Source of the DNA: an uncultured virus (IMG/VR IMGVR_UViG_3300010346_002895) | Taxonomy: Duplodnaviria; Heunggongvirae; Uroviricota; Caudoviricetes | Virus record (IMG/VR): IMGVR_UViG_3300010346_002895 | Length of the DNA: 64,000 nucleotides | Direction: 5' to 3' (one strand) | Shown here: in pieces, positions 1 through 64,000 of the stretch | Layout of the letters: every line of letters begins with the position of its first letter | Numbering within the stretch: position 1 is the stretch's first letter | Notes under the pieces: model-generated | The model's database searches: none | What the model saw: the letters and a program-made list of their open reading frames with translations, nothing else | What the model was told of the DNA's origin: nothing | Made by a program: the position numbers and the translations under genes

Positions 1-97
1 CACAGACATGCCGCCTCAACGGCGTCAGCTTCGTTCCGTTCCTCCTCAAAGCTCTCCGTCATCATCTATGCAATTTTCAAGGTTCTGTGCTCTGTGA

Positions 98-1127
98 TAC
101 ACTTGTTTCACAAAGCTAAATGCTTACGACTATGGCATACGCGGCGAGGCTGAATCACTTATTGTGGAATTCGCCGAATCCATAGCTGATTGCGGTTCTC
201 CCGAACGACTGCCCGGAGTGATATTTCGCCAAGACGGATACACTGGTGTAAACGGTTTCGCACACATGATCGACGACTTGAATTCAATCCCTTTTCCCGA
301 TAAAACACTTTTTGATAAACACATCAGATTAGAAGATGACTATTTAATATCCACCTCCCGCGGCTGTCCTCACAATTGCTCTTACTGCTGCGGACACGCA
401 GTCAGGAATGCTTGCGGAAACGACCAGTACTGCCGCGTCAGAAGCGTTGAGAATTTGATCGAAGAACTGATATTGATGAAGTCAATCTATAAGTTTAGAG
501 AAGTGTTTTTCTGCAGCCCGACATTTCCGCATGATAAAGTTTGGCTTGAGGATTTTTCTCTGCGATACCGGAATGATGTGGGAGTTCCGTTCAGGTGTCA
601 TGCGCACGTCAATCATGTTGACCGCGACTATGTCCGGCTTATGAGCGAAGCCGGCTGCAAATCAATCGAGTTCGGCGTTCAAAGCGTCAATGAAACACTT
701 CGAAGAGACGTTCTCGGCCGCGCCGAATCAAATGAAACGATATACCGCGCGCTTAATCTCTGCGACTGCGAAGACATGCCGTGCGAAATCGGGCACATCT
801 TTCGGCTGCCCTATGAAACTGAAGATGATTACATCAGCGCCGTTCGTTTCTATTCACAGTTCACAAACATCCATCGGATAAAAACGTTCAATCTCACTTT
901 GTTTCCTTCCACGAGAATGCTTCAAATATGCCATGAAAAACATTTTGTCAGCCAAGACTTTATATCGGCAGTCGAGCGGGGGAGAAAGCGGAGATTATTT
1001 TCACTTCTCCAGCGTTAATTCTGCTGTGCCTGACTGGAAGACAAAAGCTTTCGGGCGCCTTTTACGTTTTCTTCCATTTGTCCCAATATCTCTGTCGTCT
1101 TCCTTCCTAAATCAGACAACCGTCTGA
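98..1127 (+). pseudogene. B12-binding radical SAM protein, disrupted
   Basis: CxxxCxxC motif (SRGCPHNCSYC) and 'DYGIRGEAE' upstream of the annotated start; in-frame TGA at 95-97; apparent frameshift at the G run near 978-982, continuing as ...GESGDYFHF in ORF 933..1127. Confidence 0.7.
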
Positions 1128-1521
1128 GAGCTTTAAGTATTCTTCCCTATTCACCGCAAAAATCATTGAGATGCTTCGACTAAATTCTCGTTCGGGACGC
1201 TCGCCTATCAACAATCTTAAGGACATATCTTGTGCATATCATTCGCTTCCTAACAAAAAGACGTTCCGCCTGACTCGCTTGACTTTATTGAAACATAGTC
1301 AACCGCCAGTTATTGCCTTAAGAAAGAGGAATGATTTCGGACCAACAGTAAGCCGACAATATCAACAATCTCGACCTGTTTGGTCAGAATTATTCATTTT
1401 CTGCCCTCGCGTTCTATCTTTGAACTCCATATATAAACCTTAAAAAAGTCGTAACACAAGCATAACACATAAAATCAAGGCCATAAATATGCTTATTATT
1501 ACTACAATATTTTGTTTTGAA

Positions 1522-1569
1522 GTCTGACTGGCAGTCAGAAGGTCGGGGGTTCGAATCCCCCTAGCTCCA
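1522..1569 (+). tRNA. 3' fragment of tRNA-Ala(GGC), att-site duplicate rather than a full gene
   Basis: Anticodon arm TCTGA-CTGGCAG-TCAGA, T arm GGGGG-TTCGAAT-CCCCC, acceptor 3' strand TAGCTCC-A with U70 (Ala G3:U70 identity); no D arm or 5' acceptor strand upstream. Confidence 0.85.
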
Positions 1570-1621
1570 TCGAAATATCCGCACAAACACTGGCTTTTTT
1601 AGATTCCCCTATTTCGCAAAC

Positions 1622-1653
1622 CCGGAATAAAGCGGGAACATATCGGGAACATA
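1622..1653 (+). repeat. Three 10-bp direct repeats at 11-bp period, putative integrase arm-type sites
   Basis: CCGGAATAAA (1622), CGGGAACATA (1633), CGGGAACATA (1644), about 50 bp from the tRNA fragment. Confidence 0.6.
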
Positions 1654-1762
1654 GGGCGTTTTCACATCGGTTGCGGAAGCGTCGCATTTGATCACTTTAT
1701 CATTTTAAGTATCTCGCGGGGAGTGGGGTCATAATGATAAAAAATGATATAATTTACGCTAT

Positions 1763-4700
1763 ATGAGAAAGTGCGATAGTCCTTTTATGACAAGAGTTCC
1801 CTTCAATTGGAAACGTTTCTGGTGCCCAAGAATCGGGCACATAAATTGCGGTGATGAGGGTTATCTGTACGATCCAGAATCGGAATACGCAATGTTTCAC
1901 CCAAGTGACGTTGTTCCTTTTGAAAAGATATCAGAAACCAAATGTCTTGTTTTACTCGGAGAGCCCGGGATAGGGAAAACAACAGCGGTTGAAAAAGAAA
2001 TAAACGCCCTTAAAGAAAGGGTCACAGATGATAAGATATTACATTTTCATTTAGGAGAATTTGGCAATGAAGAAAGGCTATTTAAGATTGTCTTTGAGGA
2101 CATTGCTTTTGTGAATTGGAGAAATGGGGCACACAATCTCCATTTATTTCTTGACAGTCTCGATGAATGTCTTATTCGCATTGATGTCTCTGCAAAGCTC
2201 ATAGAAAATGCCCTTCAAAGGAGCCCGATAGAAAGACTGTTTCTTCGAATCATCTGCAGAACAGCCGACTGGCCGAACAGCCTTGAAAACTCGTTGGGAA
2301 ATCTTTGGGGGGATGATTTTGTTGGGGTTTATGAATTAGCCCCACTTCGCCGAAAAGATGTGCATGAAGCGGCAAGTATTGAGTTGGGCGATGCGGATGC
2401 TTTTATGAAAGTGGTGGCAGAGAGGAATGTTGTCCCATTTGCGATCAAACCTGTCACATTAAAAATGCTACTTAACATTTTCAAAAATGACAATGCATTG
2501 CCATCGGCACAAGCGGATATTTATGAAAGAGGTTGTAGATCCCTTTGTGATGAATCCAATGAAAGCCGCCGTGATTCAAAAGATAGAAGGATACGAGGAA
2601 ACCTTGATGCGGATGAAAGAATGCTTGTAGCCATGCGTATAGCGGCGGCAACAGTTTTCTCTAACAGATACGCTGTTTGGACTGGACCTGATCACGGTGA
2701 CATCCCTAAAGAAGACATAACAATCTCTGAATTCCTGGGGAAGGAAGCTCTTGAGGGTTTAAACATTGACATAAGAAACGAAGTGATTTCAGAGACCCTG
2801 TCAACCGGACTTTTTACATCCCGCGGGGCCAATAGAATGGGCTTTGCCCATCATACTTATGCGGAATTCCTTGCAGCATGGTATTTACTTCGCCATGAAA
2901 TGGCAATGAAACAGATATCCTCTTTAATCGTGCATCCTGGTGATCCAGAAGGTAGAATTGTCCCTCAATTATATGGAGTAGCCTCATGGCTTGCAGAAGC
3001 GAATATCGAGACATTCAAAATGATATTGGAAAACGATCCAGAGATACTTCTAAGATGTGATTTGTCTCTCATAGAAGATAAGCATAAGGAAGAGTTAATA
3101 GAGCGTTTGTTGAATTTGCACGAGAGAAGGCTCCTTTTAGAATATGACTTCGACAACCACACACTGCTGCACCAAAGGCTGAAAAATCAACTCGGAAAAT
3201 TCATATTTGACAAAAGCAGGGCTGAAAATGTGAGAAATGCCTCAATGGATATCGTAAGAGCCTGCAATTTACAGACCCTTCTACCGGAATTGGCTGAATT
3301 GGCGCTCGATCAGACTGAGCCAATAGGTGTTCGTGTTCATGCTGCTGCCGTGCTTTGCCGGTGTGGCGATAAAGACATTAAATCAAAACTGAAGCCCCTT
3401 GCTTTAGGTGCTGCCGGTGACGATTCAAACGATGAACTCAAGGGCATTGGTCTTAAAGCTGTATGGCCTGAATCAATAACTGCCGAGGAATTATTTTCAG
3501 TCCTTACTTCTCCCCAAAATGAGCATTTAATAGGCCTTTACCATGTTTTCATTGATCGAGGCATAGCCGAGAATCTTAAAACCGACGATTTACCTGTTGC
3601 ATTAAAATGGGTGGAATCACAATTGCCAAACCATCATGCTATGAGTCGCTTCTCCGATCTTATCGATGCAATAATGTTAAAGGCATGGAATAATCTTGAA
3701 CATCCAGGAGTTCTCAAAAGTTTCGCTGAGGCAACATTTGCACGATTGAAGAACCATGACGGCATCGTAGGAAGACATGCCGCTCCCGATTTTGGAGAGG
3801 AGCTAAAAATTCATAATAACAGACGCCGTAATGTCCTAAACGAAATAATTCCGATTATTACAGCTGAAAGAAACTGTTTTTGGCTCGTGTGGGGCAGTAC
3901 GCCGATTTTATCGGGCACCGATTTGACTTGGCTGAGAGACAAATTTATAGATGAAACCGATAATAATCAGAAGGCAATTATAGCTCAAATGATGAGAACG
4001 GTTTTCAATCCCATGGAATGTGAGCACCAAAATATTATATTTGACATATACAAAACCGATCCAATTCTTGAAAGTCTCTTTTCTCCATTCTTCTATGTCG
4101 AACTTAACACTCCGTTAGCTGACGAAATGAAGAAAAATCACTATGAGATGAAAATGTTCGAAGAAGATAGGAAAGCTCCCCCTCTTACACCCCCTCCCAG
4201 GGAAAGGATTGCTGCAATATTGAACGAATGCGAAACCGGAAACATCAAAGCATGGTGGGCTTTGAAAAGAGAAATGACGCTTGAACCGAACAGTACCTAT
4301 TATGACGACGTAATTGAATCGGAAATGACAGACCTTCCAGGATGGAAAACATCAGATGACAATATAAAAGAAAGGATTCTGAATTCAGCCAAATTATATT
4401 TACAAGATTGTTCCCCTGAATCCGTAAAATGGCTCTACCAAGACAAATATTATTATCCTGCCCTCGCTGGCTACTGGGCACTGAGATTATTGCTTCAATG
4501 TGAACCTTCATATCTCGAAGCCTTGAAAGAGGATATTTGGAAAAAATGGGTCTCATCTGTCGTTGCATATCCGGCATGCAACGGCCCACTTGCTTATGGT
4601 GATAATCATAAGGTCTTGTTATCAAGGACCTACAAGGAAGCACCGGGTGAATTCATCGATATCCTAATGAATCTGATTGACACAGAAAATGGTAAGTTCG

Positions 4701-5980
4701 AACATATATTTATTATTCGCAAGACAGATATATGTTTAGATGAACGTTTAACAAAGGCTTTGATTGAGAAGATAGAAGCAGGTAAACTTAAACCTAATTG
4801 CATGAATAATATACTTGAAACGCTTTTAAGAAATAGAGCTGCGGGAGCACGGGAAAGCGCCGTAAAAATAATAAGTACAAATAAAAATTTGCCTCAAGAA
4901 GAAAAGATGCGGACTATTCACGCTGCGGCTTCATTAATGCTTTATTCTGAAGATGCAGGTTGGGAAATAGTTTGGCCGTTAATTCAAGAAGATGAAAATG
5001 TTGGAAAATCAATAATTACAAATATTGCTAGTGTTCACAACGAAGAACATACGAAAAGATTCCTTGTGAATCTTCCAGAAGAATATATTTCTATGCTCTA
5101 TTTATGGATTGTCAAAAAATACCCTTATGAAGAGGACCCTGATGAACAAGGAGCTCATGCAGTATCACATAGAGAGCAAATAGGAATGTTACGGGATTCA
5201 TTGCTGAACAATCTTGTAGCAAGAGGAACAGAAAAGTCGTGCAAGGAATTGCAGAGACTGTCAAACGAATTGCCTTCTTATGATTGGTTGAATCGCTTGG
5301 TGTTTAAGGCACAGAGAATAGCAAGGATTCAAACCTGGTTGCCCCCAAAACCCGCAGACATAATAAGGATCGCAGAAAGTGAACAGTCGCGTTTGGTTAG
5401 TAACGGAGAACAACTTCTCGATATATTAATAGAATCTTTGGAGCGTCTCGAACAAAAACTACAAGGCGAAACACCAGCTATGAGAGACCTTTGGAACGAG
5501 AAAGGACAATATACACCTAAAGATGAAAATGCATTATCTGATTATGTGAAACGACATTTAGACAATGATCTAAAAGGAGTGATAGTAAATAGAGAGGTTG
5601 AGATAAGAAATAATATGGGCGGACAACCTGGGGAACTTACCGACATTCATGTAGATGCAATAATTCATGGAAAGGAGCATGAAGTTCTTGAAAAGATTAA
5701 AGCAATCATTGAGGTTAAAGGTTGTTGGCATCAGGAGATAGAGACAGCAATGGAAACCCAACTGGTTAACAGATACTTGAAAGATAACCAATGTAACAAT
5801 GGCCTATATCTGATTGGATGGTTTATGTGTTCTCAATGGGATGAAGCTGATTATAGAAAAAACAATGTTCCCAAAATGGATATTGAAAATGCGAGAAAAC
5901 AATTTGCTTTACAAGCTATAAGTCTTTCAAAGGATGGTTTGATAATAAAAGCTTTTATATTGAATGCGGCATTAAGATGA
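1763..5980 (+). CDS. NACHT/STAND-like NTPase with helical repeats and a C-terminal PD-(D/E)XK-like nuclease; probable anti-phage protein
   Basis: Walker A LLGEPGIGKTT, Walker B LFLDSLDE, 'FAHHTYAEFLAA' winged-helix motif, C-terminal TDIHV...IIEVKG; AT-richer than the phage core. Confidence 0.8.
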   Translation: MRKCDSPFMTRVPFNWKRFWCPRIGHINCGDEGYLYDPESEYAMFHPSDVVPFEKISETKCLVLLGEPGIGKTTAVEKEINALKERVTDDKILHFHLGEFGNEERLFKIVFEDIAFVNWRNGAHNLHLFLDSLDECLIRIDVSAKLIENALQRSPIERLFLRIICRTADWPNSLENSLGNLWGDDFVGVYELAPLRRKDVHEAASIELGDADAFMKVVAERNVVPFAIKPVTLKMLLNIFKNDNALPSAQADIYERGCRSLCDESNESRRDSKDRRIRGNLDADERMLVAMRIAAATVFSNRYAVWTGPDHGDIPKEDITISEFLGKEALEGLNIDIRNEVISETLSTGLFTSRGANRMGFAHHTYAEFLAAWYLLRHEMAMKQISSLIVHPGDPEGRIVPQLYGVASWLAEANIETFKMILENDPEILLRCDLSLIEDKHKEELIERLLNLHERRLLLEYDFDNHTLLHQRLKNQLGKFIFDKSRAENVRNASMDIVRACNLQTLLPELAELALDQTEPIGVRVHAAAVLCRCGDKDIKSKLKPLALGAAGDDSNDELKGIGLKAVWPESITAEELFSVLTSPQNEHLIGLYHVFIDRGIAENLKTDDLPVALKWVESQLPNHHAMSRFSDLIDAIMLKAWNNLEHPGVLKSFAEATFARLKNHDGIVGRHAAPDFGEELKIHNNRRRNVLNEIIPIITAERNCFWLVWGSTPILSGTDLTWLRDKFIDETDNNQKAIIAQMMRTVFNPMECEHQNIIFDIYKTDPILESLFSPFFYVELNTPLADEMKKNHYEMKMFEEDRKAPPLTPPPRERIAAILNECETGNIKAWWALKREMTLEPNSTYYDDVIESEMTDLPGWKTSDDNIKERILNSAKLYLQDCSPESVKWLYQDKYYYPALAGYWALRLLLQCEPSYLEALKEDIWKKWVSSVVAYPACNGPLAYGDNHKVLLSRTYKEAPGEFIDILMNLIDTENGKFEHIFIIRKTDICLDERLTKALIEKIEAGKLKPNCMNNILETLLRNRAAGARESAVKIISTNKNLPQEEKMRTIHAAASLMLYSEDAGWEIVWPLIQEDENVGKSIITNIASVHNEEHTKRFLVNLPEEYISMLYLWIVKKYPYEEDPDEQGAHAVSHREQIGMLRDSLLNNLVARGTEKSCKELQRLSNELPSYDWLNRLVFKAQRIARIQTWLPPKPADIIRIAESEQSRLVSNGEQLLDILIESLERLEQKLQGETPAMRDLWNEKGQYTPKDENALSDYVKRHLDNDLKGVIVNREVEIRNNMGGQPGELTDIHVDAIIHGKEHEVLEKIKAIIEVKGCWHQEIETAMETQLVNRYLKDNQCNNGLYLIGWFMCSQWDEADYRKNNVPKMDIENARKQFALQAISLSKDGLIIKAFILNAALR

Positions 5981-5982
5981 TT

Positions 5983-7113
5983 TCAAATTGCTCGGAACAG
6001 TCTTGTCTTTTCCCCAAACATTAGATTGATATACGGTCTGCACAGCTTGACCGCGCGGTCGGGGAATTTGATGTAGTTCTTGTAGAGCGTGCCGGTCTGG
6101 CCGCGCCACTGGTGGACGTTGATGATGCTCTCGTCCGCGCCGGCCTCTTCCATCCGGCAGGCGAAGTCCTTTCGGAAGGTCTTCGCGGTAAACACGATTT
6201 TCGTCTCGGCGCTCAGGTTCCTGATCTGTCTTGCGACGGTGGTTTCGTTCAGGGGCAGTTCTCCGGTTATTCCCTCGTTATCGAGAAACACGATAATCTG
6301 CTGCGGCACGGCGATCTTGCGATACATCGGTCGCCCGGCCTTTTTCGTAACGAAGACCGTCCATGAGCATTTCTGGCGGTCAATGTGCTTCGCGTCGAGC
6401 CTGCAAATCTCCGATGGTCGCAGCCCGGTGCAGCGCGCCACCTCGATGAAAAGCCTCGCCGTCCGATATTCCGGCAAAGCCGCCGCCCGCATGATGACGT
6501 CCATTTCCACATCATCGAACCGCGGGTTTTCCGGCTCTTCCGGCATGAAGCGGTTTGCGTATCTTCGCATGAGACCGCTGAACGGATTGAACCCCGGCCA
6601 GTGCCTCTCATCTTTCAGCCAGGCGATCATGCCGGACGCCGTCGTGATAATGAGCCGGACTGTGTCATAGCCGTATGGATGATCTATCAGGCTCTCTATA
6701 AACTCTTGTGCCGTGAAATCGTTGATGTCCGTGATCGGGGCGTCGCCATAGTGGTCATAAAACTTCTTGCATAGATAATGGAATTTTCTTTTATTGCATC
6801 TCCGGTTCAGGCCGTGCCATTCCTCGTAAGCCTCCATCGCCTCGCGGCACGTTTTATAACGCCCCGTAGGCCGCGGGCCCTCCTCGTGCAGGTTCTGAAG
6901 AATGTTGAACACGGCCAGATGCGCCTTGTTCTGCACCTCGACCGGCTCTTCATGGAAGTCTTCTTTGGTCGGAAACAGCCCGGGCAGCCGTCTTTTCATC
7001 ACCTCTCCGTTATCGAGCTTCAGACGGACAGCGTACTGGTGCCCGTGCAAATAGTGGCCGATTTTTATAATTGAATACGCCACGATTTCCTTCTTCTCCA
7101 TGTCCATCGGCAT
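5983..7113 (-). CDS. int: Tyrosine integrase
   Basis: TGLRPSEI, KTFRKDFA and terminal ...QWRGQTGTLYKNY; close to the tRNA att site. Confidence 0.85.
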   Translation of the reverse strand: MPMDMEKKEIVAYSIIKIGHYLHGHQYAVRLKLDNGEVMKRRLPGLFPTKEDFHEEPVEVQNKAHLAVFNILQNLHEEGPRPTGRYKTCREAMEAYEEWHGLNRRCNKRKFHYLCKKFYDHYGDAPITDINDFTAQEFIESLIDHPYGYDTVRLIITTASGMIAWLKDERHWPGFNPFSGLMRRYANRFMPEEPENPRFDDVEMDVIMRAAALPEYRTARLFIEVARCTGLRPSEICRLDAKHIDRQKCSWTVFVTKKAGRPMYRKIAVPQQIIVFLDNEGITGELPLNETTVARQIRNLSAETKIVFTAKTFRKDFACRMEEAGADESIINVHQWRGQTGTLYKNYIKFPDRAVKLCRPYINLMFGEKTRLFRAI

Positions 7114-7234
7114 TCACCCCCTTTTTTGTCAGGGGTGAGGTTGCCTCTGAATCGGATTAACCTCAAGCTATTTCCGCATAATTCCCCGCAATTTATATCC
7201 TTCCAAACCCCGTCGGAGACCGTGAAATCCTCTC

Positions 7235-7466
7235 CTACCTGGTAAAGGCCTTTTTCAGGGGCTTGAGGCGACAGCTTCGCAAAAATAAATTTTCGCAGGC
7301 TGATTTGGGGATTCGGACAACCGCAAGAAAATTGCTAAAAAAGCAAGAAATAAAAGGCGTTTTTTGTTGTTGCAGCGGCTCCCCGAAACTTCAATTTTAA
7401 GGCCTCAAAAAAATATTTTCCCGAACCTGTCGCCTCAGCGCCTCAAAAAAGGCCTTTACCAGGTAG
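7235..7466. promoter_or_regulatory. Imperfect inverted repeat (arms ~7235-7300 and ~7401-7466) between divergent int and sigma-like genes
   Basis: CTACCTGGTAAAGGCCTTTTT (7235-7255) is the exact reverse complement of 7446-7466; similarity continues through TGAGGCGACAG. Confidence 0.8.
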
Positions 7467-7497
7467 AGGCACATGAAAACGAGAGGACGCGGCGACA

Positions 7498-8025
7498 ATG
7501 AAGACGAAAAACGAGTATCCGGACATACCTGAAAACATCGTGAGGCTTACGCGGGGCGCTGCCGGTGACATGCAGCGGAGCGGGCTGTTCGCCCCGGAAG
7601 ATAAAGAAGATCATGAACAGGAAATAATTCTTTATATCCTTAAAAAGACCGCCCGCATATCCAACATCGCCGAGCTTTCCGAGGACGATATCCGTGCCCT
7701 GATCGTCACATTCATTGAACACAAAAAACAGGAACTGATCCGGAAACAGGCTTTCCGCTCCAGCAGAGAAACGTATTTCCCGGAAATATTCGACAGGCTC
7801 ACAGACACTTCCGAACACAACACGGTTCTGAAAATGGATATGGAACGAGCCTGTGAAAAGCTCACCCCCCAGCAGAAACGAGTAGTTTCCATGCTCTATC
7901 ACGGGTTCGGGGTCACGGACATCGCTAAAAAGCTGCATATCACCCCGGCCGCAGTCAATTGTTACGTCCGTCGCATGAGAAAGGTTTTCAAAGGCGAAGG
8001 CCTGGATTCATATCTTCAAAACTGA
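7498..8025 (+). CDS. Sigma-70 region 4 / ECF-sigma-like regulator
   Basis: C-terminal 'KLTPQQKRVVSMLYHGFGVTDIAKKLHITPAAV' HTH; N-terminal region-2-like helix 'EDHEQEIILYIL'. Confidence 0.7.
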   Translation: MKTKNEYPDIPENIVRLTRGAAGDMQRSGLFAPEDKEDHEQEIILYILKKTARISNIAELSEDDIRALIVTFIEHKKQELIRKQAFRSSRETYFPEIFDRLTDTSEHNTVLKMDMERACEKLTPQQKRVVSMLYHGFGVTDIAKKLHITPAAVNCYVRRMRKVFKGEGLDSYLQN

Positions 8026-8042
8026 GAGGAGGTGAACTTTAA

Positions 8043-9152
8043 ATGGACCAGTCCAAAGAACCCGATACGCTCACGCACTCTGCGATGAAGGCGTTCCGCA
8101 CCCTCACATCCTGTGCGCTGAAAGCGTTACTCACGCTCACGTACTCCGCGCTGAAGGCATTCCGCAACTGCCGCCGGATGTATGACCTGCGATACAACCG
8201 CGGGCTTGTACCGCTCGACGATGACGATTCGCTCGCACTCGGCGCGATGTTCCACGCCTGCCTTGAACGCTGGTACAAACGCGCCGCGGATGCGCCGCTG
8301 GATCAGGTCGTCGCGGAAATTCTCGATTTCATTGACGGCTCATATCCCGACCGGCTCACCGATGACCGGCAACGCAAGAACTGGCATCTCGCCCGCGCGA
8401 TGTTCCTGGCGTACATAAAGAAATACCCATCCGAAGATTTCAACATCGTCGCCGTCGAGCAGGAGTTCAATGTGCCCATCGTCAATCCGGACACCGACTG
8501 CGCGAGCCGCACGTTCATTATGCGCGGCAAGGCGGACGCCGTGGTGGTCAAGGATGGGCAGTATTTCATTCTCGAACACAAGACGGCGTCGGCCATAGAC
8601 GGCGGCTACATCGAACGCCTGCCGATGGATTTTCAGGTCACGCTCTATTCCGACTACATCGGTCGTGACATGAACATCAAAGTGGCCGGGGTCATCTACA
8701 ACGTCGTCGCCAAGGCGCAGATAAAACAGGGCAAGGGCGAAACAGAGGAAGAGTTTGAAGACCGCAAAGCGGCATTGCTGGCGAAATCGAAGACGGGCAA
8801 GACCACTGCGTCCCGCAAGATGGCCGAATCCGACGAGGACTTCCAGGAGCGGCTTGCGGCCAAATACCGCGAGGACGGCATGTTCCACCGCGAACTCCTC
8901 TATTTCTACGCCGACCAGTTCGCGGCTCTTCATTCAGAGGTCTGGGAACTGACCCAGCAGCTTCTTCTCGCGCGACGCACGGGACGCTGGTATCAGAATC
9001 CCGATTTCTGTTTCCACTTCAACCGCCCGTGCGCCTACTTCCCGATCTGCCGATCAGGCGAAAATCCGAACGTCATCGAGAATCTTTTCCGGGTCGCGCC
9101 GCAGCACCCGGAGCTTGGAGAAACCGCGCCGGCGGATGCGCCGGTATTCTGA
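8043..9152 (+). CDS. PD-(D/E)XK nuclease (RecB/Cas4-like phage exonuclease)
   Basis: RGKADAV...ILEHKTA, Q-x-x-x-Y, one N-terminal plus three C-terminal Cys. Confidence 0.85.
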   Translation: MDQSKEPDTLTHSAMKAFRTLTSCALKALLTLTYSALKAFRNCRRMYDLRYNRGLVPLDDDDSLALGAMFHACLERWYKRAADAPLDQVVAEILDFIDGSYPDRLTDDRQRKNWHLARAMFLAYIKKYPSEDFNIVAVEQEFNVPIVNPDTDCASRTFIMRGKADAVVVKDGQYFILEHKTASAIDGGYIERLPMDFQVTLYSDYIGRDMNIKVAGVIYNVVAKAQIKQGKGETEEEFEDRKAALLAKSKTGKTTASRKMAESDEDFQERLAAKYREDGMFHRELLYFYADQFAALHSEVWELTQQLLLARRTGRWYQNPDFCFHFNRPCAYFPICRSGENPNVIENLFRVAPQHPELGETAPADAPVF

Positions 9153-9182
9153 GGCCGTAAAGGCCTGAAAGGAGATGCATCA

Positions 9183-10013
9183 ATGCCAATCACGCTACCC
9201 AAGGCGCCGACGCCGAAAAAGAACGATCTGCGCAGCCTGACCGTGCTTCTGCATGGCGGCAAGAAGATCGGGAAATCCAGCTTCTGCGCCGGTATGCCCA
9301 ACGTTGTGTTCGCGGCCACGGAGCCCGGTCTCGGCCAGCTCGAGGTGCACCAAGTACCGATCCAGTCCTGGCAGGACTTCATTGATTTCGGCAACGCGCT
9401 CGTCGAGGAGAAACACAACTTTCAGACGGTCGTCATCGACACGATCAACAACCTGTACTCGTTCGCCTGCCGCGCCGTGTGCGAGAAACACAAAGTCGAG
9501 TACGTCGGCGATTTCAAAGCCATCGGCAAAGGACACGTGCTCGCCAACAACCTGTTCTACGAGACGATGCTCAAGCTGGCGAACCTGCCGTTCGGGGTCT
9601 GGATGGTCGCCCACTCGGTGGAGAAAGAGATCGAAACCCGGACGGAGAAGTACCTCAAAGCCGTTCCGCAGCTTCCGGACAAGGCGTCGGGCCAGATTCT
9701 CGGCATGGCCGACCTGATCCTCTATGCCGACCTGCACGAGGAGCGCGACGAGAACGACAAGCCGCGTTTCCGGCGCGTTCTGCGCACCAAGCCGTCCAAA
9801 TACTTCGAGGCGGGCGACCGGAGCGGCCTGCTGCCGACGATCATCGATCTCGACTACGGAAAATTCGCGGAAGCTTACACAACCGCCGTCGCAACGCCGA
9901 AGGACACGCAACCGCAATCTGCAGTGGGCGCGAGACAACCCGCCGCCCCGAAAACGGGAGATGAAAAGCCGCCGACGGGCCAGAAATCACCCGCCGCGGC
10001 TCAGGGGAAGTAA
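9183..10013 (+). CDS. AAA_24 family ATP-binding protein (Sak4-like)
   Basis: HGGKKIGKSS, TVVIDTI; lies between exonuclease and DUF669. Confidence 0.8.
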   Translation: MPITLPKAPTPKKNDLRSLTVLLHGGKKIGKSSFCAGMPNVVFAATEPGLGQLEVHQVPIQSWQDFIDFGNALVEEKHNFQTVVIDTINNLYSFACRAVCEKHKVEYVGDFKAIGKGHVLANNLFYETMLKLANLPFGVWMVAHSVEKEIETRTEKYLKAVPQLPDKASGQILGMADLILYADLHEERDENDKPRFRRVLRTKPSKYFEAGDRSGLLPTIIDLDYGKFAEAYTTAVATPKDTQPQSAVGARQPAAPKTGDEKPPTGQKSPAAAQGK

Positions 10014-10038
10014 TTCACCGGCAATAAAAATCTGACGA

Positions 10039-10545
10039 ATGGAGGTCAGCGATATGAACGACAACCAGGATGAAACATACGAGCAGGAGGGCGACCAGTT
10101 CGATCTCGCGCAGTGGGACGAGGCCTACATCAATGCGCCCATCGAGGATCGCGAGTTCGACACCGTGCCCGACGGCAAGTACCAGGTCGTGGTAGACCGC
10201 GTGGAACTGACGAAATCGCAGAACACGAACAACACGATGCTGAAATGGAAGCTGAAGGTGCTCGGCCCGAAGCATGAGGGCGCGATTATGTGGCGCAACA
10301 ACGTCATCGCCAGCGACAACAACGTTAAGTGGTTCAAGAACGACCTGCACGTGTGCGGGCTCGATCTGGAGAAACTTTCCGACCTTCCCGCCAACCTGAA
10401 GCGCCTGCTCAATGTGCGCCTCGAGGTGACCAAGAAGACGCGCGGCGAGAATGAGAACATCTACATCAACCGCCGCCTCGTTTCGGACGCCGAAAGCGAG
10501 CAGATCGACAAGCAGCTCGAGGAAGAGGCTGCGAAGGTGTTCTGA
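10039..10545 (+). CDS. DUF669 family protein (putative ssDNA-binding)
   Basis: 'FDTVPDGKYQVVV...MLKWKLKV' pattern, acidic termini; true start may be 10054. Confidence 0.75.
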   Translation: MEVSDMNDNQDETYEQEGDQFDLAQWDEAYINAPIEDREFDTVPDGKYQVVVDRVELTKSQNTNNTMLKWKLKVLGPKHEGAIMWRNNVIASDNNVKWFKNDLHVCGLDLEKLSDLPANLKRLLNVRLEVTKKTRGENENIYINRRLVSDAESEQIDKQLEEEAAKVF

Positions 10546-10556
10546 TATCCGTTTTC

Positions 10557-10600
10557 GGGGATGGGGAGCCGCCGCGGTTCCCCGTCCCCAACTTTTTTTT
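10557..10600 (+). terminator. Intrinsic terminator
   Basis: GGGGATGGGGAGCCG/CGGTTCCCCGTCCCC stem followed by a T run. Confidence 0.8.
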
Positions 10601-10642
10601 CAATCCGCATCGCCGGGTTCATCCGCGCGATAGGGAAAGGCG

Positions 10643-11131
10643 GTGCATTTCATGTTTCGCAGAAAAAAGAATAACGACGTCGAAACCGTGAGCCGCGAGC
10701 GGGAGAAATACGAGTCCTTTATCTGCGAGAGCCTGCACGAGCGCGGAATCATTCTGCAGCCGGTACTGGGCCGTCCGCCCTCTCACAGGTGTGGCAATCT
10801 TCTGGGTCTCGACATCATTTACGACCCCCTGATGGGAAGGCGGGGCGGAGTTTATATCGAGACCCGCGTGCAGGAGATTCCTCCCCTTCCGTTTCTTTTC
10901 AAGGCGACGCTTTTCAGGGACGGCGCGTGGCTGTACGGGATCGGCGACTACGAACTGTTCTACATTTTCGGAAAGAAAACCCTCCAGCGGGTCATCCTCG
11001 GGAAAGACAAATATTTCCCCGGCCGGGGCGGACTGAAGCCTCTTGAAACGGAAACGGGCTCGGGTTTTATCATGCCGTTCGAGCATGCCGACACGCTGGC
11101 GGAGAGGCGATTTTATTTCAACATTTTCTGA
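10643..11131 (+). CDS. Hypothetical phage protein, possibly a degenerate PD-(D/E)XK-fold nuclease
   Basis: Fills the operon gap; 'GLDIIYD...GGVYIE' resembles a nuclease motif lacking the Lys. Confidence 0.5.
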   Translation: MHFMFRRKKNNDVETVSREREKYESFICESLHERGIILQPVLGRPPSHRCGNLLGLDIIYDPLMGRRGGVYIETRVQEIPPLPFLFKATLFRDGAWLYGIGDYELFYIFGKKTLQRVILGKDKYFPGRGGLKPLETETGSGFIMPFEHADTLAERRFYFNIF

Positions 11132-11153
11132 TCGGCCGGAGGTGACCGGTAGT

Positions 11154-12332
11154 ATGGCAAACATTCCAATTTCGGAAAAACGCGACGTTGAAAAAGTTCT
11201 CGCGCTCGCGCGGCGCGGCATGGGACGGCGATCCATCGCAAAAGAGACGGGTCTTTCGCAATGGAAGGTGCGGAGGGTTCTGGAGGAGCGTCCGTGTGAA
11301 AATAAAAAATCCGCCACCGACAGACTACGGCAACAGATCGACCTCGCCGAGTACAAGAAACTGAAAAAGCGTAAGACCTTCTTCGAACTTGTCGGAGAGG
11401 AACTTCTCCGGGCGGTAAAAACCATTCCCCCGAAAGCGCCGCCGCGCGACACACTGCGTTTCAGGAGGAAATTCGAGCCGGAGGAGTTGGGCTTGATGAT
11501 ATCGGACAGCCATATAGGCTTGAACGTCGATCAGCGCGAATCAGGCGGCCTCGGCAGCTACAATGTTGAAATCTTCCTCGAGCGATTGGCATTCCTGAAG
11601 GTTTCACTCAAACAGATTTTTGAAATCCACCTGGGCAATACGCCGTATCCCGCCATCAACCTTTTCTTTCTCGGCGACATAGTGGACGGCGCTGCGATAT
11701 ATCCGGGGCACGCGCGGCAGGTCGATATGCACGCGATGGACCAGGTGGTCGAGGCGATAAACGGCGTTGGGGAACTCATATCGTGGCTGGCGGGGCTTTA
11801 CCCGTGGAGCGTCAACTGCCACTGCGTGGTCGGCAACCACGGAAGGATTGGTAAAAAGGGAGAGGAGTCTCCCCTCAATAATTTCGATTTTTTAACTTAC
11901 GTCCTGCTTGAGCGCGAACTGGCCGGACATGACAACGTCCGATTCAACATAAGCCGCTCATGGTGGATGATCGTCGAGCGGATGGGATTCCGTTTTTACT
12001 GCGCTCACGGCGACGACGTGCGCTCATGGATGGGCGTTCCCTATTACGGGCTGGAGCGGTTTCTCGCCCGCGTCCAGCAGATGGTCAACGACTTTGACGC
12101 GGATTTCGATTACATCCTCGCCGGTCATTTTCACCGTCCCGCGAACATCGGAAAAATCCTGCTAAACGGCGCATGGCCCGGCGGCACGGAATACTCGATC
12201 AAACAACTCCAGTCGGCGGTGGCGCCCGTGCAGAAACTGTTTTCGATCCATCCGACTTTCGGCGTCACGTGGGAGAGGAACATCCAGCTCCAGGACCCGG
12301 CGAAACGGGCGCAGATAAAAATCTTCAAGTGA
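11154..12332 (+). CDS. Calcineurin-like metallophosphoesterase with N-terminal HTH
   Basis: SDSH, GDIVDG, GNHG, HGD, GHFH motifs; HTH 'GRRSIAKETGLSQWKVRR'. Confidence 0.85.
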   Translation: MANIPISEKRDVEKVLALARRGMGRRSIAKETGLSQWKVRRVLEERPCENKKSATDRLRQQIDLAEYKKLKKRKTFFELVGEELLRAVKTIPPKAPPRDTLRFRRKFEPEELGLMISDSHIGLNVDQRESGGLGSYNVEIFLERLAFLKVSLKQIFEIHLGNTPYPAINLFFLGDIVDGAAIYPGHARQVDMHAMDQVVEAINGVGELISWLAGLYPWSVNCHCVVGNHGRIGKKGEESPLNNFDFLTYVLLERELAGHDNVRFNISRSWWMIVERMGFRFYCAHGDDVRSWMGVPYYGLERFLARVQQMVNDFDADFDYILAGHFHRPANIGKILLNGAWPGGTEYSIKQLQSAVAPVQKLFSIHPTFGVTWERNIQLQDPAKRAQIKIFK

Positions 12333-12364
12333 CACCAGCCGACCATATCCCGGAGGTATTTGCC

Positions 12365-12661
12365 ATGAAAAACATCATTGAGGAGATAGCGGCGGAATTC
12401 GAAGATGCTGTCCGTGACTACCCGGCTTTCAACAGCGAGCACGAGGGACTCGCCGTTATCCGTGAGAAATACATAGGCCTTGAGACGGAGATATTCAACA
12501 GCGACCGCTTTGGGTCCCGGGCGCGCATGAGGGACGACGCGGTGCAACTGGCGGTCATGGCGATGAAACTTATTCAGTTCATAGACGATCATCCACGCGA
12601 GGAGAAAAAGGGCTTTCTGCTGTTTCAGCAAAACGAAAAACCGGCGGGTATCTCTTCATGA
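12365..12661 (+). CDS. Small MazG-like helical protein
   Basis: 'FNSEHEGLAVIRE...DAVQLAVMAMK'; GGAGG RBS upstream. Confidence 0.55.
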   Translation: MKNIIEEIAAEFEDAVRDYPAFNSEHEGLAVIREKYIGLETEIFNSDRFGSRARMRDDAVQLAVMAMKLIQFIDDHPREEKKGFLLFQQNEKPAGISS

Positions 12662-13083
12662 TCATAGTCGTCGACACCCGCGAAAAAGACGAATACACCT
12701 TCGGCGACATCTCCACGATCCCACAGAAACTGGACGCCGGGGACTACTCCGTCGCCGGGCTGGAAGACCGTGTCGCCATCGAGCGCAAAAGCATCGACGA
12801 CTTTGTGGGCACCGTCATTTACCAGAAGGAACGTTTTCACAATGAGCTGTGCGCTCTGGCGCGCATGGATTTCGCGGCGATAGTGGTCGAGGCGTCCCTG
12901 ACGGACATTCTCGAACACAGATACAAGAGCGGCGTCCGGCCAGTGTCGGTCATCGGCGCGGCGGTCGCAGTTATTGTGGAATACCGGGTTCCCATCATCT
13001 TCGCGGGAAACAGGCAACTCGCCTGCCACGTGACGCAGTCGCTTCTTCAACGATACGCATCAAAACACCTGGGAGAACAATGA
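12658..13083 (+). CDS. ERCC4 domain nuclease
   Basis: VVDTRE, LDAGDY, IERKS motifs. Confidence 0.9.
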   Translation: MIIVVDTREKDEYTFGDISTIPQKLDAGDYSVAGLEDRVAIERKSIDDFVGTVIYQKERFHNELCALARMDFAAIVVEASLTDILEHRYKSGVRPVSVIGAAVAVIVEYRVPIIFAGNRQLACHVTQSLLQRYASKHLGEQ

Positions 13084-15278
13084 GCAGAGCAAACGCACAG
13101 AAAAAGACGAAAGAGCCGACGGCCCTGCACGGGACGGTCACCCACCTTTATTTCACATCCGACCGTTTCACCGCTGGGCGCATTGCCACGGGGAACGGCA
13201 TGCAGACATCCTTCGCGGGCAAATTCGGCGGGTTGAGGGAAAAAGACCGGGTCGTTCTCTACGGCGAGTTCGGCGTCCATGAAAAATACGGAGAGCAGTT
13301 CGCCGCGCTCCGGTTCGAGTACGACACGGATTTTGATATCGAGGGCATAGCGAACTACATCGCGTCCAACCCGGAAATGAAGGGCATCGGCGCTGCGCGG
13401 GCAATGAAAATCGCCAGATTCTGCGGCGACGACTTCGACAGGATCGTAACAGACGAGCCGGAACGCCTGACGGCAATCCCCGGTGTGACAATAGAGATAG
13501 CCCGGACATTGCACGCGGAATGGGTCAAACACAAGGAATACAACAAATGCATGACCCGGCTCGCGGCTTATGACCTGACACACAAGCAGATCATGTCGCT
13601 TATCGAAAAATACGGGAACAATGCGGCCCGCATCATCGAGGAGAACCCTTACCGGCTGATCGAGGAAGTTTCGGGCTACGGCTTCAAAAAGGCGGACATG
13701 ATCGCCCGGAAAGCGGGCACTCCTAAATCGTCTCCCCACCGCATCCGCTCGGCGCTTCTCTATGTTCTTGAAAGCGCTCTCGATGACGGCGACTGCCTTG
13801 TCGAATACCGCGATCTGATTGCACGCGCAGATAAAATCCTCATCCTCGACACCCTCGACAGCCGGGAGATGATCGAAGAGCGGCTGGAAGAACTGATAAA
13901 GGAATCAGAGGGGATCGTCTGTCACGCTTGTGAGAACCAGTTCTTTGTCGCCCTTAAGTCCATCTACGAAATGGAGCGGTTCATCGCCGCGCGATTCAAA
14001 GAGAACGTGCGCCCGAATAAAAAACTCGACGCCGAGACCACGCCGGCGTGCATACCCGACACTTTGAATCCCGGACAGAAGGAAGCGGTGCGGAACGCGA
14101 TCCGGAACGCGGTATGTCTGATTTCCGGTGGCGCGGGCACGGGGAAGACGTATACAACTTCATGCATTGTTGACCTTTACCGCGATGCCGATCTTTCCGT
14201 CATCCTCGCCGCGCCCACTGGCAAGGCGGCGAAACGGCTTGAACAGGCCACGGGCATGGAGGCCTCCACCATACACCGCTTGCTCGGTTACGACGGCGTT
14301 TCATTTCAGCGGGGACCCGACAATCCGATTGATGTGGACGTTCTCATTCTTGACGAAGTCTCCATGCTGGACGTGCCCCTCTGTTGGCGGCTATTCCAGG
14401 CGGTCAATTTTGAGCGCACAAATCTCGTTCTGGTCGGCGACCACAATCAGTTGCCGCCGGTGGGTCCTGGCAATATCCTGCGCGATCTGATTCAGCAGAA
14501 AATTATACCGGCGACCATCCTCACCGAGGTCGTGCGCCAGGCGGGCATTCTGAAGGAGAACAGCATCGCCATCCTCTCAGGCCGCGTGCCCCGAAACGCC
14601 GAGGGCGCCGCCGCCCGGAAGGAATGGTACGTGGTGGATAAATTCAGTGATCCGGGAGACGTTCTCAAGTTCATTCTCTACCTTTACGAAAATGTTCTCT
14701 CGGAAAAACTCGGATTCGATCTTATCCGCGACGTTCAGCTCCTTGCGCCCATGAAAAAAGGCGTTCTCGGCGTGGACAATCTGAATATCGAACTTCAGGG
14801 GCTCATTCAGAAAAAATGCTTCGCTTTCAATGTCGAACCCGTCCGCCCCAACAGGCGACCGAAACTTCACGTCAATGACAAGGTCATCCAGAACCGGAAC
14901 AACTACTCACTCGATGTAATGAACGGCGCGGTCGGGTACGTCAGGCGCATCGACGCCGCCAACGGCGCTTACCACATTGAATTCGACAACGGTGTCAGGA
15001 CGTTCGAGCCGGACGACATGAAACATATCTCATTGGCATTCGCGTCAACTATTCACAAGTGGCAAGGCTCCGAATGCGAGTGCGTGATCGCGGTCATCCA
15101 CAAATCGCAGTCATTCATGCACCACCGCAACCTTTTCTACACAGCAGTCACCCGCGCAAAAAAGACCGCCGTCATAATCGGTGACCGGTGGGGCATAAAA
15201 AATTGCGCGGAGCGCGAGTTCACGGAAAAACGAAAGACGTTTCTCAGCCTGGAGGGCTTTACATGTGAATACGGATAA
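13080..15278 (+). CDS. recD2: RecD2-like SF1B helicase
   Basis: GGAGTGKT, DEVSM, GDHNQLPPVGPG, TIHKWQGSE, YTAVTRAK; N-terminal HhH. Confidence 0.9.
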   Translation: MSRANAQKKTKEPTALHGTVTHLYFTSDRFTAGRIATGNGMQTSFAGKFGGLREKDRVVLYGEFGVHEKYGEQFAALRFEYDTDFDIEGIANYIASNPEMKGIGAARAMKIARFCGDDFDRIVTDEPERLTAIPGVTIEIARTLHAEWVKHKEYNKCMTRLAAYDLTHKQIMSLIEKYGNNAARIIEENPYRLIEEVSGYGFKKADMIARKAGTPKSSPHRIRSALLYVLESALDDGDCLVEYRDLIARADKILILDTLDSREMIEERLEELIKESEGIVCHACENQFFVALKSIYEMERFIAARFKENVRPNKKLDAETTPACIPDTLNPGQKEAVRNAIRNAVCLISGGAGTGKTYTTSCIVDLYRDADLSVILAAPTGKAAKRLEQATGMEASTIHRLLGYDGVSFQRGPDNPIDVDVLILDEVSMLDVPLCWRLFQAVNFERTNLVLVGDHNQLPPVGPGNILRDLIQQKIIPATILTEVVRQAGILKENSIAILSGRVPRNAEGAAARKEWYVVDKFSDPGDVLKFILYLYENVLSEKLGFDLIRDVQLLAPMKKGVLGVDNLNIELQGLIQKKCFAFNVEPVRPNRRPKLHVNDKVIQNRNNYSLDVMNGAVGYVRRIDAANGAYHIEFDNGVRTFEPDDMKHISLAFASTIHKWQGSECECVIAVIHKSQSFMHHRNLFYTAVTRAKKTAVIIGDRWGIKNCAEREFTEKRKTFLSLEGFTCEYG

Positions 15279-18051
15279 CGTGAAGGAATATTATTCCCTC
15301 ATAACCAACACGGACATAGCAGACATCGCAGGGGAACTTATCGGGGACAGGATAACGGATGAGTCCGGCGATGTCATTTACGTTGACTGCCCGCGGCACG
15401 CCAGCGTTTCACGTCGTTCATTCCACATTGACCGGCGCAAGCAGTTCTGGCGCTGCTGGGGTTGCGATGTCGCCGGCGACGTTTTGCATCTTGTCGAGTT
15501 CATTCAATCAGGCGTCGTAACGAAAAACGCCGCCGGCAGGATGCCGGACTCGCACCGCGCGGCGCGGGATTACCTCGCCCGTAGAGCGGGACTTCCGCCG
15601 CTCTCGCAATGGAACCTGTCGCCCGAACAGGTTAAGGAAATCGAAGCGCGCCGCTCCGAAGAGGAACTCGTTTTCGGCGTCCTCACCGACATCGCGGAGT
15701 TTTACCATAAGAAGTTCCTCGACCGAAAAGACGTGTGGGACGCCTTCCGTGCTCAATACGGCATCTCCGACGATACAATCAAGTCGATACAGATCGGATT
15801 TTCCGACAACGACGGACTGCTCACGTATCTCAGGGAAAAGAAATACACGGCAGCCGACATGTCGAAGACCGGATGCTTCAATTTCGATTTTCAGGAGAAC
15901 CTGCTTCCCGTTTTCAAAAACAGGTATGTCTTTCCCTACTGGAAGCAGGGGCGCGTGGTCTATCTCATCGCCCGGCAGTCGCCGTGGACGGAAAAGAGCG
16001 AGTACGAGAGGCCGAAATACAAAAAACTTCAACTTCCCAACGACCAGCGCAAATACGTCTCGCAGTGCGTCAGCAACCGCTATTTCTTCAATGAAGACGC
16101 GCTTCTGACGCAATCGGAGTTTGTCGTCATCACCGAGGGCGTCACCGACTGCATATCGCTCATGGAGCACGGCTTCACCGCGTTCTCGCCGGTGACGAAC
16201 AATTTTTCCGAGAACGACCTTGAGAAACTCTACAATCTCACGCGGCGGTTTGAGCGCATCTACGTGTGCCAGGACAACGAGCCGAGCGAGGCGGGATTCA
16301 AGGGCGCGATGAAGACCGCGCATTACCTGGAATCGCGGGGACTGAAAGTTTTTGTATCGAGCCTGCCCATCGGCGAAAAGCAGAAACAGGCGCGCGCCCG
16401 GCTCGCGGAAATGCCGCCGGACTGTCCAAAAAATGTCCTTGATGAGCTGAAACAGGATTCCAAGGTTGACGTCAATGAATATTTTCTCACCCACACAGCG
16501 GACGACTTCCGCGCGCTTCTCGCCACGGCGCTGACGCCGATTCATTACGCCATCCGCTCGATACCCCCCGACGCGCCGGAGAATGAAAGAAACAGCGCGC
16601 TGGAGCCCATACTGCGCAGACTCGCGCGACGCACCACGCTCGAACAGGACACGCACCTCGACGCGATCCGGGCGCATTTCACGACAAAGATATCGAAGAC
16701 GGCGCTTCGCACTACAATGCGCCAGCTCAAATCGTCAGCCCCGCCAGCGGACAACTATGAAGTCGACGATCCGACGCTGAGGGAACTTGCCGAGGACATC
16801 GTCGATTTCGCGGGGCCTTTCTGCCAAGCATCCAATACCGGATGGTTTCAATACAGAAAAGGAGTGTGGATACGTATGGAACAGGACAACATCAACCAGA
16901 TCATCGATGTGCGGCTCGATGAGAACTATCGAAACGACAACACGACAAAAAGATTGCGCGACGAGGTGCGCGAAAAAATCGCCATCCACTCGCGGGTGCT
17001 GCTGCCGGTCGAATCGGTATTAAATGGCTATCGCCATTTATTAAACCTCAGGAACGGCATGTACGACATTAATTCCGGCCGGATGCTGCCGCATGACCCG
17101 AAGTACCTGTCGACCATTCAACTGCCGTTCGCCTTCGAGCCCGGGGCGAAATGTCCGAGATGGATGCGGTTCCTTGACGAGATATTCCCCGGCGACCCGG
17201 ACTCCCAGGGCATCCTCCAGGAATGGTTCGGATATTGCCTCGTGCCGGACACCCGATTTGAAAAAGCGCTGTTCTGCGTCGGCGAGGGCTGCAATGGCAA
17301 AACCGTCGCGCTGACCGTGCTCGAGAATCTTATCGGCAAGGAGAACTGCTCGCACATATCGCTCGACAAGCTGGACGCCGATTTTCACACGGTGGGGCTA
17401 TTCAACAAGTTGCTCAATCTGTGCAAGGAAACCGAGGCGCGGGAAGTGGCGAATTCCGCGGCGTTCAAATCCATTGTGTCGGGCGAGACGCAGGAAGACG
17501 CTTTCAAGTTCCGCGACAGGTTTAGCTTCCCGATCTTCGCGCGCCTGTGCTTCGCCACGAACAATTTCCCGAAATTCAACGACACCTCCCAAGGCGTCTA
17601 CCGCAGGCTTCTCGTCCTCTACTTTAAGCAATCCTTCGAGGGGCGGGAAGACACCGCCCTGCTCGATAAACTCCTTACCGAACTTCCCGGCATATTCCAG
17701 TGGTCTCTGACCGGCTACAAACGACTCCAGCCCCGCGGACGGTTCGAGATACCGCTTGAAATGCTCGAAGCCATAGAAGACATGAAACGGCACAGCAGTT
17801 CCGTCGCGTCGTTCATTACCGATTGCTGCGACCGCGGCACAGAGCCGGATGAAATGGGCGTGGAACCGTATGTCTCGAACCGCGAGATTTACGACGCCTA
17901 CAAGGAATTTTGCCGAGACAACAGTTTAAGGCCGTTCTCGTCAATCAGCTTTTTCAAAGAGCTGAGGCGCATACTGCCTGACTGCGAGTTTACGTCCAGA
18001 TGGCTCAACGGGGGATCGCAGAAAATCATTGTGGGGGTTAAATTGCGATGA
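15265..18051 (+). CDS. DNA primase (Zn finger + TOPRIM) fused to a P4/D5-type SF3 helicase
   Basis: CPRH...CWGC, ITEGVTD, CQDNE, LLNLRNG, GEGCNGKT, FATNNFP. Confidence 0.9.
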   Translation: MNTDNVKEYYSLITNTDIADIAGELIGDRITDESGDVIYVDCPRHASVSRRSFHIDRRKQFWRCWGCDVAGDVLHLVEFIQSGVVTKNAAGRMPDSHRAARDYLARRAGLPPLSQWNLSPEQVKEIEARRSEEELVFGVLTDIAEFYHKKFLDRKDVWDAFRAQYGISDDTIKSIQIGFSDNDGLLTYLREKKYTAADMSKTGCFNFDFQENLLPVFKNRYVFPYWKQGRVVYLIARQSPWTEKSEYERPKYKKLQLPNDQRKYVSQCVSNRYFFNEDALLTQSEFVVITEGVTDCISLMEHGFTAFSPVTNNFSENDLEKLYNLTRRFERIYVCQDNEPSEAGFKGAMKTAHYLESRGLKVFVSSLPIGEKQKQARARLAEMPPDCPKNVLDELKQDSKVDVNEYFLTHTADDFRALLATALTPIHYAIRSIPPDAPENERNSALEPILRRLARRTTLEQDTHLDAIRAHFTTKISKTALRTTMRQLKSSAPPADNYEVDDPTLRELAEDIVDFAGPFCQASNTGWFQYRKGVWIRMEQDNINQIIDVRLDENYRNDNTTKRLRDEVREKIAIHSRVLLPVESVLNGYRHLLNLRNGMYDINSGRMLPHDPKYLSTIQLPFAFEPGAKCPRWMRFLDEIFPGDPDSQGILQEWFGYCLVPDTRFEKALFCVGEGCNGKTVALTVLENLIGKENCSHISLDKLDADFHTVGLFNKLLNLCKETEAREVANSAAFKSIVSGETQEDAFKFRDRFSFPIFARLCFATNNFPKFNDTSQGVYRRLLVLYFKQSFEGREDTALLDKLLTELPGIFQWSLTGYKRLQPRGRFEIPLEMLEAIEDMKRHSSSVASFITDCCDRGTEPDEMGVEPYVSNREIYDAYKEFCRDNSLRPFSSISFFKELRRILPDCEFTSRWLNGGSQKIIVGVKLR

Positions 18052-18084
18052 GTTTTAGAATTTGTGTAGTAGTTTATACAGCCG

Positions 18085-18378
18085 CATTACGGCTGCATTA
18101 CGGTTCATTACGGTTGAAACGGCTCAACCGTAATGTTGTAAAAGCCTTTTGCGAAGCGGTATTTTTGTCCTTTTTACCCCCAACATTACGGCATTACGGT
18201 TGTTTCTCTAATTACGTCTCGCGAGAGAAAAAAATAAAAAAAATAAAATATGTTTTTTTCATGTATAGACGTAAATAGGGATTTAACCGTAATGCCGTAA
18301 TGTTTTTCAAAAAAGCCTTTTGGCAAGCCGTTATTTCCCATTTCGGTTGTTTTCTCCAACCGTAATGCAACCGTAATG
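18085..18378. repeat. Iteron array with AT-rich core, putative replication origin
   Basis: CATTACGG at 18085, 18096, 18106, 18184, 18192 and CCGTAATG at 18128, 18287, 18295, 18360, 18371; A/T tracts near 18225-18260. Confidence 0.8.
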
Positions 18379-18403
18379 AATCAGGTCGATCAGGGAGGAA
18401 ACC

Positions 18404-18811
18404 ATGAAAACCATAGTCTACGCCGCCTCAGACGCCACTTTCATTGAAATCGATTCCGCGAAATTCTGGAGTCCGCCGGAAACTTTCGTTCAGGCCGGGA
18501 AGGTTCACCGCCGCCTTACCCCGGAATACTGGGCGTGGTTCTACCACAAGTTCACACTTATGGAACAGGCGCTCACGCGTGGAAAAATCTCTGAAGCCAC
18601 GTTTGTGGAAATCCTCGACAGAATTTCAAAACTCTACAATCATGCCGTCGCCCTGTATGGAAAAGAAATGCTGGACGCAGCCGTCCGGACGACCGACGTG
18701 CGGGAGATAGACAAAATAATAAGGAATAGAGCCGGAACCGCACCCGAGGAAAGTGCCCCCACACAAAGCACGCGCAAGCAGGTCCCTTCATTAGTGGTCG
18801 AGAGGGGGTAA
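18404..18811 (+). CDS. Hypothetical phage protein
   Basis: GGGAGG RBS, 135-aa ORF in operon. Confidence 0.65.
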   Translation: MKTIVYAASDATFIEIDSAKFWSPPETFVQAGKVHRRLTPEYWAWFYHKFTLMEQALTRGKISEATFVEILDRISKLYNHAVALYGKEMLDAAVRTTDVREIDKIIRNRAGTAPEESAPTQSTRKQVPSLVVERG

Positions 18812-18816
18812 TCCGA

Positions 18817-19050
18817 ATGAGTTATAAGAACGCCGCTGAAATTTTGCCGGAAGAGCTTATCAACGAGATCAGAAAATATTTTCCGGGCGGAATTCTGTGG
18901 GTGCCGGGCACAGGAGAGGAACGCAAAGAGCGCGATGAGCTTGTCGTATTCCTGAAAAAAAATGGCGTTACCACTAAAGAAATTGCCGGGCTTGCGAAAC
19001 TGACCCCCGGCCAAATCCGCCGAATCATACTCAAACATGAGAGCCGCTGA
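18817..19050 (+). CDS. CD3324/Mor-like HTH transcriptional regulator
   Basis: 'YKNAAEILPEELINEIRKYFPGGILWVP' plus C-terminal HTH. Confidence 0.75.
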   Translation: MSYKNAAEILPEELINEIRKYFPGGILWVPGTGEERKERDELVVFLKKNGVTTKEIAGLAKLTPGQIRRIILKHESR

Positions 19051-19237
19051 ACGGGAGCGTGCATAAAATTAATAAAAATGCATGCTTAAAAAACAGCCCC
19101 AAAAAGTCTTTTATATAGTAGGGCTGTGATCGCGGAGGGGGATGCGCAGCCGGAAAACCCGCAAAAAATTTATTTTCCGCGATCCCCCCGAAATTCCGGC
19201 GGCCAGATAGAGCAAACCGTATCTTCGGTATAAAACA

Positions 19238-19942
19238 ATGACGTTCAAACCGTTAAATGAAAATATCCCGCAGTGTACCGCGACCAGTAAGAGCACGGGC
19301 CGCCGGTGTGAGAATCCCGCCGTCCACGGTTACACCGTGTGCAGGCTGCACGGCGCTCACAAAAAGAGGAAACCGACCGATCCGCCCAGGAAGACGACCA
19401 GCGGACGGGACACCAACGTCATACAGAAATACAAAGACAAACTCGCAAAGACCGCCGAGGAACTCGACGTTGATCTGGCGGTCGGACTCAAACACGGGTT
19501 CCTGGCGTTCGAGGTTCTGGACGAGAATGAGCGAAAGGATTTTCTGGCCACGGCCAACCAGATGCACGAGGATTTCAACCTGAATAAATCCTCGGACTTC
19601 ATCGCCACGGAACTTGTCGCCCTGAGCATGATTCTTCTACGGCGCGCCGCGAAAAACGGCGACCTCAAGGCGATTGAAACGCACGACCGGACGCTCCGGA
19701 TGCACCTTGCCGATTTGAAGGCGACCAAGAGCGCCCGCGAGGGCGACACGGTGAATATCAATACCACCCCGGCGGAATGGGCGTCGGCGCTTCTGAAGAG
19801 TGTCGATGAGGAAGAAGCGAGGGAGCGGGCCGGACAGGCCGGCGGGGACGGCGCCTACTCTGAAGGATCGAAAAAAACAGTCACAGTTGATGAAGGGGAC
19901 GATCCGAAAAAGTCCGATGAAACCAAGGGGTTCGAGGCGTGA
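19238..19942 (+). CDS. HGGxSTG-type Zn domain protein, probable terminase small subunit
   Basis: CTATSKSTGRRC...CRLHGA, 'LKHGF'; upstream of terL. Confidence 0.65.
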   Translation: MTFKPLNENIPQCTATSKSTGRRCENPAVHGYTVCRLHGAHKKRKPTDPPRKTTSGRDTNVIQKYKDKLAKTAEELDVDLAVGLKHGFLAFEVLDENERKDFLATANQMHEDFNLNKSSDFIATELVALSMILLRRAAKNGDLKAIETHDRTLRMHLADLKATKSAREGDTVNINTTPAEWASALLKSVDEEEARERAGQAGGDGAYSEGSKKTVTVDEGDDPKKSDETKGFEA

Positions 19943-20365
19943 AGCGTCGTCGAGGACACAAAATGCGACGCTGGAAGACCCCTCCGACCCTCGCGGAGAC
20001 TCCTGCATAAGTCGCGGGAGAAGCACACATATCGAGCAGTCCGGAATAGTCCGCCCCGGCCAACGGCCACGGCGGACATTGAACCTTGAAAACTGAATCA
20101 TCGGAACCGCACAGCGGAGCCGCACCGTTCGCGGACGGTCGCGCCCAGGTTCGCGCCTGTCGCGTTATCGGCTCGAGCATCGAGGCATCAATCGAATGCG
20201 CGAAAAACTCAAATTTCAAAGCGAACCGGCCCCCCAGAGGGGCAAACCGCGCGGGGCGTTTTTCCCGCGCCAGGTTTCCGGGTCCCCCGGACGCCCCACA
20301 GGAAGAGAAAGAGACCGGCGATGCGGTCTCTGTAAAGTGGCGGCGGCGCAAGGGGCGCACGGCGG

Positions 20366-20683
20366 TCACCCCGGCTCCAGACGGAAGTCATCGACATCGC
20401 GGGCGGACTGAATCTCGCCCCGGACTTCCTTGAAAACGTCCCGGAGCCGGAACGTGACGTTCGCCTCCCGTCCGCCGACTTTCGACACGAGGATGAAATC
20501 GGTGGACCAGGATTTATCGTTCATCCAGCCGCCGATCTGAACGCGCTCCCCCGTGCAGCCCATCCCCATGTGGGATTTCTTGAGGCTCTCGAACGAGTCG
20601 CCGCGCTCGACATAGGGACGGATGAACCGTTTTGCGAGCGCCCGTGCCGCCTGTTCAATCTCATATTGTTCATGCGAATCCAT
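20366..20683 (-). CDS. Hypothetical protein
   Basis: RBS (AAGGGAG), follows the recombinase on the minus strand. Confidence 0.6.
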   Translation of the reverse strand: MDSHEQYEIEQAARALAKRFIRPYVERGDSFESLKKSHMGMGCTGERVQIGGWMNDKSWSTDFILVSKVGGREANVTFRLRDVFKEVRGEIQSARDVDDFRLEPG

Positions 20684-20695
20684 GCGGCGCTCCCT

Positions 20696-21622
20696 TCATA
20701 AGGTTTCCATCGCCTGTTGAAGTTCCTCGGACGGCACGTGGGCGTAGATGGTCGTCGTCGAGATGTGCCGGTGGCCGAGACTCTGCTGCACCAGCGCGAG
20801 ATTCCCGGTGCGCTCGAGCAGACTGGTTGCGAACGTGTGGCGCAGACCGTGGACGGAGATGTTCTTCCCGATGCCCGCGGCGGCAAGCCACTCATCGAAC
20901 GAGCGCTGCACTTGCCGGACGGACACGCGGCGGCCCTGATTGCTGACGAACAGCGCGCGAGTCTCGACCGGCGTCTTCCGGCGGGCTTTCAGGTATGGTT
21001 CGAGCGCGCGGCGGGCATGGACGTTCAGAAACCGCATCGCGGTGTGGCCGCCCTTGACCCGGATGGTGATGCGGCGCTCCGGCAGGTTCACGTCATCGAT
21101 ATCAAGTCCGACCAGCTCGGACACGCGAATGCCGGTGTTGAGAAAGAGGCTGACGATGGCAAAGTCCCGGAAGGCTTTCTTCCCCCTCGTATTCGAGATG
21201 GCCTTGAGCAGTCTCTTTTTCTCGACATCGGTGAGCGTCTCCGGCGCGGGGCGATAGACGTGACGGATGCGGATGCCGGAGGCGGGATTGGACGGAACAT
21301 GACCGGACGCGGCGAGCCAGTTAAAGAAGGACTTCACCGAGGTCTTTACCTTGTTGACGGTGCATTCACTCTTAAGGCCGCCGTCCGGCTTTCGCGTCAC
21401 CTCTTCGGACACGAGGAACTCGTTCAACATATCCGGCGTGACTCCGGAGACCTCAGGGCAGTGGAGACGGTTCTCAATGAACCGCTCCAACTGCCCGAGG
21501 TCACGGAGGTAGGAAGCGACCGTGTGCGGCGAGCGCCCGTCGGCCCTCAGCTTCGTCTCGAACAGGTCAATCGCCCTGCGCGGCGTCAGCGGCGGGTTCG
21601 GAGTCACCGGTGCCGTTTCCAT
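20696..21622 (-). CDS. XerC/D-like tyrosine recombinase
   Basis: TGIRVSEL, HGLRHTFAT, LGHRHISTTTIY: full canonical catalytic set. Confidence 0.92.
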   Translation of the reverse strand: METAPVTPNPPLTPRRAIDLFETKLRADGRSPHTVASYLRDLGQLERFIENRLHCPEVSGVTPDMLNEFLVSEEVTRKPDGGLKSECTVNKVKTSVKSFFNWLAASGHVPSNPASGIRIRHVYRPAPETLTDVEKKRLLKAISNTRGKKAFRDFAIVSLFLNTGIRVSELVGLDIDDVNLPERRITIRVKGGHTAMRFLNVHARRALEPYLKARRKTPVETRALFVSNQGRRVSVRQVQRSFDEWLAAAGIGKNISVHGLRHTFATSLLERTGNLALVQQSLGHRHISTTTIYAHVPSEELQQAMETL

Positions 21623-21980
21623 TCCGTTCGCGTCCTTTCTTCATTTCAGCCTTCGGAAGCGGGATGTCCGCGAGGAATCCCTTCTCGTGCGCCCAGACGA
21701 GCATCATGCGCGTGACTCTCTTGTTCTGGACTATCGTTATAGGGCTCTTCTCGACGCCGCTCGGCTTTTTGAGGAATGCGTCGGACTTGAAAAATGTGCC
21801 GATGGTCGCCGGGGTGAGTTTGCCGAGCGGTTTGTCCGCGCCGAAATAAGAGCTGACATTCTCGAGGCACCGGCCATAGACCTCGACCGTGCGCTCGTTC
21901 TTGCCCTCGTCCTTCAGGTGCTGAAGAAACGCGGGGATTGCTTTCTCAAACGTGATTTCCTTTGCTTTCTTTGTCGCCAT
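21567..21980 (-). CDS. Stand-alone integrase N-terminal SAM-like (core-binding) domain protein
   Basis: 'AIPAFLQHLKDEGKNERTVEVYGRCL...FLKKPSG' parallels the N-terminus of the neighbouring recombinase; no catalytic domain. Confidence 0.7.
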   Translation of the reverse strand: MATKKAKEITFEKAIPAFLQHLKDEGKNERTVEVYGRCLENVSSYFGADKPLGKLTPATIGTFFKSDAFLKKPSGVEKSPITIVQNKRVTRMMLVWAHEKGFLADIPLPKAEMKKGRERNGNGTGDSEPAADAAQGD

Positions 21981-22248
21981 GATTATGGCCTCCTTTTTCT
22001 TTCAGAAGATTTACGAGACCCTCGATCTGGCCGGGGGCCAGCCGGGAGTAAAAATACGACCGCGTGTGGATGCTGCCGCGACCGCCGGAGTCATACCTGA
22101 AAGTGCGCTCGATGCGGATGCAGCGCTTGAGGAACTTAAATCGGTATTTGCCACCGACTGTGTAATGCCCCCAGCGATCTGGATGAAGCCCGAGGCGGCG
22201 CATCTCCTCCCGCGCGGTTTCGATGGTTGGTTTAGGCATGGTTTTCAC
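21946..22248 (-). CDS. Hypothetical protein
   Basis: First gene of the minus-strand cassette, AGGAGAGAGG RBS. Confidence 0.55.
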   Translation of the reverse strand: MKTMPKPTIETAREEMRRLGLHPDRWGHYTVGGKYRFKFLKRCIRIERTFRYDSGGRGSIHTRSYFYSRLAPGQIEGLVNLLKEKGGHNHGDKESKGNHV

Positions 22249-22307
22249 CTCCTCTCTCCTGTGTCTGCGCCGTCCGCCGGGAGACGGGATGTCCCGCGGC
22301 AGTCATC

Positions 22308-22336
22308 ATTAAGCAGTGCGGTTCCGGGGAAGCCAA
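22308..22336 (-). promoter_or_regulatory. Putative sigma70-like promoter of the recombinase cassette
   Basis: TTGGCT-N17-CTTAAT on the minus strand; same layout as 62235-62263. Confidence 0.5.
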
Positions 22337-22459
22337 GCCAATTTCAGAAAAAGATTTCAAAAAACATGAAAGCGGATTTTTAAAGAGAAAAGAGAGAATC
22401 CGGCCGATTGCGGGAAAGCGGTTTGTCCCGCGACGGGGGCCGGGATTTCCGGGGATAAA

Positions 22460-23998
22460 TTGGAAAAACAGGAAGCACCATACAACCGCCGCGCCGTCGC
22501 GCGAGTCCTGCGCAGCCCGCGGCAGTGGGGCGAGCGCTATCTTCGCAACCGCGACGACAGCGCTCGCCGCTACTGGCCGCACCAGGCGGACGATCTCGAA
22601 TGCGACGCGAGAAACATTATTCACCTTGATGGAAGAAGCGTGGGGAAAAGCGTGTGTCTGGCCACTCTCGCGCTTCATAAGGCTTTCGTCAGGGGCGGCA
22701 ATTCCGTGCTGGTGGCCGCGCCGCATCAGGGCCCGCTCGACACCATCATCGAGGAAGTGGAGTTCCAGATCGAAAGCAATCCCGACCTTCAGGCGAGCAT
22801 CGCGGTCAACGCCCAGAAGCGCCAGAAGATCATCCGCAAGCCCTACTTCAAAATCGAGTACACGAACGGCTCGATCCTCTATTTCCGGCCCGCGGGGGCA
22901 TACGGCGATCCGTTCCGTTCGCTCCACGTCGATCTGATACTCGTTGACGAGGGCGCCTGGCTCACGGAGAAGGCGTGGAAGGCGTTGTGGTCGTGTCTGA
23001 ACGCCGGTGGCCGCATGAGGGTTTATTCCACGCCGAGCGGGCTGCGCGGCACGACCTATTACCGGCTGACGCATTCAAAGAAATGGAAGGTTTTCAGGTG
23101 GCCGTCGTGGCTCAACCCGAACTGGGACGAGGCGCAGGAGGAAGACGCGCTGGAGAAACACGGCGGGCGGGACACGGCGGGATGGCAGCACGAGGTCGCG
23201 GGCGAACATGGCAGGCCGAGCTACGGCGCGTTCAACCTCGAGCACCTCACGATGTGCAGGCTGGATATCCCCGAATATGAATGCGTTGAAATCACCGGAG
23301 ATGAACTGAAGGACTGCATGACCGAGGAAGCGGTCGCCGACCGAATCGATATGCTTCTCAATCTCGCGCCCGCGGAGGGGCTGTTTTATATCGGGTCGGA
23401 TACAGGCTACACAGCCGATCCGACCGAAATCGTGGTCTTCAGGGAGACAACGGAAAATGAAAAATTCGCGCTTCGTCTTGTTCGCCGCATTCACATGGAG
23501 CATGTGGCCTATCCTTATATTGCCCAGACCCTCGCTCTTCTGGATCGTTACTACAATCCCGCCGGGATTGGCGTAGACGCGGGCGGCAACGGGCTGTCGG
23601 TCGTGCAGGAACTGACCTCGCTCGATAAATACAGGGAGCTCAATCTCGCGCCCCGCCTGCGCGGGTACAACTTCGGAAGCTCGGTCGTAATCGGTGAAAG
23701 CGAGGACGGGCGGTCGATTAAAAAGCAATGCAAGGAATACATGACGAGCCTGATCAACAAGGGACTCCAGGCACGGCAACTGATCCTGCCGGTTCAGGAC
23801 GTCGAGATCGAAAGCCAGTTCACGACCCACACTTATTCACTGAAGACGGGAAATGTCATTTATTCAAAAGGCAATGACCATTGTATTGACGCCGTGCGCG
23901 TCGCCCTGATGATCAGGGAACAGGAACGGCTCGACGGGATCGGCGGTGTCGTGGGCGATCTGCCGATGCCCGTCATGACCAACCCGATATTCGTTTGA
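22460..23998 (+). CDS. terL: Terminase large subunit
   Basis: GRSVGKS Walker A, LVDEG Walker B, YSTP, RNase H-like GSDTG and NDHCIDAVR. Confidence 0.9.
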   Translation: MEKQEAPYNRRAVARVLRSPRQWGERYLRNRDDSARRYWPHQADDLECDARNIIHLDGRSVGKSVCLATLALHKAFVRGGNSVLVAAPHQGPLDTIIEEVEFQIESNPDLQASIAVNAQKRQKIIRKPYFKIEYTNGSILYFRPAGAYGDPFRSLHVDLILVDEGAWLTEKAWKALWSCLNAGGRMRVYSTPSGLRGTTYYRLTHSKKWKVFRWPSWLNPNWDEAQEEDALEKHGGRDTAGWQHEVAGEHGRPSYGAFNLEHLTMCRLDIPEYECVEITGDELKDCMTEEAVADRIDMLLNLAPAEGLFYIGSDTGYTADPTEIVVFRETTENEKFALRLVRRIHMEHVAYPYIAQTLALLDRYYNPAGIGVDAGGNGLSVVQELTSLDKYRELNLAPRLRGYNFGSSVVIGESEDGRSIKKQCKEYMTSLINKGLQARQLILPVQDVEIESQFTTHTYSLKTGNVIYSKGNDHCIDAVRVALMIREQERLDGIGGVVGDLPMPVMTNPIFV

Positions 23999-24010
23999 AA
24001 GGCAAACCGA

Positions 24011-24343
24011 ATGACCGATCAGGAAATCATAAAGGAAACTATGGCGGGCATCACTCAGCTCTTGCTGCGCAAGAACCGCGACTACGGCAGCAGCTTCCGA
24101 AAGCCGGGCATTGTTTCCGGCGCGCTGGATGCGAAATCAAAACTGCTCGTGCGCATCGACGACAAGCTCGAGCGGCTCGCCAACCTGCTGGCGAAAGGCA
24201 CGGACGGCGATGTCGCGGACGAGAGCGTTTCCGACACGGTGTCCGACCTGATCGGTTATTTCGTTCTCTTAAAAGTCCTTCTCGACGAGGATCGCCGCAG
24301 CGGCAGGCCGATGAGTGTGCTCGAAGCCGAGCAAAGAGCGTAG
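24011..24343 (+). CDS. DUF1599 / nucleotide-modification-associated domain protein
   Basis: KNRDYG...RIDDKLERL...ESVSDTVSDLIGY. Confidence 0.75.
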   Translation: MTDQEIIKETMAGITQLLLRKNRDYGSSFRKPGIVSGALDAKSKLLVRIDDKLERLANLLAKGTDGDVADESVSDTVSDLIGYFVLLKVLLDEDRRSGRPMSVLEAEQRA

Positions 24344-24368
24344 CGTTCTAAATGAAGCGGAGGCAACG

Positions 24369-25895
24369 ATGGATTTAAAAACGACCGGGAAAAGCAGACT
24401 GCCCTGGCACTGGAGCCGGATAAACGGGGTGCTCAGGACTGAAAGCGACATGGGAACCGCCGCGGAGGTGAACTCCTCCGCGTTCGGCGATCAGCTCGTG
24501 AGCGACGCCATCCCCAAAACGTGGGAGGAGCGCGCCGTGAAGGCATGGCAGTATTACGTCGAGGAACCCATCGTTCAGAACGCGATCAACTCATGGCGCA
24601 CGTTCGCCATCGGCGATGAAATCCAGTTCAACTGCGACGACGAGGACGTGAAGTGGGAAGTCCGGGATTTCGCCGAGCGGGTGGAACTCAACAAACTCAT
24701 CAAGGACAGCGTTCTCCAGTGTCTCGTGAAAGGTGAGACGATATGTTTCAAACGCCCCGCAAAGGACGGCAAGGACATCGAGGAAGTCGTCTGCGTCAAC
24801 CCTATCAGCGTGAAACTGCGCCACGAGAACGGGAAACTCGTCGAGGCGACACAGACCCCTGAAACCGGCGAACCGATAGACCTGCCGCTCGATCAACTGC
24901 TCCACATCAAGTGGAACGCGCCGTCCTACTCCGCGCGGGGCAACTCGATGGTCGTCACGGCGTTCGAGTCCGTCGAGCTTCTCCGCGATTACCGTAAGGC
25001 CGAGCGCGCCGTCGCCAAGCGGTGGACGACCCCGCTCCGCTTCATCCAGGTGGGTGGGCAGTTTGGGCAAAAAACCATCATTCCCGACCAGAAAACCCTG
25101 AACAGTGTGCGCGACATGCTGAACCGGATGGATTTGAAGGCCGGGCTTGTCGTGCCGTTTTATGTGAAGGCGGAAACATACGGCACCGAGGGACAGGTAC
25201 TCGACACGGAAAAGAAGATCAAGGAGATCAAAGAGGACATCATCATCGCGCTCGGCCTTGCGAAGTCGCTCATCACCGGCGACGGCCCGAACTTTGCAAC
25301 CGCCGCCATCGGCATGCAGAAGATGGTCATCATGCTGAAGGAGATCAAGCAGGTCGCGCGGAACATTTTGAACTGGATCATCTGGGACTGGCAAAAACTG
25401 CACGGGTATGAGGAAAAAAGCATCAATTACATCTTCAACGATCTCGACCTCACGAACGAGGTGGACATCAAAAAGCTTTACATCGAACTTTTTGACCGGA
25501 AACTCATTTCCCGAAACAGCCTCCAGATCAAGATGGACCTGAATCCGGAAGTCGAAGATTCCCACACGGAAACGGAATCAAAACAGCCAATCGATGTTAC
25601 CGATCCGAAGATCATCATCGACATGGTGAACTCCGGGATCATGTCCGTCGAGATCGCGCAAGAGAAGCTCGGCCTGGACAAACAGAAAAACCGCCCGGCG
25701 ACCGCGGACTGGAACTACAGGCCGCCGACGGCAACCGGGGATTTTGAATTCGATACGATCTGCGACGAGTGCGAGTTTTTCGATGACGAAAACAACTGGT
25801 GCGACGCGCTGAACAGGGAAACCCGGTTCGATTCGCGGGCGTGCCGCTCTTTTGAAAAGAAACGAGACAAGGAAGCGTGTAAATGCGGGCAGTAG
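24369..25895 (+). CDS. Portal protein
   Basis: Position after terL, ~500 aa, GGAGG RBS; Cys-rich C-terminal extension. Confidence 0.8.
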   Translation: MDLKTTGKSRLPWHWSRINGVLRTESDMGTAAEVNSSAFGDQLVSDAIPKTWEERAVKAWQYYVEEPIVQNAINSWRTFAIGDEIQFNCDDEDVKWEVRDFAERVELNKLIKDSVLQCLVKGETICFKRPAKDGKDIEEVVCVNPISVKLRHENGKLVEATQTPETGEPIDLPLDQLLHIKWNAPSYSARGNSMVVTAFESVELLRDYRKAERAVAKRWTTPLRFIQVGGQFGQKTIIPDQKTLNSVRDMLNRMDLKAGLVVPFYVKAETYGTEGQVLDTEKKIKEIKEDIIIALGLAKSLITGDGPNFATAAIGMQKMVIMLKEIKQVARNILNWIIWDWQKLHGYEEKSINYIFNDLDLTNEVDIKKLYIELFDRKLISRNSLQIKMDLNPEVEDSHTETESKQPIDVTDPKIIIDMVNSGIMSVEIAQEKLGLDKQKNRPATADWNYRPPTATGDFEFDTICDECEFFDDENNWCDALNRETRFDSRACRSFEKKRDKEACKCGQ

Positions 25896-28800
25896 CCGTA
25901 GAAAAAACTCTCCGTGACCGGATAATCGAGGCCACCGCGGTCTCGCTCCATAACCGTGATCTTTACACGGAGCAGACGGTGGCGCGCGTCACCGACTCGC
26001 TTCAGCGCGCCGAGAAAGACGTCAAGGCGAGTCTGCTTTACTATGCGAATCTCGGTTCCCTGCCCGAGGGCAAGGCGATCAATCAGGCGTCGCTCCGGAA
26101 ACTTCAGCAGCAGATCAGGGAACACATCCGCGTCGTCCGGGACGAGCATTCCCTGATTATGAAAACCGCTGTCAAAGACAGCTATAAGGCGGGCATCCAC
26201 AACGGCATCGGCGACCTCGTCCGGGCAAAAATGCCGTTTTACCGCGACCTCACGCCGGACGGTATCAAACAGTGCGGCAGCAACATCTTCACGCTGATCG
26301 ATAAGGACGCGCTGGATTTCATGGTGAATTACAACGTCCAGCTTGCCGGGGATGTTTCCCGCGAGTTGACCGATGGGATCAACCGCGCCATCCAGACCGG
26401 CATCGCCTCCGGCCGGAGCGTCCCGGAGATCGCGAAAGACATCGGGCGCGTCGTGCGCGATCCGGAGGAGTTCCGAAAGGCCGGAAAGACTGTCTTCAAA
26501 ACGGCGCAGCACAGGATGGAACTCATCGCCCGGACGGAAACGCTCCGGGCGCACAATCAAGGGCACCTGAAATTCTATCAGACCGTCGGCGTACAGAAGG
26601 CGGAATGGATAACGGCGGGCGACGAGAGGATGTGTCGGGAATGTTCCGCGCTAGACGGAAAGTTGTTCCCGGTTGATAAATTCCCCAATCAGCCACTTCA
26701 TCCGGCCTGTCGCTGTTCTTCAGTTGTAGCGTATCCCGTCGAGATATGCGGCGCGAAAAATCTCGGCGCCACCGCCGCGCCCGCCGAAGCCGCCTGCATC
26801 CTGCCGCCCCAGGCCATCGAGGAGATGGCGAAGGAAAAACAGTCCGAGGCGATAAAGATCGGGCAGTACATCGCAAATGGCGAATGGAGCAAGCTCACAA
26901 TCAAGCAGCTTCAGGATAAGGCAAAGGCGGGCGGCATCTCCATTGCCCGGACAAAAGCCGACTTCCTCGGCATCCTCAAACAAAAAACCGGAACCGACTT
27001 CTCGCATCTGGGCGGCACGGAACTCAAATCTCTTCTTAAAGAATACAAAATCGCCGCGCTCCGAAGCAAAGATGAACTCATTGACCTTCTGAAAGCGAAA
27101 GCAAAACATGAAGAGATACCGGATTTCGGGTCCATGCCGGTATCGAAACTCAATGAGCTGGCGAAGGAAAAAGGAATCTCCCTCAATCTCACGAAGCAGG
27201 AAGTTATCGACATCCTCGATGTGCTTGAGCCCGGCGTGGATCACGGCGCCCTGTCCGGCCAGAGCCTCATCGAGGCGAAAACGAAATTCAATCTTCCGAT
27301 CCTCAAAACAAAGGAACAACTCGTAAAAGCGCTTGAGAATAATTTCAAAGAGGAACTCGGAAAGAAGGTCACCAAGGAAGCCGTCGTTCAGGTCGCAGAG
27401 GAAACAATAAAAAAGGAAAAAGAAGAAATCATTTCCCTGCTGGATGCCGTGAAAGTTTCCGCAGACCCGAAGGATTACAAAGCAGTTCTGACCGCGATAA
27501 AGGACGCCGAAACGCTCCTCGGCAAGGAAGGACTGTCGGTCGGGGACGATTATCTGAAGGGAAAAGCCGCCGACCTCGCAAAAAAGAAAGCCGAATTCAA
27601 AGCGAAGATTGAGTCGATGTCCGCGAAAGACCTGAAAGACCTCGCCAAGCAGAGCAAGGTGACAAAGTGGCAATGGGGCAGCAAGCAGGAATTCATCACG
27701 CTTTTCACCGAGACGGACGACGCGGCGATAAAGGCGGCGAAGGACAGCATCGAGGCCAAGTGGGCGAAATGGGCCGAGAAATACGGCAAGAAAACCGCCG
27801 GCGTGCCCGCGGCGAAGCCCGTTCCGAAGCCCACGCCGAAACCGGCTCCTGCGGCCGTTCTTGAGAAACCGCACGCGGATGTTGCCACCGGCTTTGCAAA
27901 AGTGGACACCGACTGGGATGCGCTCGACAAGGGAAAGGCATTCAAGTATTCGCGGGACGCGAAATCCCTCGGGGGCGCGCATGAAAAATACATCTACGTG
28001 GACGAGCGGGGCGACGAGTGGCTTTTCAAACCGACCGATAAGTTCATCGCGCAGGGCGAAGAGATGGCCTACCATGTCGCGCGGCTCGTTGATCCAGACG
28101 CCGTCGAGGTTCGCTTCATCGAGATTGACGGTCGCGCCGGTTCCATCCAGCGGCTGGTGAAAAACGTCAAATCCGAGGCGTCGTTCCGCGACATCCCCAT
28201 CGGGAAGCTGTCTTCTTCCGAAATCGAGGCCGTGCAGCGCGAGCACATCATCGACTGGCTTATTTCCAACCACGACGCGCACGCCAAGCAGTTTGTCCGC
28301 GCCGCGGACGGACGGGTTCTTGGAATTGATAAAGGCCAGACGTTCAAATTTCTCGGCAAAGACAATCTGTCCGTTGCTTACCATCCGAACTCGATGGAGG
28401 CCGAGCCGATCTACAACACGCTGTTCCGGGCATATAAAGACGGCGGGATCGACATTGATTTCAACGCCGCTTTCAAATACATCCGGCGCGTCGAGCAGAT
28501 ACCGGATTCGGAATACCTTGAAATTATCCGTCCTTATGTCGAGGGACGGTTCGGCGCGAAAGCGAGCGCGGCGAAGGATGAGTTTTACCGGCTGGCACTG
28601 GAACGGAAAAACAACATCCGCCGCGACTTCGAGAAATTTTATGACGATCTGCACAAGGCGCGGTTCAAAGCCGAGTTCCGGTTCGGCGATGATGTCAAAA
28701 CCGTCCGGAAATTATCGAAGGAAGATGAAATGATCCTGCGCGAGGCGCACGAGATGAAAGCCCAGGGGAAAGCCATGCGCCTCGACGTTGACGACATCGA

Positions 28801-30412
28801 GGATCAGAACGCGCTCGTTTTCACGCAGAAGAATCTTCAGGGCAAAGAAGAAACTGTCATCCAGTTCAAGCTGCGACCGGATTCAGAAAAGAAGCTCCTT
28901 GACGCCCTCGGCGAAAAAGGCTCGGCCATGAAAGGCCTGTCCCCCGGCGAAACGCTGCCCGATGACACCTTTTACGACAAAATCCTCGCGGGCGCGAAGA
29001 CCGTCAACCACCACGTGGACGCGGGCGATTTTGCGTACAACCAGGACAAGCTGGATGAAATCAGAAAGATCATCCCCGATCTTGAAAAGCTGGCGAAGTC
29101 CGGCAAGACGGCGTCCATTCGGGACATGGCCGAGGAATATAGGAAGGCGTGCGAGGCCGTGCTGGATGCGGCGAACAATAACAAAAAGCTCGCCGGTAAA
29201 TTCGAGCAGTACACCGCGAAAAAACAACTCATTCAAAAAGAGGCGCTGCCGGAGCCGAAAAAAACGGGCTTCCGGTTCCAGAAAACGGATATCAGGATGG
29301 AACAGCGGCAGTGCCGTAACGGTGAAGTCCACGTCGTCAAATCAGACACCGACCTTAACACTATTTTCGGACGGGGTTCCGGTTTCAATCGCGGCGTGCA
29401 GTACCGCATCGAGTTGGACGATGGCGTGGTCATGGATTACCGCCCCTGGGACTCCGCGAACCCTTACGCGGTTCAGGGACAGGTGGAAATCCGCGTCACC
29501 GGCAAAATCGCCGATCCGGAAAAGTTCGAGTCTATTCTCGACCGTCTTGAACAACTCGGCGTCAATTCCGTGCCCGCAAGCGTGGAGGATGCCGAGATCA
29601 TGATGCTTTCCAAGCAGGCATATCTCCTGAAAAAAGACACGTCCCCGGCATGGAAAAAGATGATGCGGGAAATGGACTCCTCGAACGCGACAAAGGCCGA
29701 GCGCATCCAGGCAATGCGGAAGTTCTGGGCGGATGAACTCGGCGTCGACGACGTGACGAAGATACCGGGCTACGATCCGGTCGGAAATTACGAACTCGGT
29801 TTCAAAGACCCGACGCGCCGCGCGGGCTACCGGCACCAGATGCGTTTCGACATTACCGATGCTGATTTGGAGCGGGAACTCAAAGGGTTCGGGCTGTATC
29901 ACAACATCACGGACAGCGGGGACGTTGAAGACCTCGTGAAAACCGTGCTTGAAAACAATGGAAACATGGTCTCGACGGTCGAGAAAATCCGAATCGGCGT
30001 TAAACCCGGCGGCATGTCCCCCGTGAGCGACATGCGGACAGGCGGCGCGACATACTTTTTCACCAGAGTCCGCAAGCTGCCCGTATCCGGTCGTGGAAGC
30101 GCGGGGTTGTATTTCAAAAAACGGCTTTTGCGCCGAATGGATGCCATTACTTATGACCACGACGCATTCGGCAAAGTCATCGACGATTACGTCCGCAAAA
30201 AACGTCTTTCAAGCATTCAGGATTACAAGCGGCTGGCATCCGGCGGGCGCAGCGACGAGACGATTTTCAAATACACGGTGTCGCTCCCGGACGAGATTGA
30301 AGTCATCAAAACGAGCAACGCGGCGCAGCGCGCGAGGATCGTCGAGATGTTCAAAAAGCAAGGTTTCTCAAAACTGCCGGATGGCCGGAGGATAGAGGAC
30401 GTGGTGCTCTGA
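25883..30412 (+). CDS. MuF (SPP1 gp7-like) minor head protein with long C-terminal extension: helical repeats, HipA/PI3K-like kinase, ART-like domain
   Basis: LIARTET...WITAGDERMCRECSALDG...PLHPACRC; GGAHEK, WLFKP, NHDAH, GIDKG. Confidence 0.85.
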   Translation: MRAVAVEKTLRDRIIEATAVSLHNRDLYTEQTVARVTDSLQRAEKDVKASLLYYANLGSLPEGKAINQASLRKLQQQIREHIRVVRDEHSLIMKTAVKDSYKAGIHNGIGDLVRAKMPFYRDLTPDGIKQCGSNIFTLIDKDALDFMVNYNVQLAGDVSRELTDGINRAIQTGIASGRSVPEIAKDIGRVVRDPEEFRKAGKTVFKTAQHRMELIARTETLRAHNQGHLKFYQTVGVQKAEWITAGDERMCRECSALDGKLFPVDKFPNQPLHPACRCSSVVAYPVEICGAKNLGATAAPAEAACILPPQAIEEMAKEKQSEAIKIGQYIANGEWSKLTIKQLQDKAKAGGISIARTKADFLGILKQKTGTDFSHLGGTELKSLLKEYKIAALRSKDELIDLLKAKAKHEEIPDFGSMPVSKLNELAKEKGISLNLTKQEVIDILDVLEPGVDHGALSGQSLIEAKTKFNLPILKTKEQLVKALENNFKEELGKKVTKEAVVQVAEETIKKEKEEIISLLDAVKVSADPKDYKAVLTAIKDAETLLGKEGLSVGDDYLKGKAADLAKKKAEFKAKIESMSAKDLKDLAKQSKVTKWQWGSKQEFITLFTETDDAAIKAAKDSIEAKWAKWAEKYGKKTAGVPAAKPVPKPTPKPAPAAVLEKPHADVATGFAKVDTDWDALDKGKAFKYSRDAKSLGGAHEKYIYVDERGDEWLFKPTDKFIAQGEEMAYHVARLVDPDAVEVRFIEIDGRAGSIQRLVKNVKSEASFRDIPIGKLSSSEIEAVQREHIIDWLISNHDAHAKQFVRAADGRVLGIDKGQTFKFLGKDNLSVAYHPNSMEAEPIYNTLFRAYKDGGIDIDFNAAFKYIRRVEQIPDSEYLEIIRPYVEGRFGAKASAAKDEFYRLALERKNNIRRDFEKFYDDLHKARFKAEFRFGDDVKTVRKLSKEDEMILREAHEMKAQGKAMRLDVDDIEDQNALVFTQKNLQGKEETVIQFKLRPDSEKKLLDALGEKGSAMKGLSPGETLPDDTFYDKILAGAKTVNHHVDAGDFAYNQDKLDEIRKIIPDLEKLAKSGKTASIRDMAEEYRKACEAVLDAANNNKKLAGKFEQYTAKKQLIQKEALPEPKKTGFRFQKTDIRMEQRQCRNGEVHVVKSDTDLNTIFGRGSGFNRGVQYRIELDDGVVMDYRPWDSANPYAVQGQVEIRVTGKIADPEKFESILDRLEQLGVNSVPASVEDAEIMMLSKQAYLLKKDTSPAWKKMMREMDSSNATKAERIQAMRKFWADELGVDDVTKIPGYDPVGNYELGFKDPTRRAGYRHQMRFDITDADLERELKGFGLYHNITDSGDVEDLVKTVLENNGNMVSTVEKIRIGVKPGGMSPVSDMRTGGATYFFTRVRKLPVSGRGSAGLYFKKRLLRRMDAITYDHDAFGKVIDDYVRKKRLSSIQDYKRLASGGRSDETIFKYTVSLPDEIEVIKTSNAAQRARIVEMFKKQGFSKLPDGRRIEDVVL

Positions 30413-30888
30413 TGCAGCAGGAACTCGAAGCCGTGAAACAACAGATGCAGGGAAAAATAGACCGGATCACCGCGCCCGGGTCTGTGGTGTTTGTCGACCT
30501 CGGAGGCTCGGACTTTGTCCGCATCCTTGTGGATCGGTTCGATATCCTGTTCGCCCGGCCCGTCATCGCCGCGGACGGCGCCCTGGCCGGTCATTATTAC
30601 TGGGCCGTGTGTTTTGAGATGGGGTTCGATCAGGGCGGTCCGCAGCATGTCCGGTTATTCAAGATGGAGAACATCATGGAGGAGCGCCCCGACCTGTTCC
30701 TGTTCCGCGACCACCGGGGATATTCCTGTTTCATTGAATCCATCGACGTGATCGACGACGCGAAAAAAGCCGATTTCAAAATGTGGCGGGAGTATAGGGG
30801 GCAAAATCAGAAGGCTTTCGACCGGCTGTATCAGAATTTCACCACCGAGGCGATGGAAATGGCGCTGAACTACGAAAGGGATGTCTGA
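30412..30888 (+). CDS. Hypothetical protein, candidate immunity protein
   Basis: Translationally coupled (TGATG) to the MuF fusion. Confidence 0.65.
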   Translation: MQQELEAVKQQMQGKIDRITAPGSVVFVDLGGSDFVRILVDRFDILFARPVIAADGALAGHYYWAVCFEMGFDQGGPQHVRLFKMENIMEERPDLFLFRDHRGYSCFIESIDVIDDAKKADFKMWREYRGQNQKAFDRLYQNFTTEAMEMALNYERDV

Positions 30889-31235
30889 TGAAAATACGGT
30901 ATTTCATCGAGTACAAGCGGCCTGATCCGAACAAGTGGGAGTTCATTCCCATCGGCGTCTGGGCGCACGGCGTGGACGACCACTCGGCGTTCGAGGTTGG
31001 GTATGTGCAAGGGTTCGACGCCGAGGATTGGGACGCCCAGTGTGTGATTAACCGGATCGTGGAACAGGGAATCCGGGAACTGCCGGAGGATTTTCTTGAA
31101 CGGCATCGGGACGCAGTTCCTGTTTATCTCGGTTCGCGCACAAAGGTGTTCGAGACGGACAAATATGCCAGCGTGACGGAACTGGTCAACGATCTGCTGG
31201 AACAGATCAGGAAGGGGAAATTCAACAATGCATAA
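30888..31235 (+). CDS. Hypothetical protein, candidate immunity protein
   Basis: Translationally coupled (TGATG), acidic 115 aa. Confidence 0.65.
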   Translation: MKIRYFIEYKRPDPNKWEFIPIGVWAHGVDDHSAFEVGYVQGFDAEDWDAQCVINRIVEQGIRELPEDFLERHRDAVPVYLGSRTKVFETDKYASVTELVNDLLEQIRKGKFNNA

Positions 31236-31374
31236 AATCATCGCCTTCCTTCAGAAACTGCTCTCGGAGCGTTTTTACGGTCAGGTCGTTTTCCGATTCG
31301 AGAACGGAAAAATCACGCATGTGGAGAAAATAAAAACGGAAGCGAAATGGGAGTTTAAGAACTTGCCGGAATAA
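31228..31374 (+). CDS. 48-aa DUF2292-like protein (absent from ORF track)
   Basis: MHKIIAFLQKLLSERFYGQVVFRFENGKITHVEKIKTEAKWEFKNLPE; AAGGGG RBS. Confidence 0.7.
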   Translation: MHKIIAFLQKLLSERFYGQVVFRFENGKITHVEKIKTEAKWEFKNLPE

Positions 31375-31381
31375 CCTGACG

Positions 31382-31490
31382 AAAAACCAGTCCGGAAGTG
31401 TTGAAAGCCGAGCCCGGTAAATAAGCCCGGAAGCGTCGGCCCAAGCCCGGTGACATGCGAGAGATCGCGCGTTGCCGGGCTTTTTATTTT
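31382..31490 (+). ncRNA. Structured cis-regulatory element with terminator, copy 1
   Basis: Four AGYCCGG repeats, GCCGA/TCGGC stem, long hairpin with GAGA loop, T tract; homologous copy at 50543-50653. Confidence 0.7.
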
Positions 31491-31505
31491 TCCGCGAGGT
31501 GCGCA

Positions 31506-34500
31506 ATGGAAACAGACAACTTTAAAACCGATCTTGAAAAAATACAGTTTCTTCTCGAAGCCGACGCGGAACTGCGCCTCGGCCTTCTTGTCGCCGAGGG
31601 CAAGCTGGAACTTGTCACCGAGGAGCTGCCCGCTGAGGAGCGCCCGAAGTATATCACCAATTTCATCGGCTCGAAGCAGAAGCTCGTTGACTGGATATGG
31701 GGCAACACGCCGGAAGACGCGGAATCCGTCTTCGACGCTTTTTCCGGCTCCTCCGTCGTCGGGTACATGTACAAAACCAAGGGGCTGCGGGTGTTTTCGA
31801 ACGACCGGCTGTCTTATTGTTACCATGCCGCCCGTGCCATCGTTGAAAACAACAACACGCGCCTCTCCGAAAAAGACATCGAGGGGCTGCTCAAAGATCA
31901 CAACTCCGAAGCCGGGACGTTCATCCAGAAGACATACCACGGCATCTTCTTCAAGAACGATGTCCTTGCCCTCCTGGATGTGCTTCGCGCCAACATTGAT
32001 GCTCTGTCCGGCACAAAAAAGAGCATGGCGCTGTTCGCGCTGGGTAAGACGTGCATGTCCGGCGGCGGGTTCGGGCATTTCTCGTCCACGACAAAGGGCG
32101 GACAGCGGCACTACACAACCGAGAGTTTTATCGAGCACTACCGAGACAATCTCTATCGCATCAACGCGCTCGTCTTCGACAACGGGAAGGAAAACAAGGC
32201 ATTCAACGGCGACATCCTCGACATCGCCCCGAAAGTCAAAGCCGACCTCGTTTATTTCGATCCGCCTTATGCCACGGAGTTCAGTTCCACGAATTACGAG
32301 AAGTATTACCACTTTGTGGAAGGACTGATGGACTACTGGAAGGACAAAGAGATCGACCACACCAAAAAAATCCGCAATTACAAAATCGAAGACACAGGCG
32401 TCACGCCCGCGACCGCGAAACAGTTCTTCACCGATTTTCTAACCGCTTCGAAGCACATTCCCAACTGGCTTATCTCCTACCGGGACAACGCCTATCCGAC
32501 CGAGTCCGAGATCAAGGGGCTTATCGCGGACCTCGGAAAAGAGTCCCGCATGAAGTCGAAGGATCACAAATACCAGCTCGCGGGCAAGAACCGCCAGGGC
32601 GATCCCTCGAACGCGAAGGAACGCCTGTTCGTGTGCGCTGACGCCGGAGAGGACGACGCGGGACTGTCCGCCGTCGCCAACATGGAGGACATCGCCGATC
32701 TGTCGCACGATGCCGATTTCGATCCGGATGTCCTGAGCGCCATCGCGGGAAAAACGGAAAACATTCTCGTGACCGGGTTCATCGGAAACAAGCACTTCAT
32801 CATGAACTGGATCGATAAAAACTTCCCGAAAGACGCGAAGAGCCTCTTTGACGCTTTTTCCGGCGGCGCGAACGTCGCCTATTTCTACAAACGCAAGGGG
32901 CTGCGTGTAATTACCAACGACATCATGCGCTACCCGTACCACATCGCCCGGGCCGTCATCGAGAACAACACGGAAACCCTCTCCGACGAGGAACTGGAAG
33001 CGCTGATTGAAAAGCACTCCGACGCCGGGACGTTCACCACCGACACGTTCTACGGCTACTACTACACGAAGCCGATCCTCCAGTTCCTCGACACCGTATG
33101 GGCGAATGCCCGGAAACTCAAAGGCTACAAGAAGGACATCGCGCTCGCGGCGCTCGGGCACACCTGCAAGGCCAAGGCCGTGTTCGGGATGTTCAACCGC
33201 AGCAAGATGAACCGGACGCGGAATATAAGCGATCTGGCCGAGGGCTATCGCTCGTCCAGCATCGGGAACATCCCGATTTCCGAGTTCGTCACCGCCTTTA
33301 AAAAATACGTCCGCCAGATAAACGGCCTTGTTTACGACAACGGGCAGGAGAACAAGGCGCACAACTGCGACGTCCTCAAAATTCTTCCCGAAGTAAAAGC
33401 CGACGTCATCTACTGTGATCCGCCTTATATCACCGAGTTTCTGCGGAATGACTATGAGGATTATTACCACTTCGTGGAAGGCCTCATGACCCGGTGGGAA
33501 GGGAAAGAAATTCTCGACACGCCCCGGCACAACTTCGCGTCCCGCACCAAGTATGACAAGGACAGCATCCGCGAACTGCTCGGCAATGTCGTCACCGCCG
33601 CGGCGAAAAACTTCCCGCACATTCTCATCAGCTACCGGGACAAGGCGTTCCCGACAGAAAAGGAAATGAAAGAGATGGTATCTGGTTCCTTCGGCGACGT
33701 GAAAGTGAAGCGCATCGCCGTTGAATACAACATCGTCAAAAAGGAATCCGACGCGGGCGGCAAATACGCGAACGAGCTTCTTTTCATAGGCAAAAAGACA
33801 TCCGCCGGCGCGGCAAAGGCCGGGCGCGAAGACGACGACATCCTGGATGCGATTGCCGATTCCGACTTCAAGATGAAGACGCAGAAAAATTCCCAGATCA
33901 CGCTGGGGCATTCCATTCTTCACCGCTGGTACGCCGCCGGGTGGGATTCAGAGGGCAAAAACGAAACCACCACGTGGACGCGGGAACAGGTCGTCACGGA
34001 ACACACGCGCCTGCACAAACTGGCGCTCGAGCGGAACCTTGTCTTCTCTTTCATTCCCGGCAGCGTGGACGAGACGCTTCCCGATGAATTGAAAAAGCAA
34101 ATAAAAGAAAAATTCGAGCAATCCAACGCTGCGGCGGCGTCCGTTCAGACCCACCCCGAGAACCACACAACCATAATCGGCGACATCCGGCTCGACGGCG
34201 TGAATTTGCTCGCCGCCGAGGGAATCAGTCTGTCCGACAACAACGTTGCGGGCGACAAGGAATTCAGTTTCATCCTCACGCACGCGGGGCCGAACAAGAA
34301 CGGCGATTACTTCAACGTCGAGGAACTCTCCGCGCGGCACCAGACGGCGATCAACAAAAAGATCGACCTTAAACACTCACAGGATTTCACGGACATCGTC
34401 GGCGGCGTCATAGCGAGTGACTTCGTTCAGGAGGGGGAGAAGGCGTGGGTGGAATGCGTCGGGGAGCTTTATACGAACGACAACATCAACTCACGGCTCG

Positions 34501-35366
34501 CGTACAAGCTGATCAAAAAGGGCATCATCACGCAAGTCTCGATGGAGTGCGATTACGAGGAAGGCGAATGCTCGATCTGCGGGAAGCGCGTGCGCACCAA
34601 GGCGGATTACTGCATCCATCTGAAGAAATACAAGGGAGGTGAATTCAAGGGGCAACCCGTTTACGAAATTCTCCACGGCATCACCTTTACGGGACTCGGC
34701 CTGCTGGACCGCAAGGGCGCCGACGAGAACGCGAGGATAAAGCAGGTTGCGGAAAAACACACCAATGAAGGAGGTAGCAACGGTATGGACAGTGAAAACA
34801 AGAATCCCGAAACCGAGGAAACCGAGGCGGCGAAAAACAAAGCGCCCGGCGGCGGCGGAGACAATAGCGCCCGCCTGAAGGAACTCGAGAAGGAGAACAA
34901 AGACCTGAAAGCCAAGCTCGATGAGGTCCAGAAGGAACTGGACAAGCTGCGCGAAGAACAGGCTGCGGCGGCGCGCCGGACACGCTCGGAAAAACTCGTC
35001 AAGGAGATGGAGAACCGGGGCATCGAGTTCGAGGGCGATGACGACCGCGAGACCGAATTGAAACGGCTGGCGGGACTCACCGACGACGCTTTCTCGGCCA
35101 CCGAGGCCGCGGTGAAGCGCGTGAAAAAGCCCAAAGACCAGAAGGAGGAGCCGAACCCGGACGAGAATCCGGAGGACGAGGACAAGAAGAAGGAGAAGGA
35201 CAAGAAACAGCCGCCCAAGAAGAGCAAGGCCGACTCCGGCGGCGGTATGAGCGCGGACGCGGACGTGCGCCCGTTCGATGTCGAGGACGGCGACAAACCC
35301 CTCGAGGAAAAGCTGAAATCCGGCTTCATGGCGGCGTACAACGAGCGCGTCGGCGCGGACAACTGA
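31506..35366 (+). CDS. Fusion: two D12-class N6-adenine DNA methyltransferases + prohead protease + scaffold
   Basis: FIGSK..FDAFSGS..DPPY (32259) and FIGNK..FDAFSGG..DPPY (33417); NKNGDYF..IDLKH..VSMEC..CSIC..GITFTGLG..GAD; charged coiled-coil tail. Confidence 0.85.
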   Translation: METDNFKTDLEKIQFLLEADAELRLGLLVAEGKLELVTEELPAEERPKYITNFIGSKQKLVDWIWGNTPEDAESVFDAFSGSSVVGYMYKTKGLRVFSNDRLSYCYHAARAIVENNNTRLSEKDIEGLLKDHNSEAGTFIQKTYHGIFFKNDVLALLDVLRANIDALSGTKKSMALFALGKTCMSGGGFGHFSSTTKGGQRHYTTESFIEHYRDNLYRINALVFDNGKENKAFNGDILDIAPKVKADLVYFDPPYATEFSSTNYEKYYHFVEGLMDYWKDKEIDHTKKIRNYKIEDTGVTPATAKQFFTDFLTASKHIPNWLISYRDNAYPTESEIKGLIADLGKESRMKSKDHKYQLAGKNRQGDPSNAKERLFVCADAGEDDAGLSAVANMEDIADLSHDADFDPDVLSAIAGKTENILVTGFIGNKHFIMNWIDKNFPKDAKSLFDAFSGGANVAYFYKRKGLRVITNDIMRYPYHIARAVIENNTETLSDEELEALIEKHSDAGTFTTDTFYGYYYTKPILQFLDTVWANARKLKGYKKDIALAALGHTCKAKAVFGMFNRSKMNRTRNISDLAEGYRSSSIGNIPISEFVTAFKKYVRQINGLVYDNGQENKAHNCDVLKILPEVKADVIYCDPPYITEFLRNDYEDYYHFVEGLMTRWEGKEILDTPRHNFASRTKYDKDSIRELLGNVVTAAAKNFPHILISYRDKAFPTEKEMKEMVSGSFGDVKVKRIAVEYNIVKKESDAGGKYANELLFIGKKTSAGAAKAGREDDDILDAIADSDFKMKTQKNSQITLGHSILHRWYAAGWDSEGKNETTTWTREQVVTEHTRLHKLALERNLVFSFIPGSVDETLPDELKKQIKEKFEQSNAAAASVQTHPENHTTIIGDIRLDGVNLLAAEGISLSDNNVAGDKEFSFILTHAGPNKNGDYFNVEELSARHQTAINKKIDLKHSQDFTDIVGGVIASDFVQEGEKAWVECVGELYTNDNINSRLAYKLIKKGIITQVSMECDYEEGECSICGKRVRTKADYCIHLKKYKGGEFKGQPVYEILHGITFTGLGLLDRKGADENARIKQVAEKHTNEGGSNGMDSENKNPETEETEAAKNKAPGGGGDNSARLKELEKENKDLKAKLDEVQKELDKLREEQAAAARRTRSEKLVKEMENRGIEFEGDDDRETELKRLAGLTDDAFSATEAAVKRVKKPKDQKEEPNPDENPEDEDKKKEKDKKQPPKKSKADSGGGMSADADVRPFDVEDGDKPLEEKLKSGFMAAYNERVGADN

Positions 35367-35395
35367 AAAACGGAAAGGAATGGAGGTAACCGACA

Positions 35396-35755
35396 ATGGC
35401 ATATCTGAACGCGAATCACCCCGGCCTTGCGTATGGCGACGGCTACATGCAGGGCGCGGGGAGCATAGGGCAGTTCGTGAAGGCGGTCGGAGACGACACC
35501 TTCGCGGTGAACACCGATCCGGCTGTTCCGTCCGTGGGCGTCCTGATGAAGGATTACGCCGACGGCGAGATGCCCGCTTTCTGGTGCAACGGCGGGGTGT
35601 ACGAGACCGACGTGTTCAGCGGCACGATCAACCCGAACGAGCTTCTGAAGATCGACGGCAACGGCAAACTCACCGGCGGCGGCACGAGCGCCAACGCGGT
35701 CGCCCAGGCGATCAGTGTCTCCGGCGGCATTCTGAAGTTCAAGCTGCTGGTTTAA
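35396..35755 (+). CDS. Probable head decoration protein
   Basis: 119-aa Gly-rich beta protein between scaffold and capsid genes. Confidence 0.65.
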   Translation: MAYLNANHPGLAYGDGYMQGAGSIGQFVKAVGDDTFAVNTDPAVPSVGVLMKDYADGEMPAFWCNGGVYETDVFSGTINPNELLKIDGNGKLTGGGTSANAVAQAISVSGGILKFKLLV

Positions 35756-35782
35756 CCCACAAGGAAGGAGGACACATCCAGC

Positions 35783-36646
35783 ATGGAAACGAAAAAGGTA
35801 AAAACGGACTCCCAGGAGTTCATGGAAAAGATGGGCAAGCTGATGCGCCAGGCGCTGGAGACGCCCGAGGGAATGCGGGCGCTCGCGGCCGCCATCGCCG
35901 CGCCCATCGAGTCGGACATCGCACGCAAGGAAATCACCTCGCTTCTGCTCACGAAGCACAACCTGCCCAAGGGCGAGCGCGCCGTGTACCAGAAGCGGCC
36001 CCGGCTGAGAGCCTACTTCATTTCGAAGGAAGGCGAGGCGCGGGAACAGGAAGTTGGCAAGGACGAGATTGAAATCCCGACCCACCGCGTCCACAGCGCA
36101 CCGATGGTCGATATCTCGATTTTGAAGCATGGGAATGTCGGAACGCTCACGGACATCCAGACGGCATCCTCGGATGAAATCCGCAAGGAGATCGACAAAC
36201 GCACGATCACCGTCATCTCCGCCGCGGTGCCCGCCGAGAACGTTGTCACTATCTCCGGCGGGGTTCTGACCGAGGACGGCCTCAACGACGCCATCAGCAT
36301 CCTCGAGGACAAGGAACTGACCGTGAAGTACATCGTGCTTCGCGGCAAGCGGTTCAACGAGATGCGCTCGTGGGACCTCGACCCGGTCACCCAGCTCGAA
36401 CTGCGCCAGAAGGGCATCATCAAGGTGTACGGCGGCGCGAACATTCTGCTCACCTCGGCGGCGGACGTGAACGAGATTCTCATCGTCCCGGACGAGGAAA
36501 TCGGCAAAATGCCCGTGCGCGAGCCGCTCACCGCGGAAGCCATCGACAAGAAGCTGAAATTCAAGACCGGCTGGCTCATCTGGAGCGAACTCGGCATGGG
36601 CGTAACCCGCCCGGACATCGTCGCAAAAGTCGTCATCCAGCCGTAA
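35783..36646 (+). CDS. Major capsid protein (probable HK97 fold)
   Basis: Position, size, strong RBS (AAGGAGG), GE-motif E-loop. Confidence 0.8.
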   Translation: METKKVKTDSQEFMEKMGKLMRQALETPEGMRALAAAIAAPIESDIARKEITSLLLTKHNLPKGERAVYQKRPRLRAYFISKEGEAREQEVGKDEIEIPTHRVHSAPMVDISILKHGNVGTLTDIQTASSDEIRKEIDKRTITVISAAVPAENVVTISGGVLTEDGLNDAISILEDKELTVKYIVLRGKRFNEMRSWDLDPVTQLELRQKGIIKVYGGANILLTSAADVNEILIVPDEEIGKMPVREPLTAEAIDKKLKFKTGWLIWSELGMGVTRPDIVAKVVIQP

Positions 36647-36663
36647 GCGGAGGAGGAACACGC

Positions 36664-37023
36664 ATGGCAAAGATCAGAAATCTCACACCCGGCATCCTGC
36701 ACGTTCCCGCGGCGAAGCTGCGCCTTCAGGGCGGCGCGGTCGCCGATGTCGACCGTGTAACGCCGGAGATTCAGAAGCAAATCGACGCGGGCCGCATCGC
36801 GGTTGTCACGGACGACGACGCGGCGAATACGGAAGCGCCCGCGCCGGAACTGCCCGAGCCGCCCGCAGATTTCGACAAGCTGGATGAGGCGGACGCCATC
36901 GAGTACGTCGAGGACGAGACCGACCCGAAAGTCATTCAGTCCATTCTGAACGTGGAAAACCGGCCCGGCGTGATCGAGGCGAGCAAAAACCGGCTGAAGG
37001 AGATAACGGATGCTCGCAAGTGA
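36664..37023 (+). CDS. Hypothetical head-associated protein
   Basis: GGAGG RBS; MAKIRNLTPG start. Confidence 0.7.
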   Translation: MAKIRNLTPGILHVPAAKLRLQGGAVADVDRVTPEIQKQIDAGRIAVVTDDDAANTEAPAPELPEPPADFDKLDEADAIEYVEDETDPKVIQSILNVENRPGVIEASKNRLKEITDARK

Positions 37024-37498
37024 CCTCGTCACGCTTCTGCGGCTCGATATCGGGGACACCGCCGGGGAGATGCTCGGAGACGAGTATCTCGCCCGGTGCG
37101 TGACCCGGGCCGTGTACGCCCTGAACAAGGACGCCGGGACATCGTTCGCGGTAAACGGCGGCGAGGTCACACCCGATCCGTCCGGAGAGGAACAGGAACT
37201 CCTTCTCCTGAGAGCGCACATAAACGTCTGTTCGCTCATGCGCTCGATCACGGCGAACGCCTTCTCGTTTCAGAGCGGCGACAAGCACGTGGACAAGACG
37301 AAACAGCCGTCGTTCTGGGCGGACCTTCAGGGCGATCTGGAGAAGGACTACAAGGATCGCGTGAAGAAGTCCGGGATGGACGGCGGCGGCGGTGAAATCG
37401 TGGATGACCCGGACAGCGGAATCATGGCCGCGCCGGCGGTAAAACCCGTGATCTATGAAAGCGGAATTGCAGAGGACGAGAATGCTGCTCTCGGATAA
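37010..37498 (+). CDS. Probable head-tail adaptor
   Basis: 'LLRLDIGD' N-terminus and position. Confidence 0.6.
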   Translation: MLASDLVTLLRLDIGDTAGEMLGDEYLARCVTRAVYALNKDAGTSFAVNGGEVTPDPSGEEQELLLLRAHINVCSLMRSITANAFSFQSGDKHVDKTKQPSFWADLQGDLEKDYKDRVKKSGMDGGGGEIVDDPDSGIMAAPAVKPVIYESGIAEDENAALG

Positions 37499-37844
37499 GG
37501 ACAAGGCGTTCATCGCGGAATGCACGGCGGAACTCATCACCAGTTCCGGCCAGACGGGCAAGAGGTATGTGCCCGATCCTAACGCTGAGAAGATTTACGG
37601 CACGGACGACGCGCCGTTTATCCTGGACTGTGAATTCCCGTTTGAGTTCGTGGAGACGCCCCCTCAAATCCTCACAACGCAAAAGACGGATGCGGCGATA
37701 TCCGTCCTGCCGGATCAGGAGATCAACGAGGGCGACCATGTCGAGTTTAATGGCGTCCAATACAAGGTACTGACGGTCGAGGCGCTTAACGTGTTCGGCG
37801 TCGTCAGTCACAAGGTGGTGACGGTTGCGAAACTGCACCCATGA
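37482..37844 (+). CDS. Probable head closure protein
   Basis: 'EGDHVEFNGVQYKV' and position. Confidence 0.6.
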   Translation: MLLSDKDKAFIAECTAELITSSGQTGKRYVPDPNAEKIYGTDDAPFILDCEFPFEFVETPPQILTTQKTDAAISVLPDQEINEGDHVEFNGVQYKVLTVEALNVFGVVSHKVVTVAKLHP

Positions 37845-38329
37845 AAGTGAAGAAATTCGGTTATTGGAAAAAGGTCGACAGGGTTCTGAAGAACTGTCTT
37901 CCGGCTAATGTCGAGAAAGTTCTGAAAAAGGCGGCGGAGAAATGCGCCTTGCTTCTCGTGCGCGAGATAAAGATGGGAATCAAGTCCCAGGCTCCCGGCG
38001 GCCAGAAGTTTCAGCCGCTCGCGGAGGCGACCATCGAGAAGAAGGGTTCTTCAAAGGCTCTCATCGACACCGGATTTCTGATCAGCGCGATCACCCAGAA
38101 GATCATGGGCGACAAGGCATTCGTGGGACTACTGAGAGGCACGCGGAACAAGGACGGGGACGAGATCGTGAATATCGGTGCGATCATGGAGTTCGGCGCG
38201 ACAGTGCAGATGCCGAGCGGCGTAACCATCGTGATCCCGGCGCGCCCGTTCATCCATCCGGTTATGGAGCAGCACAGGGACGAGTTAAAGCGGATTTTCG
38301 CGGAGGCGATTCTTGAGCTCTTTGGTTAG
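37841..38329 (+). CDS. Virion morphogenesis / tail completion protein
   Basis: PLAEATIEKKGSSKALIDTG...EFGA...IPARPF. Confidence 0.8.
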   Translation: MKVKKFGYWKKVDRVLKNCLPANVEKVLKKAAEKCALLLVREIKMGIKSQAPGGQKFQPLAEATIEKKGSSKALIDTGFLISAITQKIMGDKAFVGLLRGTRNKDGDEIVNIGAIMEFGATVQMPSGVTIVIPARPFIHPVMEQHRDELKRIFAEAILELFG

Positions 38330-38927
38330 GGAAACAGTCGAGACGCTGATCTGGAAACTTCAGGCGGACGTGACACCGCACACGGTTCTCGTGCCCCCGA
38401 ACGATTACTACGAGATCAAGCACACGCCATCGCTTCTCGTCATAGGCCCGAAGATGGAGGAGAACCGCGCGAAACGTGTATCGGAGAAGATCGTGGTGAT
38501 AGACCGCGATGCGCTCACTTACACGGAGCGCAACTGGCCCCGGTTCTACCATCTTGATTTTGATTTCGTACTCACGGCGGGCAACGGAATGGAACTTCTC
38601 GAACTCCAGGAGAGCCTGATCGCGTTTTTTCTGGACAACATCGCGGTGGCCGTGCCCGTTTCCGCCGGATGGGGACTTGGCCCGTTCGGCATCGAGCCGT
38701 GGGGCTCGGAGGACGGCGCCCTGAAGTTTTATCTCCGAGAGATGATCCCCATCGGCGGGCTGGATCGCCCGAATCTGTCGAACCTGCGGCAGGCGTCCGG
38801 CAGGTATCGCATCGAGGACGTGCCGATCTTCGATCACGTTCTCGAGGAAGGCAAACTCGTTCTTTACCGGGACTTCGTTATCTGCGATTTCAAAACGAGG
38901 ATGCCGGTCGAGACATTTTCACGATAA
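38313..38927 (+). CDS. Probable tail terminator
   Basis: Position before the sheath gene; contains a GWG..WG insert. Confidence 0.55.
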   Translation: MSSLVRETVETLIWKLQADVTPHTVLVPPNDYYEIKHTPSLLVIGPKMEENRAKRVSEKIVVIDRDALTYTERNWPRFYHLDFDFVLTAGNGMELLELQESLIAFFLDNIAVAVPVSAGWGLGPFGIEPWGSEDGALKFYLREMIPIGGLDRPNLSNLRQASGRYRIEDVPIFDHVLEEGKLVLYRDFVICDFKTRMPVETFSR

Positions 38928-38946
38928 CGAAACGAGGTGATACGTT

Positions 38947-39159
38947 TTGAAAAACGTTCTTTTGAAAAATATCTCCGGCGCGCTTCTGCCCGTGAATCTC
39001 GGACGGAACCGGGGTCTGCATCTTCTGGCCGGCGAGACGAAAAGCGTTCCGGCGTCAACGATTGAGAACCCCGACGTATTCCGGCTCTTCCGAAAAGGGT
39101 TCCTCGCGGTCATGGACGAGAAGCCCGCCGCGCCGGAGAAAAAGAAGGGCAAATCCTGA
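38947..39159 (+). CDS. Small hypothetical protein
   Basis: GAGGTGA RBS, TTG start, precedes sheath. Confidence 0.6.
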   Translation: MKNVLLKNISGALLPVNLGRNRGLHLLAGETKSVPASTIENPDVFRLFRKGFLAVMDEKPAAPEKKKGKS

Positions 39160-39179
39160 AAGAGAGGTGATCCATCCTC

Positions 39180-40730
39180 ATGCCCGAATATTTATCCCCT
39201 GACATTTTTGTCGAGGAACGGGAAAGCACCCGGCACACCATTGAGCGCGTCAGCGCATCGGTGGCCGCGTTTTTCGGCATCACGGAGCGCGGGCCCGTGG
39301 GGGTTCCCGTCCTCATCACAAGTTTTGCCCAGTTCCGGCGCATCTTCGGCGGCTACATACCGAACAGCCACCTCGCATACGCCGTGGACGGGTTCTTCAA
39401 GAAGGTCAAAGGGCGCTGCTATGTCGTCCGCGTTGTGCATTACACCGACATAACGGATGCGGCCACCGCGACGGCGGCGTCCAGCCTGACCGCGCTAAAC
39501 GACCGGGCCGCGACGCCCGTTCCGACGCTCGGCGTGAAGGCGGTCTCCCCCGGCAAGTGGGGCGACGACATTTCCACGAAGATCGAAGCGGCGACAAATA
39601 TCCCCGCGATTCATTTCAAAATGAAGGTCTACCTGCGGGGGACGCTTGTCGATCTTCACGACGACCTGTCGATGGACGCGGCGTCCGAGAATTACGCGCC
39701 GGAGCGCATCAATGGAAAATCGGAATACATTCTCGTTGAAGACCTCGGCAGCGCCAGCGCCGCCCCGGAAAACAGGCCCGCGGAAGGACTGTTTCCCCTT
39801 ACCGGCGGTGACGACGGCCTCGTCGACATCGGCGACACGGACTACGCGGGAAGCCAGGCGGCGCGCACGGGCGTGTTCGCATTCGATCCCGTGGACGAGA
39901 TCAACATTCTGGCCTGTCCGGGCATTACCACCCAGGCGGTGCAGAACGCGCTCTGCACGTATTCCGAGCTGCGGCAGGATTTGTTCGTGATTCTCGATCC
40001 GCCCGTGGGCATGAACGTGACGGAAATAAAGGAATACGTTCAGGACACGGCGGCGTTCAACAACCGGTTCGCGGCGCTCTACTACCCGAACATCATCATC
40101 CTCGATCCTCTTTCCCACAAAAACAGGATTGTTCCGCCCTCCGGCCAACTCGCGGGAATCTACGCGAAGACGGACGTGGTGCATGGCGTCCACAAAGCCC
40201 CGGCTGGAATCGAAGACGGCAAATTCGCGGACGTCATCGGTCTTGAATACACGCTCGATAAAGGACAGCGCGACACGCTGTACCCGGCGCGCATCAATCC
40301 CATCGTCAAGAAACGCGGCGTGGGCATTGTCGCGTGGGGCAACCGGACTCTTTCGGCGCTCTCCGACTGGCGCTCGATCAACGTGCGGCGTCTGTTCCTG
40401 AACGTGGTGGAATCCATCGCCGAGGGAACCGAGTGGGCCGTGTTCAAACCGAACAACATCGATCTGTGGAAAGACCTCACCACCACGATCACGCTCTTTT
40501 TAAAGGAATACTGGCGAGAGGGCGCGTTTTTCGACGGCGGCACGGGCAACTGGCGCGACTCTTTCTACGTCAAGTGCGACGGCGAACTGAACACGCAGGA
40601 GATCATCAACCAGTACAAAACCGTCTGCGAAATCGGCATCGCGCCGACAAAAGCCGCCGAATTCGTGATCTTCCGCATCACGCAATGGGACGGCGGCCGC
40701 TTAATTGAAGAATCGATGGGAGGTGCATGA
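39180..40730 (+). CDS. Tail sheath protein
   Basis: YLSPDIFVEE, PPSG, HKAPAG, WGNRTL, NVRRL, PTKAAEFVIFRI. Confidence 0.95.
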   Translation: MPEYLSPDIFVEERESTRHTIERVSASVAAFFGITERGPVGVPVLITSFAQFRRIFGGYIPNSHLAYAVDGFFKKVKGRCYVVRVVHYTDITDAATATAASSLTALNDRAATPVPTLGVKAVSPGKWGDDISTKIEAATNIPAIHFKMKVYLRGTLVDLHDDLSMDAASENYAPERINGKSEYILVEDLGSASAAPENRPAEGLFPLTGGDDGLVDIGDTDYAGSQAARTGVFAFDPVDEINILACPGITTQAVQNALCTYSELRQDLFVILDPPVGMNVTEIKEYVQDTAAFNNRFAALYYPNIIILDPLSHKNRIVPPSGQLAGIYAKTDVVHGVHKAPAGIEDGKFADVIGLEYTLDKGQRDTLYPARINPIVKKRGVGIVAWGNRTLSALSDWRSINVRRLFLNVVESIAEGTEWAVFKPNNIDLWKDLTTTITLFLKEYWREGAFFDGGTGNWRDSFYVKCDGELNTQEIINQYKTVCEIGIAPTKAAEFVIFRITQWDGGRLIEESMGGA

Positions 40731-40731
40731 C

Positions 40732-41193
40732 ATGCCCGCACAGGCAACCGCAATCAACTATTGGGACAAATACGCCTTCATCGTAAAGATCGACGGCGTG
40801 GTCCGCGCGGCGTTCAACAAGTGTTCCGGCCTGAAGGCCGAGGCGGAGGTCATCGAGTATTCCGAGGGCGGCGCGCTCACGCCGCACAAGCAGCCCGGCA
40901 CGATCAAGTTCGACGACATCGAACTCGAACGCGGCATGACGGACGATGACGACCTCTACAACTGGTGGAACGAGATTTACAACCACGCGTCGGGGACAGG
41001 ATCGGCGGATGAGAGGAAGTACAAGCGCAAGGTGACCGTCATCCAAAAGGACAGATCGGGAGCGGAGTTGACCCGATGGGTCATCCCGAAAGCGTTTCCC
41101 GCCGCGTTCGAGACCGACGACTGGGACAACGAGTCCTCCGAGCACCAGATCACCAAGCTGACGCTGGCGCACGAGGGATTCGAGAAAGAATGA
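40732..41193 (+). CDS. Tail tube protein (T4 gp19-like)
   Basis: FNKCSGL..EYSEGG..KQPG..LERG. Confidence 0.9.
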   Translation: MPAQATAINYWDKYAFIVKIDGVVRAAFNKCSGLKAEAEVIEYSEGGALTPHKQPGTIKFDDIELERGMTDDDDLYNWWNEIYNHASGTGSADERKYKRKVTVIQKDRSGAELTRWVIPKAFPAAFETDDWDNESSEHQITKLTLAHEGFEKE

Positions 41194-41201
41194 GGTGACT
41201 C

Positions 41202-41888
41202 ATGGAACTTTACACAGAAAAGGTAACACTGCCATCGGGGCTTGAATGCACCATCCGCGAGATGACCGCCACCGAAGAGGGCTTTCTCGCAAGTCAGAAG
41301 ATGCTGAAATCCGGCGAAGCGTTCGAGAAGATTCTACGCAACTGCGTCGTCGAAAAAGACATTGACCTCGACAACCTGCTCGTGGGCGACCGCTATTACC
41401 TGATGCTCGCAATCCGCCGCCTGACTTACGGCGACGACTACGACTTCAAAGTCCGGTGCGCGTCCTGCGGTCAGACGTTCAACATGAGCGTCAATCTCGC
41501 GGAACTTCCGATCAAGAAACTCGAGGGCGACCCCGACGCGACGCACACGATCACGCTACCGCGAACCGGCAAGAAGGTCACGTTCCGGCTCCTTCGCGGC
41601 CGCGACGAGAAGAAGATCGCGGCCACGCTCCGAAAGACCCCGCAGGAGATCATCCGGCTGTCCCTCTACCTGCACACGGTGGCCGTGGACGGAAACGAGA
41701 ATTTCTCCGAGAAGTTCTTTGAAACCCTGCCCGGGGCGGACTCGCAGTATTACCGGAGGGAAATCGACGCCGTCACCTGCGGCGTGGACACCGTCGTCGA
41801 GGTGGAGTGTCCCGAATGTGACAATGAATTCGAGGTGCAGCTGCCTATCAGCGAAAATTTTTTCTTCCCGAACTCCAGGAAGACCTGA
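41202..41888 (+). CDS. Tail assembly chaperone / T4 gp26-like hub assembly protein
   Basis: LPSG..IREMT..two CxxC..NFFFP; between tube and tape measure. Confidence 0.8.
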   Translation: MELYTEKVTLPSGLECTIREMTATEEGFLASQKMLKSGEAFEKILRNCVVEKDIDLDNLLVGDRYYLMLAIRRLTYGDDYDFKVRCASCGQTFNMSVNLAELPIKKLEGDPDATHTITLPRTGKKVTFRLLRGRDEKKIAATLRKTPQEIIRLSLYLHTVAVDGNENFSEKFFETLPGADSQYYRREIDAVTCGVDTVVEVECPECDNEFEVQLPISENFFFPNSRKT

Positions 41889-42055
41889 TCCTGGAGGAAA
41901 CCTTCTTCCTCTGTTACGGCAAGGGGCCGTTCAAGTCGTTTAATGAAGTCGAGCGGCTCCCGGCCCGCGTGCGGCGCTGGTTCGTGGAAAAACTCTCGGA
42001 CCAGTACCGCGAAGAGGAACGTCAAATCAGGAACGCGGCGAGAAGGAAACGATGA
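41855..42055 (+). CDS. -1 frameshift extension of the tail chaperone
   Basis: Slippery A AAT TTT / T TTT TTC at 41855-41864; open -1 frame to TGA 42053-42055. Confidence 0.75.
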   Translation, partial: KFFLPELQEDLILEETFFLCYGKGPFKSFNEVERLPARVRRWFVEKLSDQYREEERQIRNAARRKR

Positions 42056-45000
42056 ACAACTACGGTCTCGGCATACTCATTCAGGCGAAGGATCAGGCCT
42101 CGGCGGTCTTCCAGAAGGTGGAGCGCAATTTCGACTCCCTTTCAAAGAAGAGCGACGAGATGGCTTCGCGCATGCAGGCGTCCTCGAAGATGTTTTACGC
42201 CGGGATCGGAATGATGGGCGGCGGCGCGGCGCTCCTGGGAGGGGTCGGGGCCACAATCAAGGTGGCCGGGGATTTTGAGGAGGCCATGATCGGCGTGCAG
42301 AAGACCACCGGCATGGCGGACGCCGAACTCAAAAAACTCGGCGACCAGTTTCTTACCATGTCCGCGCGGATGCCCAACTCGGCGCGCGAACTCGCAAACA
42401 TCGGCGAGATCGGCGGGCAGCTCGGTATTTCCGGCGTCGAGAATCTCTCCGCGTTCACGGACACGGTGGCGAAACTCGCGTCGGTGTCGGAATTTTCAGC
42501 GGAGGAAGGCGGCGCTGCGCTCGCAAAGATCGCCAACCAGTTCAAGATTCCCATTCAACAGGCGAAAAACATGGGGTCCGTGCTCAACGAGCTGTCGAAC
42601 ATTTCCACCGCGACGGCCCCGACGATTGCCGAGTTGACGAGCCGCATGGCCGGAGCGGGTTCATCGCTCGGCCTGACCATGCCGCAGATTTCCGCCATCG
42701 GCGCGGCGCTCACGGACATGGGTGTCAGTTCCGAGGTTGGCGGCACGGCCATGTCGGACATGTTCATGGAGATGATGAAGCGCACGGACCAGTACGCGAA
42801 AGTCGCGGGCGTCTCCACTGCCGAGTTCAAGCAACTCATTGAAAAGGACGCCTACGGCGCGCTGACGAAATTCGCGTCGGGATTGCAGAAGTTCGACAAA
42901 TTTCAGGTCGCGGACATGCTGACAGACCTCGGCATCGGCGGCGCCCGCGGAACGGACGTACTGCTCAAACTGGTCGAGGCGAACAAGTCCGTCAACGGAC
43001 AGCAGTCGCTTCTGGGGCGGTTCGTGGATACGTCCAACAAGGCGTTCGCCGAGGGAACGTCGCTACAGAGGGAATATGACAACTCTCTCAAGGGCATGAA
43101 CGCGCAGCTCAAAATCGCATGGAACTCCATCGTCGCGGTCGCCATCAGCATCGGGCAACAGCTCGCGCCTTATATAACCCAAGCGGCAAAAGCGGTGTCT
43201 TCGTTTCTCCGGAAATTCGGGGACTGGGCGAAACAGAACCCGAAACTGCTCAAGGGCATTGTGCTGGTCGTCGCCGCGCTCGGCGGACTTCTTCTCGTCG
43301 GCGGCGCGATTCTCACGTTTCTCGGCGCTATCGGGATGCTGTCTGTGGGGCTGTCCGCTCTTCCCGCGGCCGCGGGCGCTATCGGAGGTGTCGTCGCGGC
43401 GATATGGCCCGTGGTCGCGGTCATAGCCGCCGTGATCGCCGCCGGCGCGCTTCTCTACTACGCATGGAAAACCAATTTCGGGGGCATCCGGGATTTCATC
43501 ATGCCGATATGGAACCAGTTGAAACGGGGATTCCAGAATTTCGTCAACATCGTCAAGGGCGTGATCGCTCTCCTTCGCGGACAGCCCATCGGCCCGGAAC
43601 TTGAGAAAAGCCTCAACGCCGCGGGACTCATGAAGACGGTTAAGGGCATCGCCAACTTTCTGAAAATGGCATGGAGTTTTGTCAAAGGCTATGTCACCGG
43701 CTTTATCGAGGCCGTGGAGCCTGTGTACAGAAGTTTGTTTGACGCCCTGAAACCGGTTGTGACGTGGGTTGTCGAGGGCTTCAAAATCGCATGGAACGCC
43801 ATCGGGAAATTCTTCGCCCTGTTTTCCGGTGAAAGCAAGGGCGCCGGGAACAGCGCACAGAGTTTCGGAAAGACTCTCGGACAAATTATCGGATTCATTG
43901 TAACTCTCGGTACACGGGGACTGGTAATCGTCATTCGCATCCTGACGTTCATACTGCCGATCATCGGTAAGATAATCCTTTTCATTTTCAAAGTCATCGT
44001 TGCCGTCGTGAAATTCCAGATCGCGTTCGTAAAAGCAATCATTCAGGCAATCGTCTGGGTGTGGAACTTCGCAAAGGCCATCTGGAACGGACTCGTGAGC
44101 GCCTGGCAAACCGCGAGCCAGTGGATATCGGGCGCGATCAACTACATTTCCAATCTCATATCGATGGTCATCCAGTGGATCGTCGCACGGTGGGCAGCGT
44201 TCAAACAGGCGGTAATCATGATCTGGAACGCGATCACCATGTCCGTTTCCACAGCCGTTAATTTTATTCGCCAGATCATCTCAATGGTTCTCATGGCGAT
44301 CCAGATGCGGTGGCAGCAGTTCAAAATGTTTATCACCATGCTCTGGCAGGCGATATCCATGTCCGTGTCGATGGTGGTGAACGCCATCCAGTCCAGGGTC
44401 ATGGCCGTGGTCTCCGCGATTCAGATGCGCTGGCAGCAGTTCCGGAGCGCGGTCGCCGCCGTGTGGAATTCCATCTCCGCGACGGTGTCCGGAGTGGTCG
44501 CGGGCATTCAGTCGCGCGTACAGGCGGTGATCACATTTATCACCGGCCTTTGGAACGGCCTGAAAACCGCAGTCGGTGCCGTGTGGGATTCCATCGTCGG
44601 CCAGGTCAGTGGAGCCATCGCAACAATCAAGAACAAGCTGCTTGGGCTTATCCCCGGCTGGCTTCGGACGGCGCTCAGTTATATCGGAATCAATATTCCC
44701 GCGCCGTCCGCAAAGGGCGAAGCTTACGCGACCGGCGGTTACGTTGCGAGGACGGGTAGTGTTTCCGCGACGCTCCACGAGGGCGAGGTCATTACCCCGG
44801 CGCCCGCCGTCCAGAAGATTGTCAGTTTTGCGGATAGAATCCCGGCAAGCGGAATCTCCGGCGCAACCAGCGCGGGCAACGTAACACAGCACTTCTCTCC
44901 CCAGATTCATATCAGCCTGCCGAATGTGAAAGAGATCGACAGGCAGTCCGTCGAAGAACTCGCGGAACTGATAATCCGCAAACTCGAATATCTCCAGAAG

Positions 45001-45063
45001 CGGAAGCGAGAGGCCGGTTTCTCGAACGATTTCAATCCCAGTCTGGCGGTGGCAAGACCATGA
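42052..45063 (+). CDS. Tape measure protein
   Basis: TP901-type N-terminal domain, hydrophobic segments, Trp-periodic repeats. Confidence 0.92.
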   Translation: MNNYGLGILIQAKDQASAVFQKVERNFDSLSKKSDEMASRMQASSKMFYAGIGMMGGGAALLGGVGATIKVAGDFEEAMIGVQKTTGMADAELKKLGDQFLTMSARMPNSARELANIGEIGGQLGISGVENLSAFTDTVAKLASVSEFSAEEGGAALAKIANQFKIPIQQAKNMGSVLNELSNISTATAPTIAELTSRMAGAGSSLGLTMPQISAIGAALTDMGVSSEVGGTAMSDMFMEMMKRTDQYAKVAGVSTAEFKQLIEKDAYGALTKFASGLQKFDKFQVADMLTDLGIGGARGTDVLLKLVEANKSVNGQQSLLGRFVDTSNKAFAEGTSLQREYDNSLKGMNAQLKIAWNSIVAVAISIGQQLAPYITQAAKAVSSFLRKFGDWAKQNPKLLKGIVLVVAALGGLLLVGGAILTFLGAIGMLSVGLSALPAAAGAIGGVVAAIWPVVAVIAAVIAAGALLYYAWKTNFGGIRDFIMPIWNQLKRGFQNFVNIVKGVIALLRGQPIGPELEKSLNAAGLMKTVKGIANFLKMAWSFVKGYVTGFIEAVEPVYRSLFDALKPVVTWVVEGFKIAWNAIGKFFALFSGESKGAGNSAQSFGKTLGQIIGFIVTLGTRGLVIVIRILTFILPIIGKIILFIFKVIVAVVKFQIAFVKAIIQAIVWVWNFAKAIWNGLVSAWQTASQWISGAINYISNLISMVIQWIVARWAAFKQAVIMIWNAITMSVSTAVNFIRQIISMVLMAIQMRWQQFKMFITMLWQAISMSVSMVVNAIQSRVMAVVSAIQMRWQQFRSAVAAVWNSISATVSGVVAGIQSRVQAVITFITGLWNGLKTAVGAVWDSIVGQVSGAIATIKNKLLGLIPGWLRTALSYIGINIPAPSAKGEAYATGGYVARTGSVSATLHEGEVITPAPAVQKIVSFADRIPASGISGATSAGNVTQHFSPQIHISLPNVKEIDRQSVEELAELIIRKLEYLQKRKREAGFSNDFNPSLAVARP

Positions 45064-45581
45064 ACGAAACGATCAGCGCGATACCGACGCCGGACAAGGG
45101 ATTCCTCTATTCAGCGGAGAGTGGTGTTGTCCTGGAGTTTTCCGTGAACCCGGCGCAACTCCAGCGGCAGGAACAGGCGACATTCAACACGAGCCTGTCG
45201 CCAGGCGCGCCGGGCGCGTTCGTGCAATATACAGGCGGCGGGGAGCGCAACGTGACGTTCGAACTCGTCCTCGATGCTATCGGAACCAAGGCTGGTCAAG
45301 GCGGTGTCCTGCGCGAGATCGCGATCCTCGAGGCGTTCACCTACCCGGACACGAACGATCTGGTCAACGCGCAATTCGTGCCGCCGCCACGGGCTCTGCT
45401 CGGCATCGGAACCCGTATCTGGGAAGGATACGTCGCGCAGATTCAGTTCACGGAAGAGCGGTTCAATGTGCGGATGGAGCCGGTTTATGTGAAAGCACAG
45501 ATAACTTTTACTCTTGATTTGTGGAAAAACGCAACCAGTCAGAGGATGCACCAGACGCGCCGCCAGATGCTGTCGAGGTAA
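45060..45581 (+). CDS. Tail tube initiator / CIS-tube-like baseplate protein
   Basis: FSVNP..QYTGG..PPP; position. Confidence 0.7.
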   Translation: MNETISAIPTPDKGFLYSAESGVVLEFSVNPAQLQRQEQATFNTSLSPGAPGAFVQYTGGGERNVTFELVLDAIGTKAGQGGVLREIAILEAFTYPDTNDLVNAQFVPPPRALLGIGTRIWEGYVAQIQFTEERFNVRMEPVYVKAQITFTLDLWKNATSQRMHQTRRQMLSR

Positions 45582-45584
45582 ACG

Positions 45585-45869
45585 ATGAGCGTTTTTGAAG
45601 GTTCAAGATACGAGAAGGTGTTCGTCTACACGAGGCGGCTTCGGAATTTTGTGAGAAATACCCTCACGTTCCGGGAAATCGACCGGGCCGTGCCGGACGG
45701 GAGCATCCTGCACACCGTGACCGAGACCGACCGCATAGACAACATCAGTTACCAGTATTACGGAACGCCCGATTACTGGTGGTACATTCTCGACAAGAAT
45801 CCCGGCTTTGATGCTCTCGAACTGCCGGTCGGAAAACAGTTGTGGATACCGCCGATTCCACAGGGGTAA
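45585..45869 (+). CDS. LysM / P2 gpX-like tail protein
   Basis: HTVTETDRIDNISYQYYG..WWYI..NP..LWIP. Confidence 0.8.
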   Translation: MSVFEGSRYEKVFVYTRRLRNFVRNTLTFREIDRAVPDGSILHTVTETDRIDNISYQYYGTPDYWWYILDKNPGFDALELPVGKQLWIPPIPQG

Positions 45870-45873
45870 TGAA

Positions 45874-46677
45874 ATGGCCGTCGTAAATGTCACATCAGCA
45901 TCTTTCGCATCGCCGTACTTCGAGATCACGCTCGGCTCGCATACGCTCTCGCCAGAAGAGTTGTCTCTTGTGACAGATGTCGAAATCAAAGACGAGATTG
46001 AGGAAAAGGATACGGCGACTGTGACGGTGAATGATCCGTTCTTTCGGTTTCAGAAGCTGGCGTCGAAAGGCATGTCGGTGAGAATCGTGGCGGGTTACTT
46101 CATGGGAAAGACAAAAGAGTTCATCGGCGAGGTGTCCGGGCTCACGCCGCAGTTTCCTGAATCGGGGTTGCCGACACTCTCGATTGAATGTTCGGCGAAA
46201 TCGAAAAAGGGACACGAGGGACAGGTGAACAAGTCGTGGAAAAAGATGAAACGCTCCGAGATCGCAAAAAAGATCGCCGGGAAACACGGCTGGACGCCCG
46301 ACGTGGATGAAACAAAAGAAATCGTCGAGCAGGAATCACAGGCCGGTGAATCGGACGTGGACTTCCTTCGCAAAATGGCGCGAAAAGAAAACTTCATCTT
46401 CCGTGTCAAAGGAAACGTCATGCAGTTCAAGAAAGCGCCCGACCTCGATGACCAGTCGCCCGTCGCGGTGTTCGATTACCGCATCGGGAACAACACGGTA
46501 AAGAGTTTTTCGCCCCGTTATGCGAGCGACGAGACGGGAAAAGACATCGAGGGCGCGACCATAAATAACAAGTCGAAGGAAACCGTGAAAACGAAATCCG
46601 AATCGAGCGTCGCCAAGCCGCAGGGAATCAATGACAGCGGCACGGTGAACCGTGGAATCGCCGAAACGCTCTATTAG
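45874..46677 (+). CDS. Baseplate hub (late control D-like), N-terminal part
   Basis: QAGESDVDFLRKMA motif. Confidence 0.8.
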   Translation: MAVVNVTSASFASPYFEITLGSHTLSPEELSLVTDVEIKDEIEEKDTATVTVNDPFFRFQKLASKGMSVRIVAGYFMGKTKEFIGEVSGLTPQFPESGLPTLSIECSAKSKKGHEGQVNKSWKKMKRSEIAKKIAGKHGWTPDVDETKEIVEQESQAGESDVDFLRKMARKENFIFRVKGNVMQFKKAPDLDDQSPVAVFDYRIGNNTVKSFSPRYASDETGKDIEGATINNKSKETVKTKSESSVAKPQGINDSGTVNRGIAETLY

Positions 46678-46708
46678 ACCGACATGGTAATAACGAGGAA
46701 ATTCTGAA

Positions 46709-47200
46709 ATGCAGCCTGTTGAAGCACACGGCATACCGGGTGGTGATACGATCCCCCAGGCCCCGAAAGGCGGCGCGATTTCCGGCGTGGGCACGGGCGG
46801 CGGTAAAACCCAAGTTGAGACCACACATTATTTAAAGGATAACGAGATCGGCGGCGCGCTGCCGGATACCCAGGAGGGTCTCGATGCTGCATCCGGCGCG
46901 AAACATTACAAGAATGAAAAAGCGATGGAGGGCTCGCTCACGCTCGTCCGGGGTTTTCCGCAGATAAATGCCGGTGACAAGATCACGGTTCTCGGCGTCG
47001 GGCCGGTTTTTTCAGGGGAATGGATTGTGAAAACACACACGCTCAAAGTATCGCAGGACGGATGCCAGAGCACGCTGGAACTCACCCGAAACGCGGTCGG
47101 AAATACCGGCAGCGGGCCTGAAACAGGCGGCGGGTTCGAGACGGACAAGATGAAAATGGAAAATACGCCTCTTGATGAAGGCGATTATTCGGAGATGTGA
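46709..47200 (+). CDS. Baseplate hub C-terminal-like protein
   Basis: GFPQINAGDKITVLGVGPVFSGEWIVKTHT..STLEL; own RBS. Confidence 0.7.
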   Translation: MQPVEAHGIPGGDTIPQAPKGGAISGVGTGGGKTQVETTHYLKDNEIGGALPDTQEGLDAASGAKHYKNEKAMEGSLTLVRGFPQINAGDKITVLGVGPVFSGEWIVKTHTLKVSQDGCQSTLELTRNAVGNTGSGPETGGGFETDKMKMENTPLDEGDYSEM

Positions 47201-47201
47201 C

Positions 47202-48134
47202 ATGCCGTCGTTTGTCGGGAAATTTCGCGGGATCGTCGAGGACAACAAGGACCCTGAACATCGGGGACGCCTGAAGTGCAAGTGTCCGCAGGTGTTCGGC
47301 GATGAAGTCCTGGACTGGGCGCTCCCGTGCATGCCTTATGGCGGGGATTCCGGCACCGGGTTCTTTTCCATCCCCAAGAAGGGATCGTCCGTCTGGCTCG
47401 AGTTCGAGCAAGGTGACGCGAACCGGCCCGTCTGGGTCGGCGTGTGGTGGGCAGCGCCGGAGGACAAGACCGAGGCGGCGGACGTCACGCATAAAAAGGA
47501 AAAACAGTCATCGGGTCCGTGGGACGAGGCCGAGACCGGCGACGCGAAGCGGGATGTGCCCGACAACCACGCATGGCAAACGAAATCCGGCCATCGCATC
47601 GAATTGGATGACACGGACGGCCAGACCAAAATCAAAATCACCGACCGCAAGGGGCAGCACATCCTTATCCGGTCGGAAGACGGAAAAGAAAAAATCTACA
47701 TGAAGGACGCCGGTGATAACCGGTTTCTGCTCGACGCCACATCAGGCAAACGGCGCATCCTGATGCAGGACGGCGCGGGAAGCGCGGTTCTCATGGACGC
47801 GGAAAAAGGCGACGTCTATATCGCGTCCGCGAAAGACCTGTCCCTTCTTGCCGGTGAAAATCTTTACATCGGCTGCAAGAGCAACCGCGAGGAGACGGTC
47901 GGCGGTAATCACAACATATCCGTCATGGGAAGCGGCGACTGGGATGTGGCCGGCGCACTCAAGCTGGCGAAGTCTTCCGGCGACGTGAACATTGCAAGCG
48001 GAAGCAAAGCGGCGGCGCGCACGGACGACCCGCTTGCGGCCGCGACGGAAACCGCGGGCGGCTCCGCGCCCCATTCGCACGGCCTGTCTTCGGGCAAGGT
48101 TGGACAGGGCTCTTCTAAAGTGAAAATCGGGTGA
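47202..48134 (+). CDS. Baseplate spike (gpV/VgrG-like OB fold)
   Basis: GKFRGIVEDNKDP..GR, VWLEFEQGD..P, TKSGHRIELDD, C-terminal HSH. Confidence 0.9.
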   Translation: MPSFVGKFRGIVEDNKDPEHRGRLKCKCPQVFGDEVLDWALPCMPYGGDSGTGFFSIPKKGSSVWLEFEQGDANRPVWVGVWWAAPEDKTEAADVTHKKEKQSSGPWDEAETGDAKRDVPDNHAWQTKSGHRIELDDTDGQTKIKITDRKGQHILIRSEDGKEKIYMKDAGDNRFLLDATSGKRRILMQDGAGSAVLMDAEKGDVYIASAKDLSLLAGENLYIGCKSNREETVGGNHNISVMGSGDWDVAGALKLAKSSGDVNIASGSKAAARTDDPLAAATETAGGSAPHSHGLSSGKVGQGSSKVKIG

Positions 48135-48138
48135 TCGT

Positions 48139-48660
48139 ATGTCGGAGTGCCTTAACAACCTTAAAAATTACCTCGGCGATGAGTTGAAATCTAAACTCGG
48201 CGACGTGCTCAAGGACGCGACCGACAGTTCGCCGATGGGTCTCGCTCAGAAAGCGCTCGGCCAGGCGCAGAAACTCCAAGATACAAAATCCGTCGTGTCG
48301 CAGGGCATACAGTCTTTTAAACAGCGGGTCGGACTTCCCGGTGGCCGTCTCGATGGCCTCGGCGGTCTCAATCTCGGGGAAATCAAACAGAAAGCTGAGG
48401 CGCTCAAAGCCAAGGCGCAGGAAGTGCAAAACAAAATCGCGGAGTTTCAGTCACAATTCCCCGGATGCGCGCTCGACCCGGATATCATGGAAACGATCAA
48501 CACGGTCGCATCCATCGACACGAACCTCGATCCCATGAGCATGATCGACACGTCGAAATTGGACGGCGAAATCGCCGATGCGCAATCGAAGATCGAGGAA
48601 GCAACAGATATGCAGTCGCAGTCGGCGCGGCTTCAGGATATGTTTGGGGTGTCGTTATGA
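48139..48660 (+). CDS. Hypothetical helical protein
   Basis: In the baseplate operon. Confidence 0.65.
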   Translation: MSECLNNLKNYLGDELKSKLGDVLKDATDSSPMGLAQKALGQAQKLQDTKSVVSQGIQSFKQRVGLPGGRLDGLGGLNLGEIKQKAEALKAKAQEVQNKIAEFQSQFPGCALDPDIMETINTVASIDTNLDPMSMIDTSKLDGEIADAQSKIEEATDMQSQSARLQDMFGVSL

Positions 48661-49046
48661 ATCTTGGATATCGGGGCATTTCTTTTCCGTTCCGTTTCAA
48701 CGGCCTCGGGTCGGTAGCTTCAAGCACGGTTGAAACGGGCAATCCGGCGCACATCCTTGAAAGCATCCGACAGATCATAGGCACGCGCCGGAGCGAGCGC
48801 GTCATGCGGCCTGAGTTCGGAGCGGACGCGGACAATCTGGTTTTTTCGCCGCAGTCCAATTCCGGCATCCGGATCGCCGCACACAATATCGGCCAGCAGA
48901 TACTCCGGTGGGAAAAGCGCGTCGATCTTCAGAAAGTTGAAATCACCCGTATCGAAGACCTCGAAGCCGAAATAAATCTCAACGTCCAAATCAAGGTCAC
49001 ACGTGAGACCGAGGAAATGAAAATACCGATGAAGAAGGAAGATTAA
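48657..49046 (+). CDS. Baseplate wedge gp25/W-like protein
   Basis: GISFPF..ERVMRPEFG..WEKRV. Confidence 0.9.
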   Translation: MNLGYRGISFPFRFNGLGSVASSTVETGNPAHILESIRQIIGTRRSERVMRPEFGADADNLVFSPQSNSGIRIAAHNIGQQILRWEKRVDLQKVEITRIEDLEAEINLNVQIKVTRETEEMKIPMKKED

Positions 49047-49048
49047 TC

Positions 49049-50536
49049 ATGCCGGAACTCGACGTCAGCCGTCTAGTCAATTTCTCGAAGCAGATCGACT
49101 ACACCAGTCTGGACTGGCTTTCGTTTCTATCCGACATGGTGGATAAGATTCCGCAGCTCACGCCGGAATGGACGGACTACTCCGCGTCCGATCAGGGCAT
49201 GGTCATCCTTGAACTTGTTTCTTTTGTACTGGACGCTCTTTCATACCGGTGCGACGTGATCGCAAACGAGGCCTACATCCAGACCGCCGTCCTGCGGAAA
49301 TCCGTCCTGAACCTTGCGAAGATGATTGATTACACCCCGGCGCCCGCTGTTTCGGCGGTGACCGATCTTGTGTTCACGATAACGCAGCAGCCGATTGATT
49401 TTGTGATTCCGGCGGGCACACAGGTTTCCACCCAGCCGACCGGCGTCGAGGAAAGTTATGTGTTCGAGACGATGGACGACCTCACTATTCCGGCTGGACA
49501 GACAACCGGCACGGTCGCCGCAATCGAGGGGGAAACAAAAAAGGAAATCCTCGGAAGCAGCACGGGACTCCCCGCGCAGTTCTTTGAATTGAGTTTCAAA
49601 CCTCTTTCTTATGCGCCGGACGCCACATGCTCGCTTGAAGTCTATGTGACTGAAAACGGCATCGAGGAACGATGGACGCTCGTGCCGTCGCTTCTCGACA
49701 GCAAACCGTTTGAAAAACACTGTGAAATCGAGATTGATGAAAACGACATCGTGACTGTGAACTTCGGAGACAATCAGAACGGCAAAATCCCCGCGCCGGG
49801 CATGAACAACGTCCGCGCCGTTTACCGTGTCGGCGGCGGCGCGCACGGCAATGTAGGCGCGAACAAGATCAACCGGATGGTTTCAAATATCTCTGAAGTG
49901 TCGTCTGTGACGAATCCGGCTCAGGCAATGGGCGGCGTGGACCGCGAGACGGTTGAGAGTATCAAGCGCATGGCTCCGAGAATGCTGCGAACGCTCTGGC
50001 GCGCCGTGACCGCCGAGGATTACAAAACACTCGCCGAAGTCCTACCGGGAGTTGCTAAAGCCACGGTTCTGTGCGCCCCGCCCGGGCAAGCGGCGTACTG
50101 GGGACAGGTGAATCTTTACATCGCCCCCGAAGGCGGCGGACTTCCGACAGAGGAACTCAAAAAGATGGTTGAGGAATATTTCGCCGACCGCGAAATGCTG
50201 ACGGCGACGACTGTCGTGTTCGATCCAGTGTATGTTCCGGTGAATGTCTCTCTCGAAGTCGCCGTGAAAGAGAACTACATGCGGCTCGATATCGAGAACG
50301 CCGTTCGTAAAGCCGTGCAGGACTTCTTCAATTTCCCGAACGTGGACTTCGGGCAGTGTGTGTTTATGAGCGATCTCGTCGCCGCCGTGGATGCTATCGA
50401 GGGTGTGCGGTATGTGAATCTGTCGGTTCTTTCACGCGACGTGACCGGCGTCGGGAACGTCATTATCTCCGCGAATGAAATCCCGCAGCTCGGAGCGCTT
50501 TCAATTGACACTTTTGGGGGCATAGAAGAATCGTAA
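49049..50536 (+). CDS. Baseplate J/gp47-like protein
   Basis: IDYTSLD..PEWTD..FGDN.NGKIP..YRVGGG..RAVTAEDY. Confidence 0.9.
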   Translation: MPELDVSRLVNFSKQIDYTSLDWLSFLSDMVDKIPQLTPEWTDYSASDQGMVILELVSFVLDALSYRCDVIANEAYIQTAVLRKSVLNLAKMIDYTPAPAVSAVTDLVFTITQQPIDFVIPAGTQVSTQPTGVEESYVFETMDDLTIPAGQTTGTVAAIEGETKKEILGSSTGLPAQFFELSFKPLSYAPDATCSLEVYVTENGIEERWTLVPSLLDSKPFEKHCEIEIDENDIVTVNFGDNQNGKIPAPGMNNVRAVYRVGGGAHGNVGANKINRMVSNISEVSSVTNPAQAMGGVDRETVESIKRMAPRMLRTLWRAVTAEDYKTLAEVLPGVAKATVLCAPPGQAAYWGQVNLYIAPEGGGLPTEELKKMVEEYFADREMLTATTVVFDPVYVPVNVSLEVAVKENYMRLDIENAVRKAVQDFFNFPNVDFGQCVFMSDLVAAVDAIEGVRYVNLSVLSRDVTGVGNVIISANEIPQLGALSIDTFGGIEES

Positions 50537-50542
50537 ACAGGT

Positions 50543-50653
50543 AAAAACGAGTCCGGCAGTATTGAAACTTCGAGCCCGGTAACCAGCCCGGCCGCATCGA
50601 GGTCAAGCCCGGTGGTCACGCGAGAAATCGTGGATTGCCGGGCTTTTTATTTT
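50543..50653 (+). ncRNA. Structured cis-regulatory element with terminator, copy 2
   Basis: Four AGYCCGG repeats, ACTTCGA/TCGAGGT stem, hairpin with GAAA loop, T tract. Confidence 0.7.
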
Positions 50654-50680
50654 GCCCACTTTTACCGGAGGTGACACTCA

Positions 50681-50833
50681 ATGGACGACATCGGATGGGG
50701 TCTTGACCCGTGGGGAATGGAAGCGTGGGGCTCACCGCTCCAGGACTTCCCCGGTCTCGAGGAAATCGAAATTGAAAAAGTCGACGGGGTCGTTGAAAGC
50801 CCAGGGATTTTCTTTTTTGAAATTAGCGACTGA
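50681..50833 (+). CDS. 50-aa acidic WG-repeat protein (absent from ORF track)
   Basis: GGAGGTGA RBS; MDDIGWGLDPWGMEAWGSPLQDF... Confidence 0.65.
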   Translation: MDDIGWGLDPWGMEAWGSPLQDFPGLEEIEIEKVDGVVESPGIFFFEISD

Positions 50834-50859
50834 AAAACAACCACAAGGAGGCTGATTTT

Positions 50860-53517
50860 ATGGCATTCACATTCACAGATTTGCTTCACCTGGCCATGCC
50901 CGCGAGGGGCGACAAGAACTGGGACGCGGACGTAAACCGCGCTCTTCGCACCATCGACAATGCGCTCGGAGACCTCGGCGCGAGGCCGCGCCATTTCGAC
51001 AAGCGCGTGGTGAATCCCGGCGCGGTCTCGGCCACCGGCAGGGACGTTTCCGTCACCGGCGTGGAAGCCGTCGTGGGACAGGCGAAGACGGCCCTGGACG
51101 GCGGCGCGGCGACCGTTCCGGCCAACACGACCCGGAAACCGCGAATGGACTCCCTGTCCATCGATCCCGCCGCGCCGAGCACGCTGGTTCTCACCCAGGG
51201 CGATCCCGCGGAAATACTCGACGTGTTCCGCGTGGAAAAGTTGTTCGACAAGAACAACACGAACCTCGGCGATTTAATTCCCGATGGGGGCGTCGCGCCG
51301 ATTATCGGGCTGTTCGAGGACCCGGTCAACGACAGGCTGGTAGCCATGATCATGCGCATGAACAGGTTCGACCAGCCGCCCGATCCGCCGATCCTGTGCG
51401 AGTTCGATCCCGAAACCGGGCTATTCACCAATCTGAACGTCACGTTCCGGGTGTCATCGGCGTTCCAGCAGGACGTCGGCTCATTGAACTTCGTGTTGCC
51501 TCTCGGCTGCATCGCGCCGGACGCGGCGGGCACGGACGTGAGCTACTTCTTTCTTTCCCTGCTCGGAATCGACGACAGCCCCATGGGCGTGAGCCTGTGC
51601 GAGTTCGATTCCACCGGGCTTCTCGTCAGGATGTACGGCCTCGCCAACGCGGACGGAAATTATTTCCCCGCGCTTCCTTTCAACATGCGGTACACGGGCC
51701 GTGGAGCGTCGGATGAAAGGTTGTTCGAGTCTCACCTGTGGCCGCTCTCCGTGAAAATGCCCATGGCGAAACCCTTCATGGCGGACCTCAAAATCCCGTC
51801 GCCCGCAGCCAACATAAAAATGCTCGGGCAGGACATCATTTTCGGTTCCGTGAGCGCGAAGGCCGTGGAGATGGAACTCGATTCCATCCAGTGCCTCGAC
51901 GCGCGCGGCGACCGGCTTCTCATGCCCGGCGGCGGCCTTTCGGAGTCCGGCATTCTTGTCGGCGGCACGTTCGACTGGAACGGACAGATTCATTCCCTCG
52001 TAAAGGGCGGTGACCGGAACAGCGCCCCATGGAACAGCGTCCAGGGCGAAATGGACAACAAGAATAATTTCAATCCGTTCCTGCTTTTCCCGGAGATTCT
52101 GAAAAACACATATCTCTGGGACATGAACACCGCGCCGGTCGCGCCATCTTTCTCTTCGCCGGTGACACCGGCAAACACCGTGCAGTTCGCCATGTCCGGC
52201 CCGGTCAACAACAGCCGCGTCTATTTCAACAACGTCCAGATCAACAGCGCCCGGCTCATCATCAACAGCGGCACCATGAGCGGCTACAAAAAGCCGCCTG
52301 TCGGCAAATCCATCGTGGTTCATATAAAGACCCGCGACGGACTGGACTGCTGGTGGGAAAACGCGGTCGAGGATTTCGGAAGCAACGAGGTCGGCGTCAC
52401 GCTGGACAACGCGCACGTGTTCAGAGGCGCGCCGCCGTCGGATTATAACCAGCTTAACTGGAATACCGATGGACGGGTAATCCGCATCGGCGTCCGGACA
52501 AACAACGGAAACGACTACGAGGAGCGCGCGTGCAATCTCACAGGCGTCAACGACAACGACATCGGAAAACCCGTCCGGTGCGTGTATGACGACGGCTCGC
52601 AACACTTCGAGTTCATTTCCTACATCTGCGCCGCAGGAGAAAAGAGAAAGATTTACGCGGGCACGGATAATCTCGGCGACGACTGGCTCGGGCCGATTTA
52701 CCGCGAAGCGAACCGGGGCGACATCCATATCGGCTGGAACGTGCTCGATTCAAACAACGCGGAATCCTGGCCGAAGAGTTCCATACTGACGCCCCTCGTC
52801 CGGCAGCAGGACACGGATTTTATCACACTCTCTCAGTGGAACCACAATCCGTCGCCCACAAGGGATGTCACGTACACCAAGGGCGGCGCGACGGGCACAT
52901 GGCTCGATCCGAACGCCGGAACAAACGGCGAGACGTACCGGCTGGATGACACAACGCTCGTTTCGTCTTCCGGCCTTCCCCAGAAGTCCGGCGGAGGCAC
53001 GGATTACGGCTCGCTCGATCCGAACTGCTTCTCCTGCGACCTTGGGCATGACGAACCCATGCTCACCGTCGATGTGCTCACCGATCCGTCCAATCTCACC
53101 GTGGAACTTATTCCATATATTCCGCCGCTCGTGGAAAAAACGCGGCTGGATATTCCTTCGATCATCGGCATTTCCGCGGGCGTCGCGCGGCACAACGGCG
53201 GGCATTACGCATTCGGCCTGACGTTCGCCGGGTTCCCCGCGGGCGTCGTCATGGAATTCTCCCCGTTCGCAGAACCGGTCGCGCCGGATACTCCCGCGAA
53301 TCAGATCAAGGTCGGCGAGGTGCTTGTTCCGCCGGACGAGGAGTCGCCGGACATCCTTCCCGAAAACGTCCGCGTCGAGCCGGATTACTCGGATGCGACC
53401 GTGTCCCGCGCGGACCAGTTCGTGTCGTTTCTCATCGCGTCATACCTGAACAACGATTTCAGGAATATCACGAATATCGCCATGAACTTCCTGCCGATTC
53501 TCGCAAACATGAAATGA
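50860..53517 (+). CDS. Tail fibre / receptor-binding-like structural protein
   Basis: 'LAMPARGDKNWDADVNRALRTIDNAL' N-terminus; position. Confidence 0.6.
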   Translation: MAFTFTDLLHLAMPARGDKNWDADVNRALRTIDNALGDLGARPRHFDKRVVNPGAVSATGRDVSVTGVEAVVGQAKTALDGGAATVPANTTRKPRMDSLSIDPAAPSTLVLTQGDPAEILDVFRVEKLFDKNNTNLGDLIPDGGVAPIIGLFEDPVNDRLVAMIMRMNRFDQPPDPPILCEFDPETGLFTNLNVTFRVSSAFQQDVGSLNFVLPLGCIAPDAAGTDVSYFFLSLLGIDDSPMGVSLCEFDSTGLLVRMYGLANADGNYFPALPFNMRYTGRGASDERLFESHLWPLSVKMPMAKPFMADLKIPSPAANIKMLGQDIIFGSVSAKAVEMELDSIQCLDARGDRLLMPGGGLSESGILVGGTFDWNGQIHSLVKGGDRNSAPWNSVQGEMDNKNNFNPFLLFPEILKNTYLWDMNTAPVAPSFSSPVTPANTVQFAMSGPVNNSRVYFNNVQINSARLIINSGTMSGYKKPPVGKSIVVHIKTRDGLDCWWENAVEDFGSNEVGVTLDNAHVFRGAPPSDYNQLNWNTDGRVIRIGVRTNNGNDYEERACNLTGVNDNDIGKPVRCVYDDGSQHFEFISYICAAGEKRKIYAGTDNLGDDWLGPIYREANRGDIHIGWNVLDSNNAESWPKSSILTPLVRQQDTDFITLSQWNHNPSPTRDVTYTKGGATGTWLDPNAGTNGETYRLDDTTLVSSSGLPQKSGGGTDYGSLDPNCFSCDLGHDEPMLTVDVLTDPSNLTVELIPYIPPLVEKTRLDIPSIIGISAGVARHNGGHYAFGLTFAGFPAGVVMEFSPFAEPVAPDTPANQIKVGEVLVPPDEESPDILPENVRVEPDYSDATVSRADQFVSFLIASYLNNDFRNITNIAMNFLPILANMK

Positions 53518-53527
53518 GGACACCGCG

Positions 53528-54583
53528 TTGAAGGCTGAACTCGACAGGGAAAACCATGTTGTTCTGTCCTGGACAAACCCGTCCGGGGCGGCGCGTTCCG
53601 TTCTCGTCCGAAAGACGCGGGATTATCCCCGCAACGTCCAGGACGGGATTGTTGTTATCGATGCCGCCCCGGCGGTGGAGTCCTGCGCGGACGCATCTCC
53701 GGCGAACGGGCATTTCAACTATTACCGCGTGTTCTTTCAGGATGCTGCCGGCGCGTGGATGGATGTTCCTGTGGAAGACGACCGCACGCGCATCCGGTGT
53801 GAGGCGTCATTCGATTACCACGGCAAACTGTACGGCAATCTCCCCGAACTCTACGAGCGGAACGACGAGAATGACGAACTGCGCCGGTTCCTCGGCATCA
53901 TCGCTTGGGAACTGGAGAAGTTCCGGGCGGGTCAGTCCGGACTGAATGACATCTCGAACGTGAATGAAGTCCGCGACGACCTGCTCGAGCATCTCGCATG
54001 GAACGTAGGCTGGCTTCTGAACCGCGAGTTGCCGGTGCTGCGCCAGCGGGCCGAGATCAAACGCGCCGTCGCCATCTACCGAAAGAAAGGCACGCGCCGT
54101 GGGCTGATCGATCTCATTCAGGGGATCATGAACTGGGACATGGAGGTCATAAAGTTCAATCGCAACATCCTGATGACCGGTCACCCCGACAGCACGACGC
54201 TCAGGGTGAGCGATCCGAACGTCACGATGAACATGGATACTGCGGCGGATACGGCGGACTACATTCTCGGGGGCGATAAATCCCCGGACAGAATCCGTAT
54301 CAAGATCAAGGCGACCTACGACTTCCACATGTTCGAGAAGGTCCGGAACAAGCTTTTCCGCATCCTTCGTTTCTGGGTGCCCGCGTGCATGGCGGTCATT
54401 CTGGAGCTTGCCACCTACAACGAGGAATCCGGATGCATCGAGGACTGGCGACCGCCGCAGGCGGACCTTCTATCGAACAACTGGCTTCTCACGAACGCAT
54501 ACACGGGAAGTGAATGGCAAATACTCTCTGAAAGGACAACCAACAATCTCTTATGGCGAACAATGTCACTTACATCCCTTTGA
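53528..54583 (+). CDS. Baseplate wedge protein (P2 gpI-like) with FN3-like N-terminus
   Basis: LSWTNP..; LPELY..LRRFL..LEHLAWNVGW..YRKKGT. Confidence 0.8.
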   Translation: MKAELDRENHVVLSWTNPSGAARSVLVRKTRDYPRNVQDGIVVIDAAPAVESCADASPANGHFNYYRVFFQDAAGAWMDVPVEDDRTRIRCEASFDYHGKLYGNLPELYERNDENDELRRFLGIIAWELEKFRAGQSGLNDISNVNEVRDDLLEHLAWNVGWLLNRELPVLRQRAEIKRAVAIYRKKGTRRGLIDLIQGIMNWDMEVIKFNRNILMTGHPDSTTLRVSDPNVTMNMDTAADTADYILGGDKSPDRIRIKIKATYDFHMFEKVRNKLFRILRFWVPACMAVILELATYNEESGCIEDWRPPQADLLSNNWLLTNAYTGSEWQILSERTTNNLLWRTMSLTSL

Positions 54584-55077
54584 AAACGGCATTCACGATT
54601 GAAGGCCGATTCATCGACATCGCGCATTACCTCGATGGCCGCTCGGAAGTCATCCGTGAGGGACACAACATCGTCACGGATACGGGACTCGGCCTCGTCG
54701 TAGGCGCTCTCGGCAATCTGACGAACGGAATCACTCACTGGGAGGTAGGAAGCGGCGATCCGGCATGGGATACCAACCCGGTTGAGGCGCAGCCCGATGT
54801 CGCCGATCTCATTGATCCTGTTTTCATAAAGCCGGTCACGGTCTCCTACTGGGACGCTGCGAACAATCGCTTCTCGCCGACGCCGACCGACACGATTGAC
54901 GTGCGGGTCGTATTCATGGCCGAGGAGGCGAACGCGCCGCTGCGGGAGTTCGGGCTTGTCGGTCCCGATCCGGAGAACGTCCTCTTCAATTACGTGATCC
55001 ACGAGCGCATTTCAAAGTCCGAGAACTTCAATCTCGAGCGCATCATGCGGATCACCGTGCGGCGCACACAGCAATGA
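54553..55077 (+). CDS. Tail collar/fibre-associated protein
   Basis: HNIVTDTG..VGSG..EANAPLREFGL. Confidence 0.7.
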   Translation: MANNVTYIPLKTAFTIEGRFIDIAHYLDGRSEVIREGHNIVTDTGLGLVVGALGNLTNGITHWEVGSGDPAWDTNPVEAQPDVADLIDPVFIKPVTVSYWDAANNRFSPTPTDTIDVRVVFMAEEANAPLREFGLVGPDPENVLFNYVIHERISKSENFNLERIMRITVRRTQQ

Positions 55078-55619
55078 AAGGAGTGAACGCTTTGAATAAA
55101 AGAAAAATCCGTCATCTCATCGTCCACCATTCCGTGAGTTCGTGGGGCGACGGCTCCGTAATCACGGAATGGCATATGGCTCCGAAACCGAAAGGTAACG
55201 GCTGGAAGGCCCCGGGCTATCACGCCGTTGTTTGCAACGGCTACCCCAACTACAGCGCATGGAACAAACGAAAACCCATTCCCGCCGCGGACGGGCGCGT
55301 CGACCGGATATGGCAGGAGGACAAATCATCGAACGGCTGCAAATACGCGAACGCGGACGCGCTCCATGTCTGTCTCATCGGCGATTTCGACAAGGATACG
55401 CCGACAGAGCACCAGATGGAAAAGCTCACCGACCTTCTGGCGTTCTGGTGCAGAAAGTACGGTCTCGATCCGCGCACGGCCATCTTCGGCCACGGCGAGA
55501 TGCAACGGCGCATCGGCAAGGAAGGCTACAGCAAAACCTGCCCAGGCAAAAACGTGAGCATGAATGCCGTGCGCTCCGCCGTCGCAGAGGAACTCGCGCC
55601 GCAGGAGGTGAAGAAATGA
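55074..55619 (+). CDS. N-acetylmuramoyl-L-alanine amidase (Amidase_2)
   Basis: LIVHHS, GYH, CLIGDFD, GHGE, KTCPG. Confidence 0.9.
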   Translation: MKGVNALNKRKIRHLIVHHSVSSWGDGSVITEWHMAPKPKGNGWKAPGYHAVVCNGYPNYSAWNKRKPIPAADGRVDRIWQEDKSSNGCKYANADALHVCLIGDFDKDTPTEHQMEKLTDLLAFWCRKYGLDPRTAIFGHGEMQRRIGKEGYSKTCPGKNVSMNAVRSAVAEELAPQEVKK

Positions 55620-58600
55620 CCGTATCCCGCGATCAGTTTGACGAAACGAAAAACTGGACGGAGCCGCAATGGCAGGAAGGCGTCCCCGTTATGGATGCCG
55701 ATCTGAACCTCGCCATGAAGATCGGCAAAACAGGTCTGCGCCGGGCGGTGTGTGATTTTCTGGGGAACGGTTCGGCGAACGATGGCTTCAAACTCTCCGG
55801 TCTGACGACCAACCCGACAATCCACGCCGGAGACATCTGGGTGGCGGGCCTCAAAATCGAACTGCCCGAAGACATGCAGGCGTCCGCGCAGCCAAACGCG
55901 CCGGTTACGTTTCCATCCGGCAACGGAATCTGGTACCTCGACATCGTCGAGCGGTTGCTCACAAACGCTGACGACCCGGCGATCCGGGACTACCGGCTCC
56001 CCGCGAACGTGGAAACGCCGATCAAGGTGTGGAAAACGGACTGGACTCTCCGGAAAGTCCTCGGCGCGTCGCTTCCGACACCAGAACCCGATCATTACCA
56101 TCTCGGCATCGCGCTCGAGGCGGGCGACGTCCTCACGGACATCCGCAACACGGGGATGATTCTCGCCGGAGCGGACACGGGATACCAGAACCGCACGGGC
56201 GGCAGGCCCGGAAGCGGTCACCGCCACCGCGACGAGGACGTGGATGTCTCGAACCCGAACTATACCGGAGACACCCTCGAGGAAGTTCTGAATGAAATCG
56301 ACTCCCGAATCGAGACCGTTGAAGGGGATGTCGGCGTGGTCGCGCACCATGCGGCGACGCACGGCGCAGGCGGTTCGGACCCGGTGAACATTGCAAACCT
56401 GCCCGGGCAATGCACACAACCGCAGGTTTCCCCGGCGCATTCCGGGCTGCACACCGCGCCGTTCAACGGCGGACTGCCTATTTCGCCGGACGTAAATGGC
56501 AACGCCTCTCTCGGCGCGCATCTCACGGACGCATCCATTCACCGCAGAAACCACAACGACCTTCTTTCCATGCAGGGCGGCACGGCAACGGAGCGGTATC
56601 ATCTCGCCCTCGATCTCTACAACGCCGCAACCGGCGCGGCGGGCGCGAATGCCGCCAACCCGTTCGCCACAGTCGGCGACCTCTCCGGTGTTGCGGCCAA
56701 GTTCGCGGGACCCGTACAGACCGTCCAAGAATTGCGCAACGTCGCCCCCGCCGACCGCTCGGACAAACAGGTCCGGCTCGTCGAGGACAAAGGTTCTCTG
56801 TACCGCTTTGACGAGACCGGCACGGGAACGGACGACGGCGACGGCATCATCGCCCCGTCTTCCGGCTCCGGGCGCTGGTTCAAGATGTCCTCTGCGGTTC
56901 CCGACCTCTCGACAGTGCTCGCAAAAGGAAACAGCGCGGGCAACAAGCGCATTACCGGGCTTCTTAATCCGCAGGCTGGCGCCGACGCGGCGACCATGGA
57001 CTGGGTGCTCGGCAAAATCGGCGCTGGCGGCGGCACGGCTCAGGCCGCATGGATCGTCATGGACCCGACCGGCGCGCCGGGCACCTATTCGGATTTGCAG
57101 CAGGCAATCAATGCGCTCGGCAGCAGCGGCGGCATCGTCTGGGTCAAGCCGGGTACATACACACTTAGTTCACACGTCACAATGAAGCACAACACCATCC
57201 TCTACGGGCTCGGCTCGATGGAGGAAGGCATCCCGGATGTCATGCCGACGTTCGTTCCCGCTGCCGGATTCACCGACTACTGCATGGTCCAGGCGTCGCC
57301 GGGAAACAAGTTCCTGAACCTCTGGATCAAAGTGCCGATAAACGGCATCGGCATCAGCCCGTACCGCTACTACGGCTCCCGGCTCGACGTGGACGGCTGT
57401 TTCATCGAAAGTGCCACGACGGACTTCGGAACCAACCTCACAGCCCGCACCATCGGCATCGGCGGCGACTGGGGGCTCTGGGGACAGGAGATCATGAACG
57501 GCAAAATCCGCAACTGCGTGTTCCGGCGGCTGCGGCACGGCATCTACTGCGAACTGAATAACAACACGGTCATCGAATACAACCGGTTCCAGGGCGCGGG
57601 CAGTTTCAGGTATGAACTCGATTCGATTATCTATTCGTCGATCAATCAGGGCTGGGACCAGTTCCGCGCAACCACCGCCGCGGTCAACGCCGGGCTGATC
57701 GCCGAAGGATTTTCAGTTGGATTCAACAACGGCACAAACACCGAGTACAAAAAAATCGAGAGCATGGTGTACGACAGCACATACGGATTCTGGCTCTGCA
57801 CCGTGAACGGCACGTTCCAGTACGGTTACTCCGGCGCGGCGGGCCAGAGCTTCTACTGTCAGCCGTCGTCCTCTGGCATAACCGCGGGGGACAACACCTA
57901 CGAGACGTTCATCTGCTTCAATTACTTCGACGGCGGCGGGAACAACTATCTCGACATCAATGCCGTGAGAGACCAGGGCACGGATATCGGGTTGCTGAAC
58001 GCCTACATCATCGGCAATACGTCCAGCACGTGGGCCGTCAGCACCGAAAAGCCGACCATCAAGCTCCAGACCAGCCCGTACTCGTTCTCCGGTGGCGACA
58101 TCCTGTTTATCAACAACACTTTTCCGGGCCGGATATTCATCGACGGGGACGACGACGTGATGTTCATCGCGGCGGGCAACAACATCGGCTCCATCGACGC
58201 TACCGCATATGTGGGCCGAGTGATTTTCTGTAACAACCTGTGCCATGGGGACGCGAAACTCATGAATGCCGCGACGGTCAACGGCAACTACGTTCTGGGC
58301 GCTCTTCAGGTCATCAGCGGCACCACGGAAAAGACGCTGGCAGTCGGCAATTATGTCGAAAACGGCATGACGCTCGCCGGTGATTACAGCGTCGCGGCCA
58401 ATAACGTCATCGAAAATGGCGGGTTGAGCGTGGGCGGCAAGGGATCACGTGCATCGGGGAATTCCGTGCGGGGCACTCTGACGCTCGGCTTCTGGGGTTC
58501 CGCTACCGGCAATGTCATCCGCACGACACAACAGGTGGCCATCAGCGCCATCGTGCCTCGGGCGCAGATCGCGGGAAACGCCTGCATCGATGAGTTCAAC

Positions 58601-59140
58601 ATCCACTCCGACACCGGCAGCCAGAGATTCTACGCGACCGGCACATCCTGCACGTTCTATACGGCTGGCGACGTGGATAACTTTCAGCCCGGTTACTGCG
58701 TCACGTTCCAGAGCAGCAAAGACATCGAGACGAGGATGATCACCGGCGTGTCCGGCAACACCATCTCGTGGGCCGATGCGCTGAATTCCTCTTACGGCGG
58801 GTCATCCAACCAGGCATGGGCGTACACGAATCTGGCGCACATCGACGGTGTGTCCTCTCTCTCGGTTGTCACCGGCAACTTCGTGTGCGGCGACATCAAC
58901 GTCACGGGCGGCGTGAACCTGTCCTGCACATTCGTGGGCTCGTCATGCGTTGTGAACGGCAACCGCGTCCTCGGCATGATGGTCACCACGGCCGCCGCGA
59001 AAAAGAACGCGGTTATTGGAAACATCTTCACGAACTCAAAGGCCGTGCAGCCCGGCTGGCCCAAGGTTTATCCCTTTGTCGGCAATCCCGACAACACAAA
59101 TGAAATCGCGCACAACATCATCAACGGCTCCGTGATCTGA
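55616..59140 (+). CDS. Tailspike/tail fibre with beta-helix (pectin-lyase-like) domain
   Basis: QEGVPVMDADLN N-terminus, H-rich linkers, 'LQQAINAL..GGIVWVKPGTY', GN-rich repeats. Confidence 0.8.
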   Translation: MTVSRDQFDETKNWTEPQWQEGVPVMDADLNLAMKIGKTGLRRAVCDFLGNGSANDGFKLSGLTTNPTIHAGDIWVAGLKIELPEDMQASAQPNAPVTFPSGNGIWYLDIVERLLTNADDPAIRDYRLPANVETPIKVWKTDWTLRKVLGASLPTPEPDHYHLGIALEAGDVLTDIRNTGMILAGADTGYQNRTGGRPGSGHRHRDEDVDVSNPNYTGDTLEEVLNEIDSRIETVEGDVGVVAHHAATHGAGGSDPVNIANLPGQCTQPQVSPAHSGLHTAPFNGGLPISPDVNGNASLGAHLTDASIHRRNHNDLLSMQGGTATERYHLALDLYNAATGAAGANAANPFATVGDLSGVAAKFAGPVQTVQELRNVAPADRSDKQVRLVEDKGSLYRFDETGTGTDDGDGIIAPSSGSGRWFKMSSAVPDLSTVLAKGNSAGNKRITGLLNPQAGADAATMDWVLGKIGAGGGTAQAAWIVMDPTGAPGTYSDLQQAINALGSSGGIVWVKPGTYTLSSHVTMKHNTILYGLGSMEEGIPDVMPTFVPAAGFTDYCMVQASPGNKFLNLWIKVPINGIGISPYRYYGSRLDVDGCFIESATTDFGTNLTARTIGIGGDWGLWGQEIMNGKIRNCVFRRLRHGIYCELNNNTVIEYNRFQGAGSFRYELDSIIYSSINQGWDQFRATTAAVNAGLIAEGFSVGFNNGTNTEYKKIESMVYDSTYGFWLCTVNGTFQYGYSGAAGQSFYCQPSSSGITAGDNTYETFICFNYFDGGGNNYLDINAVRDQGTDIGLLNAYIIGNTSSTWAVSTEKPTIKLQTSPYSFSGGDILFINNTFPGRIFIDGDDDVMFIAAGNNIGSIDATAYVGRVIFCNNLCHGDAKLMNAATVNGNYVLGALQVISGTTEKTLAVGNYVENGMTLAGDYSVAANNVIENGGLSVGGKGSRASGNSVRGTLTLGFWGSATGNVIRTTQQVAISAIVPRAQIAGNACIDEFNIHSDTGSQRFYATGTSCTFYTAGDVDNFQPGYCVTFQSSKDIETRMITGVSGNTISWADALNSSYGGSSNQAWAYTNLAHIDGVSSLSVVTGNFVCGDINVTGGVNLSCTFVGSSCVVNGNRVLGMMVTTAAAKKNAVIGNIFTNSKAVQPGWPKVYPFVGNPDNTNEIAHNIINGSVI

Positions 59141-59153
59141 GCCGGAAGGAGGT

Positions 59154-59639
59154 TTGAATATGCAGACAGTTGAAGGTTCGTTTTTTGCCGTCTTCAACGC
59201 GGATACCGGTGACTACGATGTCGGCATTCCGAAAATAGCGGTGACCGATCCCGAGGACGGACAGGAGAAAGTATTCGGCGACACGGGAGGGCTGTTCTGT
59301 CCGTTCCGCGAGTCCGGGTTCCAGTTCCCGCTTCTCGCGCCGGACGCGCAGAGAAAGGTGGCGAAGCCGCCAGCCATGCGCAGTCGTATGGTCTCCGGCA
59401 AGAAACCGATCTACGCGCACGCGATGATCCTCGACCGAGGCGGTCCCGTGTGGAACGACACCATCGTGTGCCGCGACCTGATCGTCACGGAGCTTACCGC
59501 AGAGGAGTGTCTCGGCTTCCTTCACAAAGTTCCCACGCGGCTCCTGCAAAGCTACCGCATCGTGGAATCGGTCATTGTCCTGGCGCCGCCCGCCGCGTGG
59601 GGCGAAGACTACACGGTTTGCGAGATCGGAGGTGAATAA
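59154..59639 (+). CDS. Hypothetical protein
   Basis: AAGGAGG RBS; start may be ATG 59160. Confidence 0.65.
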   Translation: MNMQTVEGSFFAVFNADTGDYDVGIPKIAVTDPEDGQEKVFGDTGGLFCPFRESGFQFPLLAPDAQRKVAKPPAMRSRMVSGKKPIYAHAMILDRGGPVWNDTIVCRDLIVTELTAEECLGFLHKVPTRLLQSYRIVESVIVLAPPAAWGEDYTVCEIGGE

Positions 59640-59642
59640 CCA

Positions 59643-60035
59643 GTGGAAAATAATTTGATCGTGCAGTTGGGAAGCGTGCTGTTGACGCTCGTCATCTCAC
59701 TCTTCGGCATCTTCCGCGGGCTGGTGCCGAAAATTCTGGAATCGTTCGAGAAACGCCTCGCGGATAAGGATTCTGTTCTCGCGCAGCAGAATACCGCGCT
59801 CGACGAGGTGTGCAAGGAGCGGAAGTCGCTTACAGACAATTTTCTCAAGTCATTGAACGACGTGGTCGTTCAGAATTCAACTTCAATGACGGCTCTTACG
59901 CAGACGCTTTCCGAGTTTCGCAAGCAGATGCACGACGACCATGCTGTGCAACATGAAAACCACCGCGACATTTTGTCTCTCTTGCAGGAGAAGAAACCGA
60001 AGTCCCGCGCCGCCGCAGGCTCGCGGAAATCATAA
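59643..60035 (+). CDS. Holin-like membrane protein
   Basis: One N-terminal TM helix plus coiled coil, basic C-terminus. Confidence 0.55.
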   Translation: MENNLIVQLGSVLLTLVISLFGIFRGLVPKILESFEKRLADKDSVLAQQNTALDEVCKERKSLTDNFLKSLNDVVVQNSTSMTALTQTLSEFRKQMHDDHAVQHENHRDILSLLQEKKPKSRAAAGSRKS

Positions 60036-60071
60036 ATCCGGGCATCGCCCGAAAGAAAGAGGAGGCATTTT

Positions 60072-60497
60072 ATGAACTTATCGTTCGAGCAGTTGTTCCA
60101 AATCGTCACAGCGCTCGTGCCGCTGATTGTGGCTGTGATCGGAATTCTGATGAAGCTCAGTCACGAAGATCGTGAGGAATTAAGTCACGCCGCCGACTCC
60201 GCGCTCAAACGTCTCACCGCCGGCGAGATAGATTCCACGCACGCGAAGGAACTCATTCTCGCCACAGGTCTCATTTCGGAGAAAAAGGTGGACAAGGTCG
60301 TCGCGGCTGTGGACGCGGTAAACAGCAAAGTCACCATTCGTAAGAAAAAAGGCGAACCCCTCGAAATCTTCACGGACAAACTTATTCCCGGCGTCGGCGT
60401 GACTGTGGACACAACCGGCGAGGTGAAGATCGAGCCGACCACTCTTACGGCCAAAGTCGGCCACAAGATCGGGAAGTGGCTCAAGAAACAATTCTGA
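60072..60497 (+). CDS. Membrane-anchored protein (lysis module)
   Basis: N-terminal TM segment, GGAGG RBS. Confidence 0.55.
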   Translation: MNLSFEQLFQIVTALVPLIVAVIGILMKLSHEDREELSHAADSALKRLTAGEIDSTHAKELILATGLISEKKVDKVVAAVDAVNSKVTIRKKKGEPLEIFTDKLIPGVGVTVDTTGEVKIEPTTLTAKVGHKIGKWLKKQF

Positions 60498-60525
60498 TTT
60501 GACTGAAGTCTCGACGGAAATCATT

Positions 60526-60563
60526 CGGGGGTCGGCGTAGGTTTGCCGGTCCCCGTTTATTTT
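60526..60563 (+). terminator. Intrinsic terminator ending the late operon
   Basis: CGGGGGTCGGC/GCCGGTCCCCG stem plus TTTATTTT. Confidence 0.7.
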
Positions 60564-60569
60564 GCATTC

Positions 60570-62072
60570 CTATGTTTTCCTCTGTTTTTTTGCAGCCTTT
60601 ACAGCCTCCGACCATGAACCGAAATGGCGATTTGCCGCGCCATATAAAGCCCCGTTGTCCGATTTCACAGCCTCGCTGTTAATCGCTTTGCCCTGTCGCA
60701 TTCTGTCTTGAATGGTTTTTACAATTACATCCTTGTTCCAACGGCGCTTTTTGCGATGCTTCTCGTAGTTTATACACGCGGCTTCAACGGCCTTTTCCCA
60801 CGTTCCGAAGATACGACTTGCCCCTCTGACAAGTCCGCCGTCGTCCTGGTGGACAGCACTGACGTTTATTTTTCTCCCTTCTTTGAGCCGGTTTCTTATA
60901 AACATTTTTACTTTTCTCTCATCCCATTGTCTGATCTTTCGGTAATCATCATAGTTTGTAATCCCCGCAGCGCGAACGGCTTTTTCCCATCCTCCGAAAA
61001 AACGAACGGCCCACCAAAACAATCTACCGTGCTCCGCCGCGACTTTTCTGGAGATCAGGTCAGCGTCGCTTGCCTGCAATTGTTTGATGTTTTTCAACAC
61101 ACGTTCTTTTGTCCAAATCGGAATAAGGGTAATTTTCTCATAATCGATACCCGCCGCTTCAATCGCGCTTTTCCAATTTCCGAAGTGCTTTGTTCCCGCG
61201 TTCATTAATCCCATATCTTCTTCTCTTATTGCTTTCATATTGAGGTTTTTACCTTCTTTGTATCTCTTCCTTATGGCTTCCTTCACTTTTTCCCTGTTCC
61301 ATTTACGCCCCGGTTCGGGGGCATGCTTTTCATAGTCAAATCCCGCCGCTTCGACCGCCTCTGTCCATGTGCCGAAATAAAGCCTCGCGGCCTGGTGCAA
61401 TTTATTGTCATCACGCTGTACCGATAGGCTGTTGATAGCCTTTTCCTGAGAGGCCCGCTTCCTTATGGCACTGATTACTTTTTCCGCGCTCCATACAATG
61501 TGGGGTAAATGAGATTCGTAGTCTATCCCGGCGGCAAGCACCGCATTTTTCCATGAGCCGAACCATAATTGCGCCGCCCAGAACAATTTACTGTGTTTTT
61601 CTTTCACCCGTCCGGCGCATAGATTCTCTCCCCTGGATTCCAAAAGACATATTTCCCTTTTAATCCTTCTTTCAGACCATGCCTGCGTCATGCGAATTCT
61701 GTTGTAGTCATAACCCGCAGCTTCGACCGCCGCCTGCCACGTGCCAAAATGCCCCCTGGCAGCTCCTACTAACCCGTGGTCTTCTCTTTCAACTTCTTTG
61801 TACCACAGTCCTTTCTTTTCCCGTTTCCGTTCTTTTATAGCCTCCACGACCTTCTTCTTATTCCATTTTTTCTTTGCGGGATAATTGAGCGGAATACCGT
61901 TATCCTCGAATGCCCCGGGCCAACTACCATAGTAACGTTGAACCGCATGTACCAACCCAGGATCGTATTCAGCCACGCTTTTTTGTCTTAAGTCGGCTCC
62001 TCGTTTGTATAACGCCCACAACGCCGCTTTTACCGCCGTCTTGTTCCATGTTCTCTGGTGCGGCTTTCTCAT
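60570..62072 (-). CDS. Protein of eight ~62-aa helical repeats (homing-endonuclease-associated-repeat-like), putative DNA binder
   Basis: W-x4-V..I ... L..AA...FG.W..AV.AAG repeated 8 times; very basic. Confidence 0.75.
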   Translation of the reverse strand: MRKPHQRTWNKTAVKAALWALYKRGADLRQKSVAEYDPGLVHAVQRYYGSWPGAFEDNGIPLNYPAKKKWNKKKVVEAIKERKREKKGLWYKEVEREDHGLVGAARGHFGTWQAAVEAAGYDYNRIRMTQAWSERRIKREICLLESRGENLCAGRVKEKHSKLFWAAQLWFGSWKNAVLAAGIDYESHLPHIVWSAEKVISAIRKRASQEKAINSLSVQRDDNKLHQAARLYFGTWTEAVEAAGFDYEKHAPEPGRKWNREKVKEAIRKRYKEGKNLNMKAIREEDMGLMNAGTKHFGNWKSAIEAAGIDYEKITLIPIWTKERVLKNIKQLQASDADLISRKVAAEHGRLFWWAVRFFGGWEKAVRAAGITNYDDYRKIRQWDERKVKMFIRNRLKEGRKINVSAVHQDDGGLVRGASRIFGTWEKAVEAACINYEKHRKKRRWNKDVIVKTIQDRMRQGKAINSEAVKSDNGALYGAANRHFGSWSEAVKAAKKQRKT

Positions 62073-62234
62073 GAAATAAACCTTGCGAGCGCCTTCCGGT
62101 GAATCTTCACAAACACAATCCCATTTATAAGAAATGATATTTCATTTTGTGGAAACACTTCAAGCTCGAAGACATAACGTGCTGAGGTTTGAGAAAAGCA
62201 TTTCCGCGTCGCCGAAAGACTTTTTTAATTCAGC

Positions 62235-62322
62235 TTGACTTTAAAAAGATGTCATCGCTTAATCTGATCGCTTGGCTTCAGGCCGGGCACATCTGATGTG
62301 ATTCGGGATGTTTTCAGATGTG
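62235..62322 (+). promoter_or_regulatory. Putative promoter and att-like inverted repeat upstream of the serine recombinase
   Basis: TTGACT-N17-CTTAAT (62235-62263); CACATCTGA (62288) / TCAGATGTG (62314). Confidence 0.5.
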
Positions 62323-62343
62323 ATAAAAACAGGCCGGAATCAG

Positions 62344-64000
62344 ATGGTAAAACGAAATTTGAAATCAGTCTTGGGAACATCGCCCCGGAGGCAGCCGAGG
62401 GACGCGCGGACTGAAATGAGAGGGGGAAAGACCACGGACAAGAACAATGAAAACAGGATCACGGTGGCCGGGTACGTCCGCGTTCTGTGGGACGAAATCG
62501 TCGGGACAGCCGAACAGCAGATGGAGCGCATCAGGGACTTCGCCGCGGCGCACAACATGGATGTCGTCCGTTTTTACACGGATGACGCCGTGGAGACCAC
62601 GAGCACGGGCGAATACGCCTGTGAGCAATTTGAAAGGATGCTGAGCGAAATCGAGGGCGGCTCGGCCGATTTTCAGTTGGTTCTCATCCAGGACAGGAGC
62701 CGCTGGGGCGTTTCACCCGACGGCGACGACGGCGAATACCTTGAATACATCTGTCGCCGCTCCGGCGTAGACGTCCTTTTCTGCTCGGGCGGCACAACGC
62801 GCAACAGGGATTATTACCCTACCGCCGAAGAGCAGTTGATGAGATTCGGAAGGCCCGCCGAAGAAGAACAACCCGCTGTGCGCGCCGCGATGTACGTCCG
62901 GATGTCCACCGAGCACCAGCAGTATTCGACGGAAAATCAGATGGACAGGATGAAGGAATACGCCGCCGAGCGCAACATGGAAATCGCGCACGTCTATTCC
63001 GATGAGGGGAAAAGCGGGCTTCGCATCGAGGGGCGCGACGCGCTCAAGCAGCTCATTCTCGACGTGGAAAACGGCAAGGCGGATTTCGACGTCATCCTCG
63101 TTTATGACGTCAGCCGGTGGGGGCGTTTTCAGGACGCCGACGAGAGTGGCTATTACGAATACCTGTGCCGCAAAGCCGGAATCCGCGTGATTTATTGCGC
63201 CGAACAGTTCACGAACGACGGCAGTCCCGTCGCCACGATAGTCAAAGGCGTCAAACGCGCCATGGCCGGGGAATACAGCCGCGAACTGTCGGAAAAGGTG
63301 TTCGACGGCCAGTGCCGCCTGATCCGGATGGGGTACCGTCAGGGCGGGCCCGCGGGCTACGGGCTGCGGCGGCTTCTGATTGATCAAACGGGCAAACCAA
63401 AGACCGAACTCGCCATCGGCGAGATGAAAAGCATCCAGACCGACCGCGTTATCCTCGTGCCGGGGCCCGACGGGGAAGTCGAAACCGTCAGGTGGATATA
63501 CCGCCAGTTCGTGGAAGCCGGAAAATTTGAACGTGAAATTGCGGACATGCTCAACGCCCGGGGAATCAAGACGGATTTCGGAAGGAAATGGACCCGCGGC
63601 TCGGTGCAGCAGGTACTCACGAATGAAAAGTACATCGGAAACAACGTCTACAACCGGATCAGTTTCAAGCTAAAGATGATCCGGATAAAGAATCCCCCCG
63701 ATCTGTGGGTGCGGGCGGACGGGGTCTTCAACTCGATTGTGGAACCGAGCCTTTTCTATCAGGCGCAGGGAATTATCACGGAGCGGGCGCGGAAATTCAC
63801 CAATGAGGAACTCATAGAAAAACTCAAGGCGCTGTACAACAAGAACGGTTATCTTTCGGGTATCATCATAGACGAATGCGAGGATTTGCCCGGCAGCTCG
63901 GTATTTCAGCGCCGGTTCGGCAGCCTTATCCGCGCGTACCGGCTTGTCGGATACGAGCCCGACCGCGACTACGCCTACATAGAAATCAACCGGTACCTGC
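62344..64000 (+). CDS. Large serine recombinase with an extra degenerate N-terminal resolvase domain (truncated by window end)
   Basis: Open frame from ATG 62344 or 62416; YVRMSTEHQQYS, YDVSRWGR, AMAGEYSRELS, GYGLRR, NEKYIG. Confidence 0.9.
   Translation, partial: MVKRNLKSVLGTSPRRQPRDARTEMRGGKTTDKNNENRITVAGYVRVLWDEIVGTAEQQMERIRDFAAAHNMDVVRFYTDDAVETTSTGEYACEQFERMLSEIEGGSADFQLVLIQDRSRWGVSPDGDDGEYLEYICRRSGVDVLFCSGGTTRNRDYYPTAEEQLMRFGRPAEEEQPAVRAAMYVRMSTEHQQYSTENQMDRMKEYAAERNMEIAHVYSDEGKSGLRIEGRDALKQLILDVENGKADFDVILVYDVSRWGRFQDADESGYYEYLCRKAGIRVIYCAEQFTNDGSPVATIVKGVKRAMAGEYSRELSEKVFDGQCRLIRMGYRQGGPAGYGLRRLLIDQTGKPKTELAIGEMKSIQTDRVILVPGPDGEVETVRWIYRQFVEAGKFEREIADMLNARGIKTDFGRKWTRGSVQQVLTNEKYIGNNVYNRISFKLKMIRIKNPPDLWVRADGVFNSIVEPSLFYQAQGIITERARKFTNEELIEKLKALYNKNGYLSGIIIDECEDLPGSSVFQRRFGSLIRAYRLVGYEPDRDYAYIEINRYL

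Follow-up and report, generated by a model that had tools for sequence, protein, structure and literature searches.

The 48-aa product of a micro-gene in a myovirus-type prophage is probably an RNA-binding antiterminator which, like LicT at its RAT target, would stabilise a predicted nested hairpin at two RNA elements. The gene and the RNA have been gained, lost and moved together in related elements, and genomic evidence makes the 48-aa protein the best candidate partner of the RNA. The class of mechanism is known; the protein family and the RNA are not described as such in the literature searched. An earlier note on this DNA had proposed a switch acting at both copies of a repeat element. 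The terminator/antiterminator anatomy at both copies and the candidacy of the protein stand, while the AGYCCGG repeats as the bound unit and the proposed positive feedback do not. The window, that is the whole 64,000-nucleotide stretch analysed, encodes an integrase, a sigma-70-like protein, a RecD2-like helicase, a primase, terminase, portal, a MuF fusion, capsid, sheath and baseplate.

The micro-gene closes a run of terminase, portal, MuF, 158-aa and 115-aa genes, and a methyltransferase fusion follows (Table 1). The 48-aa ORF, missing from the program-made list, is present as the earlier note described it and contains the stretch FYGQVVFRFENGKITHVE. Compared with seven homologous genes, it shows a pN/pS of 0–0.14 per pair (95 synonymous and 26 non-synonymous changes), the differences falling mostly at third codon positions. 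Lack of conservation had been named beforehand as a refuting point; the ORF is a real gene, conserved as a protein. It is likely translationally coupled to the 115-aa gene through their overlap, and a sigma-70 scan around it found no convincing promoter on the + strand. The protein is only mildly basic, with 9 K/R and 6 D/E, a point against the antiterminator reading. As had been stated, the stop codon lies 7 nt before the repeat element in the window, counted to 31382, the first base common to both element copies in the alignment; the first AGTCCGG (31389) follows 14 nt past the stop. The weak second hit in genome G000 (C86) proved to be a fragment, broken and lacking an element.

Table 1 Features of the micro-gene, the RNA elements and their neighbours. 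Positions refer to the window unless a locus is named.
Feature	Position	Strand	Basis or remark
115-aa gene, conserved, function unknown, upstream of the micro-gene	30888..31235	+	stop overlaps micro-protein start, 8 nt
Ribosome-binding-site-like AGGAAGGGG, 10 nt 5' of the micro-protein ATG	31209..31217	+	sequence
Micro-protein gene, 48 aa (helix, beta hairpin, W-x-Y/F-K-x-L-P tail)	31228..31374	+	candidate antiterminator, RNA-binding; remotely like DUF2292/YezD
Antiterminator form of element 1: outer helix with bulge, A1 (31398-31403) with B2 (31442-31446), CCGG/CCGG extension	31392..31450	+	covariation and folding
Inner hairpin of element 1: the bulged helix again, oppositely oriented, B1 (31409-31413) with A2 (31433-31438)	31407..31440	+	predicted in both states
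Intrinsic terminator of element 1: hairpin 31443-31482, U-tract 31481-31491; 5' arm = B2	31443..31491	+	folding
Putatively gated gene 1, first of the head-tail block: fusion of two tandem D12 adenine methyltransferases with a C-terminal region	31506..35366	+	domain matches; gene position gives the protease/scaffold label
Baseplate J gene, directly upstream of element 2	49049..50536	+	domain matches
Element 2, nested hairpin: A1 50559, B1 50571, A2 50594, B2 50604	50553..50612	+	alignment and folding
Intrinsic terminator of element 2: hairpin 50605-50645, U-tract 50644-50653	50605..50653	+	folding
Putatively gated genes 2: 50-aa ORF (50681-50833) and unannotated 885-aa gene opening distal tail and lysis block	50681..53517	+	ORFs/gene order
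Three elements of one related prophage	L279:11790-11859, L280:1404-1472, L280:14865-14932		extra one before sheath region

AlphaFold2, run on a 39-row alignment, predicts a helix at residues 2–13 and strands at 18–25 and 28–36 with a mean pLDDT of 89.7, in agreement with the helix plus beta hairpin read from the sequence beforehand. A profile search with the protein returned 96 relatives at E ≤ 0.001, and 93 of them were scanned against Pfam, omitting the query's own cluster and two long proteins. PF10055 (DUF2292) was matched by 26 of the 93 at E ≤ 0.1, none above the family cut-off (best 21.8 versus 22 bits); genome G000 contains no PF10055 match, and the query has no match in NCBIfam. An alignment (A3) against one true DUF2292 member gave an E value of 0.0023 at a probability of 12.7%, which is suggestive only. 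These comparisons suggest that the 48-aa protein is remotely DUF2292-like and not a formal member, so the earlier label holds as a remote likeness only; the query itself lacks any Pfam match at E ≤ 1. The likeness to DUF2292/YezD/OscA (PF10055) lies in size and in a helix followed by a G-x-V-x-I beta-hairpin pattern; we take OscA and YezD to be DUF2292 proteins. The query also differs from the family in an extra C-terminal W-x-Y/F-K-x-L-P tail, which is common to the nearer relatives and absent from the short ones. According to the accessible part of PMC3596284, oscA is a small gene that shares a transcription unit with a sulfate-binding protein gene downstream of it, and the available text of PMC7921472 mentions DUF2292 merely as differentially expressed. 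The literature searched, with subscription papers largely outside it, yielded no molecular function for DUF2292, YezD or OscA, and literature listings of the same reach yielded no antitermination role for DUF2292-like proteins.

Structural and database comparisons of the 48-aa protein gave leads at most. The best Foldseek hit among PDB chains has an E value of 3.1, the model being too small to decide, and the best VIA-align hit (Z 2.7, rmsd 5.1, 41 aligned) is likewise limited in weight by the small model; a fold search by sequence gave nothing clear. The best viral-model match is an unnamed 65-aa protein (E 0.0097), the PHROGs match is phrog_4556 (unknown function, E 0.0078), and the best ESM Atlas score of 0.79 is a lead only. 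The homodimer prediction scored 0.11 against a mark of 0.42, which speaks neither for nor against a dimer.

The two elements of the window show 79% column identity in the alignment, and each carries four + strand AGYCCGG copies plus one reverse copy in the 3' arm of its terminator. A scan of the whole 4.4-Mb genome for RGYCCGG clusters returned both elements and one unrelated match, and neither the window nor the genome yielded a further element. Both copies fold better than shuffled sequences (z −2.96 and −3.17); Rfam gave no match in the window at the gathering score, the best hit having an E value of 1.2 at element 1. What distant relatives conserve is not AGYCCGG; it is four blocks in the order A1-B1-A2-B2, with the consensus G-Y-R-U-Y-G for A and C-R-A-G-C for B. 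B1 would pair with A2 and A1 with B2, each A/B pair giving the same helix with one bulged purine, so that two like sites would stand head to head across a small internal loop. Specifically, the inner helix is 100% paired in a de novo alignment of 22 sequences and has two doubly changed pairs (G-C 15 / A-U 7 and A-U 21 / G-C 1), and its covariation score was reached by none of 500 shuffles. The outer helix is nearly invariant in that alignment, where its support is more complementarity than covariation. Double changes occur in both helices in a further set of 16 distinct matches, which was fitted to the model and partly overlaps the 22 sequences. Additionally, one-sided G-C/G-U changes point to RNA. 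Tandem pairing of A1 with B1 and of A2 with B2 was rejected as the final fold, with a C-A mismatch at one pair in 15 of the 22 sequences; A1-B1 is 100% pairable and is predicted as a transient during folding. In pattern scans for further elements, 61 loci on viral contigs matched a triple AGCCCGG, five of them true elements and the remainder simple repeats; a two-half pattern gave three loci with a terminator among 120, and nothing matched a pattern that allowed for a longer inner stem.

In the predicted folds, B2 is part of the outer helix and also the 5' arm of the terminator; together with the covariation, this gives a hairpin that overlaps and excludes an intrinsic terminator. Folding of 20 of the 22 elements (two were skipped) favoured the terminator over the forced antiterminator in every case, by 2.9–13.1 kcal/mol. 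In stepwise folding the antiterminator is the minimum-energy fold until the 3' arm of the terminator appears, and the terminator takes its place thereafter; the inner site keeps its predicted fold in either state (pair probabilities 0.74–0.99). The outer helix would thus form first during transcription and later lose B2 to the terminator, so that the default state of the predicted switch would be OFF. The U-tract of one related locus (L208) is weak. No promoter was seen at element copy 1 in the sigma-70 scan, and element copy 2 begins 8 nt after a stop codon; we therefore read the elements as intercistronic gates. Ribosome-coupled attenuation by the micro-ORF was rejected because the gap between gene and element ranges from 12 to 3251 nt.

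The co-occurrence check proposed beforehand found the element downstream of the micro-gene in 22 of 37 gene-picked loci (duplicates L203, L204, L206 and L072 omitted; L211 replaced by a longer stretch). Nine of the 15 element-less loci have less than 2 kb downstream, and six have at least 2.3 kb past the conserved part of the gene (L220, L222, L223, L281 and L284 with about 2.7 kb or more, L285 with 2.3 kb); these six may be relics. Among 15 element-picked loci, the gene lies within 5 kb in 12, two are tail-region second copies, one of them on a contig having the micro-gene, and one is a chance match. In a distant phage, a second element (L238:4991-5061) follows a baseplate spike gene and not baseplate J, and second copies therefore appear to have been placed independently. 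Gene and element are adjacent in only seven of the 22 loci and separated by 667–3251 nt of cargo in 15, which removes the force of the 7-nt spacing as an argument. None of four true Pfam DUF2292 genes (L292-L295) has such a hairpin right behind it; a single-hairpin pattern gave 10 matches in G000 and four genomes that carry true DUF2292 genes, none with a terminator behind it on inspection. Of the loci picked by the downstream gene (best 80 of 157), eight have both the micro-gene and the element, the gene being broken in one of the eight, and 72 have neither. This split is essentially one between two clades, and therefore reflects one or few events; since there are two clades and many loci are close kin, the locus counts are not independent.

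Stronger evidence of linkage than the clade split comes from the change of address of gene and RNA, which are found as a pair at three different operon junctions. Junction I lies before the methyltransferase fusion. Junction II lies between RecD2 and CHC2 primase (L214, and L283 by the same primase start); in the window the RecD2 and primase genes overlap without an insert, and the primases of the window and L214 are 76% identical. Junction III follows a ParB-methyltransferase gene in Planctomycetota records (L224, with L218 and L221 assigned through the shared end of the upstream gene). A cargo slot opens between micro-gene and element in L201, L202, L205, L207, L208, L214, L219 and L221, with contents that differ by locus: an Mrr-like nuclease, an MNT-HEPN pair, a NucS-like/TPR protein, DUF4062 and unknowns. 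The slot may be a defence hot spot.

These moves bear on the most serious alternative, in which the RNA is a real switch but its partner is a host factor, a different phage protein or, as for HK022 put, RNA polymerase itself; the micro-gene would then be a linked neighbour that serves some other function. We consider this unlikely, as the micro-gene alone accompanies the element at junctions II and III. The neighbouring 115-aa and 158-aa genes are absent there and persist in the sister clade without the element; among the best 80 of 157 loci, the 115-aa gene occurs in 42 of the 72 that lack gene and element, and 36 of these copies end within 309 nt of the matched start. Consistent with another partner are the gene copies without a nearby element, the sigma-70-like protein encoded by the prophage, and elements that persist beside a broken gene. 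Specifically, one prophage (L279/L280) keeps three elements beside a frameshifted micro-gene; it may be defective or served in trans.

Single-site versions of the RNA also exist. Right behind the short relatives L068 and L070, the same bulged helix occurs just once, carries an AACAA loop and overlaps a terminator; no such hairpin lies right behind the short relatives L069 and L073. A search by DNA pattern alone found a single-copy bulged helix with a terminator behind similar small ORFs in L306 and L309, whose profile E values are 0.0014 and 0.0061 at low probabilities. The phage of L309 carries a second single-site hairpin before a capsid-like gene (L308:2501-2521), where an obvious U-tract is absent. 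The single-site versions keep only the terminator-overlapping site. This argues against the protein binding the element as a negative or translational regulator, with the inner hairpin favouring termination or the start codon under control, a reading to which we give little credence. In its favour, the inner site has the clearest covariation and stays folded in either state, and the downstream start codon comes about 15 nt past the element 1 U-tract. The same motif is, however, kept in the terminator-excluding outer helix, and a repressor would add little because the default is already OFF by the 2.9–13.1 kcal/mol given above.

It is very improbable that the element acts as DNA, as an activator site or head-operon promoter, with the protein as a DNA-binding activator. 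The idea draws on the sister clade, where a promoter-like motif occupies the same slot in 65 of the 71 loci with enough sequence that lack gene and element (best 80 of 157). In these loci (L319-L390) a conserved TCCGACAC, about 10 nt and TCCGGTAAGTAA stand 60–110 nt before the start of the methyltransferase fusion, a candidate late-activator site, and one part of the motif, CCGGTAAGTAA, is similar to the region of the inner loop in elements of the window clade. Against a DNA site, the elements show one-sided G-U-type changes and double changes, a transcript begun there would be ended by the downstream U-tract, which lies on one strand, and the full sister motif is absent from the eight element loci and the window's contig. 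Nor do we see much of a case for an oligomer that wraps single-stranded AGYCCGG repeats in the manner of TRAP or HutP and boosts its own production: four repeats per element do occur in the window and its closest kin, but at least three are kept in only seven of 23 elements (16 have two or fewer), the repeats are paired in the covarying nested hairpin of the predicted folds, and the gene lies upstream of both terminators with no further element in window or genome. The repeat-like look of window-clade elements arises because both helices are extended by self-complementary CCGG.

In the antiterminator reading that we prefer, the protein would bind the bulged helices, and the inner site, folded at all times, may pre-load it. 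Occupation of the outer site would block the terminator, and polymerase would then read past the two predicted late-block terminators. Gene order suggests a feed-forward gate in which the packaging genes come first and the last product of their run would open the head-tail block and the distal tail/lysis block. The positive feedback proposed earlier is not supported, because the micro-gene lies upstream of both terminators and neither window nor genome yielded another element; read-through would make no more of the protein. In relatives, a closed terminator would shield the structural genes from transcripts of cargo inserted just before that terminator.

The proposed mechanism resembles that of BglG/SacY/LicT and RAT in that a small RNA-binding unit would stabilise an irregular hairpin excluding an overlapping intrinsic terminator (accessible parts of PMC3575810 and of the review PMC12591593). 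As the available text of PMC3575810 describes it, LicT is a symmetric, beta-stranded homodimer that contacts two internal loops of a 29-nt hairpin, whereas here a helix and two strands are predicted, and the element is a nested hairpin of about 60 nt with two identical bulged helices. Unlike BglG/LicT, the 48-aa protein stands alone, has no CAT or PRD domain (no Pfam match) and is apparently controlled by synthesis alone, and its element sits between genes inside a phage late block. In conAn of pLS20, by the accessible part of PMC8191782, a small protein gene beside an RNA element likewise controls read-through in the long operon of a mobile element; the RNA alone antiterminates, processively over unrelated terminators, and the ConAn1 domain is PF17362. 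Here, in contrast, each terminator has its own overlapping element, which argues for local over processive action, and the 48-aa protein has no PF17362 match (E ≤ 1). ANTAR antiterminators target twin hairpins and thus share the use of two RNA sites for one regulator; the present sites are nested head to head and not tandem stem-loops, and the protein has no ANTAR domain. HK022 put is a further case of RNA-level antitermination in a temperate phage, acting with RNA polymerase itself, and differs in that the elements here have no Rfam match. TRAP/HutP-type proteins bind conserved unpaired short repeats in leaders, in contrast to the paired and poorly kept repeats described above.

A broader proposal, to which we give somewhat less than an even chance, is that DUF2292-like micro-proteins make up a family, as yet undescribed, of RNA-binding antiterminators that stand alone. 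The RNA site would have been doubled in this lineage, as a two-fold symmetric nested hairpin with cooperative binding, alongside a tail missing from single-site versions, and gene plus RNA would act as a portable gate, taking the place of a promoter at junctions of phage operons and creating between them a slot for inserted cargo genes. New at this locus are the nested site in doubled form, the moves between junctions, the slot for cargo genes and an exchange with a promoter-like motif. If true, a widespread family of tiny proteins, for which the searched literature gave no mechanism, would gain a molecular function, and a minimal antitermination switch of 48 residues and 100 nt would join phage late-gene control. 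The natural single- and double-site versions and the promoter-like sister clade make mechanism and evolution directly testable, and the parts are small enough for use as an orthogonal genetic switch.

Several other features of the window were observed. A long inverted repeat with 59-nt arms (7235-7466) lies between the integrase and sigma-like genes, and another with 38-nt arms (18182-18304) follows the primase amid short repeats and is a possible replication origin. A 77-aa ORF before the late block (18817-19050) has no Pfam match at E ≤ 0.01; to our eye it looks like a Mor-type activator. Between the start of the late block and the terminase, a second tyrosine-recombinase-like gene, judged by eye, lies with a small partner gene on the opposite, − strand (20696-21980). 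The MuF minor head protein (25883-30412, 1509 aa) has a long extension with a weak HipA-like kinase match (E 0.00016, below cut-off) and is followed by the conserved 158-aa and 115-aa genes of unknown function, an arrangement which presumably resembles a MuF toxin-immunity layout. On the − strand, a 500-aa protein with tandem repeats of about 62 aa (60570-62072) matches phrog_22655.

Follow-up and report, generated by a model that had tools for sequence, protein, structure and literature searches.

The window analysed here, a stretch of 64,000 nt, is a prophage in which the same element precedes the head genes (copy 1, 31382-31490) and the tail genes (copy 2, 50543-50653). Both copies start with AAAAACS-AGTCCGG and share 80% identity (E 2.7e-19), which bears out a sequence-only reading of this DNA that had recognised two homologous intergenic elements. 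The surrounding features are the following:

31228..31374, + strand: 48-aa small gene, distant DUF2292/YezD relative, candidate RNA-binding antiterminator
31375..31388, + strand: cargo slot 1, unoccupied in this window; relatives carry 0.6-1.4 kb of differing genes in it
31506..35366, + strand: first putatively gated gene, D12-class adenine methyltransferase fusion (phrog_2774 match)
35783-36646, + strand: major head protein, among the head genes after the methyltransferase fusion
49049..50536, + strand: baseplate J gene, directly before slot 2
50537..50549, + strand: cargo slot 2, unoccupied in this window; filled in L413/L441, L440 and L119
50682..53517, + strand: putatively gated genes that follow copy 2 and open the distal tail and amidase module
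50682-50834, + strand: conserved 50-aa ORF
50860-53517, + strand: 885-aa ORF

The start of the 48-aa gene overlaps the stop codon of an upstream 115-aa late gene. After copy 2, the 885-aa product and a 1175-aa product gave no Pfam match, and the 351-aa product encoded between them is Tail_P2_I. In the earlier description of the genes behind the elements, the label "tail-fibre" derives from position. The same reading had passed over the antiterminator helix that competes with the terminator, the candidate factor of 48 aa encoded just before copy 1, and the cargo slots in relatives. The window also encodes a Mor-like protein (E 0.2), a sigma-like protein and two tyrosine recombinases.

Each copy carries four AGYCCGG repeats on the + strand, as had been reported (at 31389, 31411, 31424 and 31444 in copy 1, and at 50550, 50573, 50585 and 50606 in copy 2), and the 3' arm of its terminator adds another on the - strand. 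At least two AGYCCGG within 80 nt occur only at these two elements in the window. Since the heptamer is over-represented across the window (49 observed versus 18.9 expected), its clustering and not its presence is the signal. A covariance model of the element matched nothing but the two copies, whether the window or the whole 4.4-Mb genome was searched. The Rfam search suggested earlier found no family: Rfam 15 gave 0 matches in the window at the gathering threshold, only chance matches around copy 1 at E<=10, and 0 matches in 15 homologous or related loci. Neither the 48-aa protein nor the element was matched in a collection of isolated phages, and among the sequencing runs none was listed as holding RNA. 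Repeats 1 and 2 resemble the CCGACA...CCGGTA motif of distant relatives and were considered as a promoter, but their spacing is 17 nt versus 14 nt and a transcript from this position would stop at the terminator; this candidate was rejected.

Competing hairpins predicted within the element

Each copy is predicted to form a nested antiterminator hairpin or an intrinsic terminator, with the hairpins assigned from the folding pair list and covariation:

31389..31450, + strand: copy 1 nested antiterminator hairpin
31398-31403 with 31442-31446, + strand: copy 1 outer motif, bulged G at 31400
31409-31413 with 31433-31438, + strand: copy 1 inner motif, bulged G at 31435
31443..31491, + strand: copy 1 intrinsic terminator, stem 31443-31482, GAGA loop 31461-31464, U-tract 31481-31491
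50550..50612, + strand: copy 2 nested antiterminator hairpin
50559-50565 with 50603-50608, + strand: copy 2 outer motif, bulged A at 50561
50570-50575 with 50594-50600, + strand: copy 2 inner motif, bulged A at 50596
50605..50653, + strand: copy 2 intrinsic terminator, GAAA loop, U-tract 50644-50653

The stems GCCGA/TCGGC and ACTTCGA/TCGAGGT are present as previously described, and so are the GAGA- and GAAA-capped terminators with their U-tracts and with repeat 4 in the 5' arm. The claim that repeats 2 and 3 lie free in a loop did not hold, because the two pair with each other via CCGG; in the predicted fold, repeat 1 likewise pairs with repeat 4 until the terminator is complete. The terminators (-29.2 kcal/mol, z -5.8 in copy 1, where the 5' arm is common to the antiterminator; -29.1 kcal/mol, z -5.5 in copy 2) are the source of the whole-element folding z-scores of -4.0 and -3.7 for copies 1 and 2. 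Compared with shuffled sequences, the 5' half of the element alone was not unusually stable (z -0.6), and the pre-terminator hairpin was not more stable (z -3.0 to +0.1).

When the transcript was cut before the 3' arm, 17 of 17 homologues folded into a single nested hairpin occupying the terminator 5' arm; the register of the outer helix varied in 4 of these 17. In the full-length transcripts of the same 17 homologues the terminator was favoured by 13-20 kcal/mol. In folds computed with no factor included, antiterminator pairs had a probability of 0.7-0.98 before the 3' arm, and the switch from hairpin to terminator occurred as the 3' arm emerged. The U-tract is separated from the next start codon by only 14 nt (copy 1) or 28 nt (copy 2), including the RBS, which leaves no room for a promoter. 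Hence, the head and tail genes require read-through, and this supports the part of the sequence-only reading that proposed a cis-acting RNA attenuator with an intrinsic terminator before these genes.

Read-through could in principle occur without an activator. A kinetically leaky terminator, or one at which the small protein promotes termination, would let a fixed share of transcripts pass, set the dosage of head and tail genes and shield late genes from cargo promoters. The antiterminator forms first and unaided in our calculations, and kinetics alone could permit read-through. However, this explanation leaves the invariant bulged motif, present twice and pseudo-symmetric, without a role, the operon of the major capsid protein requires high read-through, and a repressor would be expected to bind the terminator conformation and not the competing helix. 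We consider it unlikely.

The bulged-purine motif, which is present twice per element, consists of GY, a bulged R and UYG paired with CRA-GC. All 32 aligned homologues keep this twice-repeated duplex, with the limitation that the terminator arms and the outer motif were part of the search patterns, making invariance there circular. Across the 32 elements 96.3% of cells were paired. A covariation test identified three inner-helix pairs with double changes (25 cells), a result matched in 0 of 500 shuffles. A tree built from the other columns requires at least three changes for one covarying pair, and both double changes recur in the held-out loci L451 and L454, which belong to a Planctomycetota-type clade. 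The many G-U pairs in the homologues suggest that the element acts as RNA. A tandem-hairpin alternative breaks in 18 of the 32 at one pair and in 5 of the 32 at another; it fits better than the nested fold in L155, and L490 and L491 break both folds. A hairpin between repeats 1 and 2, obtained with RNAalifold from 17 close homologues, was discarded as its pairing breaks in the wider set.

The 32-row alignment omits three chance matches (L321, L330 and L395) and L155 with its expanded middle; P0004, a repetitive false match, was excluded from the alignments, and one chance match in L491 was left out of the held-out count. The first, repeat-based search pattern returned unrelated repeats in 14 of 20 matches, and 72 of 80 matches to a looser pattern had no terminator or small gene.

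From this sequence comparison, the conserved feature of the element appears to be the long nested hairpin carrying the bulged-purine motif twice, and the AGYCCGG repeats are not its conserved signal. Four repeats were found in 15 of the 32 homologues, two in 5 and one in 12. This bears on the mechanism proposed earlier, a multimeric protein that binds the repeats together with the terminator arm, considered here as TRAP- or HutP-like recognition of four AGYCCGG copies in single-stranded form. Such binding would account for the four-repeat clade, in which repeats 1 and 3 have a well-kept, unpaired AG ahead of CCGG, but it is most improbable given that 17 of the 32 homologues have one or two repeats, that the CCGG cores pair mutually and that the spacing is uneven (22, 13 and 20 nt). 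Unlike the targets of TRAP and HutP, the element has no conserved array of single-stranded repeats.

The 48-aa gene and its linkage to the element

Compared with six close homologues, the 48-aa gene has pS values of 0.35-0.79 and pN values of 0.00-0.16, indicating purifying selection. Its similarity to DUF2292/YezD/OscA (PF10055) is distant: 13 of 43 members of the small-gene family match PF10055 at E<=0.1 (best 1.6e-5), P0007 reaches 21.0 bits against a Pfam gathering score of 22 bits, and the protein of the window itself has no PF10055 match. A profile comparison with a canonical DUF2292 member gave E 2e-4 and a probability of 46%, and the 48-aa family forms a clade separate from canonical PF10055 (100/100, long branch). 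The predicted structure is alpha-beta-beta (pLDDT 87.6). Fold searches against solved structures gave a best Z of 2.7 and no Foldseek match at E<=0.001, a search of the ESM Atlas gave an uninformative best score of 0.79, and the homodimer prediction scored 0.16. No Pfam match to a CAT/PRD or ANTAR domain was found for the 48-aa protein and the 43 family members. The genome containing the window has no canonical DUF2292 above the cut-off. Inspected by eye, six canonical PF10055 loci have no bulged-purine double motif, and 2 of the 6 have a short hairpin of the CCAG/CYGG type.

Gene and element tend to occur together. Among 80 loci anchored on the methyltransferase gene alone, 8, all from one clade, had both, 72 had neither and none was discordant. 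The small gene lies within 1.5-3 kb upstream of 17 of 31 elements, compared with 0 of 62 ordinary terminators that this search pattern also picked up. The negative set initially comprised 64 loci, of which 45 had at least 1.5 kb of upstream sequence; two of the 64 (L297 and L312) were later reclassified as real elements. In a class-wide sample of 101 genomes, both were present in 10 genomes compared with 3.2 expected. Nine genomes in this sample have an element without the small gene and seven the gene without an element, all of them incomplete assemblies; two of the nine are weak element matches without the motif, and in the other seven no small gene was found in the fetched flanks.

These cases bear on the alternative in which the attenuator is real and is opened by a different factor. 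Candidates are a protein of the host, a further one of the phage, or a polymerase that has been modified at the late promoter in the manner of lambda Q; the small gene would then be linked as carrier of the cargo promoter and 5' border of the slot. Besides the 7-9 genomes with the element and no small gene, one relative (L520) keeps three elements beside a broken head-site small gene whose promoter persists, in a genome that holds other intact copies, and the Mor-like (E 0.2) and sigma-like proteins of the window are conceivable openers. On the other hand, the promoter-less gene of the type found in the window is still under strong purifying selection beside its element; processive antitermination does not depend on a conserved structure at individual terminators, and still no site has lost the bulged motif; and the distant phages without the gene also have no element, with a promoter-like motif instead in 55 of 72. 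We consider another opener unlikely.

Cargo slots and a model for the gate

In relatives, differing genes, some of them defence-like, are found between the small gene (or baseplate J) and the element, ending 10-130 nt before it, with a GC content of 0.32-0.42 compared with 0.50-0.57 in the host lineage. The hallmarks of moron or cargo hotspots, variable low-GC genes between conserved phage genes with a terminator and a predicted promoter, are seen in these relatives and not in the window. Of 28 cargo proteins, 19 have no Pfam match and 6 gave clear PADLOC matches (bSEFIR, SoFic, PDC-S09, PDC-S11, PDC-S60 and a viperin-like radical SAM domain). A sigma-70-like promoter is predicted inside the small gene, with a -10 at 5/6 or better in 16 of 20 cargo-bearing loci (below 5/6 in the other four) and in 0 of 7 loci with empty slots. 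Codon usage supports it: GTT is used in 24 of 26 cases versus 5 of 47 at other Val positions of the same genes, and ACA in 18 of 22 versus 4 of 29 at other Thr positions. At the second site, a predicted promoter lies in the upstream gene in 3 of 3 loci with cargo and 0 of 5 empty ones, as a -10-like hexamer in the last codons of baseplate J that is absent here; at the third site one was predicted in the single locus with cargo (1/1). L434 had no promoter within the 400 nt examined. The 48-aa gene of the window does not contain the internal promoter of its cargo-bearing relatives. Because the promoter-less small genes form one clade (99/98), the head-site contrast amounts to about one event, to which the second site adds one or two.

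The position of cargo next to the element would also fit an integron attC-like DNA recombination site, an imperfect inverted repeat carrying extrahelical bases behind every cargo gene, at which a tyrosine recombinase swaps cassettes. Both arms contain bulged bases, L513, L517 and L457 have element-gene-element arrays, the window encodes two tyrosine recombinases, and the hidden upstream promoter is reminiscent of the integron Pc promoter, all in agreement with this idea. We regard it as highly unlikely, since no conserved site was seen by eye at the cargo 5' junction, empty slots keep a complete element, the hairpin is overlapped by a terminator with its U-tract except in a few copies that look decayed, the terminator upper stem follows the genomic site and not the cargo, and the L517 duplication takes in the start of the methyltransferase gene.

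We favour, with modest confidence, an attenuator of transcription that is gated by a protein and has a second role in insulating cargo slots. According to the computed folds, the long hairpin would form first during transcription and hide the terminator 5' arm; the emerging 3' arm would then displace the outer helix and the terminator would form, with stop as the default. The 48-aa protein, probably as two copies, may bind both bulged-purine motifs and hold the outer helix, a direction of effect that we infer from the fold, and polymerase would then proceed into the head and tail genes; at copy 2 the protein would act in trans. Comparison with cargo-bearing relatives suggests that the promoter in the small gene or at the end of baseplate J drives cargo expression in the lysogen. 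A cargo transcript that lacks the start of the small gene would yield no protein and end at the element, and only transcripts from upstream lytic promoters would encode the 48-aa protein and open the gate. In the window, with its empty, promoter-less slots, the switch would be a plain late-gene gate with positive feedback.

The broader proposal, which we put forward tentatively, is an undescribed module in which a 48-aa antiterminator gene hides a cargo promoter in its own coding sequence, so that the same gate stops lysogenic and passes lytic transcripts. It would equip the phage with portable slots, at several positions in early as well as late operons, where defence and toxin-antitoxin genes can safely reside, and would give DUF2292/YezD/OscA a first molecular function, with a two-site cooperative RNA target. 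Within partial journal coverage, the literature gives this family no molecular function. The literature covered on DUF2292, YezD, oscA terminators, phage attenuators, moron antitermination and D12-methyl RNA does not describe the system; a supplementary list of RNA motifs might include it. If true, the proposal would explain constitutive cargo in lytic operons of temperate phages in which no Q- or N-type system is recognised, and would offer a compact RNA target (~60 nt plus terminator) with a 48-aa candidate protein for a family that has no described function in the literature covered. Gene and element would also mark slots that can be mined for defence genes.

In the available text of PMC12591593, BglG, SacY and LicT are small RNA-binding dimers that block an intrinsic terminator through a ~30-nt RAT hairpin partly overlapping it. 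The element hairpin similarly overlaps and excludes its terminator in the computed folds. As far as that text allows comparison, the 48-aa protein differs in having no CAT or PRD and a predicted alpha-beta-beta fold, the hairpin in its 60 nt, its twice-present motif and its setting in phage lytic operons, and control would follow the transcript start point and not phosphorylation. ANTAR proteins (AmiR, NasR, EutV) are described there as three-helix bundles whose dimer reads two tandem hairpins via the A and G of a hexaloop (PMC12591593). Here too, an RNA motif is present twice in a region that precedes and overlaps a terminator; in contrast to that description, our motifs are bulged duplexes, and the tandem fold is less favoured than the nested one. 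According to the available text of PMC3596284, the OscA gene lies upstream of a sulfate-binding gene on the same transcript, and to that extent DUF2292/YezD/OscA resembles the 48-aa family as a small protein heading a regulated unit.

Accessory genes of low GC content that lie in a lytic operon and have a promoter and a terminator to themselves recall lambdoid morons and hotspots. Lambdoid morons are read through by Q-modified polymerase, and P2 and P4 carry defence hotspots. Unlike in lambdoid morons, the promoter and terminator here belong to the phage backbone, the terminator has a site-specific switch, and the predicted promoter of cargo-bearing relatives lies inside the candidate antiterminator gene.

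Two exclusive folds of the intergenic element

In our view the element is a real phage attenuator RNA, not yet catalogued; it has a good candidate factor, and its cassette logic is unusual. Both elements that the sequence-only reading had described are present in the window:

31389-31491, copy 1, before the methyltransferase and head genes
50550-50653, copy 2, after baseplate J

No further copy occurs in the genome that carries the prophage (97% complete), and neither element matched any Rfam family. The folding signal came from the terminator, the 5' half by itself being ordinary. In computed folds, the transcript adopted two exclusive structures. When ended before the terminator 3' arm, it formed a single long hairpin in 17/17 close homologues, with its outer helix occupying the 5' arm of the terminator. 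In the full-length transcript the terminator was more stable by 13-20 kcal/mol, and the computed fold change coincided with the emergence of the 3' arm. The hairpin contains two head-to-head copies of one motif (GY, bulged purine, UYG; paired with CRA-GC).

Searching viral, metagenome and genome collections with patterns and proteins yielded 32 distinct elements for alignment, a Planctomycetota-type clade of 60-65% GC among them. The nested pairing was kept in 96.3% of the cells of this alignment, three inner pairs showing double changes, and a tandem two-hairpin alternative was broken at two pairs (in 18/32 and 5/32 elements). On a tree made from the other columns, one pair must have changed at least three times, and the double changes recurred in two held-out genomes, in the other clade. 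At one locus (L155) the tandem fold fitted better than the nested one, and two held-out copies broke both. Because the terminator arms and the outer motif were in the search patterns, their invariance carries no evidential weight.

AGYCCGG clusters in the window lie only at the two elements, and a multimer had been proposed to bind these repeats. Four repeats were found in only 15 of the 32 homologous elements and one in 12, and we regard the multimer model as hardly credible. Ahead of repeats 1 and 3, an unpaired AGY (31389-31391 and 31424-31426; 50550-50552 and 50585-50587) is kept in the window's clade. Its C/T variation would also permit pairing with the terminator 3' arm.

The element resembles BglG/LicT with RAT in its proposed way of working and ANTAR in its use of two motifs (PMC12591593) but fits neither class. 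Literature searches found no publication on this system.

A small gene linked to the element

31228..31374 (+), 48-aa DUF2292/YezD-like candidate antiterminator gene, upstream of copy 1

Between this gene and copy 1 lie 14 nt, and its other end overlaps the stop codon of the preceding gene. It encodes a real protein under purifying selection. DUF2292 was matched by 13/43 relatives of the protein and not by the window protein itself. PMC3596284 places OscA on a common transcript with a sulfate-binding gene, and PMC11925247 mentions yezD in a table only.

Examined in three ways, gene and element showed linkage. Among 80 methyltransferase-anchored loci, both were present in 8, which form a single clade, and neither in 72. 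The small gene lay upstream on the same strand of 17/31 elements compared with 0/62 ordinary terminators, the remaining 14 elements being mostly second sites such as copy 2. Among 101 genomes from one Planctomycetota class, whose kin are not independent and whose assemblies are incomplete, the element occurred in 19, the gene in 17 and both together in 10, compared with 3.2 expected. Twelve genomes of the host's order included five with both, three with the gene only and none with the element only. Some elements had no detectable small gene, and one relative with three elements has a broken small gene at the head site and intact copies elsewhere in the same genome. A factor other than the small protein might open the attenuator, which we consider unlikely.

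At 55 of the 72 loci without gene and element, all distant relatives (L036-L108), the place is taken by a promoter-like motif, CCGACA-N14-CCGGTA, 50-120 nt upstream of the methyltransferase gene. It is likely a phage-specific late promoter; the motif region had no Rfam matches in the five loci examined.

Cargo slots and promoter-like sites

In relatives, variable genes amounting to 0.6-3.3 kb lie between small gene and element. Such slots occur at the head site, in Planctomycetota prophage remnants, and between the RecD-like and primase genes. The baseplate J site and a third one, which precedes a tail-terminator-like gene, have cargo but no small gene. A scan of 28 cargo proteins from 23 loci found them to differ in length, start sequence and family; nine matched Pfam families, including TIR/SEFIR, Fic, nucleotidyltransferase with HEPN, and NucS-TPR, and six had clear PADLOC matches. 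We judge it very unlikely that the element is a recombination site.

The small-gene codons for V-T/I-I read TACAAT or TATAAT in cargo-bearing versions, accompanied either by a TG extension or by a TTGACA-like hexamer that lies 16 nt upstream. These sites are consensus matches, and Val and Thr codons elsewhere in those genes lack the bias. Matches of at least 5/6 occurred in 16/20 cargo-bearing genes, 9/12 genes with no element in view and 0/7 empty-slot genes, a contrast that amounts to about one event because the promoter-less genes form one clade. Baseplate J repeats the pattern, with a -10-like hexamer in its last codons at 3/3 cargo-bearing loci with J in view compared with 0/5 empty ones, and the third site had a promoter-like match at 10 of 12 positions. 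Computationally, promoter-like sites correlate with cargo.

We somewhat favor a gate, in which the small protein would bind the two bulged-purine motifs and so favor read-through, and cargo transcripts would stop at the element because they start inside the small gene. A leaky element, or a repressing small protein, appears quite unlikely.

In the relative with three elements, a close one (L520/L521, G003:C36), the additional copy lies between a cargo gene and a tail-terminator-like gene, and its 5' half is nearly identical to that of the head-site copy. At L517:1242-2960, an inverted Fic-like gene is enclosed by a duplicated element and first methyltransferase codons, possibly a snapshot of cargo capture. 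Another contig (L126) ends after the small gene and a cargo start; by eye, the latter looks like a DarT-type ADP-ribosyltransferase.

Other features of the prophage

A contractile-tailed prophage lies in the window. Its integrase, sigma-like, RecD-like helicase and primase genes are followed on the + strand by those for terminase, portal, MuF, methyltransferase fusion, capsid, sheath, tape measure, baseplate J and amidase; the RecD and tape measure names were assigned by sequence and position. The window also contains:

1763-5980 and 60570-62072, 1405-aa gene with no Pfam match and HNH-repeat gene, on either side of the prophage
about 7250-7490, long inverted repeat between the divergent integrase and sigma-like genes
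18817-19050, 77-aa Mor-like gene upstream of the late genes (PF08765, E 0.2)
20366-22250 (-), inverted four-gene block between gene 19238-19942 and the large terminase
20696-21622, second tyrosine recombinase, inside that block
25883-30412, 1509-aa MuF fusion with a weak HipA_C-like kinase match (E 1.6e-4)

The Mor-like gene may be a late activator. Two small conserved genes follow the MuF fusion, and together they would resemble a MuF-linked toxin/immunity arrangement. The 1405-aa and HNH-repeat genes are possible defence cargo.
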